From Caecitellus pseudoparvulus (lineage: Eukaryota; Protista; Bigyra: Bicosoecida), in contig CBFFRQ010000212.1 in assembly GCA_965644315.1 (NCBI GenBank), positions 1-64,000 on the forward strand: a DNA stretch of 64,000 bases, given 5' to 3'. The translations under genes and the position numbers were made by a program. This document shows positions 1 through 64,000 of the stretch, one piece after another. The notes under the pieces are model-generated. The model was not told where the DNA came from. It made no database searches and saw nothing but the letters and a program-made list of their open reading frames with translations. Each line of letters opens with the position of its first letter. Positions within the stretch are counted from its first letter, which is position 1.

Positions 1-281
1 TTGGTGGATCAAGGCGAGATACCAACGGCTTGTGTCAATCCTGTGAGATCAACACATCGACTTAGAATCTTTCTATGTTTGCGCTAGTTGACTGTCGGGA
101 AAAAGAGAATGTACCATGCCTGAGGAACTGTTTTAGCCATTTTGGCGAGATCAACGAGCCGAACCTTGATTTTTTGCCCCAGGCGTTAGTGAGAAAGGGG
201 TCGCACGCTGTCGAGACAGGAAATCAACCCTGAGAGAGTCAGCACTGCAAGAGCGGCGATTAGGACTCTGGAAATCAAGCA

Positions 282-2465
282 TTGGTACAATTATTCGGGT
301 GTTGTGGCATTTTCGAGGCAATGGAGTCCACCCAATCACGCTTGGTGCAGCCGAGCGTTTCTGTCACCCCGACAACGGCAGCATCCGTTGAGCGACGGGC
401 CTCTGCGCCACATTCTGCATGTTGCGTGATTCAACATGTCGGTCACAAGTTGTTCAAAAGGGTATACCATAAAACACAAAAGCTGCGGGGCACGAAACGT
501 CGCAACATCGACCGCAACGACTCGATGGAGGGGGCCAGGCTGCACCCCAAAATCCGCAAGGGGACACCCACCTACGAATTCCTCACATCGGGCGAGTGCC
601 TCACCTTCATGCGCATGAGAGCAAGAAATTTAGCCAAAGCCCTCTCTGGCTTGATATCGGACAGCTTCTTGAGGTGGAACGCCCTCAGGGACATCCAGAA
701 TGGGCGTGAAGCCGACCTCTTGCTCGGGGTGATGATGGTGTGTGCCGGGCGCAACCGCCAAGAGATCACGTCTAGGCTGAGCATTGCCGCTACTACTCTC
801 CAAGACAGCATTCCTCGGTTGATTCCAGTGCTGAAGACCTTCTTTTACAAAGCGCTGCCCTGGGCAGTGCTTCCAGAGCACCGCAGAGAGGCGCTTTCCT
901 TCCATGGTGGACTGGCTCCAGGGCTGGTAGGGTTCGTAGACGGCCTGACATGGGAGACGAAAGCAACTTCTTCAGACAAAGAGAACCGCATCTGGTACAG
1001 CAACCACCACTCGATGTACGGGTACAACTTTCTGTTGTTCTGCAGTGTTTCGGGGAGGGTTATATGGATCGAACCCATGGGCAAGGGCAACACAGTGTCT
1101 GAGATTGCAGCCGCGCGACGAGCAACCGAGCGCATGCTGCGCTCAGGCGCCATCAAGCAAGGCGAGTACTTTGTCGGTGACGGTGTATTCCAGGGAGTCA
1201 GGCCTGCTGTGCGGCACCTTCCGGGCAACAAGGCGTTGGAGAAGATGGCGGCCCGAGTTCAGTCTCTGTGGGTCTCCTCGCCAGCCCCTGGCTCTCTGCA
1301 TTCTCCACGGGACTTGGCAAGAGCAACGGCTTCCGCCCTGGCACACAAAACTGTGCAGCGTGAGATCTTCGTGTCAGGTCGCCAGGTTGTCGAGAACTGT
1401 GTGAAGGAGTTCAAGACGGTGTGTGGTCTCGTCCGATCGTCCAGTGTCAGACCATTGCAAGCGCAAACCAAGGAAAAAGAGATCAGAGACATGGGGTACA
1501 TTACTGCTGGGATGCTCGCTTTCCAACAAGCAGAGGGGCACCGGGTTCCTCGGTCAGAGCAGTGGCTCCACATCCGCGGTTCGCGTCAGCCAGCACTCGT
1601 CCTGTTTGAGCTGTTTGCATCCTTGGCTGGAGATTGTCCTGCTTCTAATCGCCGTGACAGTGAACTTGACGCAAGCCTTCCGAGCGGCATCGCGAAACGA
1701 AGGAGCGTATCTTTTCTTCATGACGTCTTACGGCTGCTTCGCGGGGCCGAGTTGGGTACGGCCGGGAGGCCTTCACTGGAACGAAGCGATATTGAGGCTG
1801 CTACTCAGCTGCAGCAAGTGCTCGCCTGGTCGGAACAAGGGAACTTGTCTCCTCTTGTAAGTGGCATTTTGTGCGGTGGTCTCACAGAACTTGGCAGGCT
1901 GAAAAAGCAGCGCAGGCAGGTAGCTGTCTCGCCACGCTCTGGTGTCGCATCCCCTGGGGGGGCCTCCTCTCCTGGCATCATGGCATCGCCACACTCTCCA
2001 CCTGGATACTGCCGCCCCGCCAAGACTGACGACGACAAGGTACGCCCACAGGAAGTCATGGATCTTGAAAAGCTGTGGGGTGCTGCAGCAGACAAGGCTG
2101 CTCTTGCCGGCAAGCCAGTTGTAGTCGGCAAGTACAATCATGATCCTGAGCTGTCCTACCCTCGTGGGATCGTCTACGCTCTTATTGAACCCACTCGAGA
2201 CACCGCCACTTTTGAGGAGTCAGAAGAGGCGTATGATGTGTGGTACTATGACAAGTACGGAGATGAACTCCTCGAGACCCTCCCTGATGGGCAGACCGGA
2301 GGGCACTTGCTCACATCCCTCCTTGAAGCAGAGACCCGCGACGTGGCAAAGAAAGACTACACGTGGCTCCCACCAGAGCACTTCAAGGAGGACTTTGACG
2401 GGAGTCAGCTTGTCGCGTACATGATGGATTGTCAGTCCTACAACTACGGCTACGTGAACGAGTGA
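282..2465 (+). CDS. PIF/Harbinger-type DDE transposase (DDE_Tnp_4-like) with C-terminal extension
   Basis: 727-aa ORF with Harbinger motifs VGFVDG, WYSNHHSMYGYNFLLFCSVSGRVIWI, YFVGDGVF and RQVVENCVKEFK, plus an upstream HTH-like segment; true start may be downstream. Confidence 0.8.
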   Translation: MVQLFGCCGIFEAMESTQSRLVQPSVSVTPTTAASVERRASAPHSACCVIQHVGHKLFKRVYHKTQKLRGTKRRNIDRNDSMEGARLHPKIRKGTPTYEFLTSGECLTFMRMRARNLAKALSGLISDSFLRWNALRDIQNGREADLLLGVMMVCAGRNRQEITSRLSIAATTLQDSIPRLIPVLKTFFYKALPWAVLPEHRREALSFHGGLAPGLVGFVDGLTWETKATSSDKENRIWYSNHHSMYGYNFLLFCSVSGRVIWIEPMGKGNTVSEIAAARRATERMLRSGAIKQGEYFVGDGVFQGVRPAVRHLPGNKALEKMAARVQSLWVSSPAPGSLHSPRDLARATASALAHKTVQREIFVSGRQVVENCVKEFKTVCGLVRSSSVRPLQAQTKEKEIRDMGYITAGMLAFQQAEGHRVPRSEQWLHIRGSRQPALVLFELFASLAGDCPASNRRDSELDASLPSGIAKRRSVSFLHDVLRLLRGAELGTAGRPSLERSDIEAATQLQQVLAWSEQGNLSPLVSGILCGGLTELGRLKKQRRQVAVSPRSGVASPGGASSPGIMASPHSPPGYCRPAKTDDDKVRPQEVMDLEKLWGAAADKAALAGKPVVVGKYNHDPELSYPRGIVYALIEPTRDTATFEESEEAYDVWYYDKYGDELLETLPDGQTGGHLLTSLLEAETRDVAKKDYTWLPPEHFKEDFDGSQLVAYMMDCQSYNYGYVNE

Positions 2466-2470
2466 AACAA

Positions 2471-3904
2471 TCACGGGGAGTCAGAGTGCCCTCGGCGGCG
2501 TCTGTTGTATCTCGCTACGTCTTGGAGAAATGCATCTCCTGTGCTTGGCACGTTGTCAGTGAAGTTTGGGCGAGTTCTCTTGTGACCGCCAATGGTGGGG
2601 CGGTCCGAAGCCTCGGGTGAAGGAGTTGGGGCGGGACCACCTAATCCTTCTTGCCGCATCGCACCAGAAGAGCTCGGTGGGGCACGAGAAGAAGATGGTG
2701 ACCTCGAAGCACTTGCAGTGTCAGCGGGAATGTGCCCAGTTTGTGAAGAAGCTATGACACTGAGGAGCTCCACAGCTCTCCTCTGATCTGCCCGGCCCTG
2801 GTCCACTTTGTCCACGAGCAGCACGAGCATCTCTGCCATTTTCTCGAATGGTGCAAGAAGGGCAATCGCATCACGAGCAAAAGCATTTACTGCCGAAGAA
2901 ATGCCCATCCCCACCAGCGCCGATTGACGCGCAGCTTCTGCTCGGGCAGCACGTTGCGCATCGGGCTCCACGGGCTCTTCCCCAGGCTGTGACTGTCCGG
3001 CCAGATCGTGCGAGTCATGAGGCAGATGAGGATTCTCGAGCAACGCGCTGTGGCTTTGGGTGCTACTCGCAAAAGACGAATCCAAGGAGCTCTCTCCGCT
3101 GCCCTCAACTGGACCCAGCCCTCCGGTGGGCGGCGTGGGTTGGGGGGCGGGTGCTTGCCCCAGAGATATCCCGAGGGAGGGGACAGTAGGAACGTTGCTG
3201 GCACTTCCTTGCGATTCTTGACTTACAGCTGACCCTTGGATTCCGGGTGGCCCCAGTGAACCCTGCTGGGTGTGGAGTGTTTGCATCGGCAAGCCAACAG
3301 CGTGGCTCTGGACCTGCGTGAAGGTTGCCAGGCTCGCACGAGGGGCGTTGTGGAGGTCCAAGAGTCTGCGGACCAACCACATGTCAATGAGAGCATGAAA
3401 GGAAATAGGTACGATGTCCTCGTAAACACGGAACATGGTCTGCACCATGTCCGCGACGGTTGGGTAAACAGTCCGGCTGGTGCTCGGTAGGCCTCGCATG
3501 GCACATGCCTTGTCCCACAGCTCAGTGAACACGTCTTGGAACTCAGCGTGTGCCTTGTTCAGGTTCTTCCTTGTTGCATGGTAAAACATGCAGTGGGTAG
3601 CATGAAACACGGCTGATGCATGTGCCTTGCACTTCGGCCGGGAGCACAGTCCATGACTGTCCAGCTTCTGGAAGGAGAATTCGGGGATGAGAGCGGGGTC
3701 CAATACAAAGACGGGGGCATTTCTGTTCGAAAGGCGCAGGATTGCGTCGCCCAGGATGTGTCCATCCACGGGGATGCCCAATTCAGAGAGCATGGTAGCT
3801 GGACTTTGTAGGTTGTTTGCACCACTCGGGTCAAAGGGGCGCTCCCGAGACAGACAAGAGAAGGAAAGTGAGCCAGGAGTTGTGCCCAACATGCCCCCCG
3901 TCAC
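2471..3904 (-). CDS. Probable Harbinger accessory (ORF2) protein
   Basis: 477-aa ORF convergent with the transposase, stops 5 bp apart; the two-ORF arrangement is typical of Harbingers; C-x4-C...H...C cluster and low-complexity middle. Confidence 0.5.
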   Translation of the reverse strand: MTGGMLGTTPGSLSFSCLSRERPFDPSGANNLQSPATMLSELGIPVDGHILGDAILRLSNRNAPVFVLDPALIPEFSFQKLDSHGLCSRPKCKAHASAVFHATHCMFYHATRKNLNKAHAEFQDVFTELWDKACAMRGLPSTSRTVYPTVADMVQTMFRVYEDIVPISFHALIDMWLVRRLLDLHNAPRASLATFTQVQSHAVGLPMQTLHTQQGSLGPPGIQGSAVSQESQGSASNVPTVPSLGISLGQAPAPQPTPPTGGLGPVEGSGESSLDSSFASSTQSHSALLENPHLPHDSHDLAGQSQPGEEPVEPDAQRAARAEAARQSALVGMGISSAVNAFARDAIALLAPFEKMAEMLVLLVDKVDQGRADQRRAVELLSVIASSQTGHIPADTASASRSPSSSRAPPSSSGAMRQEGLGGPAPTPSPEASDRPTIGGHKRTRPNFTDNVPSTGDAFLQDVARYNRRRRGHSDSP

Positions 3905-4653
3905 CGGGGCGTCCTTTGTGTTGTAGAGAATCGCCTATTTGGCAAAGGAGGGGGGGAAGTGTGACGGTATGCGTAGCGATTTCCGCACACCGTTTCAAAC
4001 CCTCACAGCTGCAAGAATGGTGTGCTCCGGTGGACTCAATGCAGTCCCCCTTTGTGACTTCGCACGCCGATCTAGCCTCCCTTGGGCTTGAAGTCCCGCC
4101 TGCTTTCACGGTAGGGGAGACCTTGACCTGTGAGCAACGCTCAAAATCTTGCCGTTATGCTCACCATTCAAACTGTGCTCGAGACTTGCTGAGGAAAGTA
4201 CCAAGACCAAGGCACTGAGTGGCAATTCAGTGCAAAGCGGAGAAACAGATGAGTATCCGTTTTAGGCGAACGAGCGGGCCTACGTTGCGCTGGGGCAGGG
4301 CTGCCGATCGAGACACGAGCACAAACGGCTACAAACACCCGCGTACTGCCGCACCCTCAGTTGCACGAAAAAAAGAACACCCAACAAGGCATACATGAGT
4401 GGATGGGAGGCGCTGGTAAATTCATATTGCACAACACCTCCTCACTGTGGAAATCGACTCCGCTGGTGACAAATCACAGGGGCCCCTGGAGTTCAAACCA
4501 ACCCTGATCCACCAATCCGTGACGCACCTACTTCCGAGGCAGGGCATGTGTCAAGGACATGCCCACCCCAAACCCCAGAAACGCAAAGAAGTGTCGCTTG
4601 GAAAGAGCTGCCTACGACGCAGCCGTAACTCCTGCCCCTTTCGGGGGAAGCAA

Positions 4654-5030
4654 GCGTTCTGCTCCTACGACCTGTGGAGGGGCATGGATGGTTTGAGTTC
4701 ATTTCTAACGAAACACACTCACCTGGGGACCACCGAGAACGCCACGGGGGCCATGCGCTCGACACCGGCGTGTCGCATCCGCTGGCGCCCCATGCCCGAC
4801 GGCGTTCGGCGACCGGTGTCCCACCCACGCCTGTAAGAAGGGCAAGGAAAAAACTTTGTGTTGAACCCTTGCTGGAGGATAAAGAACTCAATGCTTCCGA
4901 TGTCGTGAGCGAAGGAGAAGGAGATGGAAGTGCACGCATACCGAGCTTGTGCACAGCTCTCCCCCTCCCTCGCTCCGTTGCAGAACCTGCGTTTCCGCCC
5001 CCCCCGGGGGCCCAGACAACTAAAGTTGTC
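4654..5030 (+). repeat. Dispersed host repeat, copy 1
   Basis: Near-identical to 33306-33690 (cctacgacctgtggagggg...ctaaagttgt); partial third copy about 57632-57740. Confidence 0.85.
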
Positions 5031-5562
5031 CTGCCTTCCAAGTCTGCGGCAATCGCGATTGAAAGTGCTGTTCATCAACCCTTGCGATATCTTGGCCGGG
5101 ACAAGAAGTTTCGATGTGCAGCTAGCGTGCTCTGGGGCAGGCTGTAATTAGATGTCCGGATCAGCAACGCGTACACTGCAGCTGGCTCAGTGCAACATCA
5201 GTTTACGCTTTATGAGCTGTACTTGCAGCTCCTTGATACATACCAATGTAGCCACACTCGCCACTTCAAATTTGTTGTTGTACGCGCTCTCATGCACCCT
5301 ACTGTGCTTTTGTGTCACACCGTGGCGAGACGTGCCCCGCGTTTCGCCCGAGCTTCGAATGTCCGCGGCTAAAGCCAAGCCTTGTACCGTAAGATGGTCT
5401 AGGCCATAACAGTGGTCTGCACGTCGCTGGAATGTGTATCTTCCACTTTTCGTCGTGCCAGGCAAAGTTGTTGAGCGTGTCTTGCACACAGTAACGTGGA
5501 CTTCTTTCGAAGGACCTTGCATTGGGCACACTCTTCTTCAATCTCTCAGGAATTGAAAGACT

Positions 5563-5567
5563 AAGGA
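5563..5567 (+). repeat. Target-site duplication AAGGA (left) of element 1
   Basis: AAGGA directly before the TIR and again at 27717-27721. Confidence 0.9.
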
Positions 5568-6144
5568 GGGGGACAATACATACATAAATGTATGTATGTG
5601 CGGTGTGTCTCAACTGCTGCCGCAGTTTGCGACTAAAAACAGATATATTTATAAATAGTTTTCTTAGATAAAATCTATAAATACCATTCTTAGATATATT
5701 TATACTATATCTATAACACTTATTAAGCCCTACCCCTACAAAAACAATCCCTTATAAACCCTTGATACCATTTTTATACTACTATTTACTACTATTTTAT
5801 AAGGGTTATCTTAAGGGTTATCACTACAATAAATAGAAATAATATAAAAAATATAATAAATATATATATATATATATTTTTTGAAACTCTTCTTAACACT
5901 TCATCAACAATCAATCAAAATAAAATTGAAGCAATCAAGCATCCACCCAATCTACCTATTCCAGAAACAATCAAAGGAGACGAAAAGCCAAAATAAAAAA
6001 CATCATAAAATATCACTTATTCATATATCACATAACCCTAAATCCAATCTAACCCTTATCCCTTAATCCCTTAACCCTAAATCCTACATAGTGTGTGGAG
6101 TGTGTGCGAATATATAATAAAAAACATTCTCTCACATTTTAAAA
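5568..6144 (+). repeat. Left terminal inverted repeat of element 1 (577 bp)
   Basis: Reverse complement of 27140-27716; begins GGGGGACAATAC. Confidence 0.95.
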
Positions 6145-6178
6145 GGGTTTTAAGATAATTATTTTATTAATATATATA

Positions 6179-6724
6179 ATGTCTATAATGGATCCTCATT
6201 TATTATATAATATTATAAATTGTGAAAATATAGAAGATGATATTTTAATAAGTTGTTGTGGTAGTATAGAATGTATAAGAAATATATTTATTAGAGCTAC
6301 AAGATTTGCGGGGGTTGATAATTCAAAAATAACAATTGAAGATATTAAGAATATTAAAAAATCAGGATTAACCATTGATTTAATAAAAAAATTTGATGAT
6401 GGTAATTTAAATTTTACAGTATTACATAAATTTAAAAATTTTAGTATTGATTGGATTTTTAAATATCCAGATAAGAAATGGAACGCAGAAGAAATAGAAA
6501 AAAAAGAATGGTTTTTTTATAATTTAATAGAAATATTTAATAATTTTGAATGGTCGTCTAATACATTAAAAGAATATATCAAAATACAAAACTATAAAGA
6601 AAAACACAAAAGAAAATATAAAGATGTATTAGATGAATTAATAACGGTTGTTTATCATCCTGATAATGCTGAAAGATTAGGATTATTTGAAACAGTTTCA
6701 AAAATGATTTTTTTTAATTATTAA
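6179..6724 (+). CDS. Hypothetical protein, paralog of 24149-24933 (giant-virus-like YPDKxW repeat and VVYHP tail)
   Basis: 181 aa; shares KYPDKKWN and VLDE...VVYHPDNAERLGLF with the 24 kb gene. Confidence 0.75.
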   Translation: MSIMDPHLLYNIINCENIEDDILISCCGSIECIRNIFIRATRFAGVDNSKITIEDIKNIKKSGLTIDLIKKFDDGNLNFTVLHKFKNFSIDWIFKYPDKKWNAEEIEKKEWFFYNLIEIFNNFEWSSNTLKEYIKIQNYKEKHKRKYKDVLDELITVVYHPDNAERLGLFETVSKMIFFNY

Positions 6725-6941
6725 TTGATAATTAATATTTATAAAAAATAATGTATTCAATAAAAAATACAACTATATAATATAATATAATGGAAAATGG
6801 CTCATTGACAACTCAAATCGATTTGAAATAATTTTTAAATTACATCTTGATATATATAATATCCTAGATAAAATTTTTTATAAAACTAATTTATTTAAAT
6901 ATAAAATATAATTTAAAAAATAAATATTCTAAATATATATA

Positions 6942-7489
6942 ATGAAGAGTCTAAAGACGTTATTAAGTATACATAAAAGAGAGCTCAACAAATATCACGC
7001 TTTGATAAATAATTATTGTAAAATTGAGGATTATTCATATTTTTTTATTATTCTATTTTTAATGAACCATCAATAAAAATAAGAAAAGAAACAAAGCTTG
7101 AGAATTTAGAAAAAGTTAAATTAGAAGTTGAAGCAGAAACAGAGGATATAAGAAATAAAATAAAAACCTTTGAAAAATTAATAGATTTATTAGAAGTTAT
7201 AAATTTATATATTGATGATTTACCAAAAAGACAATTTATTATTGATACACTAGGGACAAACTGCCCGGAAGCTTTCGTTCATCAACATTATATATTAAAA
7301 TCTCAAATATTACCAAAAATTCCAAAAAATATAAAAACTATATCTTATGAATTAAAAGAACTTTTAAAAGATGAATTTTTTATGAAGATGATAAACAGAA
7401 TAAAGAACAATGGATTTTATACCAGATACGAGACAAAAGAAGATTTAATCCAATATTTAAAAGAGGAATATCCAGACCATAAATTTTAA
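6942..7489 (+). pseudogene. Hypothetical gene (about 182 aa) broken by one frameshift in a T-run near 7040-7046
   Basis: ATG at 6942 preceded by a TCTA motif; adding one T gives an open frame to TAA at 7489. Confidence 0.6.
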
Positions 7490-7527
7490 ATAATCAATAA
7501 TAATATATTAATATATATATATTATTA

Positions 7528-8592
7528 ATGATATCAGATAAAATATTAAAAGATTTGAAGATTTTGAAAGATTCTAAAAAATCAAAATTAACAACATTAA
7601 CCAAACCCCCAAAGAAGGACAAAGGAGAAGAGATACCAACACATAAAGCATTAATAAAAGATAGTATCCAACAGGCTGATTTATTATTCTTACCAAATGA
7701 TAATAATTATATATATTTATTAGTGGTGGTAGATGTGGCGACAAAAGCTGCCGACGCTGAGCCATTAAAAAATAAGAAGAGTGAAACAGTATTAAAAGCG
7801 TTAAAAAGAATATGGAAACGAAAATATTTAAACCCTCCATCCGTGATATTTAAAACAGATGACGGGACAGAATTTAAAGGACATGTTAAAGAATATTTCA
7901 ATAATCCAAAAAATGCGACCTTAAAAAATTCAAGAGTTTCAAGACATAGACAAACAGCAGTTGTTGAAGCACTAAATAAAACGTTAGGGCGTATAATATC
8001 ACTAAAACATAAACAATATGAATTAATACACGGACAAACCACAAACGAGTGGGCTAATATTATCCCTGATATCATGAAACTATATAATAAATATATTTTA
8101 GAAAAACCAAAAATAGGAATTAAAGAATTTTTTAAAATGCCATATATACCAAAAGATATATTGAAACGTGGAGATTTAGTAAAAGTTATTTTAGATTATC
8201 CACAAAATATAAAGGGTGAAAGATTACACGGAACATTTAGAACAGGCGATATAAGATACGAAGTAAATAAAATAAGAAAAATAGAGGGTGTTTTAATTAC
8301 ACCAGGACAACCGCCAATATATACGATTGAAGGTATAGATAATACAGGATACACAAGAAACCAGCTTTTATTAATAGAAGAACCAGAAGAGGAACCAGAA
8401 GAAGACGAAGATAATAAACGATACGAAGTAGAGAAGATAACAGGAGAGAAAAAGATTAAGAATAAGAAATATTATCGTATAAAATGGAAGGGATACAAAC
8501 AACAAACATACGAACCAGCCCAGACCATAAATTCACAAATACCAGAATTAGTAAAAAATTATAAAAAATATAAAAACTCTAAGAAAAAATAA
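7528..8592 (+). CDS. Retroviral-type (rve) integrase with C-terminal chromodomain
   Basis: QADLLFL, LVVVDVA, KTDDGTEFKG, VVEALNKTL (DDE triad); YEVEKI...YRIKWKGY...TYEP chromodomain. Confidence 0.92.
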   Translation: MISDKILKDLKILKDSKKSKLTTLTKPPKKDKGEEIPTHKALIKDSIQQADLLFLPNDNNYIYLLVVVDVATKAADAEPLKNKKSETVLKALKRIWKRKYLNPPSVIFKTDDGTEFKGHVKEYFNNPKNATLKNSRVSRHRQTAVVEALNKTLGRIISLKHKQYELIHGQTTNEWANIIPDIMKLYNKYILEKPKIGIKEFFKMPYIPKDILKRGDLVKVILDYPQNIKGERLHGTFRTGDIRYEVNKIRKIEGVLITPGQPPIYTIEGIDNTGYTRNQLLLIEEPEEEPEEDEDNKRYEVEKITGEKKIKNKKYYRIKWKGYKQQTYEPAQTINSQIPELVKNYKKYKNSKKK

Positions 8593-8623
8593 TTCTTTAA
8601 AAATATTTTCTAAAGCATGATAT

Positions 8624-9085
8624 ATGGATTTTATAAAACCAACTCAAAAATATATAAATAGTCTTAATAAATCAAGAGATGAAGGATTTAATAAAGAACG
8701 CCAAGTTTTAAAAAGACTTAATAAAATAACCAAAAATAAATTTTATAAAACAACAGATTTTTTTAATCATTTTGACTTTATAACAAAAGACGGAAAATAT
8801 AATATAGAATTAAAAAGCAGAAACAACACATATAACAAATACCCAACAACCATAATAAATATAGAGAAGATAAGATATATAAAAGCCGCTAAATTAGAAC
8901 ATCCTAAAAAACGTTTTTATTTCTTATTTAATTTCTGCGATGGTTTATACTACATTAAATATAAATCAAAAGTATTTGATAAATTCAATATTAAAAATAT
9001 ATGTAGGCATGATAGAGATATTGTAAAACTTCATTTAGAAATACCCATTTCAAAACTAAAACCAATAGAAAAGATTAAAATATAA
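8624..9085 (+). CDS. PD-(D/E)XK nuclease
   Basis: E...FDFITKDGKYNIELKSR motif. Confidence 0.7.
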   Translation: MDFIKPTQKYINSLNKSRDEGFNKERQVLKRLNKITKNKFYKTTDFFNHFDFITKDGKYNIELKSRNNTYNKYPTTIINIEKIRYIKAAKLEHPKKRFYFLFNFCDGLYYIKYKSKVFDKFNIKNICRHDRDIVKLHLEIPISKLKPIEKIKI

Positions 9086-9119
9086 ATATATTTTAATAAT
9101 GTTTATTAAAATATATTTA
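9083..9119. terminator. 17-bp-stem hairpin at the nuclease gene 3' end
   Basis: taaatatattttaataa-tgt-ttattaaaatatattta overlapping the stop, between convergent genes. Confidence 0.6.
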
Positions 9120-9217
9120 AAATTAGTTTTATTTTTGTCTCTTATTTTTTGTTTTTTACTTTTTTATTTAACACCTTAAGAGCGTCTTAATAAAAACCCT
9201 ATATTTTTAAGTCGTTT

Positions 9218-9781
9218 TTAGAACTTATTTGATAATTTAAAAGTAGCTTTTATAACGTTGTATAATTCATCATAAGAAGAAAAGATATTTAATAAATCTT
9301 GACCGCAGCTGCTTATTAATTCTAATCTGTTAGATTCAACTTTTTTTAATTCATCAGCGGGGATATTTTGCGTGATTTTTCTAAATAAATCATTAGAAGG
9401 GGTTAAGCATACGATTGCTTTATCTTCAACACCAAGAAATTTAGCCTCATCAATAGAAGAAACAACCAATAATAATGAGTGGTCTTTTAAATCTTTTCTA
9501 AGTTTATTAACATATTCTTTAGCTTTTACTAAATAATTTACGTTAGAATTTACCGAGTTTTCACGTGGCACACTTTCGCCAACATCAACTAAAAGAACTT
9601 TATTATTGCCTTTTAATTTTTCGCACATTCTACTTTTTCCAGTTTTAGAGCTCATCACAACAGCCCCAAATTTTACTGCTTTAAATTTTTTAGCTCTTCC
9701 ATTTTTCCAACAATTATAAGAGCTTTTAACGCCTAACGATACTAAGGCGCCGCCTACCATTAATCCTGTTTCTAAATTCAT
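9218..9781 (-). CDS. Small protein with hydrophobic N-terminus and degenerate P-loop; homolog of 43619-44182
   Basis: 187 aa, GAVVMSSKTGKS and LLVDVG; colinear with the element 2 copy. Confidence 0.8.
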   Translation of the reverse strand: MNLETGLMVGGALVSLGVKSSYNCWKNGRAKKFKAVKFGAVVMSSKTGKSRMCEKLKGNNKVLLVDVGESVPRENSVNSNVNYLVKAKEYVNKLRKDLKDHSLLLVVSSIDEAKFLGVEDKAIVCLTPSNDLFRKITQNIPADELKKVESNRLELISSCGQDLLNIFSSYDELYNVIKATFKLSNKF

Positions 9782-9844
9782 AATATATATTATACTAGAG
9801 ATTTTTTATTTTTTTATTAATCGTCTTTAATAATTTATTTATCT

Positions 9845-10667
9845 TTATGATTTATATATAATATGAATTTTTTTATTTTTATTAATTTGATAAATTCCCC
9901 CGTATTCTTCATAATAGAATTTTTTAAAAATGTAGTTTAAAACGTCAATTTTATTCATAACAAATAAACAATTTTTATTATTATTCATGAATTTATATAT
10001 ATCTAAATATATAGTTGTCCCGTCAGTATATTTTATTTTCTTATTTTTTCCTTTGAAAGTGTATGCGTATTCAGTATTACAAGAATTAAAATAAGGAGGG
10101 TCAAAATAATATAATATTTTCTTATTTTTATATTTTTTTAGTTTGTTTTAAAAAATCGTTAAGTTCTAAATTAGAAAATTCACATTTTGAAAACATTTTA
10201 ATATAATCGTCTTTCTTTTTTAGGAAATTATTTATTTTTGTTTCAAATTTATCAATTCCACAAATACCAAGACATTTAGAAGATATTAATTTTAATAAAT
10301 AATTTTCATATTTTATTTTATTTTCTTTTTGTTTTAAATATTGAGTTAATTTTTTATCGTTCGTTTCTTTATTTAATTCTAATTCATTATATAATTTATT
10401 TTTATAATCAATAATAAAATTTAATGTTCCGTCAAAGTCGTTTTTTAAATCATTATAAAATTTAATTATTTGTGGGTCAATATCATTAATTAAAAATTTA
10501 ATATTATTATTATCTTTATGTTTTAAAAAATAATATCTACTAAATCCAAAAATACCAGCACAAGGTTCAGCTATATAATCAAAATCAGAATTTTCAACAA
10601 AATCATTTAAATATTTCTTTGTTTCTAGATATTTATTTCCATTATAATTAAAAATAAATCTATCCAT
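9845..10667 (-). CDS. Dam/D12-class N6-adenine DNA methyltransferase (frameshift in a homopolymer run at about 10133-10139)
   Basis: FNYNGNK, EPCAGIFG, INDID in the first frame; YYFDPPYFNS in the shifted frame, running to TAA at 9845. Confidence 0.82.
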
Positions 10668-10676
10668 ATTAAATAC

Positions 10677-10973
10677 CTAGACAAAAAAATATTTAAAATT
10701 TTTAAAAAACATTTCATTATATGTTTTAACGGCATCTTTTAAATTATCATCATCACCCCATAATAAAAAGAATGATAAATAACCCGGTCTTTTAGGGTCA
10801 TACGTTAATAAATCTTTTTCGTGTCTTTTTCTGTAATTTTTACGTTTTCTTTTATCTTTATGGTCTATATATGTTTCTCCTCCATTATATCCAAAATGTG
10901 CTTTAGTTCCATCATTAAATATAGCGACGAAACGTTTATTTTTTCTATTACTTTTTTTAATATCAATAATCAT
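10677..10973 (-). CDS. Tlr6F-like (DUF5754-like) protein
   Basis: KSNRKNKRF...HFG...YIDHKD..R..Y..RH...PGYLS..LLW pattern. Confidence 0.8.
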   Translation of the reverse strand: MIIDIKKSNRKNKRFVAIFNDGTKAHFGYNGGETYIDHKDKRKRKNYRKRHEKDLLTYDPKRPGYLSFFLLWGDDDNLKDAVKTYNEMFFKNFKYFFV

Positions 10974-10991
10974 TATAAAAACATATATAAT

Positions 10992-12890
10992 TTAATTTGA
11001 TATTCTATCCATTTTATATGTTATTTCAACGTCAATATTTTCATTTATATTGCTTTTCACTGCCACATTCCACGTAGGAAAATTACCCGCTGAAGATACC
11101 GTCATAACCTTAGATAATGTAATTTGTCCGTAGTTTTTAGCTGCTTCAGCTTCCATAAATATTCGCCCGATTGTGTTATCCTCACCTGAAGCAGAATTAG
11201 GAACGGTCATTCTACCAAATACAACGGCTGTTGTTTGTCCTGGTCCGTCTATTACTAAATTAAAAGTAGCACTTAAAATATATGTTCCTGTTTGGTATGA
11301 TTCAACGGGAATTGTAGCATCCATAGTAAATGTTTTCCAAGTGTTAGCGGTGAAAACATCATTAAGAGCTATTTTATAACTTTGAAAATTTGCTGTTCTT
11401 GCTAATAATTGCCCGTAATTTATGGCGTGATATTGTGTTGTTCCATCCTTTAACCATTCAATATTCCTATTACCCATATCTAATTTAACGCTTGTTTTAA
11501 TTTCTGTATTAGAAACTGAGAAACGCTGAACCTCACCGCCTCCATTATTACAAAAGAAGGCGTGTTCTGAACTTGAACCACCGGACATATTAACATATCT
11601 TGTTTCGTTATTTAATTGTTCTATCCAATATGAAACCAAAGAACCATCAGGACGAATTAACGTTAATTTATCAGCTTGAATCTCTCCGACATCTTCAATA
11701 TTATTACCGTTTAAATTAATATTATTGTTAAAACTGCTACCACCCGCCACACTATCAACATAGGCTTTATTTGCTCCATCTGTCCCTATTGTAGGAGTTG
11801 CCACATTTTCGATTTTATTATTATTCATATCTAATAAAGCTTCTATGCTTGTAATTCCTGAAAATGTTTTATTTCCTGCTACACTTTGATTTCCTGTAAG
11901 TTTGACGCAGGTATTAATTAAATCATCAACATATTTTTTATTGGTTAAGCAATCATCATTATTAGCGGTGTCAGTTTGGAAAATACGGCAACTAGGACTT
12001 AAATAAATAGCCCCTGTGTTATAAAAATATGTTAGTTGTTTATTTGGGTCGTTTCCAATTCTAAATTGAGCGGTTGAGGCGTTTTTAGCTGATAAAGTTA
12101 AAATTTTATTATTATCGTCTTGATTTAATAAAACTTCAGTCCCTCCAAATCCTAAATTTCCGTTAATATTTAATTCATTATCGCTATTATATGTTAAATC
12201 CATTGTTGATGAACCATTATCAAAAATTAAAGAAGGGTTAGAGGCTTTATCAAGGGTGACCGTTTCATATGTTGGATTAGTAGGGGGTATTGGTGCTGGA
12301 GTGCCTTGTGTCGAGTTACCGAGTATCACAAATAAACGATTTGAATTAGTGGGCGGGTCTTCTAATAATACCTCTTGAGCGGTTGAAGTTTTACAATTAG
12401 CATGTTTAAATTTAAATGTTGTATTAAAATTTGCGTTATTTTTAGCCGATAAATAAATATATTTTGTATTCGCTGGAAATTGTAGGGCGTCCCCTATGAC
12501 TTGAATATCGATTAAATGATCGGTGTTTAAAATATCCGCTTCATTACTAGATGAAATATAATTTTCGTCTTTATCGTAATAATCCAACCTGACATTTAAA
12601 TTTAATTGTTCGTTTTCTGTTGTTTCAATTTCGCAATAATAATTTAAATTTAATCGTGAATATGTCCCAATATCGTCAGGAGCTTTTAAAACATCTTTTA
12701 AAGGTTGAGAAAAAAACATAGCTTTATAAGCAGTGTTAGCGTTGATAGTATCTTGAGTTCCAAAAGCAGTCCCCGCAGTTGAAAAAAAATTAATAGCTTC
12801 TTTTAATCTTGCCACATTTGATGTTGTTTGTGGTTCATTATATACTATTAATTTATTCATTTCGTATTGATTCTTAACATTATTAAACAT
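10992..12890 (-). CDS. Fiber/spike-like virion protein
   Basis: Fiber-type repeats LTGNQSVAGNKTF, LDMNNNKIENVATP, DGANKAYVD; next to capsid genes. Confidence 0.7.
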   Translation of the reverse strand: MFNNVKNQYEMNKLIVYNEPQTTSNVARLKEAINFFSTAGTAFGTQDTINANTAYKAMFFSQPLKDVLKAPDDIGTYSRLNLNYYCEIETTENEQLNLNVRLDYYDKDENYISSSNEADILNTDHLIDIQVIGDALQFPANTKYIYLSAKNNANFNTTFKFKHANCKTSTAQEVLLEDPPTNSNRLFVILGNSTQGTPAPIPPTNPTYETVTLDKASNPSLIFDNGSSTMDLTYNSDNELNINGNLGFGGTEVLLNQDDNNKILTLSAKNASTAQFRIGNDPNKQLTYFYNTGAIYLSPSCRIFQTDTANNDDCLTNKKYVDDLINTCVKLTGNQSVAGNKTFSGITSIEALLDMNNNKIENVATPTIGTDGANKAYVDSVAGGSSFNNNINLNGNNIEDVGEIQADKLTLIRPDGSLVSYWIEQLNNETRYVNMSGGSSSEHAFFCNNGGGEVQRFSVSNTEIKTSVKLDMGNRNIEWLKDGTTQYHAINYGQLLARTANFQSYKIALNDVFTANTWKTFTMDATIPVESYQTGTYILSATFNLVIDGPGQTTAVVFGRMTVPNSASGEDNTIGRIFMEAEAAKNYGQITLSKVMTVSSAGNFPTWNVAVKSNINENIDVEITYKMDRISN

Positions 12891-12956
12891 ATTATTAATA
12901 TAACATATATTATTTTTTTTATTATTTAATATTTCTTAAACAATAAATTAAATTAT

Positions 12957-14780
12957 TTAATTTAATAAATTTTGAAGGTTATTTTTTTTACGTCTTCCAC
13001 CTGTAGTTTTTCCGCCTCCTGTATTTACACCAAGCCCTAATTTATCTAATACGTCGGCTGCTACTTTTCCTTCCATACCTACATCACGTAAAGCACTTTT
13101 ACCAAGTTTAGATGCTGCTTTATATGCGTCATGATTTACAATGGATTTTAAACCAGAATTTAATTTTTTCCAGAAATTAGAACCGCCAATATAACGAGTA
13201 AGGCTCATAGTGTCGCCGCTTACAGGTGCTTCAATAACGTCAGCTTCAGAAAGGGGAGCAGTACTGACAGCACTAGTGCCATTTTCACTCACGAAAAAGC
13301 CACTATTAACAGCCATTGTATATAAAATAGGGTTATTAGCAGTTAAACCACTATTATTCACACAATTGACATCAAACTGCATTGTATAATTACCACCAAC
13401 ACCACTAGAAGTGCCAGCAGGTAAAGCAAAATCAACACCAGGACGGAGGATTAAGAAAGAACCAGATAAACCAATTTTACCGTTGCCATTTTGACCAGTC
13501 CAGGCTTGCCCTAAATATTCGTTATAATCAACATCTAATCCGTTATTTTGTGAAATGTGGAATAATTGCTGGGTAGTCATTGAAGATAAAATACCGGATA
13601 CATTATTAAAATTTAATCTAATATCTTTTACAGGTAAATAATAATCGCCAACATCATTATTGCCAGTTAATGAAGGTTTAGCATAAATGACAAGCAGATC
13701 GGGGATTTGAGAAAGTGTGATAGTTTGAGAACGTAAATTAACACTTGCTCCAGGTGCTACAGTTGTTGAGCTTGTTGAAATGTAGCGGGGATACTCCATA
13801 TAAGGCACAACGCTTCTTTTAGGTAAAGGTAAAGACAGAGAAGGAGAACGGAAAACACAATTTACGACGGCATTTTGAAAGGGGTTTTGACCGTTTAAGC
13901 TTACGGGAGAATAAGAGAAATTCCAATCGTCTAATTCAATATGATTTGTGGTATATCTTAGCATTCTTGAAACATCACCCACATTAAACATTAATTTAAT
14001 GTTATTCAGCCCATACAAACCTACATTATCCTCTTGACTTTCATTGAAAATAAAGGGTGATAAAATTAAATTCTCGGTGACTGTTAATTTAAAATATACG
14101 GTTTGACTAAAAGAGGTGGCGTTTCCTGCCTGAATTTGCCATTGATAATCTGCGGCTGTTGCTGGTTCTCCGTTTTCTTTAACCCATTCAAAACCTTGAA
14201 AAGCACCATTTGGCACGTTATCATTATTTAAAGCTTCTTGATATCCTTTTAATACACTGTTGGAAAGTGTGCGGCTGTCATTATATGAGACGTATTTATC
14301 AAGCATAGAAGGCGTGGTTCTGCTTTTATGATTTCTTTTAGAAGCTGACATTTTTAATATTTCATAAATTACATCTTGAGAATTCACGGAAACTGTGGAA
14401 TTATTAATGGTGGCTGTGGTTGTGCTCATACAAGATTGAAAGGGATAAGCAGCAGGGGCGATTGAATCACCGGGGGTGAAAACTGGCTGTCCGTTTAAAT
14501 CGGGGTTTTGAACTGTTCCTGGGAATGCTTCTGGGTTACCGCTTTTAGATGTAATTGTAGCGGTAATTTTACCCATAATCTCAACACTTACGGGCATATT
14601 TCTATCCATAAACATATTTTGGCTTGGTGCTGTAATATTAAAAGATACTGAAGAACTGGAAGCGGTGGCAGCTTGAAAAGGTGTATTGCTGATGCTTACT
14701 GCTCCTTCATTTACGGCATATCTTGGTTGTGGTTGAACGATTCTAGCGTCCATAACTTTAATTTTTTCAATACTAGACAT
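12957..14780 (-). CDS. Virophage major capsid protein (double jelly-roll)
   Basis: About 607 aa from MSSIEK (TCTA upstream); N-terminus resembles Sputnik/YSLV MCP (DARI...YAV..G...SSSSVSFNITAPS...DR), plus ENLILSPF and QIPDLLVIY; GG-rich basic C-tail. Confidence 0.9.
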   Translation of the reverse strand: MSSIEKIKVMDARIVQPQPRYAVNEGAVSISNTPFQAATASSSSVSFNITAPSQNMFMDRNMPVSVEIMGKITATITSKSGNPEAFPGTVQNPDLNGQPVFTPGDSIAPAAYPFQSCMSTTTATINNSTVSVNSQDVIYEILKMSASKRNHKSRTTPSMLDKYVSYNDSRTLSNSVLKGYQEALNNDNVPNGAFQGFEWVKENGEPATAADYQWQIQAGNATSFSQTVYFKLTVTENLILSPFIFNESQEDNVGLYGLNNIKLMFNVGDVSRMLRYTTNHIELDDWNFSYSPVSLNGQNPFQNAVVNCVFRSPSLSLPLPKRSVVPYMEYPRYISTSSTTVAPGASVNLRSQTITLSQIPDLLVIYAKPSLTGNNDVGDYYLPVKDIRLNFNNVSGILSSMTTQQLFHISQNNGLDVDYNEYLGQAWTGQNGNGKIGLSGSFLILRPGVDFALPAGTSSGVGGNYTMQFDVNCVNNSGLTANNPILYTMAVNSGFFVSENGTSAVSTAPLSEADVIEAPVSGDTMSLTRYIGGSNFWKKLNSGLKSIVNHDAYKAASKLGKSALRDVGMEGKVAADVLDKLGLGVNTGGGKTTGGRRKKNNLQNLLN

Positions 14781-14871
14781 ATAATATAATTTAGAAAATA
14801 TTTTTAAAAATAAACCCTTATATTTTTTTAAAAAATCACGCATTTTGTAAAAAAAACTAAACTAGATATTT

Positions 14872-16008
14872 TTAATATTTAGGTTGAAATAAAAATTTCA
14901 TAGATACATTAGATAAATTAGATAATTTAAGAGGCACAAGTTCCCCCGTTAATCTATATTTCCAGTAAATATTAACGTTAATATTTCTTATAGGTTGTTT
15001 AGAATTTGTAAGAGATACGAAACGATATTCAGCACCCGGGATATATGATATATAATCCTTATAGTCGTAGGCATCGTCTAGAGTTAAACTAATATCAGTA
15101 ATGATAGGTTCAAAATTAGAAATTGAAGAAACGGCATTAGCATTGTTAGAATTACCAAATTTCACGGGCTGGCTTACACCTTCACTTATAATAGGTAATA
15201 ATGAAGAAGTAAAAACAATAGAAGATATAGGGCTCCAATATGTGCCAAGGCTTACGGCTTCTTGTTCTATTTTAATATAATCTACGCTGTTTAATGTGAT
15301 AGAGTTTAAACCCTGATAATTACGGGGGATAATTCTATATTGTTTAGTTTCGTCTAAATCGTTGTATTCATGCGGATAATGTGATAATAAATTATATAAA
15401 TTAGAATTAAAAAAGAACGAAAAACCGCCGTCATTATCTGCGGGATAATAAATATCAAATTTTTTATTTGCGTTATTATATACTATAAAAGGGCTTATTA
15501 AATCTGTAAATGCTGGATAATCAACTTTTATTAATGCGTTTAATTGAGCTATTGAATATGTTATGGCTTCATTTACTAATTTTATAAAATGGTCGTATGT
15601 GTGGCAGTAATAATATTCTTGAGATGCGTTTTGTCCTTCTGTTTCAAAATTTGAAGGTGCTGATAAGCTTGAATCGTTGCTTTCCCATATTACGGGTTGC
15701 GTGTATTCGTATTCATTGCCGCCTATATGATTATATTTAACTGTTATTTTATATACGGTTTTATTTGGGTTTGTTTGTCCTTCTTCAATTACTGGTATAA
15801 ATAAAGGTAAATCATTAATACCGTTCATAGTAAAACGAATAATAGACATTTTATATTTTGAGGCATCATTAATTAAGGGTACGTCTCGTGTTTCGGAAAA
15901 ACTGGCTATTGGGTCGTTAATCTTACCTTGGCTCGTGCTTCTTCCGTTGATAATATCAATATTATAATAAATATTTTTATCTTCTTGATACATTGTAGAA
16001 TTTAACAT
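14872..16008 (-). CDS. Virophage penton / minor capsid protein
   Basis: NIYYNIDI...FSETRD.P..Y.MSIIRF, WSPISSIVFTSSLLPI, YIPGAEYR; adjacent to MCP. Confidence 0.88.
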   Translation of the reverse strand: MLNSTMYQEDKNIYYNIDIINGRSTSQGKINDPIASFSETRDVPLINDASKYKMSIIRFTMNGINDLPLFIPVIEEGQTNPNKTVYKITVKYNHIGGNEYEYTQPVIWESNDSSLSAPSNFETEGQNASQEYYYCHTYDHFIKLVNEAITYSIAQLNALIKVDYPAFTDLISPFIVYNNANKKFDIYYPADNDGGFSFFFNSNLYNLLSHYPHEYNDLDETKQYRIIPRNYQGLNSITLNSVDYIKIEQEAVSLGTYWSPISSIVFTSSLLPIISEGVSQPVKFGNSNNANAVSSISNFEPIITDISLTLDDAYDYKDYISYIPGAEYRFVSLTNSKQPIRNINVNIYWKYRLTGELVPLKLSNLSNVSMKFLFQPKY

Positions 16009-16041
16009 TATTAATATATTAGATAAAATATTTTAATAAAG

Positions 16042-16626
16042 TTATTTTTTTAATAAATCATGAGTAAATTTGGTGACTACGTCGTCAAAGTCTTTTAAAT
16101 TCTTATCTTTTAATGATTTCATTAATTTTTTATAATCTTCTAAAGATAATTTATATAAAAGTAATCTTGCCGCTGTATGTCTACCACATGTTCCTATGCC
16201 TTCTCCTTTTTTTTGGAATTGGTATCTATTATATTCTAAACCATACCCCGCCTGGTCTATCATTCTTAATAATCGGGGTTCGTCTTGTCCTGTTTGTCTT
16301 TCTACTTCTTCGTCTGCGTTTAAATTTTCAGTTGCTGTGTCTGGTGGGTGTCCGTAAGGGTCGAAATGCTCTATAATATTTCCTTTTTTAATTAATCCTA
16401 CCCAATGCCCCACATTAGGGTCAGACGTTAGATATAATAAAATACAACGCCCCTTTTTATCGAAAATTTCGTCAATATGTCTATAATTATATAATTTATC
16501 ATAACTTATAATATTTGTATCATCATTAAATAAATATTCTAAATCACTATTTGATAAATAATAACGTTTAAGCTGTTCTCTTAATTCTTCGTTATGTTCT
16601 GGGTCAGATTTTTTAGATTTTTTCAT
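16042..16626 (-). CDS. Maturation cysteine protease (adenain/Ulp1-like)
   Basis: GHWV, HFDPYG, QFQ...TCGRH (His/Asp/Gln/Cys catalytic motifs). Confidence 0.9.
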   Translation of the reverse strand: MKKSKKSDPEHNEELREQLKRYYLSNSDLEYLFNDDTNIISYDKLYNYRHIDEIFDKKGRCILLYLTSDPNVGHWVGLIKKGNIIEHFDPYGHPPDTATENLNADEEVERQTGQDEPRLLRMIDQAGYGLEYNRYQFQKKGEGIGTCGRHTAARLLLYKLSLEDYKKLMKSLKDKNLKDFDDVVTKFTHDLLKK

Positions 16627-16665
16627 TATAATATATTATATTATAAAAATATCATATATTATTTT

Positions 16666-17454
16666 TTAGTCTTCGTCTTGATGTAAAAGATAAGCATAAT
16701 TTGAAGATAATATATAGTTGGGATAATTTGTAAAAACCGCACACCATCTCCCTAATTTACGTAGTTTTTTTATTTCGTCTTTATCACATCCTCCATAATT
16801 TCTTAACAAATACCCTAATTGATGAGGTGAAGAAGATTGAGGAAAAATAACAATATGAGTTGATTCATTTAAAATTAATCGTGTTTTTTTGTAGTTTGTT
16901 AGGTTATGAGCAATATAAATCATAGATATTCCCTGATGACGCCCCATAATACATATATCATCAATGATTTTTAATATTTTGTCTAAAACGTTTTTTTCTA
17001 AAGTTTCAAAATCATCAAAAATATATAGTCCCTCTGTGTCTTCGTTGTTAATATCAAAGTCTTCTATAAAATCTTCAATATCTACACGGTGGATAAAATC
17101 TAATTCGTCTAATGTTTCGTCTTGTGTTAATTTAGATATTAGATAAATAGGCAGGTCGGGGTTTAATCTATGATAATTATTAGATATAATTTTGGCTGTG
17201 TAGCTTTTACCTGAACCCGCAGCACCTGGCACATAAAAAATATCACGTTTTCCCTTCTTAGTAGCAGGGAGAATATTAAAAATTAAATCGTCAGGTAGTT
17301 TTATGCTTTTATGTCCGGTGTTTTTATCGGTTAAACATAAGAATTTATTAAAATCTTTATGGTTTTCATCACCTTTAACAATGGCAACGGGTGTGTAATC
17401 CTTCTTTAATTTATGTTTTATATTTTTATAATCAAGTAATTCAAAACTAGGCAT
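16666..17454 (-). CDS. A32/FtsK-HerA genome packaging ATPase
   Basis: GAAGSGKS Walker A, YIFDD Walker B, GRHQGIS. Confidence 0.92.
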   Translation of the reverse strand: MPSFELLDYKNIKHKLKKDYTPVAIVKGDENHKDFNKFLCLTDKNTGHKSIKLPDDLIFNILPATKKGKRDIFYVPGAAGSGKSYTAKIISNNYHRLNPDLPIYLISKLTQDETLDELDFIHRVDIEDFIEDFDINNEDTEGLYIFDDFETLEKNVLDKILKIIDDICIMGRHQGISMIYIAHNLTNYKKTRLILNESTHIVIFPQSSSPHQLGYLLRNYGGCDKDEIKKLRKLGRWCAVFTNYPNYILSSNYAYLLHQDED

Positions 17455-17469
17455 TATTAAGATTTAGAA

Positions 17470-17563
17470 AAAAAGATTTACAAAAACTTAAAAAAACTAT
17501 ATATCATGTTGTAATTTCTAGATATTTTATTATAAGTTTTTTAATGTTTTTGTAAATCTTTTT
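17470..17563. terminator. Long-loop inverted repeat at the 3' end of 17562-19415
   Basis: aaaaagatttacaaaaac (17470-17487) pairs with gtttttgtaaatcttttt (17546-17563). Confidence 0.5.
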
Positions 17564-19415
17564 ATTTCCATAAACGCCTTTTACCTTTAAAAATTTGTTC
17601 TATTTGTTTAAACATTGGTCCGGAACCTTTTAAAAAATTAGTTGTGAATTTTGCGGGATTCATTCCTTGCCCTGTTAAATTAGTTCTTGTTGATGCTGTG
17701 TCTGTGTCTCCTTCTGATAAGGCATCCTCAGGGAAGTATTTCAAATATTCGTCTTCGTAATCTTCGTATTTTTTTTTTGCTTTATTTAATCTTTTTAATA
17801 TATCTAAACGTTTGGTTTTTGCTTCTTGGTCCTGTATTTCTGTTGGAACCGCTCCATATTCGCTGATATGTGGTAATAATTCATTACGATATATATCGTC
17901 ATAAACTGTCGCTAATCTTTCAAGCTCTTCTGATGTTGGTAATTTTTTAGCTTCTTGAACTGGTGCCGCTTGTCCTGGTGGTGGTGGCTTAAATTCTGGC
18001 ATTCCTCCATCTTCCGCTTGTTTTGGTTCTTTTGCTTCTCCTGTTGGTTTTCCAGCAGGACCTTTGGTAGGAAATATCGGTTTTCTATCACCTCTATTAG
18101 GTGTTGGTTTTTTAGCACCTTCGGTTGGTGCTGTTTTATTTGGTTTTGCTATTGGTGGTGCTTCTGCTCCCAATTCTTGAAGTTTATTCGTGATTTCTTC
18201 TAATGCTTTTAGTAATCCTTCTCGTTTATCTCTTGACATCTTATAGCGCATCTCTTTTCCTTTATTCTCAAATTTATTAATATGTTTTTGTAGTTCTTGA
18301 TTTTCTTTCTTAAATTGTTTTAATAATTTCTTTATTTCTTTTTGTCTTTCTTCCTCCTTCTTTCTTTCTGCTTCCCTTTCTTCTTCTCTCATATCTTCAA
18401 AATCTTTTAATCCTCTTTCTTCTCCTCTATCTTTTAAGCTTGGGTTCTTTTTCTTTTTCTTGTCAGCTTCAAAATATTCTTTTATTTCATCATAAGCACT
18501 TTTATTGATAACGTCTTTTAATGATTTATAACCACGTTTTAAAATATCGTCAATTCTTTTCAATTCTGGATTAAAGATTTTATTTTTAGGTGCCATAATA
18601 ATATTTTTAAATTGTTCGTTAAATGCCTGTTTTCTGGTATCTGGTGATGTTCCATAACTATTAATAAGGGCTTGTAAAGTTAAATAAATTTTAAAAATAA
18701 CCTCGTAATAATCAACACGCTCTAAATAATCCAAATACAAATCGCCTCTTTTCCTTTCTTGTTTTCCGTCTCGTTTTTCAAGATAGGTTCCGAAAATATC
18801 ACGCCCTAAATACAATTCATCTATATTAGTTAAATAATTATCTAAATGTGCCTCTGTAATTTGTGCGTATCTTTCTAATGTTTGTTTATCTAAATCTAAG
18901 CCGTATTGCTTCAAATTCCCTAATGCCTGTTTTGCGTCTTTATTCATTGATGAAATATAAGATAATGAAAAATCAGCACTTGTTAAAGAACTAAAAAATA
19001 ACTCTAAAGAGGTTGAAACGGTATCTGGTATCTCTTGTGCTGTTTGTTGTTGTCTTTGTTGTGCTGGTAATCCTGCACTTAATTGCTCTAATTGTAAAGC
19101 CCTATTTTTAAGCTGGTTCATTATTAAATTATGCCCTTCTCTTGTTTGTGCCCCTCCAGCCGCTTGCGTCCGGTCGTGCCTGATTAAATCTTCAATTTGT
19201 TTCATTTGTGATAAATTAGAAGTATTAAAAGAATGAGAAGACATACGATTAAAACTACCTGTTGGATTTGGCTTGGGTTGGTTTTGATATTGCCCCCTTA
19301 ATGAATAATTAATATAGTTTTGAGTATTTTTTAACCCTTCCATAACTTGGCGTCGCATACGTTCCGCCTGTTCGTCATGAAACATATTAAATTTATTTTC
19401 TGTCATTATATACAT
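17562..19415 (-). CDS. Hypothetical coiled-coil / Pro-rich protein, possible core protein
   Basis: 617-aa ORF in the morphogenesis block; AAGG, TGQG and KGSG motifs. Confidence 0.75.
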   Translation of the reverse strand: MYIMTENKFNMFHDEQAERMRRQVMEGLKNTQNYINYSLRGQYQNQPKPNPTGSFNRMSSHSFNTSNLSQMKQIEDLIRHDRTQAAGGAQTREGHNLIMNQLKNRALQLEQLSAGLPAQQRQQQTAQEIPDTVSTSLELFFSSLTSADFSLSYISSMNKDAKQALGNLKQYGLDLDKQTLERYAQITEAHLDNYLTNIDELYLGRDIFGTYLEKRDGKQERKRGDLYLDYLERVDYYEVIFKIYLTLQALINSYGTSPDTRKQAFNEQFKNIIMAPKNKIFNPELKRIDDILKRGYKSLKDVINKSAYDEIKEYFEADKKKKKNPSLKDRGEERGLKDFEDMREEEREAERKKEEERQKEIKKLLKQFKKENQELQKHINKFENKGKEMRYKMSRDKREGLLKALEEITNKLQELGAEAPPIAKPNKTAPTEGAKKPTPNRGDRKPIFPTKGPAGKPTGEAKEPKQAEDGGMPEFKPPPPGQAAPVQEAKKLPTSEELERLATVYDDIYRNELLPHISEYGAVPTEIQDQEAKTKRLDILKRLNKAKKKYEDYEDEYLKYFPEDALSEGDTDTASTRTNLTGQGMNPAKFTTNFLKGSGPMFKQIEQIFKGKRRLWK

Positions 19416-19486
19416 ATATAAAATAAATTATATAAATGATATAATATTTTTTAACATTATATTATTTAGATATTTATAATAAATAT

Positions 19487-20098
19487 TTAATCCATTAATT
19501 TATTTTCTTTGATATATTTTGAGGCTTGACCTAATGTAAAGCCATATTTTTTCATTAATTCTTTTATTAATTGTCCTCGTTTCTTTTGTTTTGCTGATGG
19601 TTGGCGTTTTTTCTTTTTTTGTGCTTTCCCGTATCCTACCGCTTCTAAACCTGCTTTAATTTTATCACCATATGGCAGCACGGGTGAAATTGTTTTAATA
19701 ACTTTTCCTGCGGGTTTCCATACTGCGTTAAAACCCCGCTTGAAACCATCCCAGAAGCTTTCCCCGCCTTCTAAATGCTTAAAATGTTTTTGTAATTCCC
19801 GGGCATATTCTTCGCCTAGTTTAGCACCTCCAGCAGCTCCACCATTTAAAAAATCTCCTTGAACTCTACCTCCTCGTTTCTTGGGTGGTTTTTCAAGACT
19901 TCTATTGGTTCCTAATAAACCGTCTAAACGTTTATAATTAATATTATCAAATGTTTTTTCTTTGTTTTTTAAATCGCCGTAATAAGTCTGACCTCCTACC
20001 GTTCTTTCACAACATCCCGCCCCGCTTTGATTTTCTAACGTTCTATTTTGTTCGAGTTTTAATAATAATTCTCTGACTTCGTTATTATTCATTGACAT
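19487..20098 (-). CDS. Basic putative core protein with several GG/GAG cleavage-like sites
   Basis: 203 aa; LEGG-ESFWDGFKRGF amphipathic segment; basic C-terminus. Confidence 0.7.
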   Translation of the reverse strand: MSMNNNEVRELLLKLEQNRTLENQSGAGCCERTVGGQTYYGDLKNKEKTFDNINYKRLDGLLGTNRSLEKPPKKRGGRVQGDFLNGGAAGGAKLGEEYARELQKHFKHLEGGESFWDGFKRGFNAVWKPAGKVIKTISPVLPYGDKIKAGLEAVGYGKAQKKKKRQPSAKQKKRGQLIKELMKKYGFTLGQASKYIKENKLMD

Positions 20099-31068: not shown

Positions 31069-32877
31069 TGTGGGATGGACGCCTTGACACCCTGGGGCCA
31101 CCGGGTACGGGACCCCGCCGACTGCGGCACGCCGGTGCGGAGCGCGGGGTCACTGTGGTGTCGGGCGATCTGGCAAGGATGCATTGGCATCAATGCATTC
31201 AAAATACCACACCACCCGCTCGAGCGTTCAGCAGAACATGTTCATGAGATTCTGAACATCATCTACTGTTGCGATCGGGGCATCCCGAGTGAGGGCATAC
31301 AGGTCAGGGTGTGGAACGTATTGAGGCTCCTCGTCGCCACTGCCAGATCCGGCAGTGTCGACAACCATCGCCGACTTGACTCGAGACTGGGTTACACGAG
31401 CTGCAGCCAACCTGGAAAGGTGTTGCAATACCGCAGACGGAGTGGCAGTGAGCACACCGGGTTCCTTGGCGCGGTTGCCAGGTGTGTAGGGGATTGCTTG
31501 GTGGTCTTCCTCAGATACCGCTGCTGCAGCAGCCCGCTTGCTCATCTTTCGCAGGCGAGAGTAGCACTGGTTACACACTGCCAGCCCGACGTAGTCCTCC
31601 ACAGTGTCCAGGGAACATTCGCTGGCGATGGTCGCCCGCAGGGCCGCTGACATGGCGCTCACTTTCAGGATTTTAGGAGGAGTCTTGTCGGTACGCGTCG
31701 CTTTTTGCTCGGCAGTCGTGAAATACAGAGGACGGCGCCGCACTGACGGGGACTCATTGAAGCGACATGCTGGACATAAGTCACACGTAAGTTTTGGGGC
31801 GGCAGCCTTTTCATCAGCAAGCTGTGAGAGACGAGGAGCGACGGTGACAACGGTGTAGCGACACCACATACTGCCAGAGTGCAGTGTGTACCACGCGATA
31901 GCCGGAGGCATAGGGGGTTCCAGAATGCAGTTCATGGATCACTTCAGATGTGCATCTCAGTCAGATGAGGTCTACCCTTGCGCCTCCAGGTCTTACCTGT
32001 TCATGTTGCCTACGTTAGCACCGCAGGCAAGCGTCGCAACAGTACCATACCGCATTCATGGAGAAACACGTGGATGTATACGTGCTACCAAAAGCAGCAG
32101 AGAGCACGTGCGATGCTCTGCTCTTGACCTTGGCAGCTGCTCCGCAGAGACAGTGGCAGCGTGCACCCTTGGAGTGCCGCCTGGGGATGGCACGGTGAAA
32201 CGCCACGTGCAAACACCAAGGCTCACATAGTCGGTGGAGACGTACAGGCGGGGAAATCCCTTGTCTGCATCAACCAAACAGCGCATGCAAACGCAGTGGT
32301 TCACCGTAATAACACCTTCTGACTTTAACCGGCGCTCTAAATCGGCACGCACTCGCCTGCTGATGCGGCTTGGCGTTTCATCGCTCGCACTAAGCCCACC
32401 AGCTGCGCTTACTGGCTCAGACATGATTCGCGACAACACCACTTATGTGCAAAAGGCAAGTTCTATACCTAGCCTTCGTCTGCTATGTTCAAATTCTGCA
32501 TTGATTCCCCAATTGAGAACTCGGCGCTTGCCACCCAAAATAGGCCCGCGCGAAGACCCCATACACCCTTAAATCGTCTGACTTTCGCTCAATTATGGGG
32601 CTCAAGTTGGCACAGCTATCAGGTAATACAATCTACGTACACTATACACACTGATTTATCTGTCTTTGTGCTGATATTCGCAGGCTGTGACGCGAACACG
32701 GGCTCAACTGGAGCAAGGCGAAACTCCGGCAAATCGCCGGGGACAAAAAGAGGCCGCGAACCGCAAAAACAACGTATACTGCATGGGCCTTTCACCGAGA
32801 GCTGGACAACACTCTGTTCATTCGCTGAGCTTGTCCGCGAGATGAGCACAGCGTTGCTAAAAGAGTGACCGGACGAG

Positions 32878-33270
32878 ATGCGAGACACAGGCCTTGCGAG
32901 GCGCATCCGTGCGCATGCCCGGAGTGGCGTACCGCTTGGACAGCGGGCTGCCAAACGGAAGCCCAGTCCGAAGCTGGCATCGATAGGCTTAGGTCACCTT
33001 CTGAACTCTGAGGCTGAATGCTGCACGTACTTGGGGATGGGCAGCAAGGCCGTGCGGCACCTCATCGACGGGGTCATCCACAGCATTCAAGCTGACAAAC
33101 TTGCAGACCCCAAGCTCCTTTCAGCAACTGTCACATACTCTCCGGAAGTTCGGATCGCTGCTTCCGTGATGCGGGTACGGGGGGTGCGTTCACGTGAGAT
33201 AAGCTTGCTATTTAGATGCTCCTCCCAATCCGTTCAACGCTGGACTGCCGATCTGCTACCTTGCAGTTAC
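32878..33270 (+). pseudogene. Truncated Harbinger-like transposase N-terminus (HTH region)
   Basis: ECCTYLGM...SPEVRIAASVMRVRG...EISLLFRCS.QSV parallels the N-terminus of 282-2465; interrupted by a repeat. Confidence 0.45.
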
Positions 33271-33305
33271 CCCGGTGTAGATTGTGCAGTCAAATTGAAA
33301 TGTTG

Positions 33306-33690
33306 CATTCTGTTCCTACGACCTGTGGAGGGGTTGGACGATATGAATGCATTTCTCACGAAACACACTCACCTGGGGACCACCGAGAACGCCACGGGGG
33401 CCATGCGCTCGACACCGGCGTGTCGCATCCGCTGGCACCCCGTGCCCGAAGGCGTTCGGCGACCGGTGTCCCACCCACCCCTGTAAAAGGAAGAACAGAG
33501 GAAAAAAAATTATCCGGGTATCGAACCCGTAGCTCGACGATAAAGCACAGACTGCCTCCGATGCCGTGAGCGAGAGAGAAGGAGATGAAAGTGCACAGGC
33601 ACTGAGCCTGTGCACAGCTCTCCCCCTCCCTCGCTCCGTTGCAAAACCTGCGTTTCCGGCCCCCCCGGGGGCCCGGATAACTAAAGTTGT
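33306..33690 (+). repeat. Dispersed host repeat, copy 2
   Basis: Matches 4654-5030. Confidence 0.85.
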
Positions 33691-34593
33691 TGCCCGAGCT
33701 TGGTTGCGCAAATAAAGAGCGACGTTGCGCTCGGGAAGCCTTAGAAGCCCCTCTGTAAGTGCGACATCAAGTTCATGGCTCTGTGGCAAGGAGCATCTTG
33801 ACACGCCTGTTGCACCAATGGCATCTAAAGCTTGCCATGGCGGATACAAACCCATATCCTGTGCCTTCGGTATGCACACCGTCCGTTTTGGCACTGCATC
33901 AGCCTCAGCCGCTGTCTGAGCCAAAGCAGGCAACGCAGAGTTCAGAAAATGTTGAAATGGAGAGGACGAGTTACTTGACATTGACGGAGTAAGCGTTGTG
34001 TCCCCTCCTGGCGCGTTGACCTGCCGTAAAAGGAACTTGTGTGCAGCCTGCAAAAAGCGAAACGCCACGTCAAAGACCAACTGACTACACACGCGCGTCA
34101 GTCCATCCAAATGCATTCTACGTACCATAAACACAAGCCCCGCAATCACGTTAGCAGTATCCTTTGGTTTAAAGCTCACTGAAACGGCGGGGCGTGCGCA
34201 TTTGGTGCGGCCTTCGAAGCAGCATGAAACGCCAACGGCGGACGAACTTTTGAAGCCAGGTGTGGCACAATTTCTGGGAACTGACGAGAAATTCTGCAGT
34301 GGTAGCACGAGAGTACACAAGTACACATAGTCGCGCTGGAAAATTATGACATTGACGTGAGAAAACCTGATGAATCGAGTATGTGCTGCGGAGGTCATTG
34401 AGCAAACTCAAATTGCTAACCGAAGCTGATAGACCTGTCCGTCAGACAAGATACATTTTTGCCAGACTATTGTTGGTGATGACCCTTTCAGTCACACACA
34501 CCCAAGTACCCCGCGCGCTTTCAACAAAATGATCCCAGTCACCACACAATTTGGACCCCTTGCGAAATCAGGCTATGGTAGACACCCCCTGTA

Positions 34594-35277
34594 GTGCTGA
34601 ACCACATACGCGCACACTACCCATGGTTGCGAGTTCTCTCTGTGGTGGCCAACTGTACGAGCTTCCTTCAAGTTTGCGACGTGTCCATAAACAAACCCTT
34701 CAAGGGGATGTTGACTGAGCTGTACACGCGCTGGCGTGCGAGGAGAGCCGCTGCGGCAGCCGCTACCGGCAGAACAGAATCACCGTTGGGTATGAAAGAA
34801 GCCAAGGCAGCCATGGCCCGGTTTGTCTAAGCGGCCAACTCCGCCATCCACCCTGACGTGGTTCTAAATGGAGTGCGCCGCACTGGACTGGGCAGCATTT
34901 GGACCGAGGAGGGGGCCAGCCAAGCCATCGAGGATGCCCGCTGTCTGATTGAGGACGGCTCTTTGTGGTGGCCGATCTCGCCCAAAGACTCTGTTGTAAA
35001 ACGAGGAGAAGTACCAGTTGAGGTGGTGGACCAGGCCGCCGCAGATGCCAAGGAGGCAAGTGTTGGGGGCAAGACGAGAGTGCGGGAGGGGAAAGCAACT
35101 GGGACAGCCACCCGCAAGTACAAGTGCAGCGTGTGCAAGTGCGCCGGGCACACCAAGCGCACTTGCACGGCCACGTATACACTTTCTGTGGAGCGCACAC
35201 CAGGCACCGCCAAGGCCCCACGCGGCCTTCCAAGCCCGACTCTGACCCTTGGACGCCTCTGCCCCCCTGAACAATGA
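34594..35277 (+). pseudogene. pogo/Tc1 DDE_1-type transposase C-terminal remnant with zinc knuckle
   Basis: NCTSFLQVCDVSINKPFK, in-frame TAA at 34828, then VLNGVRRTGL...CSVCKCAGHTKRTC. Confidence 0.65.
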
Positions 35278-35507
35278 TGGTGTATAAAGAATGCACAATG
35301 AATTTACAGACACCATACGCACCTCCACTGCCCAATCTTACACCTGCACAAACTATAACCGGGTGTACTGTATCTGTCGACTTTCTCTAAAAGCAACTCA
35401 AAAAATTTCTCAAGTTGCTTTTTCCGTGCAGATTACTGGTACATACATTTTGATTGTGCAAGATTTCATTCTGACTGCACATTCTACACCGGGGTGACTG
35501 TAAGAAC

Positions 35508-36029
35508 ATGAGTGCTTGGGAGGACACGGAGCGTTGTGCCAAGGCTGAGGAGCTTCGAAACGGTGTGAATGGGGATGGCACCACCCTCAGCGACGGTGCT
35601 GTGCGGGTCCTGGAGCCGCACCTAGCATCCAAGCCGGTTCGGCGGAATGCGGCCGCCAACGCAATTGTGCGAGCGCTGCGCTCAGTGACAGCCCAGACTG
35701 TGGTGAACGGCATTCGTGCTTTAGGGATGTCGCGTGTTTGGGACGTGGCTACGAGGCTGGAGCTGTGGAACTTGGCACACGAGAGAGATGCAAGCGGTGC
35801 ACTGTGGAGCAAGCTGACACCGCGGGGCATGCCCTTGGCCGAAGGTGTCGCTGCCGAGGCAACACCAGCACTGGTAGCGAGCGAAGGTTCTGCTGCTGGT
35901 GCTGGCGGGGGAGATGAGCATCAGCGTGGAGAGAAGCGCCCTCGGGAACAAGGCGCGAAACAGGCCAGGACATGCGGCTGGTGCAGGCACATGGGCCACG
36001 ACAGGCGCAACTGTCTCATTCACAAGTAG
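35508..36029 (+). pseudogene. Related transposase C-terminal remnant with zinc knuckle
   Basis: VVNGIRALGM...LW...CGWCRHMGHDRRNC, similar to 34858-35277. Confidence 0.5.
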
Positions 36030-36946
36030 GGCCTGCCCGCTGCCAAGGGAGCGCGGTACAAGTGAAGTGGCAGGAGCGCTTGCCCAGGTGCGCCTAAACC
36101 ACAGAATGCATTGCAGCTGCCCCATGCTCACACTTGCGGCCTGCTGCCCAAAACCAATCAACAAGACGTACTATCAACAAACGTCCAGGTACGGAAGAGC
36201 TTGCAAGAAACGGAGACCTTTTGAGCGTCTATGACAATGGCTTCAACCTTCTGAAGAAGCTGAGTTGCGTGCACCCTTCGGTAAGGGTTGCCATCAGTGC
36301 TGGAGTCCCGCAGAACACAAGTGGTCAACACAGCCCTGCGCCGCGTCAAGCTCATGCTTGGGCCGGTCGCACTTTCAGGCTGGCTGCGGTTCATGCGGTC
36401 CAAATGTGCTTCAAACTCATCATGGCCCTTGATCCTAAGCTTCTCGGGGCGTTTGTGGAAGAGCCAGACACCCAGATCGACTCTTCCAGTGAAAGCACAC
36501 CTTCTCATGATGAAGCCGAAGCGACAGACGTTCTGTTGGGGATATCCGGGAGTAATCAACCATGTGACAGCCCTGTCGATGGCACTGCACTCTCTGGTGA
36601 CGGGCCTGGCACAGTCTCGACACCCTCCCATTTCCCGGCCACATAATCCACAACGTCGTCCGCAAGTACAACAACGTTGAGTGGCCCATGGAGAACACAC
36701 AAACCCACAGGAGATGTGCTGCCCGACTTGTTGAAGGCTTTGAATACATCCATACTGGCATTGAAGAACCTCTGTGCACGTGCGGGGATACTCATGAGCT
36801 GACGTCGTTACACAACGAAACGCCACTTTGAAGCGTATTTCAAGCCTGAACTTGGTGCCCTTTGCAGCCTGCTGCCTTGCCCACTCGTAGAACGAAGCCA
36901 CTACTTGCGGGTTTTGGGCCTTGGTCCACGTCTTGCCGTCTAGTCC

Positions 36947-36951
36947 CAAAG
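36947..36951 (+). repeat. Target-site duplication CAAAG (left) of element 2
   Basis: Repeated at 54649-54653. Confidence 0.88.
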
Positions 36952-37369
36952 AAAAAAAAGGGATGGGTGGGTGTTTAGTGTAAAACACCACCCCCCGGTA
37001 GATACATACGTAATGCGTGGCTAAAGCCACTATATTTAATGGTTCATTTTATAGTAATTTAATAGTCAATAAAATATATATTATTTAAGGTATATTTAAA
37101 AACAAGAAATAGTAAATTATAGGAAATATAAAAAAGTAATAAGTTAAAACATTATTTCCTATTTCCTTAATTTCTCTTTTTTTTATGGATTTTTAAATAT
37201 TATTATAATTTTCTTAAAATAGACTTTGAGAAAGAAAATATAAGATATAGGAAAAGTCTCTCTTAATCGCATGTGTTATACTTTTAGTGAATGAGTAAGT
37301 AAATATCTCTCTTAATTGCGGTGTGTGTCCCCTTCAAGAACAATTTAAACGCAATATTAAAAAATAAAT
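36952..37369 (+). repeat. Left TIR of element 2 (418 bp)
   Basis: Reverse complement of 54231-54648. Confidence 0.95.
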
Positions 37370-37378
37370 AACATAAAA

Positions 37379-37945
37379 GTGAATTATGTAATAGTAATAT
37401 ATATGAGTATGAAACCGAAAATTTCTATGAAAAATAGAAAATCATACTATAAAAAGGAACTAACATTTAGTAGTAGTAAATCTTTTGTAAGGAATTTTAT
37501 TATTGAAATTCAAGATGTAGAAGACCTAAAAAATGAAGATTTTTATATACACATAATGTTATATTTTACTCATGAAAAAGAAAGTAATGAAGAATATTTA
37601 AATCATATTAAGTTAAATATAGACCTTTATTACAATTTAAGAAAAGTTTTATCTTCAGATTTACTAAATGATTATTTTCAACAAAGTGAAAATATTAATT
37701 TATATGATGAAAGGAATGAATTTAATACAACATATGGTGAACATCGTGTGAGTAAAGACAATTTTTCATTTGTAGCGTTTAAGTTAGAAAAGAAAAAGCA
37801 TTTTTATGGATATAATTGCTTAACTGATGATCAATTTAATTGGTTATGGTTCATTATACATGAGTATATTAGTAGACATATGAAAAGTGGAACTAAAAAT
37901 TCACGTAGTAGATACATGAACGCAATACTAAAAAATAAAGTATAA
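37379..37945 (+). CDS. Hypothetical protein
   Basis: 188-aa ORF in AT-rich DNA; likely start at a downstream ATG. Confidence 0.65.
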   Translation: MNYVIVIYMSMKPKISMKNRKSYYKKELTFSSSKSFVRNFIIEIQDVEDLKNEDFYIHIMLYFTHEKESNEEYLNHIKLNIDLYYNLRKVLSSDLLNDYFQQSENINLYDERNEFNTTYGEHRVSKDNFSFVAFKLEKKKHFYGYNCLTDDQFNWLWFIIHEYISRHMKSGTKNSRSRYMNAILKNKV

Positions 37946-38077
37946 GAGTATAGTATAGGGGTTTAGTGTTTTCCCCCTTTGAGTTTTATAGAATTATCTT
38001 CATAATAATTATGAGGAGAATTTAAAAAATAAAAAAATTACTTAAAGATAAATTTCGTATTGTAATTATAATAGCAA

Positions 38078-39781
38078 ATGGTCGTATTCAGTGTAATGAC
38101 AATTAAGAATTTACTTAATGAAAACAAAATAGAAGATGTCAAAGAGTATGTGCAAAAATACTTTTTTAAGACAACAGATAGTTATTTTTTTAAGAATGTA
38201 CAAACTGGGAAATATGATAACTTCAAGCAAAAAGACTTGAGACAATATATTCCAAAAGATTTAACCAATCAAGATTATATTGAAGAGAACAATTTAAAAT
38301 CAAATAGACAAACCAAATTCAATTTGTTTGATTACATGGTAAGTTCTGAATTTTGTGATTGTTCCAATAATGTACAATATGGTATATTTCCAGATACAGA
38401 TGATGATATTGTATCCATTACAAGAAATATTAAGGGTAAAGCCTTAACTCAAAAATATTTAAATATGGTTAAACCTTTACCTTTTGATTTAAGTGAATGT
38501 AAAGACATAAAAGAGAAAGATTTTTTAGAAGAAATTGAAGTTATTGATAATCATATTAAGGAAGTATTATGTGGGGGAAATATTGCTATGTTTGAATATG
38601 TACGTTTATTTTTTGCTTTTTCAATTGCTGGTGTAAAGGTGCGAAAAGCAATCTTTATGTTGTCAGAAGAAAGAACCGGAAAAGGCATATATTTAAACTT
38701 CTTAGATCGTGTGCTTGGCGAAAGAATGCTTAAAACATCCTCAACCGAAACTATAACAAAGTACACCAAACCATTAGAAGGGGTTGTATTAGTAAATATT
38801 GATGAGCTACCAGAATTAAGAGGAAACTTACTTATACAAGATAAACTGAAAGGATTAATAACTGAAGATAAATTTGATTGCCGTGATATGTACAGTGTAG
38901 GATACACTCAAACAAATACATTTAACATAATTATAACGACAAATATTGAAGGATCAATTAATTTGAGTCAATCAAACAAAGAGCGGTATATATGCCCTGA
39001 TGTATCAGACCATCGCAAAGGTGATTTTAAGTATTTCCAAAGTGTTATTAAGGCTATGAATTGTAAGGGGGTAATACCTGCATATTTTAATCATATGAGA
39101 AAGCTTTATGAAGAAAACAAAGATTTTAATTTTGATATTATGCCAAATTCAAGAACAAGGGATGAAAAAATTATATCTGCTCTTCCTCCTTTATACAAGT
39201 ATATCAAAGATGAATTTATATTTAATAATGCTGATATGGATATAGAATGCAAGCAATTATTGGATGAATACAATACGAACGCAAAATTTAAAATGACCCT
39301 TCATAGATTACACAAAGATTTAAAAAAGATAGGTATTATTAAAACTACTGTATCTGTAAATGGTTCAACAAAGAGAAAATTTATTGTACCTGTTGAAACA
39401 TTACGCAAAATATTTATAAGTAAAAGATGGTATGACCCAGAAATAGAAGATGATGAAGCACCAGAAGAAGAGGTATCAGTTGATGACATGGATTATATTA
39501 AAGTTTTGTATGCAAAACATCCTGAAAAGTTTAAAGAGTTTATGTCAATTTTAGAAGGGAAGAAACCAAAACCAATAACAGTAGAATCAAAAAAATCAAA
39601 ACCAAAAAAAATTAAACTATCTGAAAACAAGAAAATATTCAAGAAAGAAAAGGAAGCCAAAGCAAAAGCAAAGAAAGAGAAAACAGAAAAGGAAATTAAA
39701 GAATACAAAAAGAAAGCAACAAAAGCAAGTAAGAACGGAAAATTAATAACTAAAGAAAATGATAATTTAGGAATTTTTTAA
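38078..39781 (+). CDS. Superfamily 3 (D5-like) helicase
   Basis: SEERTGKG (atypical Walker A), VNIDEL, IITTN, ERYI; Lys-rich tail. Confidence 0.85.
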   Translation: MVVFSVMTIKNLLNENKIEDVKEYVQKYFFKTTDSYFFKNVQTGKYDNFKQKDLRQYIPKDLTNQDYIEENNLKSNRQTKFNLFDYMVSSEFCDCSNNVQYGIFPDTDDDIVSITRNIKGKALTQKYLNMVKPLPFDLSECKDIKEKDFLEEIEVIDNHIKEVLCGGNIAMFEYVRLFFAFSIAGVKVRKAIFMLSEERTGKGIYLNFLDRVLGERMLKTSSTETITKYTKPLEGVVLVNIDELPELRGNLLIQDKLKGLITEDKFDCRDMYSVGYTQTNTFNIIITTNIEGSINLSQSNKERYICPDVSDHRKGDFKYFQSVIKAMNCKGVIPAYFNHMRKLYEENKDFNFDIMPNSRTRDEKIISALPPLYKYIKDEFIFNNADMDIECKQLLDEYNTNAKFKMTLHRLHKDLKKIGIIKTTVSVNGSTKRKFIVPVETLRKIFISKRWYDPEIEDDEAPEEEVSVDDMDYIKVLYAKHPEKFKEFMSILEGKKPKPITVESKKSKPKKIKLSENKKIFKKEKEAKAKAKKEKTEKEIKEYKKKATKASKNGKLITKENDNLGIF

Positions 39782-39825
39782 TTAAATGACCTAAGGATAA
39801 ATTACGTATTTACGATATATTAGAT

Positions 39826-40170
39826 ATGGTAAATATGAATAAGTATATTGTAAGAAGAAATGAAGAGAAGGTAGGAGGACATACTCAACATGATATGTAT
39901 ATTGAAGCAAAGGATGGAGAAGAAATAAATTTTGATAGCATTAAAGAACTATATGGTCATATTGTTCCCAAGATAGATAAAAAGTATGATGTTGATGAAC
40001 TTGTTGTACTTGGACTTCGTAAAGATGGTATTATGAATATTAAAGGGTATGGTTCAACAATTGACGAAACATTGGATAATTTAGATGAGTACTTAAATGG
40101 TAAAGTAAAAGTACAATCAAAATTTCAATCTGTAAGATCATTAACTATTTCATGGTTAGTGGAAGAATAA
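39826..40170 (+). CDS. Small protein, candidate stand-alone terminal protein
   Basis: 114 aa directly upstream of pPolB with its own promoter motif; occupies the position of the element 1 pPolB N-terminal domain. Confidence 0.55.
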   Translation: MVNMNKYIVRRNEEKVGGHTQHDMYIEAKDGEEINFDSIKELYGHIVPKIDKKYDVDELVVLGLRKDGIMNIKGYGSTIDETLDNLDEYLNGKVKVQSKFQSVRSLTISWLVEE

Positions 40171-40213
40171 AATAATAAAATGACTTAAAGATAAGATTAG
40201 TATTTTATAATAT

Positions 40214-41452
40214 ATGATAGTATATTATAAAGACTCAGTATCAAGAACTTATTTTTCATATGATGGAGGAAAGGTAAAGAAGAGCTACAAAAAACCAAAT
40301 GGGTATGAGATGTTAAAGAGCTTTGGAATAGATGCAGATGAAAACGGACTCATAGAGTATTATGAAAAGATTCAAGAATATTCGAATGAATTAGAAAAAT
40401 ACTTATCCAATATACCAAGTACACGAAATCCTAAACGAATGTTATTTAAAGGACTGGATCTAAGATTCTTTAAAGAGGATGGATGTAATACCTCACTAAT
40501 GAATACTTTACTGATCAATACACGCAAAGATAAGAAGAATTTGAAATCCTATGAACATATGACATATGAAGAATATAAATTTATGGATCAATCATATGAT
40601 TCAGGTTTAATAGCAGGTACACCATACAAAGGTAAAGTATATGCTTATGATCAAAAGAAATTTTATTCAATGACTTATGGATGTAGAAAAAGAAACTTTA
40701 AGTTTCCAGTAAAAAGAGGAAGATTTGAAACATTAACAGAGACACCCGAAAAGTTTGAATATGGATATTATCATATTAAAGTTGTTTCATCAGATCCAAG
40801 AGCAAAATTTCTTATTGGCTTTTCTAAGAAGAATTATTATGATCATTTTACATTGAATAAACTGAAATTCTTTCGTGATTGGGTCGGTCTAAGTCTTAAA
40901 TGGGAAATTATACAGGATGGTAAACCAAATGCTTTAATATATGATAATGATACATTAGTAGATTCACATATTATTTTTGGATGGTATCAAGATATACTCA
41001 TGAAAGCAAATGATAAGCTACCAAAGAACCCTCTTATTAAGTTTATGTTAAATAATATGTTTGGATATCAAAAGATTAAACATCGGCCAATTTATAGAAA
41101 ACTATCAAGTATTCAAAGCAAAACCGAAGAGGAGCAAAAGAATATTTTACCAATTCTTAGTAAGTCTTATGTAAACAAGAAAGGTGAACGTGTGTATTAT
41201 ACAGTAAAAAGAGAGCGTATATTCTTATATACAACTGCAAGAATGGGATATTTTCTACCTGCCACTTGTAGAGCTAAGATGTCAAATTTAATAGCTCCAA
41301 TTCTTGATGATGTAGTAAGGATATATATTGATGGTTTCATATGTAAAAAGAATCATGATGAAGTAATAACAAAGTTTATTTGTCAGGATCATAAGTACCA
41401 CAATAAGACAATAGATATTAAAAGCTCACAAACAATTTACTTTTTGGATTGA
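40214..41452 (+). CDS. Short divergent protein-primed PolB
   Basis: SGLI, YAYDQKKFYS, KFMLNNMFG, RIYIDGF; FETLTETP.KF..G.Y shared with element 1 pPolB. Confidence 0.8.
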   Translation: MIVYYKDSVSRTYFSYDGGKVKKSYKKPNGYEMLKSFGIDADENGLIEYYEKIQEYSNELEKYLSNIPSTRNPKRMLFKGLDLRFFKEDGCNTSLMNTLLINTRKDKKNLKSYEHMTYEEYKFMDQSYDSGLIAGTPYKGKVYAYDQKKFYSMTYGCRKRNFKFPVKRGRFETLTETPEKFEYGYYHIKVVSSDPRAKFLIGFSKKNYYDHFTLNKLKFFRDWVGLSLKWEIIQDGKPNALIYDNDTLVDSHIIFGWYQDILMKANDKLPKNPLIKFMLNNMFGYQKIKHRPIYRKLSSIQSKTEEEQKNILPILSKSYVNKKGERVYYTVKRERIFLYTTARMGYFLPATCRAKMSNLIAPILDDVVRIYIDGFICKKNHDEVITKFICQDHKYHNKTIDIKSSQTIYFLD

Positions 41453-42447
41453 TTCTTCTTTTTTTCTTCATATTCCTTTACTATATCTGGAACTTGTTTT
41501 TTAATTCTTATTTTGTTTTCCCAAGTTGCATTTTTCTTAGGAAAACCTTTCCACCATACTTTATATTGTCCTCTCCTATCATCTATTATTTCTCTGACTT
41601 CAAATGTTTCTTCACCACTGGCTAGTTTAAGTTCTGATTCTGCAAATGATACATTTGGTAAATAATTTAATTGATATCGTACTGGAACATTTCCTTTATA
41701 TGCCAGTATTTGTTTAATTTTTCTAGCTTTCTTACTAAATCTTCTATCTCCTGTTCTAAATCCTCCTTGAACGGGATTTCCTAATGAATCTTCGGCCTGA
41801 GATGGTGTCAGCTTATAATATACAAGATCACCTATTTTAAATTTTGGAGAGATCATCTTAATTTTTGCAAATTTAAATTTGTTTGGTTCAACTTTTCTTA
41901 TTTTGTTTAATTTAGTTCTTACCTGAGATAAAATATCTGTCCATTCTCTATAAGGTTTATTAGTTTCTTCTTCTTTTTTGTTCATGTATCCATTAAATAG
42001 TCTTCCAAGTGTTTTATTTAATCTTTCCACATTTGCCATTTGCTGGTGTCTTCCTTTCATTGCTGTTTTTTTTAAAATTGATTCATCAAATAGAAATTTG
42101 GCAAAATCACCTTTAAACTCTCCTCCTCCATCTGTTCTTATACTTGCTTCTGGTAAATTAATATGTTTTCGTTTAATCATCTTTTTAAATGCACCTAAAA
42201 CAGTATTTGGTCTTTTAGTTTTTAGTGGTTCAATATCAAATTCATTAGTCCATAAATCAACAACAACTAATAAATATTTAAATCCTTCTTTGGTCTTTGG
42301 TAGCTCTAATAAATCAGCTTGAAAATTATAATCTTCTTCAGGATAGATTACCCCTTTAACTTTTGTAAACTGAGTTTCTTTAGGTTGTGGTTTAGTAAAA
42401 GTCTCATCAATTCCCAATTCAGATATTAACTCTTTTATTTTGCTCAT
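41437..42447 (-). CDS. rve integrase with chromodomain
   Basis: QADLLEL, LVVVDL, RTDGGGEFKG, VERLNKTL; FEVREI...KVWWKGF...TWE. Confidence 0.92.
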   Translation of the reverse strand: MSKIKELISELGIDETFTKPQPKETQFTKVKGVIYPEEDYNFQADLLELPKTKEGFKYLLVVVDLWTNEFDIEPLKTKRPNTVLGAFKKMIKRKHINLPEASIRTDGGGEFKGDFAKFLFDESILKKTAMKGRHQQMANVERLNKTLGRLFNGYMNKKEEETNKPYREWTDILSQVRTKLNKIRKVEPNKFKFAKIKMISPKFKIGDLVYYKLTPSQAEDSLGNPVQGGFRTGDRRFSKKARKIKQILAYKGNVPVRYQLNYLPNVSFAESELKLASGEETFEVREIIDDRRGQYKVWWKGFPKKNATWENKIRIKKQVPDIVKEYEEKKKNQSKK

Positions 42448-42506
42448 TATATAATTAATTAATAAAATAACTTAAACATAAAATGCGTTTTAAGGAATAA
42501 ACTAAA

Positions 42507-42815
42507 ATGAAAATTGTTAATGCGAGATATTGTACTTTAAATGGAAAGCTATTGACTTGTCCCAGACAGAACACATCTATCAGATTTGAAGATAAAGAAT
42601 TAATTCTAACATTCACAACTCCCTTATTTATAACTAACGTTCATGCATATGATTTTAAGAGCTGTGTAGAGGTAGATTCAGCAAGCTATAATGTAATACT
42701 AAATTTTCCAGATATTGGAGTATCACTTGTTTATAAGTTTACTAAATCAGGATTTGAAAAAATTAATGATGCAATTAATGAGAGATTAAAACTTATTGGT
42801 GAATCAGAAAAATAA
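42507..42815 (+). CDS. Hypothetical protein
   Basis: 102-aa ORF, divergent from the integrase. Confidence 0.6.
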   Translation: MKIVNARYCTLNGKLLTCPRQNTSIRFEDKELILTFTTPLFITNVHAYDFKSCVEVDSASYNVILNFPDIGVSLVYKFTKSGFEKINDAINERLKLIGESEK

Positions 42816-42870
42816 CTCAATTTATTATTTCAAGAAGCAAAACATAATTATTTATATTTTGTTTCAAGTA

Positions 42871-43050
42871 CTATTCTTTCATTTTATTTTGATCATCCAA
42901 TACATCAATAATTATTTTTATTCCAAAAGTTTCAATGAGATCTTTTGTATTCTGTTCAATGATTTTTTCTCTTTTTTCTTGAATGGCTTTCGTCATAATG
43001 GAATACCAGATGCCATTGTGTTTTCTCCTTTGCTTTGATCTTGAAATCAT
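42871..43050 (-). CDS. Small hypothetical protein
   Basis: ATG at 43050 in AT-rich context; hairpin downstream. Confidence 0.4.
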   Translation of the reverse strand: MISRSKQRRKHNGIWYSIMTKAIQEKREKIIEQNTKDLIETFGIKIIIDVLDDQNKMKE

Positions 43051-43070
43051 ATTATATAAGTAATATATAA

Positions 43071-43544
43071 ATGACAGAATTTTCAAAAACTGTTTATTCA
43101 ATGACAGAATTTAAAAAAGACTTTGAAACATGTATGAATATGTTTGATTACATTCTTTATAAAGTAAAAGATTCTCCATTAGAAGATAGAATTGATATGA
43201 GTTTGAGAACAAGACAAGAGAACTTACAACATTTATTTAATGTCTATCATGATTGCGTAAAAATAGATGAGTACAAGAGTGATTGTAATTTAATAAGATG
43301 TAGAATTAAGCGATTATCTGAAGAAGATGATAAAGACTTTAGGAGAGAGTACAACAGACTATACACATACAGACTAAGAAAGGAAATTACATTAGAACAT
43401 TGGAAAGATATTTATGAAAGATTGAAAAAGAAATATAGGAGAAAAGGAAGGGATAGAGAAGCTAGAAGAAAGAGAATTGAAAGGCAAGATAAATTAGATT
43501 TTGATAAATGGACTAAAATGAAAAAAATAACAATGATAATATAA
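43071..43544 (+). CDS. Hypothetical basic protein
   Basis: 157-aa ORF. Confidence 0.6.
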   Translation: MTEFSKTVYSMTEFKKDFETCMNMFDYILYKVKDSPLEDRIDMSLRTRQENLQHLFNVYHDCVKIDEYKSDCNLIRCRIKRLSEEDDKDFRREYNRLYTYRLRKEITLEHWKDIYERLKKKYRRKGRDREARRKRIERQDKLDFDKWTKMKKITMII

Positions 43545-43618
43545 TAATATAGTTTTTTAAGAAGCAAAATATAATTATTTATATTTTGTTTTAAATAAAA
43601 GTTCTTTGAAAGTCCTTT

Positions 43619-44182
43619 TCAGAATTTATTACGCAATTTGAACGTGGTGCGAATGACAGAATAAAGAGTATCATAACTATCAAAAATATTTAGTACGTCC
43701 TCACTACAAGCACTAATTAGTTCCATTCTTTTACGTTCCATTTCTGCTACATTTGCAGTATTACGACCTTCACATATTGATTTAAAAAGCGAGTTTGAAG
43801 GTGTCAGAACAGCAATGTTTGATTCATCAACACCAAGATACTTTGCTTCACCAATAGAGGAACAAATCAAAATTAGTTTGTAATCTTTCAAATCCTTTTT
43901 TACTTTATCTACATATTCCTTAGCTTTCATTAAATAATTAATATCTGCGTTTGTATCACCATCAACAGCGACAGATTGGCCAACATCAATTAAATAGACA
44001 CCTGAATCTGCTTTAAGTTTGTTTGCCAGTGTAGATTTTCCAGTCATGCAACTCATAACAATAGCACCAAATCTAATTTTAGACCATTTCTTCTTTTTTG
44101 ATTTTCCAAAACATGAATAAGCGGTTTTAGCACCAATTGATACCAAACCAGCACCTAAAATTAATGCATTTTCCATTTCCAT
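43619..44182 (-). CDS. P-loop-like protein with hydrophobic N-terminus; homolog of 9218-9781
   Basis: 187 aa, GAIVMSCMTGKS, gap-free alignment to the element 1 copy. Confidence 0.8.
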   Translation of the reverse strand: MEMENALILGAGLVSIGAKTAYSCFGKSKKKKWSKIRFGAIVMSCMTGKSTLANKLKADSGVYLIDVGQSVAVDGDTNADINYLMKAKEYVDKVKKDLKDYKLILICSSIGEAKYLGVDESNIAVLTPSNSLFKSICEGRNTANVAEMERKRMELISACSEDVLNIFDSYDTLYSVIRTTFKLRNKF

Positions 44183-44228
44183 AAATATATTATAGTAAGA
44201 GAAAAAAACTATATTTCCATAAATATAA

Positions 44229-44513
44229 TCATTTTTTATTAAAGAAGAATTGCTTATTATATGCTTTCATTGCATCTTTTAAGTTTGTCTCATCACCCCA
44301 TAAAATATAATATGATAAGTATCCTGCTCTTTTTGGGTCTTTAGTTTCTAAATCTCTTTCATGTCTGGCTCTATAATTCTTTCTTTTCTCTTTGTCCTTG
44401 TGGTCAATAAATGTGCTACCTTCCTTTTGTCCAAATGAAGTTTTTGAACCATCTTTAAATATAGCTGTAAATCTTTTATCCTTTCTTGCTGATGGTATTA
44501 TATCTAGAATCAT
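44229..44513 (-). CDS. Tlr6F-like (DUF5754-like) protein
   Basis: Close homolog of 10677-10973. Confidence 0.8.
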   Translation of the reverse strand: MILDIIPSARKDKRFTAIFKDGSKTSFGQKEGSTFIDHKDKEKRKNYRARHERDLETKDPKRAGYLSYYILWGDETNLKDAMKAYNKQFFFNKK

Positions 44514-44550
44514 ATATACTTATACTACAAATTTTATTTTATATTTAAAT

Positions 44551-47091
44551 TTATACTACTACTCTAGATATTATAGCATTTCCATAAAATTCAAATGGTG
44601 TTCCACTACCACTTCTTGAACCTATATCCATTGTAAGTTGCTTAATTCCTGTTGAGGTATATTCAACAATCCATTTTAGATTAATACTACCAGTAGCCGT
44701 AGATGAATTGCTCATACCAGTCCTTGATAAATCAATTCCTCTTGCTCCACCAGGTGCTGATAGATTACCAACAGACCCGGGAGCAGTTAGAATTAGCGTA
44801 AAATGTCTATCAGTTAATGTCGGTTCGTTTTGTTTTATATTAATAGTATAATCAATCATATAATGTCCTGTCTTTGTTAAATTAAAAGCACCAACATTAT
44901 ATGAAGAATATATAGGTAAATTAGTACAACTCATACTTAAACTCGTAACCGTAGCAGAGTAAGATCGAGCAATATTATCAACATAATTTTTTGTTGCTGC
45001 GTCTGAGCCTACTACTGGTTCTGCTAATTCTTCTATTTTTTGGTTTCCCATTCTTAATTCAAAATTGCTTTCTATAAATGAATTTGCGATTCTAAAAGCC
45101 AAATCATTTGTAAAACCATTATAAGTATAAAAACGGTGTCCAGCAGCTCCTGAATTAACTAAATTATCATATCTAATATAATTTGACTCCATATATATGC
45201 TTGAAACGTTTTTATTGTTATCACTAGGGCGTATTAATATTAGTTTTTTTGCTTCTGCTTCATTAATATTTTGAATGTTATTATCATTCATATTTATATC
45301 AGTATTGAAAGAACCAGCACTAGCAACAGCATTATCAACATAATTTTTTGTTGCGGCGTCTGTATTTGCTGTAGGTTCTGCCAGTTGTTCTATTTTATTA
45401 TACCCCATATTTAATTTATAATTAGTATCAATATGATTTCTTGTGATTTGAAGAGCCATAACATCGTTTGTTCCGTCTTTCACATAGAATCTGTGACCTC
45501 CAAATGAGCTATTTATTAAACTATCATAACTTATATAATTTCCAACCATTCTAATACTTGCCACGCTTTTATTACCATCATCAGGTTTGATTAATGTTAA
45601 TCTTTTTGCTTGTGCTTCATCAATATCTAAAATGTCATTATCATTTAAATCTAATTGTGTGTATGAAGTTGTGAGAGATTCAGAAAATCCAAAAATGTCT
45701 TGGTCTCCTGAAGTTTCGGTAAGTGTTGTTATTTTGAATGTTTTTGCAGGTGCTGATGAGTATAATTCTAAAGCTGTCCCAGACCCTGCATTATTAGTTC
45801 TAAATTCCCAAGGTCTTCCAGTTTCAAAACGTAATAAGCTTTGCATTCCTGCTGATGTATTCTCAAGTATCATTTTATTTGTGAAAGTTTTTTCACCCCC
45901 TACATTTTGATTTGTTGTTAAATTTACATAATCAGTTGGTATATTATCATCTACATATTTTTTTGTTGCTGCTTCATCGTCATCTACAGGCTCAGCAAGA
46001 CCATAAAGAATATTATTTGACATATTAAAAGGTAGTAATGATTGAACGCTATTATAATTTATATTAAATGTATTTATTACAGTTCCAGAATTATTATTAA
46101 AAAATGAATGTCTATTATTTCCACTACCATTAACATAACGCATTATATTTGTTGTTGGTTCTGACTCAAGATAGTTTGCTTCACTGCCGTCAGTCCTAAT
46201 TAATATCATTTTATTAGTTTGTATATCTTGTTCAGTAATCAGGGTATTTGTGAAAGTTTTTTCACCCCCTACAGTTTGATTTGTTGTTAAATTTACATAA
46301 TCAGTTGGTGCATTATCATCTACATATTGTTTTGTTGCTGCATCTCCAGGAAGTGAAGGAGAACCAACAGATACCAATCTATTATTATTCATTGAAAGCC
46401 CTTTTAAACAGTCAATTTGATTCGTTTGTGCGTTAATTCGTAGCATTAATGTTTCTGTTCCTCCCTGCATAGTATAAAATGTGTGGCTTCCTGATGATGA
46501 TTCATTTAAAAATACCAAATCGCCGTTTTCATCTGAATATATTGCTCTGTCTGTGTCTTGTGTGCTTGGATTAATGAACTTTGATTTGTGTAAATGTGTA
46601 TCAGTATTAAATGTTTTAACCCCTGAAATATCTTGATTACCTGATAATTTAACCGTATTATTATCAAATTGTTGCTTTGTAATTGGTTCGTTTTGGCTGT
46701 TTGCATCTCGCACTCTTACCGTGCCTAAATCATAAGGTTGTTCTAATGTTGTTAATGGCTCTGCTGAAGCATTATTATAAACAATACCTACATCTTGACC
46801 ACTTTTGAATATTAAACCTTTGTATCTTGTATTTCCTCCTATAACTTCTTTTGAAGTAAAACCAGTATCAGCATTTACAGCAGGTGAAGCATTATTAAAT
46901 TCAACAATTGCATCTTTTACTTTGAATGTTTCAACTTCATTAATGATTTCTTCACCATCTACTTCTAAATTATTTTGAATAGTTACATTTTTAAATGTTA
47001 TGTTCTCTGCATTCTCCAATCCTTCTATTACTGATTCAATAACACCTGAACCATTTAAATTTAAAGAATATGATAATCTTGTATCGTCCAT
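44551..47091 (-). CDS. Fiber/spike-like virion protein with tandem modules
   Basis: Repeated DAATKxYVDN, LTTNQxVGGEKTF and LAEP modules; shares modules with 10992-12890. Confidence 0.72.
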   Translation of the reverse strand: MDDTRLSYSLNLNGSGVIESVIEGLENAENITFKNVTIQNNLEVDGEEIINEVETFKVKDAIVEFNNASPAVNADTGFTSKEVIGGNTRYKGLIFKSGQDVGIVYNNASAEPLTTLEQPYDLGTVRVRDANSQNEPITKQQFDNNTVKLSGNQDISGVKTFNTDTHLHKSKFINPSTQDTDRAIYSDENGDLVFLNESSSGSHTFYTMQGGTETLMLRINAQTNQIDCLKGLSMNNNRLVSVGSPSLPGDAATKQYVDDNAPTDYVNLTTNQTVGGEKTFTNTLITEQDIQTNKMILIRTDGSEANYLESEPTTNIMRYVNGSGNNRHSFFNNNSGTVINTFNINYNSVQSLLPFNMSNNILYGLAEPVDDDEAATKKYVDDNIPTDYVNLTTNQNVGGEKTFTNKMILENTSAGMQSLLRFETGRPWEFRTNNAGSGTALELYSSAPAKTFKITTLTETSGDQDIFGFSESLTTSYTQLDLNDNDILDIDEAQAKRLTLIKPDDGNKSVASIRMVGNYISYDSLINSSFGGHRFYVKDGTNDVMALQITRNHIDTNYKLNMGYNKIEQLAEPTANTDAATKNYVDNAVASAGSFNTDINMNDNNIQNINEAEAKKLILIRPSDNNKNVSSIYMESNYIRYDNLVNSGAAGHRFYTYNGFTNDLAFRIANSFIESNFELRMGNQKIEELAEPVVGSDAATKNYVDNIARSYSATVTSLSMSCTNLPIYSSYNVGAFNLTKTGHYMIDYTINIKQNEPTLTDRHFTLILTAPGSVGNLSAPGGARGIDLSRTGMSNSSTATGSINLKWIVEYTSTGIKQLTMDIGSRSGSGTPFEFYGNAIISRVVV

Positions 47092-47139
47092 ATATTATAT
47101 AGTGTATAAAATTAATTTTTATAAACTACAGTGTACAAT

Positions 47140-47982
47140 TTAATAATGTTCTTGGGCTGTTCTATATTGCTTAATTATTAAAGATAATTTGACTGAACCA
47201 CCTTTCAATTTGACCTCTTGATATTCATCATCTAATAAAATAAAATCCATTTGGTTAATTTGATTGTTTTCTAATAAATCATGATTAAAGAATATTTCAT
47301 CATCTGATACATAACTTGAGTATGTACCTGTTCCTGATTCTATATTTAAACTTAATAGTACTGGATACTTAAGCCTGTTTAATCCTGAACCAAAGAATGA
47401 ATTATTTAAAATACCATTTTTCATACAAATAAAAACTTTACTGGTACTAATTAAATTTGGATAATTTAAACCTTCCATATTATCGGATGGATCAATTTTT
47501 AATGCTTCACCATCATTATACTGTTCTTGTGTAAAACCTATTTTATTCCAAAACTTACCATAATTACCAACTGTTGAAAATTTAACATAATCAGTATCAT
47601 TATTCACAATTTTTAATTTTAATGTTGATTGTTCTTGTGATACTGAAACATTACCACCAGCATTATTTATTGTTGTTTGTAAATATGTTGCAAATTGCTC
47701 AGTAGATGAAAAAACTAAATTTTCGCTTATAGTGTGTTCTGTTGTTGCTCCATTTTCTATTTCAATAGAAAATGTAGCTCTATCAATTGGGTTAAATTGT
47801 GGAAATGTATTAGGGACGGATGCAGATTGAACAATAAGACGGTGGATATAATCACCACCTGATAAAACTAATGGTGTAGTATTAAATTCTGTTGTCCATT
47901 CAAAAGATGTATCACTTGGTCTTTTGTCAATTGCACTATTAATATAAACTTCTAAAGTATTATTGATGTCAATTAAGCTCAT
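47140..47982 (-). CDS. Penton / minor capsid protein (single jelly-roll, PLV type)
   Basis: VYINS, SASVPNTF, C-terminal MDFILLDDEYQEVKL...LSLII; between MCP and fiber. Confidence 0.7.
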   Translation of the reverse strand: MSLIDINNTLEVYINSAIDKRPSDTSFEWTTEFNTTPLVLSGGDYIHRLIVQSASVPNTFPQFNPIDRATFSIEIENGATTEHTISENLVFSSTEQFATYLQTTINNAGGNVSVSQEQSTLKLKIVNNDTDYVKFSTVGNYGKFWNKIGFTQEQYNDGEALKIDPSDNMEGLNYPNLISTSKVFICMKNGILNNSFFGSGLNRLKYPVLLSLNIESGTGTYSSYVSDDEIFFNHDLLENNQINQMDFILLDDEYQEVKLKGGSVKLSLIIKQYRTAQEHY

Positions 47983-48063
47983 TTTATATATTCTTAATTG
48001 AGAAAATAAAAATTCAATTATTCTTTTATTGTTTTATAAAATAAAAGAATACTATATATTTAT

Positions 48064-49392
48064 TTATTCAACTACTTTTGCTACACCACCTGCTAGTTCT
48101 AATTGTCTTTTGAATTTTACTAAGCATACTAAATTTTTATTTGCATAATTTGCAGGTGCAGCAGATGTATCAAAATCAACTACTAAAGCAGATGAACCAA
48201 CTAAACTATTAAAACCATTTTCTGTTGCATGTTGGCTGTCTTCTGGTGTTTTTAGGAACAGACCGCCAAGGACTTGACATTTATTATTACTTCTTTTCAT
48301 TTGATCTGAATATTCAGAAGCATAGCTCTTACTGTGTAGTTCTGGTTTTGCGGTTCTTAATACTCCTTCAAAATGATCAGTATATAGAGATTCACCATTT
48401 GCACCATTTACATTTGCATAGGGTTCTCCTGTAAATTGTATACGATAATTTGAAACAAAATTAAAATTTGTGCTAGTAGTCCATAAAAAATCGTTGACTG
48501 GGTCTGTATTAAGTGTATTAAATCCATTAGCATCAGAACTTCCTGCGGGAATGGTAACATAAGCAGGTAATAAAAGTGTGCTGATAATATCACGCTTTTT
48601 AATATTAAATTGGTGTGAATGTGTGGTTGCTTGTTGAAGGGTTTGATAAGATAAATCATAACCATAAAATCTATTTACAATTCCTTTCATACTTGAACTA
48701 TTTGAAGTTGGATCAACCTTTTTTAACATCAGTTGAGCACCTAGATTTGTTAATTGGTATGCTTCCATACTAAATTTTACATTATTTAATTCATATTTTA
48801 TTGGTGCTGTTGGAGCTGTTCCACCAGATACAAATAACATATCTAATTTACTTTGAAGAGTAATTTGTATGTTAATAGGAGTGTTGCCAACAGGAATTAA
48901 TTTCTTTAAATCTAAACCAAAAAGAGACATAGGAATTGAAAAACTATAACTTGATCCACCTGTTGCATCAAATACAACATTTTGAAGAGCCTTAACGTTA
49001 TGAATTGCTAGTTCTTCTGCACTCATATTTAATTTTTTATTCATCATAGCTACTAAATATGCATGTTTGCTTAAATTTACAACTAAAGCACCTCCTACAT
49101 AAACTTTTATTTGTTCAATAGCTGAGCAAATATCGCCACACAGTTTTACATTTGAACCTGCTTGACCTCCAGAAACTTTAAATTCACCATCTAATGATAG
49201 CGTATCAGCTTGTGGAACATGTGAGCCTGTTTGAATTGTAGCATTTAGATTAGTATTTAAATTACCAAATCCGCTTCGTGTTCCTTGTAAATCATATTGT
49301 AATCTTGAACGTGAATTAACAAGTTTATTTGCTTTCGTTCTTACACCATCCAAAACACCACCTAATAGATAAATTTCATCTTTCTTTTCCAT
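48064..49392 (-). CDS. Major capsid protein (PLV-type double jelly-roll)
   Basis: 442 aa, beta-rich; SAIEQIKVYVGG, FSIPMS, LIPV...IQITL; between ATPase and penton. Confidence 0.75.
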   Translation of the reverse strand: MEKKDEIYLLGGVLDGVRTKANKLVNSRSRLQYDLQGTRSGFGNLNTNLNATIQTGSHVPQADTLSLDGEFKVSGGQAGSNVKLCGDICSAIEQIKVYVGGALVVNLSKHAYLVAMMNKKLNMSAEELAIHNVKALQNVVFDATGGSSYSFSIPMSLFGLDLKKLIPVGNTPINIQITLQSKLDMLFVSGGTAPTAPIKYELNNVKFSMEAYQLTNLGAQLMLKKVDPTSNSSSMKGIVNRFYGYDLSYQTLQQATTHSHQFNIKKRDIISTLLLPAYVTIPAGSSDANGFNTLNTDPVNDFLWTTSTNFNFVSNYRIQFTGEPYANVNGANGESLYTDHFEGVLRTAKPELHSKSYASEYSDQMKRSNNKCQVLGGLFLKTPEDSQHATENGFNSLVGSSALVVDFDTSAAPANYANKNLVCLVKFKRQLELAGGVAKVVE

Positions 49393-49438
49393 TATATATA
49401 TATTTATAAAAGAAAAAATATTTTACTAAAAGAATTAA

Positions 49439-50164
49439 TTAAAACTTACTATATATTTCTTTCATTTTGTTATTATAAATCTTCCCTGTTTTCTTGTTCA
49501 ATAAAATAAAACTATACTTTTCATTCAAATTATCATATACAAGGTCTTTGAAATCATCTGTATTTATATATTGTGAAAAATTATCATCATATACTTTCCA
49601 TATTTCACCATCTGAGCAATTCCAATAAATAGAAACTAAAGTTGAATTAAGCATTCTTACATCACGTCCTAAAAAATGATACTTTTGTGTTGCTATTATG
49701 CATCCTGTGTTCTTATGTCTACCACTTGCAAACAATTCAGATAAAAAATTTGTTCTATGATTTGTATTCATTTCATGGTTATATGCCATATCATCAAAAA
49801 TAAAAATATGTGGAACTTTTGGATTTAATCCTTTGTAAATACTCTTTAATTCTTCAAAATCTAAAAAATCCATAATTAATAATTGCTCCTCATCTAGCTT
49901 TAGTTTGTCTGCCATTTTTGATATATGTCTTATTGTTGTATCTGTTCCACTGATTACAATAATTCTGCTATCTTCTGATTTCGTGTAATAATCTTTACAC
50001 CAATTCCATAATATGTTATGTATCATTTGAGTTTTTCCTGCTTGACTGGGCCCTATTAATATCATTCGTGGATGTTCTCCTATAATTGGATGAATTAAAC
50101 TTTTATATTTTTTATCTTTGGTTATGTCATCTTCTTCAAATGTATAAACTTTAAATTCTGTCAT
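49439..50164 (-). CDS. A32-like packaging ATPase
   Basis: IGPSQAGKT, FIFDD, SGRHKN...ATQKY. Confidence 0.9.
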   Translation of the reverse strand: MTEFKVYTFEEDDITKDKKYKSLIHPIIGEHPRMILIGPSQAGKTQMIHNILWNWCKDYYTKSEDSRIIVISGTDTTIRHISKMADKLKLDEEQLLIMDFLDFEELKSIYKGLNPKVPHIFIFDDMAYNHEMNTNHRTNFLSELFASGRHKNTGCIIATQKYHFLGRDVRMLNSTLVSIYWNCSDGEIWKVYDDNFSQYINTDDFKDLVYDNLNEKYSFILLNKKTGKIYNNKMKEIYSKF

Positions 50165-50185
50165 ATACTATTTATTTAGATTTTT

Positions 50186-52255
50186 TTATTGACCTCTTCC
50201 TTTTAAAATTCGCCCCTTTCTTGCTTGTGTTCTGCGTCCTTGGGCTTGTCCTCCACCTCCTCCTTCTATTCTACCAGCATAACTTTTTACAATATTATCT
50301 ATTTTTCCTTCTTTTGCTTCTTGTGAAACAGTATCATATTCCTTTCTTGTATCAGGTGAAATAAAGTATGCCTTACGTTTAATTATGTCTTTCATTGTAT
50401 CTTCTGTTATGCCCATTGATTTTATTAAAGCTTTCATATCTCTACTTGGTGAGCCTGATAATAATAAATCTATTTCCTGTCCAATAAATTCATCTGGATT
50501 TGCTCCACCCATTTTACTTACTTCAAATGTATCAATTAATCTATTTAGTTGTCCATCTTCTGCATCTGTTAATTCTCTTACTTCATCTCCTGCATCTGCT
50601 GGGGTTGGTGCGTCTGCTGGGGCTGGTGCATCTGCTGGTTCTGGTCTTCTTCTTGTTGTATATATTCCGCTTTCGGGGTTAGCTAGTATTCCAATTACTC
50701 GTTTAGCATATGCATTCGCCTTCTCGCCTGCATCCCTTGGTACTTTTTCCGCATTAACTTTAATTAAATCAAAAATTTGTTTTCCATAATAACCCATTTG
50801 TGTCTTATGCCCACCTGTTGGAGTCGTTATTTTATTGTCAGCTAAGTACCTGTTTAATATATCATACAAAACTGATAAGTACTTTGGGGTTTTCTTAGCA
50901 TTAACACTAGCAGTATACATTTTTTGCCCTAGTTTCTCTGGAGTTTCTTCTGTTTGCTTTAAAATACTATCTAATGAAATTTTCCCAAGAGTTAGTAATT
51001 GTCCAAGGTACAAATAATAAACCTCATTTCTTTGTGCATCTGGTAATGTACCATACTTAATATCCGCTCTTGCTTTTTGTTTTTGTTCTTCTATTTTATT
51101 AAAATCTATTTTAGAAATTACAATTACTTTATCTTCTAAGTTTAGTTTTGTATATTCTGGTATACCTTCTAATATTCCTTCAAATACTTCGGCAGATTTT
51201 GATGTGCTACTTTGTGTAATAATATCTACATCATCGGCTGTTATTGCTTTGTCTGTTCCTGTTGTATTAAGTGTATTTCTTGATCTTTCAACTAATTTGT
51301 TTATTATATTTATCATATTTGTTTTTGCAACACCAGATACACCTTTTATTGCTTCTATAAATTCTCGTGCTATCTTATCGGCTAAATCTTGGTATTCTTT
51401 ATCTTTGTTTTCTCTTCTTACTTCATCTCCTCTTTGTTGAACTCTTTCTAATAATTTAAGTCGGTTTGCTCTTAGCTCTGCTTGGTTTGGAACTACTGCC
51501 CCCGCCCCTGTATCCGCCACTGGTTCAGGTCGTCTTGGTGCTGGTGCTTCTGTTGTTGGTTTATCTACTGTATGAATACCCCCACTAGTGTCTATCATTT
51601 GGGCAGTTCCCGCTCCTTCTTTGCTCTCACCTGCTCCCCCTTGTGCTGGTGCTTGTGGTTCTGCTGGTGGTTCTGCTGGTGGTTCTGTTGGTGGTTGTGC
51701 TGGTGGCTGGTCTGAAGCACCACTGAATTTTTGGTTTATTTCTTGTTGCATTTGATTTATTGGTTGTTGTTGTGCTATGAATGAAGGATTAAATTTGTTC
51801 TTTAAAAATGATTCAGTAGCTTTTGATCTTAAATTTAATACTTCAGCTTGTGAAAGGTTATGACGTTTTCCAAAAGCATCAATATAATTTAATATATTTT
51901 TTAATTCTTTTTGTTCTTCATCTAACTCTAAAGTTTCTGGTGTTAATCCTAAACTTCTAAATAATTTATTTTGTATTTCTTCTTCTTTTTTTTGCTCATT
52001 AAAAAAAGCTTCTTCAAATGATTCATCTGTTGTACCCCATCCTTCATTGTAGAACTGTTTGTTATGTAGTATTAAATCGGCATTTGTAATTGCTTCATCT
52101 AAATTTATATCTTCCTCTTCTTCTGCTTCTTGAGGTACTAATAAATCAGTTGTATAATTCAATAAGCCTAGATTTACAAATTGTGTATTTCTTTCCTCAT
52201 TCAACTCTTCCTGCATGTTATAAATTTGCTCATCTGTCAAATTAAATGGATTCAT
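50186..52255 (-). CDS. Large hypothetical protein with Pro/Ala-rich linkers
   Basis: 689-aa ORF; PPAEPPAE and PADAP repeats. Confidence 0.75.
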   Translation of the reverse strand: MNPFNLTDEQIYNMQEELNEERNTQFVNLGLLNYTTDLLVPQEAEEEEDINLDEAITNADLILHNKQFYNEGWGTTDESFEEAFFNEQKKEEEIQNKLFRSLGLTPETLELDEEQKELKNILNYIDAFGKRHNLSQAEVLNLRSKATESFLKNKFNPSFIAQQQPINQMQQEINQKFSGASDQPPAQPPTEPPAEPPAEPQAPAQGGAGESKEGAGTAQMIDTSGGIHTVDKPTTEAPAPRRPEPVADTGAGAVVPNQAELRANRLKLLERVQQRGDEVRRENKDKEYQDLADKIAREFIEAIKGVSGVAKTNMINIINKLVERSRNTLNTTGTDKAITADDVDIITQSSTSKSAEVFEGILEGIPEYTKLNLEDKVIVISKIDFNKIEEQKQKARADIKYGTLPDAQRNEVYYLYLGQLLTLGKISLDSILKQTEETPEKLGQKMYTASVNAKKTPKYLSVLYDILNRYLADNKITTPTGGHKTQMGYYGKQIFDLIKVNAEKVPRDAGEKANAYAKRVIGILANPESGIYTTRRRPEPADAPAPADAPTPADAGDEVRELTDAEDGQLNRLIDTFEVSKMGGANPDEFIGQEIDLLLSGSPSRDMKALIKSMGITEDTMKDIIKRKAYFISPDTRKEYDTVSQEAKEGKIDNIVKSYAGRIEGGGGGQAQGRRTQARKGRILKGRGQ

Positions 52256-52289
52256 ATAATATAGACTAATAAAATATTAATTTATACTT

Positions 52290-52784
52290 TCAATAATTTT
52301 CTTCCTCCATTTGTTTCAAAAGATCCTCTATTATGTAATCATCATTTATACTCTTATTTTTTACTGGTTGTTCAACCTCCTTTATTATCTCTGGTTTAAT
52401 AATTTTTACATATTTTTTTATTCGCTCTTCTTCCTGCAATCTTGCTTTTTGTTCTCTTCTCCTTCTATATGTTTCTTGTGCCTTCTTTCGTGCATTTATT
52501 AATTGCTGTTTTTTCTTCTCAGATAATTGCTTTCTTTGCTTTAATTCCCTTTTTGGTTTATAATAATATTTGGTTTCTATATTTGAAATAACTGGAACAT
52601 TTTCCTTAGTTTGAATATCAACAAAATCATCTTTTACATTTTCAAACTTATTTTCAGTCTTAGTTTCAGTTTCTTTCAATCTTTTTAACTCTGAACACTG
52701 AAAGACTGAAAATTTCATTTTTATATAATTCAAAAATTCTAATACTCTTTCATAAATTAAAAATAAAAAATACTCAATTATCAT
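52290..52784 (-). CDS. Hypothetical basic coiled-coil protein
   Basis: ORF with LSEKKKQQLINARKKA; start probably at MKFS. Confidence 0.6.
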   Translation of the reverse strand: MIIEYFLFLIYERVLEFLNYIKMKFSVFQCSELKRLKETETKTENKFENVKDDFVDIQTKENVPVISNIETKYYYKPKRELKQRKQLSEKKKQQLINARKKAQETYRRRREQKARLQEEERIKKYVKIIKPEIIKEVEQPVKNKSINDDYIIEDLLKQMEEENY

Positions 52785-52816
52785 TTTACAGAATATAAAA
52801 TTAGTCTATAAAATAT

Positions 52817-53185
52817 TTAATTTGATGTAGCCATTAATAGTTCCTTATGTACATTATCCATTTTCATTTTTGTTGCTTCCTTTTGTGTCTTGTCTTTTTC
52901 ATTTTCAATTTCTTTTTCATATTCTATAAATTCTTCATATGATAGGTAATCTTCTGAAAAATCTAAGTGTTGTACCAAATAATAATCACTACAACTTTTA
53001 ATTAATTCAATACGCTTTTGATTTACTTCTTTTAAATGATCAATATATTCTTCATACTCTTTTCTTGTTGGTTCTTTTCCATTAAATGGATCTTCATAAT
53101 CATATTGTTTATTCATATTATATATTACTTTCATAAAAAAATCTTTCTTAAAAACCAATTGATGGTTTACTATAATATAATTCAA
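52817..53185 (-). CDS. Hypothetical protein
   Basis: 122-aa ORF; start likely at MNKQYD. Confidence 0.55.
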   Translation of the reverse strand: MNYIIVNHQLVFKKDFFMKVIYNMNKQYDYEDPFNGKEPTRKEYEEYIDHLKEVNQKRIELIKSCSDYYLVQHLDFSEDYLSYEEFIEYEKEIENEKDKTQKEATKMKMDNVHKELLMATSN

Positions 53186-53944
53186 TATTTGTTGGTGCTA
53201 CACTTTTTAAAATAAAATCAATTGAATGGGCTTCTATTAAATTTTTTGGTGCTGGTTTTGGTTTTAAGACTGTTGTGTTTGGAATTAAAACTTTACTTGT
53301 TTCAGCTATTAAATCACCTTCCATAATGTACGATTTAATTATACTACTATCAAAAATATCTTTATAGCTATTACGAATGCCTAAAACTTTATTTTTAAAT
53401 TCCCTTATACTTTTACTTAGTTCTTGTGTTGGTGATGCACCAATATTATATACAATTGCAGGAATACCATATTCATTTGAAGCATACACAGCTTCAAAAC
53501 CTCCTAAAGAATGACCCGTAAAATATATGTTTTGAATACCTACTTCATTTAAAGTATTTAGCATTTTATTTAGTCTCTTTGTATTAATTAATAAATTTAA
53601 TGAAAAACTACCTCCTGCAATAATACTTAAATCATCAATAAAATCAATTACGTCTGTTTGTGTCCCTCTAAATACAATAAATGCTTTTGGTGTTTCTGAT
53701 ATATCAACAAATACAGCCATTTTATTATTACTTAATGTTTCATTATAAACTAAATTACTTGTAATAAATGGACGTGTTGAAGGGCTATCATATACTAATT
53801 TGCACGCTACAGCACATTGGTAAGCGTCCCATGGTATAGGTACTTGATAAATATCTTTTTTTGTAATTGTTGATGTTTGTAATGTTTGTGTATTTGCTGG
53901 ATTACCTAAAAAAAGTCATTAAAATAGTTTATAACTTTATCCAT
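53148..53944 (-). CDS. Class-3 lipase-like alpha/beta hydrolase (5' frameshift in a homopolymer run at about 53908-53914)
   Basis: IVFRGT, FTGHSLGG, GDLI, AHSI; adding one base joins the upstream ATG at 53944. Confidence 0.82.
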
Positions 53945-53969
53945 ATATTATTATACATAGATAAAAATT

Positions 53970-54212
53970 TTATTCAACAATTAATGTATCCTCTGTTTGA
54001 ATTTTATAAATCTTCTCTTTTACTTTTAATTCTTGTTTATTTTCTGTTTTCATTCTATTACTTAGCAATTGTAATTTTTCTTTCATTTCAGCTTGAAGTT
54101 CTTTTAGTTCTTTCTTTAGGTTTTGTATGTTCTCCTTTTGCTCTTCAATATCAAAAGCTAATAAAGATAAATCCATGGTTAAGTACTTTTTAGATAGGTT
54201 CTTTTTTTGCAT
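53970..54212 (-). CDS. Small coiled-coil protein
   Basis: 80-aa ORF next to the TIR. Confidence 0.5.
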   Translation of the reverse strand: MQKKNLSKKYLTMDLSLLAFDIEEQKENIQNLKKELKELQAEMKEKLQLLSNRMKTENKQELKVKEKIYKIQTEDTLIVE

Positions 54213-54230
54213 GATTATTATAGTCTCATA

Positions 54231-54648
54231 ATTTATTTTTTAATATTGCGTTTAAATTGTTCTTGAAGGGGACACACACCGCAATTAAGAGAGATATTTA
54301 CTTACTCATTCACTAAAAGTATAACACATGCGATTAAGAGAGACTTTTCCTATATCTTATATTTTCTTTCTCAAAGTCTATTTTAAGAAAATTATAATAA
54401 TATTTAAAAATCCATAAAAAAAAGAGAAATTAAGGAAATAGGAAATAATGTTTTAACTTATTACTTTTTTATATTTCCTATAATTTACTATTTCTTGTTT
54501 TTAAATATACCTTAAATAATATATATTTTATTGACTATTAAATTACTATAAAATGAACCATTAAATATAGTGGCTTTAGCCACGCATTACGTATGTATCT
54601 ACCGGGGGGTGGTGTTTTACACTAAACACCCACCCATCCCTTTTTTTT
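54231..54648 (-). repeat. Right TIR of element 2
   Basis: Reverse complement of 36952-37369. Confidence 0.95.
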
Positions 54649-54653
54649 CAAAG
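54649..54653 (+). repeat. Target-site duplication CAAAG (right) of element 2
   Basis: Matches 36947-36951. Confidence 0.88.
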
Positions 54654-57600
54654 CGCCGTCCTCTTGCATGGTTGCAACCACATTCAAAAGGCAGTCAGAA
54701 ACTGTGGATGATCCCAACGTAGGGTTCATGTCCCACAGCATTGGGAATGCATCTGCAGCGTACATCCCTATCAGAAACGCGCGCTGGGAGCGCTCAGTAC
54801 CGGCGATGTCTACAGCTGTAGATATGGCGCTTTCGGGCGTGGCAGGGGTGCTTCGCCTGCTTTGCCGTATGGGCCGTACGCTTGCCATGGCTGCAGCACC
54901 TTGAAGCAAACAATGCAGAGCAAAAATGATTGTCGCAACGTGTCTGCAAAGTGCTGCTCAACTCATGCTTGAGAAGTGTAGGTGTAAGAAGACTGCTTAG
55001 TGCATTTCGGTGTGAGTGGTGCTTGTGGCGCGCGTTTCGAAGTGAAACACCCCCCCGTGCCGGATAGTCTTAGGCCTCCTGGCACAAGGGGGGTTTACTG
55101 GGGCAAAGGATGGGGGGTTCCACGGTTAGGGGTTTGATATCACGCGCTTATTTTTGTCAAGAATGCATTTCTGCCACTGTTGCACATAAAATGACTACAG
55201 TTCGCGCCATCTTTCGTTTTCTGCAAGCTCTCTCAGCGCATCCTGCAGCAAAGCAAGTCATGAGACGCACTCGGAGAGGTGGAGCGGCCGCCACACCTCC
55301 CGCATCGGAGGCCTCCGAGGGCTCCCAGGTCGACAGCGCAGCGATGTTGGCGTCTCAACGCCATTTCCTCAAGCAAGTCTTCACCCAATAGAACTTCTCA
55401 ACGCTGTACAACCTCAAACCAACCCTGGGCAGCTGCTCGCCGTCCGGCGTGCTGCTGCCCGTTGTGGCGGGCATGCGAGAAGACAAAATGGCTCGCGCAT
55501 CTGGCGCTACCTGGACACCAGATGAGGACGCGGAAGTTCTGAGTAAGTTCCTGTCCTGGGCGCGCTCTGGAACAGGAGAGGGTGACAAGTGACGCGTGGA
55601 GGTGAGAGACATTGCGAGCACTTTCCACTCAAGTTCCGCTCTCGGGGGCGAGCCTTCACTGCCCTTCCCTTTGTTCAGAGATTCTTCAAGGCATCGGTGG
55701 ATGCGTACAAACAGCATCATTCCATGTCAGGTTTGGGTGAGGATCCACTCCCTGTTGGCATCACAGTCAGCCTCGCGCCCAATGAGGTGGTCCTGCGACA
55801 GCATGTGCAGGGTGAACCCCTTGTCGTAGCAGATGCACTATCCGAGGTCGACCAACGCGCTGTGCAGGAGCGGAGATTGTCTGTACATGGGGAAAAGGAG
55901 ACATTGCGAGGTTCTGGCGACACGAAGCCTGCATGGAGGATGGCGTGGAAGGTACAAGCGTGTCCGAGCCACGGACCCCGTGTGATGGTGCCTGCTGTGT
56001 ACTGAAACGGCTTGCGATTGCCCATTGCAAAACTGGCTCTGCAATGGACCTGCGATGGCTTTTGCGATAGGCACGTGTAGAAGACCACCAGCGCTGAATT
56101 TTTTTTCTAAATGCAACCTGTTTGTGGTAGTCGCTTGAATGAGTTTCCGTGTCATATTGTTTTACATACACAGGGCAGCGGTACATTTGCGTTTCAACAC
56201 TTTCCACGGGGCAGATACAATGGAAACGCCAAGAAATCAAGCTGAACCGCAAATTTGACAATCCAAACTCAAAAGGGGCGCTTTTCGCAGCTAAGCAAAC
56301 CTGAAATTCTTCTTCATAGTTCTCTATCAGCCGTGCGTGTGTTACAATGCAGACTCTTTGGTGAGGAATTTCCGCATCTTGCGCTCAGACTCATACCCTT
56401 GCTTGATGGGAATTGAGTGCTATAACTGCGCATAAACTCCCACCAATAGATGCATGATTCCCTTGCTTTCTACCTTCAGGTCTCATCTTAGACCGCTTCG
56501 GCCGCTACCGATGCTGAGCATTGATCGTCAACTTGCAGTGTGGCCGCCACCACCACGCCAAACACAAAGTGCGCAATTTTTGGTGGAAAAGCCTTTGTTC
56601 GGAGCGAGAGAGGCTATGTTCTGGACAGCTGCACACAGTAGCCTGTCCAGCTCGGCCGATTTGCTCATGGAGTTGGTAGACAGAGTGGCAAGTGCCTGCA
56701 GGCTTGCCGACGCTCTTCGTGGACTGACTGGCGCAGGGTTGGGAACGAGTGACAGTGCTCCTCGGCGCCATCAGCGCATGAACAACAAAGCGGCAATGGC
56801 TGCTGTGTCACGCCTGTTGAGGAGCGAGCGTCCATGCCGACGTTGGACTGGATTCACACCGGATGCCGCTTCTGCTCTTGTGTCAAGGGTGGGACTGTGA
56901 TCAACAAGGATAACATGTCCATGCCAGACACGTCATTCCCCACGGTATTGCATAGCCTGTCTGGCAAAAGGGCACAGACTGCTCCGCGGACCTGTCGGGA
57001 CAGCTCGGCCCGACTCGTGGGAGAGAATTGTACCGGCGATGCAGTTGCTTTGAGCCCCACTCGTGGAGGGTCAGTCTTAGCCCTGCCACGCTTTTCCCCC
57101 CTTCCGGTGGAACCGACACCACCAGTGCCAGCATCAAGGGTTTCAGTCCCACCACTGTGTCCATCAACCTCTGCCCACTCACCACCCAATGAGCCACCGC
57201 ATTCATCGATGGTAGCAATTTCTGGTGCATCTTTGGCGCGCTGGTTCGCTTCGTGGTTGACCTCTGAGTATGGAGTTGCGGAAATGGGCGCTCCTGACGA
57301 TAATTGCAGCGGACAGTAGGAGCAGCGCGTACCCTCCAGCGAAGCTTGCTGACTTGGCGAAATCGGAACCCGATATCCTACATGACTTGACAAAGTATGA
57401 AGCCAAAGAACGCCGACTTGCACAAATGGCAAACAGAGGATGGAAGACAGGAATTAGACGAAGGTATGCTGAAATCATTGCCGGTGATCACCAGTCGGCA
57501 AGAGTCGATGGTAGCGTGTGGGTGCAACCAGACACTCGAGCTTAGGTCAAGGCACCGTTGAGCGGAATTCCTGCTTTGGCTCCACAAAGGCCAAGAGGCC

Positions 57601-58919
57601 GAGCATACAATGAAAAGAACCAACATGTATCCCGTGCCGTGAGCGGGGGAGAAGAAGACGAAAGTGCGCACAAGCCGAGCCTGCGCACAGCCCCCCCCCC
57701 CCTCGCTCCGCTACAGAACCTACGTTTCCAGGTCCGCATGGGACCTGGAGAACTGAAGTTCCGCTCTTGAGTTCAAGGGTATCGTGCATCGGCCATGGGT
57801 CTCTCTCACTGGCACTTGACATCGTCTCTCAAGTTCCGCGAGGAACTCAGCCCTTCGAAAAAGGCTCTCAGTGCTCATGATGGCTTGTGCAGACTGCGGA
57901 ATTCCGGCAGAAAAGGTTCATGTCAATAACCGGCTTGTAGAACAAGCACAGTCCCTCCTTCTCAACAATTTAGGAGGCGTGATCACAATCACTGTCGACT
58001 AGACAACACCGACAACACACGAGTCGTACACAGTCTGCCAGCCAGATCTTTACATCAGATGATGAACGCAGTGGAACTGCATGGCTCTGCAGGTGAACGT
58101 CGCTCTCTTGGACGCCCCGAGCGCGCCATGGAGTGACAGGACATGGACTGTTCTCGATCTCCATGCACGGCCTGCCCTTGCAGCAGAGATAGAAGAAGGG
58201 GAAGGGCAGCTGGTCTTGCTGCCCGCAACGCCAGATGGCGGACCGTGCATTGGTGCAGGGCAGCTTTACGATCCATTTGGAAAGTCATCCCGTACTTCAA
58301 GACACTTCAGACAGTACAATGACTGTGTCTCTCGAGCGATCAGAAGGAAGTACTCCAAGATGGTATCCGCAGGAACTGAATGTGCTGAGTCCGATGGCAG
58401 TATGTGGATTGCGAACACTGTCAGGGGTTCGGTGCTAGCGGGCACCACTAGCCCAGTGGTCTTTCACTGCAAAGTACGAACTCCGGCGACTGAGCAGGTA
58501 CATCAGTATGCGTGCCACAGAGAAGCACCAGGACCGTTTGGCCCAGCAGCTGTCCAGTACCTACATACGTTGACTCCTATAGGATCTCCGGTACAGATAA
58601 GGACGACCACAAACCAGATTGAAGCTACCAGAGGAACTTCTGCCCGTCAAGCAGCTGCTCGTCATCGTCTATCGTCAGGAGGTAGGCAAGGAGCTTCTCT
58701 TCCCGCCGATCAAGTCGCAAGCGCCAAATGAAGCTGAGGCTCTGCAACATTTTCACGACGAATTCCAGGGAGTATCCTTTCATCATTGCCCCGTGTGCAG
58801 TGAGTGTAGACCATGCTGGAAAACTACCGTATCTGGAGGAGAAGAATGCCTAACATAAGGATGCCTGGTCACTCTCTTCCAAACATTTTGACAGAATGCC
58901 CAGAATGCATTTTCTTGCC

Positions 58920-59372
58920 TCACCAGGCCACCAGTTGGTCCAAGCGCGCGGCACGCTTCACCCTTGAGCGCGCTTCAGGTTGGGGGGCAGAGCCTGCAGC
59001 TTTTTCTGGGCGCCGTACGGCAGTGTGCCCAGGCTGCCGGCCAGAACCACACACGTACTCTCGCGAGCGCTTCTTTCCTCCGGCCACAGGGCCAGAGGTC
59101 GCAGCTGTTGGATGTGCTGCACCCGCAGCTGCTGCGCTGACTTCTACAGATTCATTCGAGGTCGTACCGTTCTGGAGCACGTCGTCCTTTGTAGAGGTTG
59201 TGCTCCATAACTTCCCAGCGGTCAGGAGCGCCTTTACCGCCGCAAGTGCCTCCTGTTTGCCCGCAGGATGCCATACGCTGTCAAGTCCTGTTTTTCGGAC
59301 TCCGTTGATGACGATAGAGCTGTCCATGTCCCCCAGTGCCACTACAACTGCCCGAGCCACCTGCAGTTGAAG
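58920..59372 (-). pseudogene. pogo-like transposase C-terminal remnant, interrupted by the YR element
   Basis: IVINGVRKTGL.SVW...LW...YVCG..R.PGH, similar to 34858-35277. Confidence 0.5.
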
Positions 59373-60277
59373 CTGTGGGATAGACCGCACGCTCATTCCA
59401 GCCTTCCGCTGCTAGATCCGCTACTAACGGATTTTGCGTTCAACTCCGACTTTCAGCGCCTTGATGATACTTACATGTGCAACCTGAAGGAGGCTCGTAC
59501 ATCGGGCTGGGACAAATGTGAGCCGAATTCACGAGTACTTGTCACGCAGCCAGAGCGCCATCTCAGCACTTGCGCCCGATACACCTACAACACCACTTGT
59601 GTCTGCCGGTACCCCGTGGGCGTTTACCACGGAAGAGGAGCTCGCGGTAACAGTGCTGGCTCTGTCCTCAGGAGGCAGTCAACTGGAGCTGGTTCGCCTG
59701 GTGGGGCGCAGCGTACGCACTTTGTGGCGTGTTTTGCGTCGTGTTGTCACATGCTTGTGCGTTTTGGGCGCCCCCAAGTACGCTATGTGGCCAACATCCC
59801 TCGATGAATGGTAGGAGGTGGCTGAAGAGTTCTTCGCAGCTTGCAAGGGTAGGGTGGTGGGCCCGCTGCGGACAAGTAAGGTTATTGAGTGGGCCCGACA
59901 CCAAGTGACGACGGGAGCTTGCTCGTCGTGGTCGCCCGGCGACAAGCTCAAGGCCCTGCTGGCCGCCGTGAACTTTTGGTGCATCCCCGACGAGAGCCTG
60001 AGCAGGGTGGGCATGACGCTCGCGAAGGCGCTGGCCAGGATGAAACCGAGCCCGCCGGTGCAGCACCGTGAACACGTGACCATGAGCAAACTTCATAAGA
60101 CGGTGGACGCTCTGGGCGGACGCACCAGGCTACAAGCCTGCCTGCTGATCGGATTCTGGGGCCATGATGCGCGCTGGTGAGCTGCTACACCTGGAATGGG
60201 CCGACATCACCTTTACAAGACGCGACGGCGTATGGGTGGTGACGGGCAGGCATGGGGACAAGACACATCACCACCGG
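59373..60277 (+). pseudogene. Copy 2 of the tyrosine-recombinase element, truncated by element 3
   Basis: Near-identical to 29616-30519 with an extra stop (59812) and a +1 G frameshift (about 60160). Confidence 0.85.
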
Positions 60278-60357
60278 TGTCACCCGCCATTCAAACCAGT
60301 CATCGTTGCCCCTATATATATAGGGGCAACGATGACTGGTTTGAATGGCGGGTGACA
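60278..60357. repeat. Perfect 80-bp terminal palindrome
   Basis: TGTCACCCGCC...CCCCTATATATATAGGGG...GGCGGGTGACA. Confidence 0.95.
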
Positions 60358-60369
60358 GACATGGCCTCT

Positions 60370-60665
60370 TGGACACCTTCACCGTCTCACTCATCTCAAT
60401 CACTCACCTCATTTGTGACCATTCGTGGTCTCATCTCATCTCACTCATCAATTTGACACCTTCACCGTCACACTCATCTCAATCACTTACCTCATTTGAG
60501 ACCATTTGTGGTTTGGTTGCTTCAAATTTATTTTTTATGGTCTTGTGATTGAAATGAAATCATCCGCCAAAGACCATTTGTGGTTTGTTTGTGTGAATTT
60601 TATTTTTTATGGTCTTGTGATTGAAATGAAAACAAACGCCAAAGACCATTTGTGGTTTGTTGTTT
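60370..60665 (+). repeat. Subterminal tandem repeats (about 83-bp x2 and about 72-bp x2.3)
   Basis: gacaccttcaccgt...gaccatt twice; accatttgtggtttg...cgccaaag repeated. Confidence 0.8.
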
Positions 60666-60957
60666 TAAAAAACTCATTTTTGACCATTTTTGACGCCAAA
60701 CACAAGGGGGTACCCTTGCTAATTATCTCACAACATCCGCCAAATGTGCCTCCCAAGGTCGGCACCGCGCAGTGAGCCCGCAGAGGGCGAACGAGCACAC
60801 ACCTTATTCAACCCCTCATCAACCCCCTCACATACACCCTCATTCATACTTTCATCTTACTCTTTTACAAAACAAAAATAAGTAAGTAGAGAGAAACAAT
60901 TAATTAAATGGTTTTGTATGTTTCATTTTTTTTACAATTCATTATTTATTTATTTAT

Positions 60958-61295
60958 TTAAGTATTTCAAAGTTAATGGCCCCCCTATCAGCATTCATAC
61001 CCATATATGAACATACATCTTTTAAGGGGGCCACAGATAAGTTTTCTCATTTTCCATTTTAAGTATTTCAATAATCCATTAATTAAGTATTCCAAAATGC
61101 ATGATTTAAGTATTCAAGAATTAATGGCCCCCCTAAAAGCATTCATACCCATATATGAAGACACTACTGATAAGGGGGCCAGAGATAAGTATTCCAAAAT
61201 GCATTAATTAAGTATTCCATAATTCATGACTACCCCCCCAAAGGCATTCATACCCATATATGAACATACATCCTTTAAGGGGGTACCAGATAAGA
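60958..61295 (+). repeat. Three imperfect repeats, each with a CCCCC...GGGGG stem
   Basis: ccccc...gcattcatacccatatatgaa...aaggggg...agataag x3. Confidence 0.8.
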
Positions 61296-61843
61296 AATGA
61301 CCTTTACCAACTATCTAAGAACCATTAATTTTAATGAAATCTATTTTACAACCCCCTATGTAAGAAGATAATTCCTGAATAGTTCCCAATAAGTAATAAT
61401 CTATAATAGACTTTTGCTTATTGGGAACTAAGTATTTTAACAATGTGTGTGATGTGTGAAATATACTCCACTTTACCACCTAAAAATAGAACCGCAGGGG
61501 ATTTATCCCCTATAACCCCTTTTGCTTACGCTTTTTTTAAAAGCGTCTTGCGGTTCCCTGTTTTGCCATAGATTTTCTAAAAATCTACTACACTCAAACT
61601 CTTATACCGCCCACGCTCTCTCTTTTGGTTTTCATAATCGCTATATATATGAGTGAGTATTGTGACGGGGACACCCCGTAAGCCCCGAGACAACCATTTA
61701 CTTTCTTGTAAATAAATAAAATATCATATTATATCAAATGGATGAATACATACAATCATCTAACATTTTAGTTTATTTAGAAATCAAATACTTATATGAA
61801 AAAATTAAAAATATTCAAAAACTTAAATAAAATAATATTTAGG

Positions 61844-61851
61844 AAAATTGA
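61844..61851 (+). promoter_or_regulatory. AAAATTGA mimivirid early-promoter octamer
   Basis: Exact octamer 42 bp upstream of the integrase ATG. Confidence 0.5.
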
Positions 61852-61893
61852 TTTAAAAATATCCGCCAAAATAATATATACATATATTATAGA

Positions 61894-63690
61894 ATGAAAA
61901 CTCGCGAAGAGAAATTAGAAGAATTAAAAAGTATTCATAAAGATGAAATCGAAGATTTAGAAAAAAATAAAATGAGGTATTTTTTAAACACAAAAGATAT
62001 GTCCTTATATGTCTATCCTGAAAAAACGACGAAAAGCGATAAGAATAGTAAAAATTTAAAGGAGCAAATTGATAAATGGGAAAAGGATAATTATGAACTT
62101 TACAAAGGCAAATTAGATAAATTACCATCAAAAATATTTTTACGATTTATTGGTAAAGATGGTAAAATTAGAATGGGTTTCGTTTTAGCGAATAAGACAG
62201 GTGAAAAGTATTTTATGCTTCAAGGTGTTGGAGGTGCTCGTTTTGGAGTTGAGTATGATGTTATTAAAGACACATACTATAAGAAAGAGCATTATGATAA
62301 GCAACGCAAGAAGCAAGAAGAAGCAGAAAAGAAAAAACAAGAGAAACAAGAGAAACAAGAGAAGCAAGAGAAGCAAAAAGCGATAAAAAACGACAAGGAA
62401 AAATCACCAGAAGAATCACCTGAAAAATTGAAGAAACCAACAGCAGAGGAGGTTGATACAATACTAACCAAAATCTACTACGATGAAGGTAATTACAACG
62501 GTCGTGACAAATTATACAGCATAGCAAAGACAAGACGTCCAAAAATTACCAGAGCACAGGTAGAGAAATGGTTAAGCGAGCAGAAACTATATCAATTAAC
62601 CAAACCAAACAAATCAAGTAAGACATTTACTCCAATTATTAGCAAAGCACCTTTTAATGTCGTCCAAATTGATATTTACAAATATGGTAAAATTATCACA
62701 TTAAATATGGTTGATTTATTTAGCAAATATGTTGATACTTATGTTATGAAGAATGAAACAGCACAAGAAACAATTAACGCTGTAAAAGCAATTCTTAAAA
62801 AAGCACCGTTGAAACCAAAACTGATACAAAGCGATAATGGACCAAATTTTACAAGCAAGGAATTTAAAGAATACCTCACAAAAGAAGGAATAAAACAAAT
62901 ATTTAGCACACCATATACCCCGCAATCACAAGGAGCGGTTGAGCGGCTCCAGAAGACGCTAAAAGCATATCTGGAAAAACTCACATTACAAAACAAGAAA
63001 ATTACAAATAAAAGTATTGATGTGTTTGATAAAAATTATAACAATACAAAACATACTATTACTGGTATGACACCGATGGAGGCTTTGAAAGATGAGAACC
63101 GTGAGAAAGTTTTAAAAGCAATTGAAAAAGCAAAAGCATACAACCTCACAGAGGATAGAAAAGATGATTTAAAGAAAGGTGACAATGTAAGGTTAAGCAC
63201 ACGCACAGGGGCAAAGAATCAAAACATAGGGGCAGGGTCATTAAACTGGACTAACGAAGTATTTACAATTCATTCTATAAGCAGACCTCGTGATGTATTA
63301 AAACCAATTAGATACAAAGTAAAAGACACAGCAGGCGAAGTTTTAAAAGGCATCTTTTACAGGAATGAATTACAACACATAGAAGATGTTAAAAATGCTG
63401 ATAAGGTTGAACCAAAATACGAGGTTGAAAAATTTGTAAAACGCCGTATAATTAGAAGGAAGCGTGATAAAAAAGTAATTAAAACAGAATGGTTAGTACG
63501 ATGGAGGGATTATACATCAAGCGAAAATACTTGGGAAGACCAACAAAAATTAATTGAAGAATTAGGAAAAGATGTGTTTGAAAAACTGAAACAGAATTAT
63601 TTAGACGCTTTTAAAAAAAGCGTTGGCAAAAGGGGGTTAATGGGGGATATCCCCCATATTGAAGATAAAAACAACTTAAAGACAAAATAA
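61894..63690 (+). CDS. rve integrase with long N-terminal extension and chromodomain
   Basis: IYYD...GRDKLY, VQIDI, MVDLFSKY, IQSDNGPNF, PQSQGAVER, YEVEK...WLVRWRDY...NTWE. Confidence 0.92.
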   Translation: MKTREEKLEELKSIHKDEIEDLEKNKMRYFLNTKDMSLYVYPEKTTKSDKNSKNLKEQIDKWEKDNYELYKGKLDKLPSKIFLRFIGKDGKIRMGFVLANKTGEKYFMLQGVGGARFGVEYDVIKDTYYKKEHYDKQRKKQEEAEKKKQEKQEKQEKQEKQKAIKNDKEKSPEESPEKLKKPTAEEVDTILTKIYYDEGNYNGRDKLYSIAKTRRPKITRAQVEKWLSEQKLYQLTKPNKSSKTFTPIISKAPFNVVQIDIYKYGKIITLNMVDLFSKYVDTYVMKNETAQETINAVKAILKKAPLKPKLIQSDNGPNFTSKEFKEYLTKEGIKQIFSTPYTPQSQGAVERLQKTLKAYLEKLTLQNKKITNKSIDVFDKNYNNTKHTITGMTPMEALKDENREKVLKAIEKAKAYNLTEDRKDDLKKGDNVRLSTRTGAKNQNIGAGSLNWTNEVFTIHSISRPRDVLKPIRYKVKDTAGEVLKGIFYRNELQHIEDVKNADKVEPKYEVEKFVKRRIIRRKRDKKVIKTEWLVRWRDYTSSENTWEDQQKLIEELGKDVFEKLKQNYLDAFKKSVGKRGLMGDIPHIEDKNNLKTK

Positions 63691-63716
63691 TATATACATA
63701 TAACATATAAGCAATA

Positions 63717-63971
63717 ATGGAAACAACACAGAAAAAGACCGCTGATAAAAAAGCATATATGCGTGAGTATATGCGAAACAGATATAATAAAAATAGTAAG
63801 AAGGCGTGTGATGAACGCAAAGCATACTACTATAAGAAAAAATACAATTTAGAACCCGAACAGGTTAAACTGTATGGAGAGCATCTACATTTACTTATTA
63901 AAGCAAAAAAATTGATTGAGGAAATTAAATCCGTATGTCCTCAACATCTCGCATATCTCAACAACGATTAA
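63717..63971 (+). CDS. Small basic hypothetical protein
   Basis: DKKAYMREYMRNRY motif, common in virophage/PLV small ORFs. Confidence 0.65.
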   Translation: METTQKKTADKKAYMREYMRNRYNKNSKKACDERKAYYYKKKYNLEPEQVKLYGEHLHLLIKAKKLIEEIKSVCPQHLAYLNND

Positions 63972-64000
63972 TTAACGGGGACACCCCGTAACCCCCGACC

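What the first reader, a model, noticed from the sequence alone, without database searches (positions are those of the whole stretch)
9218..47091. Virophage and PLV share a syntenic fiber - Tlr6F - P-loop cassette despite unrelated capsids
Seen: both elements carry fiber, then Tlr6F-like, then a 187-aa P-loop protein downstream of their capsid genes on the same strand. Element 1 has an MTase inserted within the cassette. The Tlr6F pair and the 187-aa pair align without gaps at roughly half or more identity by eye. The fibers share modules (GSSFNNNINLNGNNI...KLTLIRPDG vs GSFNTDINMNDNNI...KLILIRPSD). The MCPs, pentons and ATPases are barely alignable. Inference: a host-entry module was exchanged between two virus classes sharing one host.
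Basis: partly seen in the sequence, partly recalled or inferred. Interest (0 to 1): 0.85.

Follow-up and report, generated by a model that had tools for sequence, protein, structure and literature searches.

The report
Virophage–PLV hybrid joined inside fiber gene
Two unrelated small DNA viruses inserted side by side in a likely protist genome share a block of three neighbouring genes, likely through an old recombination that joined inside the fiber gene; such gene swapping is already known, but this case shows the likely junction and gives one shared orphan protein a predicted kinase-type fold.

Summary
A Sputnik-type virophage (E1, 5568-27716) and a PLV (E2, 36952-54648), each with terminal inverted repeats and a 5-bp target duplication, carry fiber > Tlr6F > 187-aa gene. 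Identities are 66% (94 aa) and 51% (187 aa), both ungapped; MCP and penton score no better than shuffles.

Exchange is supported. The 187-aa proteins form a clade (99/98), and a virophage-only clade is rejected (AU p=0.0016). E1's fiber is a chimera: residues 41-240 match fibers of its virophage capsid kin, and 321-500 match a module found only in E2-type fibers. The three-gene order was not found in 161 other Tlr6F loci or 80 virophage loci.

'Host-entry module' is only partly supported. The C-terminal fiber heads are not detectably related, Tlr6F's margin over outsiders is 1-4 points, integrase and PolB-like genes are shared too, and synonymous sites are near saturation, so the event is old.

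The 187-aa protein is predicted to have an NMP-kinase-type P-loop fold; its best viral match is a 211-aa mavirus orphan (likely MV12), then chrysovirus/endornavirus proteins. Virophage-PLV exchange within one host is published (Cafeteria EMALE02; Halocafeteria preprint). Verdict: new variant of a known kind.

The parts
5568..27716 (.). Element 1 (E1): endogenous Sputnik-type virophage, 22.1 kb, 577-nt TIRs, 5-bp target duplication AAGGA
   Evidence: GC 26.7%
7528..8592 (+). E1 rve integrase with chromodomain; closest match is the E2 integrase (127 bits against 43 for L164/L165)
8624..9085 (+). E1 PD-(D/E)xK nuclease, convergent with the 187-aa gene (same arrangement in virophage locus L174)
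   Evidence: PF24579 E 3e-6
9218..9781 (-). E1 187-aa P-loop protein (P187), predicted NMP-kinase-type fold, N-terminal hydrophobic stretch plus Cys
9845..10667 (-). E1 adenine-methyltransferase-like gene inserted between Tlr6F and P187; frameshifted in an A-run, DPPY motif in the second frame
   Evidence: no Pfam/PHROG hit for the first frame, so the label rests on the motif
10677..10973 (-). E1 Tlr6F (DUF5754)
   Evidence: PF19058 E 3e-15; 66% to E2, 28-41% to Tlr6F of other virophages
10992..12890 (-). E1 fiber, chimeric: aa 41-240 (about 12171-12770) virophage-type N-terminus; aa ~353-490 (about 11421-11834) PLV-type shaft module; aa ~495-632 own head
12957..17454 (-). E1 virophage morphogenesis block: MCP (12957-14843), penton (14872-16008), cysteine-protease-like gene (16042-16626), packaging ATPase (16666-17454)
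   Evidence: PF21915 4e-59, PF22031 4e-42, PF21507 1e-21; 43-64% to virophage loci L163-L169
22136..27053 (-). E1 replication genes: PolB-like (22136-24088) and SF3 helicase (25290-27053)
   Evidence: phrog_11768 DNA polymerase 4e-9; PF19263
36952..54648 (.). Element 2 (E2): endogenous Polinton-like virus, 17.7 kb, ~418-nt TIRs, target duplication CAAAG; the empty site is seen in run X5
38078..42447 (.). E2 SF3 helicase (38078-39781 +), PolB-like (40214-41452 +), rve integrase-chromo (41437-42447 -)
43619..44182 (-). E2 187-aa P-loop protein (P187)
44229..44513 (-). E2 Tlr6F (DUF5754)
   Evidence: PF19058 E 2.5e-15
44551..47091 (-). E2 fiber, 846 aa: three full copies of the ~88-aa module (aa 271-360, 479-566, 598-685) and one partial; C-terminal head with a predicted TNF/C1q-like jelly-roll fold
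47140..50164 (-). E2 PLV morphogenesis block: probable penton (47140-47982, by position), double-jelly-roll MCP (48064-49392), A32-like ATPase (49439-50164)
   Evidence: Pox_A32 26 bits against cutoff 22.8; ESM Atlas 0.97 to Capsid_N/DJR clusters

Best explanation
E1 is a virophage that likely took the far end of its fiber gene, together with the downstream Tlr6F and 187-aa genes, from a PLV lineage living in the same host, through an old recombination whose junction likely lies inside the fiber gene. Shown: the two elements, the gene order, the identities, and the fiber's split ancestry (aa 41-240 match virophage kin; aa 321-500 match E2-type fibers). Inferred: both virus types co-reside and co-replicate in one host, and repeated fiber motifs offer crossover sites. 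Keeping the native N-terminus would let the hybrid fiber still dock on the virophage capsid, while the downstream genes came along. Direction is likely PLV to virophage, because the module has 3-4 copies in E2-type fibers, one in E1 and none in the capsid-kin fibers examined. The heads diverged or were swapped again afterwards, and an MTase was inserted in E1. The 187-aa protein is predicted to be a nucleotide-binding, NMP-kinase-type phosphotransferase, likely membrane- or virion-associated through its hydrophobic N-terminus. It is probably a passenger accessory gene, not a shown entry factor.
For: Fiber window scan: aa 41-240 score up to 53 bits with L163/L166/L169 and 3 bits or less with E2-type fibers; aa 361-480 score 32-85 bits with E2/P0195/P0196 and 12 or less with virophage kin. 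The module HMM hits only E1, E2, P0195 and P0196 among 242 loci and 120 fiber hits. The full-length fibers of L164/L165 (MCP 45% to E1) lack the module and are followed by other genes. P187: E1-type plus E2-type clade has SH-aLRT 99 among 86 rows and 99/98 among 40 chosen rows; a clade of E1-type with the virophage L174 homolog is rejected at p-AU 0.0016. Tlr6F of E1 is 66% to E2 and 28-41% to the 11 Tlr6F copies in 80 virophage loci. Relatives of the E2 fiber are themselves mosaics: P0195 has an E1-like module with an E2 head, and P0196 has the E2 N-terminus with another head. Fold: Foldseek PDB E 6e-5 to adenylate-kinase-like AD-004, VIA Z 11.0 (rmsd 3.5, 149 aligned); GK[ST] in 68 of 86, D66 in 83 of 86, R/K152 in 73 of 86 family members.
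Against: Tlr6F's margin is small (E1-E2 131.6 bits against 125.3 for L083; tree unresolved). Integrase and PolB-like genes are also each other's best matches, so the exchanged block may be much larger than the cassette. L174, a virophage, has a fiber-like gene > P187-family gene >< PD-(D/E)xK order like E1, so the gene position may be old in virophages and only the allele replaced. Only two capsid-kin fibers (L164, L165, near-identical) are full length, so absence of the module rests on thin sampling. The hosts of the database homologs are unknown, so 'same host' is not tested against close hosts. The P187 model has mean pLDDT 60.
Confidence: 0.6

Rival explanations
1. Capsid-block replacement, as proposed for Cafeteria EMALE02. 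A virophage morphogenesis block (ATPase, protease, penton, MCP, fiber N-terminus) was moved into a PLV-type chassis. Cassette, integrase and polymerase would then all descend from one ancestral element, and the capsid block is what moved.
For: Integrases (127 bits against 43) and PolB-like genes (61 bits, no other hit in 242 loci) are each other's best matches. The integrase lies just beyond P187 in both elements. L164/L165, the capsid kin, show no PolB-like or SF3 match. Precedent: PMC8547959 section 7.
Against: The SF3 helicases are not each other's closest match (35 bits against 60-66 for outside loci). Identities are graded (24-66%). Integrase orientation relative to the cassette differs. 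E1 genes carry a TCTA upstream motif (11 of 18 against a background of 0.18) and E2 genes do not (2 of 18 against 0.16).
Confidence: 0.2
2. Piecemeal sharing. Fiber module, Tlr6F and P187 were picked up separately from the host's common viral gene pool, and the matching order is convergent because accessory genes collect behind the fiber.
For: Tlr6F is very widespread (about 2200 stretches estimated in metagenomes) and conserved at 53-58% median. Fibers are mosaics. L174 has an unrelated P187-family gene behind a fiber-like gene.
Against: P187-family genes were found in 0 of 161 other Tlr6F loci (136 with at least 700 nt downstream) and 1 of 80 virophage loci. Three adjacent genes in the same order and strand, each closest to the other element, is unlikely by separate events.
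Confidence: 0.15
3. One reading: a functional host-entry module, selected as a unit so that both viruses bind and enter the same cell by the same route.
For: The fiber module is private to this lineage. P187 has a conserved hydrophobic N-terminus (71 of 81 members) with Cys (69 of 81). A few Tlr6F peptides were seen in Gezel-14T particles, below threshold (10.1101/2022.07.28.501842, passages).
Against: The heads, the usual receptor-binding part, score 3 bits or less against each other. Synonymous sites are near saturation. No entry role is known for Tlr6F or P187. An MTase interrupts the block in E1.
Confidence: 0.1

Closest known systems
EMALE01/EMALE02 of Cafeteria burkhardae (Hackl et al. 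2021, PMC8547959; section 7 and passages read)
   Same: An endogenous virophage and an element with PLV-type capsid genes in one host share non-capsid genes. Tlr6F is in EMALE types 1+2, an MV12-like gene is in EMALE02, TIRs and rve integrase are present, and a TCTA promoter motif marks one type.
   Different: EMALE02 shares 6-7 kb of near-collinear DNA with EMALE01. Here sharing is protein-level and old, the virophage capsid is Sputnik-type rather than mavirus-type, and the junction falls inside the fiber gene.
Halocafeteria seosinensis endogenous virophages and PLVs (bioRxiv 10.64898/2026.07.28.741278; parts 1-4 of 5 read, supplements not seen)
   Same: Virophages and protease-less PLVs co-occur in one genome and exchange genes (RVE integrase, pPolB, accessory genes) while capsid genes stay class-specific. 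A CroV-like late promoter is present in one virophage subclade.
   Different: The main text has no mention of fiber, Tlr6F, MV12 or a P-loop gene, although its Table S4, not seen, could list them. Host GC there is 47%, against 57% flanking DNA here.
Mavirus 211-aa orphan A0A1L4BK99 (MV12 by my recall of its length; no call gave the gene name)
   Same: Best BFVD structural match of P187 (E 1e-9, TM 0.68, 20% identity).
   Different: Sequence relationship to MV12 was not tested. MV12 is listed as 'unknown function' in PMC8547959.
Phytoreovirus P7 / Phytoreo_S7 domain of chrysoviruses and endornaviruses (PMC3483285, passages read)
   Same: Chrysovirus, endornavirus and rice dwarf virus P7 proteins fill most of the named BFVD ranks 2-29 (E 7e-6 to 7e-4). 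That domain is reported as a horizontally mobile viral domain.
   Different: P187 is a stand-alone protein of DNA viruses with no PF07236 hit. The match may only reflect the common NMP-kinase fold.
Modular phage-like fibers of PLVs and virophages (PMC12220804, passages read)
   Same: BppL_N motif, tail-fiber repeats (PHROG hits), and a jelly-roll head like BclA, C1q or PRD1 P5.
   Different: The ~88-aa repeat module here matches no Pfam family and was found only in this small lineage.

Membership tests
Virophage (Virophaviricetes), E1 | Virophage-type MCP | tested here: met
   PF21915 200 bits, PF22031 144 bits
Virophage (Virophaviricetes), E1 | Virophage penton | tested here: met
   PF21507 77 bits; homologs in 77 of 80 virophage loci
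Virophage (Virophaviricetes), E1 | Cysteine protease and packaging ATPase | tested here: met
   16042-16626 is 49-55% identical to the gene before the penton in its best virophage loci, with hits in 67 of 80; the ATPase is up to 64% identical, with hits in 26 of 80. There is no Pfam protease hit; the name rests on synteny and recall of the H/D/C motifs.
Virophage (Virophaviricetes), E1 | Dependence on a giant virus | not testable with these tools
   Indirect only: TCTA motif upstream of 11 of 18 genes, described as the CroV late promoter in PMC8547959
Polinton-like virus, E2 | Double-jelly-roll MCP unrelated to the virophage MCP | tested here: met
   ESM Atlas 0.97 to clusters with Capsid_N (15-18% of members) or DJR-like domain (10%); no Pfam or PDB sequence hit; z -1.1 against the E1 MCP
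Polinton-like virus, E2 | A32-like packaging ATPase | tested here: met
   PF04665 26 bits against cutoff 22.8
Polinton-like virus, E2 | Minor capsid protein (penton) | tested here: inconclusive
   280-aa ORF next to the MCP; no profile hit
Polinton-like virus, E2 | 15-25 kb, TIRs, integrase, target duplication | tested here: met
   17.7 kb, TIRs, rve-chromo, 5-bp duplication; empty site in X5
Polinton-like virus, E2 | Assignment to a named PLV clade | not tested
   No capsid relative was retrieved from viral contigs
Tlr6F (PF19058/DUF5754) | Profile score above cutoff | tested here: met
   56 bits each against 27.4; PF19058 = Tlr6f per PMC12220804
NMP-kinase-type P-loop proteins, P187 | Fold: parallel sheet with P-loop and lid | tested here: met
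   Model mean pLDDT 60; Foldseek E 6e-5; VIA Z 11.0, rmsd 3.5, 149 aligned; the list is almost all small-molecule/NMP-type kinases
NMP-kinase-type P-loop proteins, P187 | Walker A GK[ST], Mg-binding Asp, lid Arg | tested here: met
   68, 83 and 73 of 86 full-length members; the first Gly of Walker A is replaced. Roles are assigned by analogy.
NMP-kinase-type P-loop proteins, P187 | Phosphotransfer activity and substrate | not testable with these tools
   Needs an assay
Mavirus MV12 family | Homology to MV12 | tested here: inconclusive
   Structural match to A0A1L4BK99 only; MV12 sequence not available; the name is recalled
Phytoreo_S7 (PF07236) | Pfam profile match | tested here: not met
   No hit for either window protein at E 0.05; not among the 25 of 33 families shown for 85 family members
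Trimeric viral fiber | Repeat shaft plus C-terminal jelly-roll head | tested here: met
   PHROG tail-fiber hits; E2 head Z 8-9.5 to cyanophage fiber, TNF and C1q domains, middling scores. The E1 head was not modelled.
Trimeric viral fiber | Homotrimer formation | not tested
   The complex-prediction queue was full

The most novel reading that the evidence does not exclude
Fiber genes are recombination hotspots that let virophages and PLVs of one host trade everything downstream of the capsid-anchoring domain. One of the traded genes, P187/MV12, is an active membrane-anchored kinase of the same mobile family as the phytoreovirus P7 domain, which would link dsDNA virophages with dsRNA viruses and give mavirus MV12 its first function.
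Probability: 0.25. Interest if true: 0.75.

Novelty: new variant of a known kind. Interest (0 to 1): 0.45.

Why it matters
Gene exchange between virophages and PLVs in one host is in print, mostly for integrase and replication genes. This locus adds a likely physical junction inside a structural gene, which suggests how a virus can take foreign fiber parts and their neighbours without losing capsid attachment. It also turns an orphan family of about 90 clusters, likely including mavirus MV12, into a testable nucleotide-binding protein with named residues (K49, D66, R152). Mavirus is culturable, so the function can be assayed directly.

Tried and rejected
No whole genome is held for this window, so other copies in the host could not be surveyed. 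Scans for loci around P187 found nothing in viral contigs or metagenomes, and the wide alignment was too variable to search with. Scans with the E2 MCP, the single E1 MCP and the integrase pair found nothing. The phage collection had no match for P187 or the E1 MCP. PDB sequence searches gave nothing useful. The ESM Atlas gave only unnamed clusters at 0.90-0.91 for P187. The Tlr6F tree (quick method, 90 rows x 102 columns) did not resolve the E1-E2 relation. No RNA holder was listed, so expression is untested. The fiber-head trimer prediction never ran because the queue was full. The shaft module modelled poorly (pLDDT under 50), so its fold is unknown. Host ORFs between the elements gave no Pfam family, so the host lineage is not identified; 'protist' is an inference. 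Matching contig lengths (1142 for P0001/P0006/P0194; 6021 for P0185/P0196) hint that the genes co-occur in relatives but were not counted as evidence. A recent transfer was rejected (pS 0.62-0.63, near what ~20% GC3 would give at saturation). Shared receptor heads were not supported. No earlier scan findings were returned. Literature searches for an MV12 or P-loop-kinase assignment found none; the library lacks most subscription papers.

Full report
ANATOMY. The window holds two complete AT-rich elements in 57%-GC DNA, and the start of a third. E1 (5568-27716) has perfect 577-nt TIRs and a 5-bp target duplication. Its MCP and penton match Sputnik-type profiles (PF21915 E 4e-59, PF22031 4e-42, PF21507 1e-21). 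Its ATPase > protease > penton > MCP block is 43-64% identical to virophage loci L163-L169. E2 (36952-54648) has ~418-nt TIRs, a 5-bp duplication, an A32-like ATPase, an MCP resembling NCLDV/PLV double-jelly-roll capsids, a lipase-like gene and no match to the E1 protease. A contig of run X5 joins 36946 to 54649, which is the empty site, so this insertion is polymorphic between isolates. A TCTA motif lies in the 40 nt upstream of 11 of 18 E1 ORFs (background 0.18) and 2 of 18 E2 ORFs (background 0.16). PMC8547959 ties that motif to the CroV late promoter (passage), so the two elements are likely regulated differently.

OBSERVATION. Both elements carry fiber > Tlr6F > 187-aa gene (P187) on one strand behind the capsid genes. 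Tlr6F is 66% over 94 aa and P187 50.8% over 187 aa, both ungapped. Against 200 shuffles, z is 53 and 68; fiber 22; MCP -1.1, penton 0.2, ATPase 3.1. E1 has a DPPY-type methyltransferase gene between Tlr6F and P187, frameshifted in an A-run. The E2 region shows several one-base differences from X3 contigs, so an assembly error is possible; E1 itself was not checked against reads. The elements also share integrase (38%), a PolB-like gene (30%) and an SF3 helicase (24.5%).

ARE THE CASSETTE GENES SPECIFICALLY RELATED? P187: a word-seeded search gave 5 hits, all 187 aa, falling into E1-type and E2-type. A full HMM search gave 90 representatives, with median identity 25% to the window proteins and 43-45% for the nearest full-length outsiders. 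The profile came from the six close sequences, which biases which relatives were collected. In a tree of 86 full-length rows (8 of 94 dropped for length), E1-type plus E2-type form a clade at SH-aLRT 99. In a careful tree of 40 rows (39 chosen by me from the 94, plus the L174 homolog) support is 99/98, and forcing E1-type together with the only other virophage homolog, L174, is rejected (p-AU 0.0016).

Tlr6F: among 90 hits seeded with the E2 protein, E1's best matches are P0006 (68.5%) and E2 (66%), then 62.9%. E2's next outsiders reach 65%, and the quick tree is unresolved. The 11 Tlr6F copies in 80 virophage loci are only 28-41% identical to E1's, but metagenomic L083 scores nearly as well as E2 (125 against 132 bits). 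Tlr6F is therefore compatible with exchange but weak evidence. Synonymous differences are 0.62-0.63 in both genes, near saturation for this composition, so the event is old.

THE FIBER IS A CHIMERA. The shared part is a module of about 88 aa plus a flanking repeat. Best single-domain scores are 77-79 bits for E1-E2 and 135 for E1-P0195. Summed scores of repeat-rich fibers can be higher, and E1 ranks only 20th by total score in the E2 search, but outside the E2-like group the best domains in the module searches score 28 bits or less. A module HMM, built from the E1 and E2 copies, hits otherwise only P0195 and P0196 among 242 loci and 120 fiber hits. N-termini (8 bits) and heads (3 bits) are unrelated by sequence. 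Scanning the E1 fiber in 80-aa windows, aa 41-240 match the gene that follows MCP in its capsid kin L163, L164, L166 and L169 (up to 53 bits), and aa 321-500 match E2-type fibers (up to 85 bits); aa 241-320 match neither. L164 and L165 have complete fibers without the module and without Tlr6F or P187 behind them; they are near-identical, so this is one independent case. P0195 and P0196 combine these parts in other ways, so module shuffling recurs in this lineage. The E2 head models as a beta-sandwich matching cyanophage fiber, TNF and C1q/BclA domains at middling Z 8-9.5. The E1 head was not modelled.

IS THE NEIGHBOURHOOD COMMON? No. Of 162 loci fetched with Tlr6F, 161 hold Tlr6F and none holds a P187-family gene at E 0.01 or a fiber match. 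Of these, 136 have at least 700 nt downstream, and a control HMM built from 72 distant members finds both window genes at E below 1e-41. These loci are the best 80 of 194 and 80 of 571 candidates, plus 2. Of 80 virophage MCP loci (best 80 of 466; 30 have at least 4 kb downstream), 1 has a P187-family gene. That one, L174, has it behind a fiber-like gene and convergent with a PD-(D/E)xK gene, as in E1. This goes against my reading in part: the slot may be old in virophages, with only the occupant replaced.

HOW FAR DOES SHARING REACH? The integrases are each other's best match (127 bits against 43), and the PolB-like genes match only each other. The helicases match outside loci better (60-66 bits against 35). 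The exchanged block may therefore extend to the integrase, which lies just beyond P187 in both elements, and a capsid-block replacement cannot be excluded.

WHAT P187 IS. The model (mean pLDDT 60, 6 sequences) matches NMP-type and small-molecule kinases (Foldseek E 6e-5; VIA Z 11.0, rmsd 3.5 over 149 residues). In BFVD the best match is a 211-aa uncharacterized mavirus protein (E 1e-9, TM 0.68), followed mostly by chrysovirus and endornavirus proteins and rice dwarf virus P7. That the mavirus protein is MV12 is my recall. GK[ST], D66 and R/K152 are kept in 68, 83 and 73 of 86 members. The N-terminus has a hydrophobic 13-mer in 71 of 81 members and a Cys in 69 of 81. I read it as a likely active, membrane- or virion-associated nucleotide-binding phosphotransferase; substrate and location are untested.

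MECHANISM. Shown: gene order, identities, incongruence with capsid genes, and the fiber's split ancestry. Inferred: co-residence in one host allowed recombination at repeated fiber motifs; the virophage kept its capsid-docking N-terminus and took the distal fiber with the genes behind it, likely from a PLV; heads then diverged or were swapped again. Confidence is 0.6. Rivals are capsid-block replacement (0.2), piecemeal sharing (0.15) and a selected entry module (0.1).

COMPARISON WITH WHAT IS KNOWN. PMC8547959 (section 7 read whole, passages, supplement search) describes EMALE02, a virophage 5' half with PLV capsid genes, an MV12-like gene and Tlr6F. bioRxiv 10.64898/2026.07.28.741278 (parts 1-4 of 5; supplements not seen) reports broad gene exchange between endogenous virophages and PLVs of Halocafeteria and does not mention fibers, Tlr6F or MV12 in the main text. 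PMC12220804 and 10.1101/2022.07.28.501842 (passages) describe modular PLV fibers and widespread Tlr6F. PMC3671162 (passages, section 5 part 1) and 10.64898/2026.06.19.733378 (part 1, passages) describe module exchange in general. PMC3483285 (passages) covers the mobile S7 domain. PMC11172284 and PMC10120064 (passages) added nothing. Searches found no kinase-fold assignment for MV12.

VERDICT. The feature is real, the phenomenon is known, and there are two new details: a likely junction inside the fiber gene and a predicted fold for the shared orphan. New variant of a known kind; interest 0.45.

Noticed in passing
window ~60300-64000: A third AT-rich element begins here and runs off the window. 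It has a 598-aa rve integrase-chromo (61894-63690) closer to the integrase of virophage loci L164/L165 (130 bits) than to E1 or E2, and is preceded by a perfect 40-nt-arm palindrome (60278-60357) and tandem repeats. The Halocafeteria preprint describes terminal palindromes in some elements.
   Followed up: partly
window 42507-42815 and L164:14291-14617: A 102-aa E2 (PLV) orphan has its only match in virophage loci L164/L165 (25%, 27 bits), where it lies downstream of the fiber: another gene shared across the two classes.
   Followed up: no
window 6179-6724 and 24343-24933: Two paralogous E1 genes with short W/Y-containing repeats (80% DNA identity over 222 nt, inverted); the second has a 78-nt tandem repeat.
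   Followed up: no
window 22136-24088 and 40214-41452: Highly diverged family-B polymerase-like genes (650 and 412 aa) with no Pfam hit and no relative in 242 loci; the E2 copy is short and may be reduced or inactive.
   Followed up: partly
window 321-3892: PIF/Harbinger-like transposase (DDE_Tnp_4) with a convergent 473-aa ORF in the host flank.
   Followed up: no
window 29616-30519 and 59373-60277: 99%-identical host repeat pieces, with a weak tyrosine-recombinase hit (E 0.01) at 30028-30528; possibly a YR-retrotransposon remnant.
   Followed up: no
run X9 laid on window 36700-54900: E2-like contigs continue into different flanking sequence at the element ends, suggesting insertions at other sites in another organism.
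   Followed up: no
window 20098-22032: A 644-aa E1 gene whose C-terminal part has homologs in 25 of 80 virophage loci and no Pfam family.
   Followed up: no
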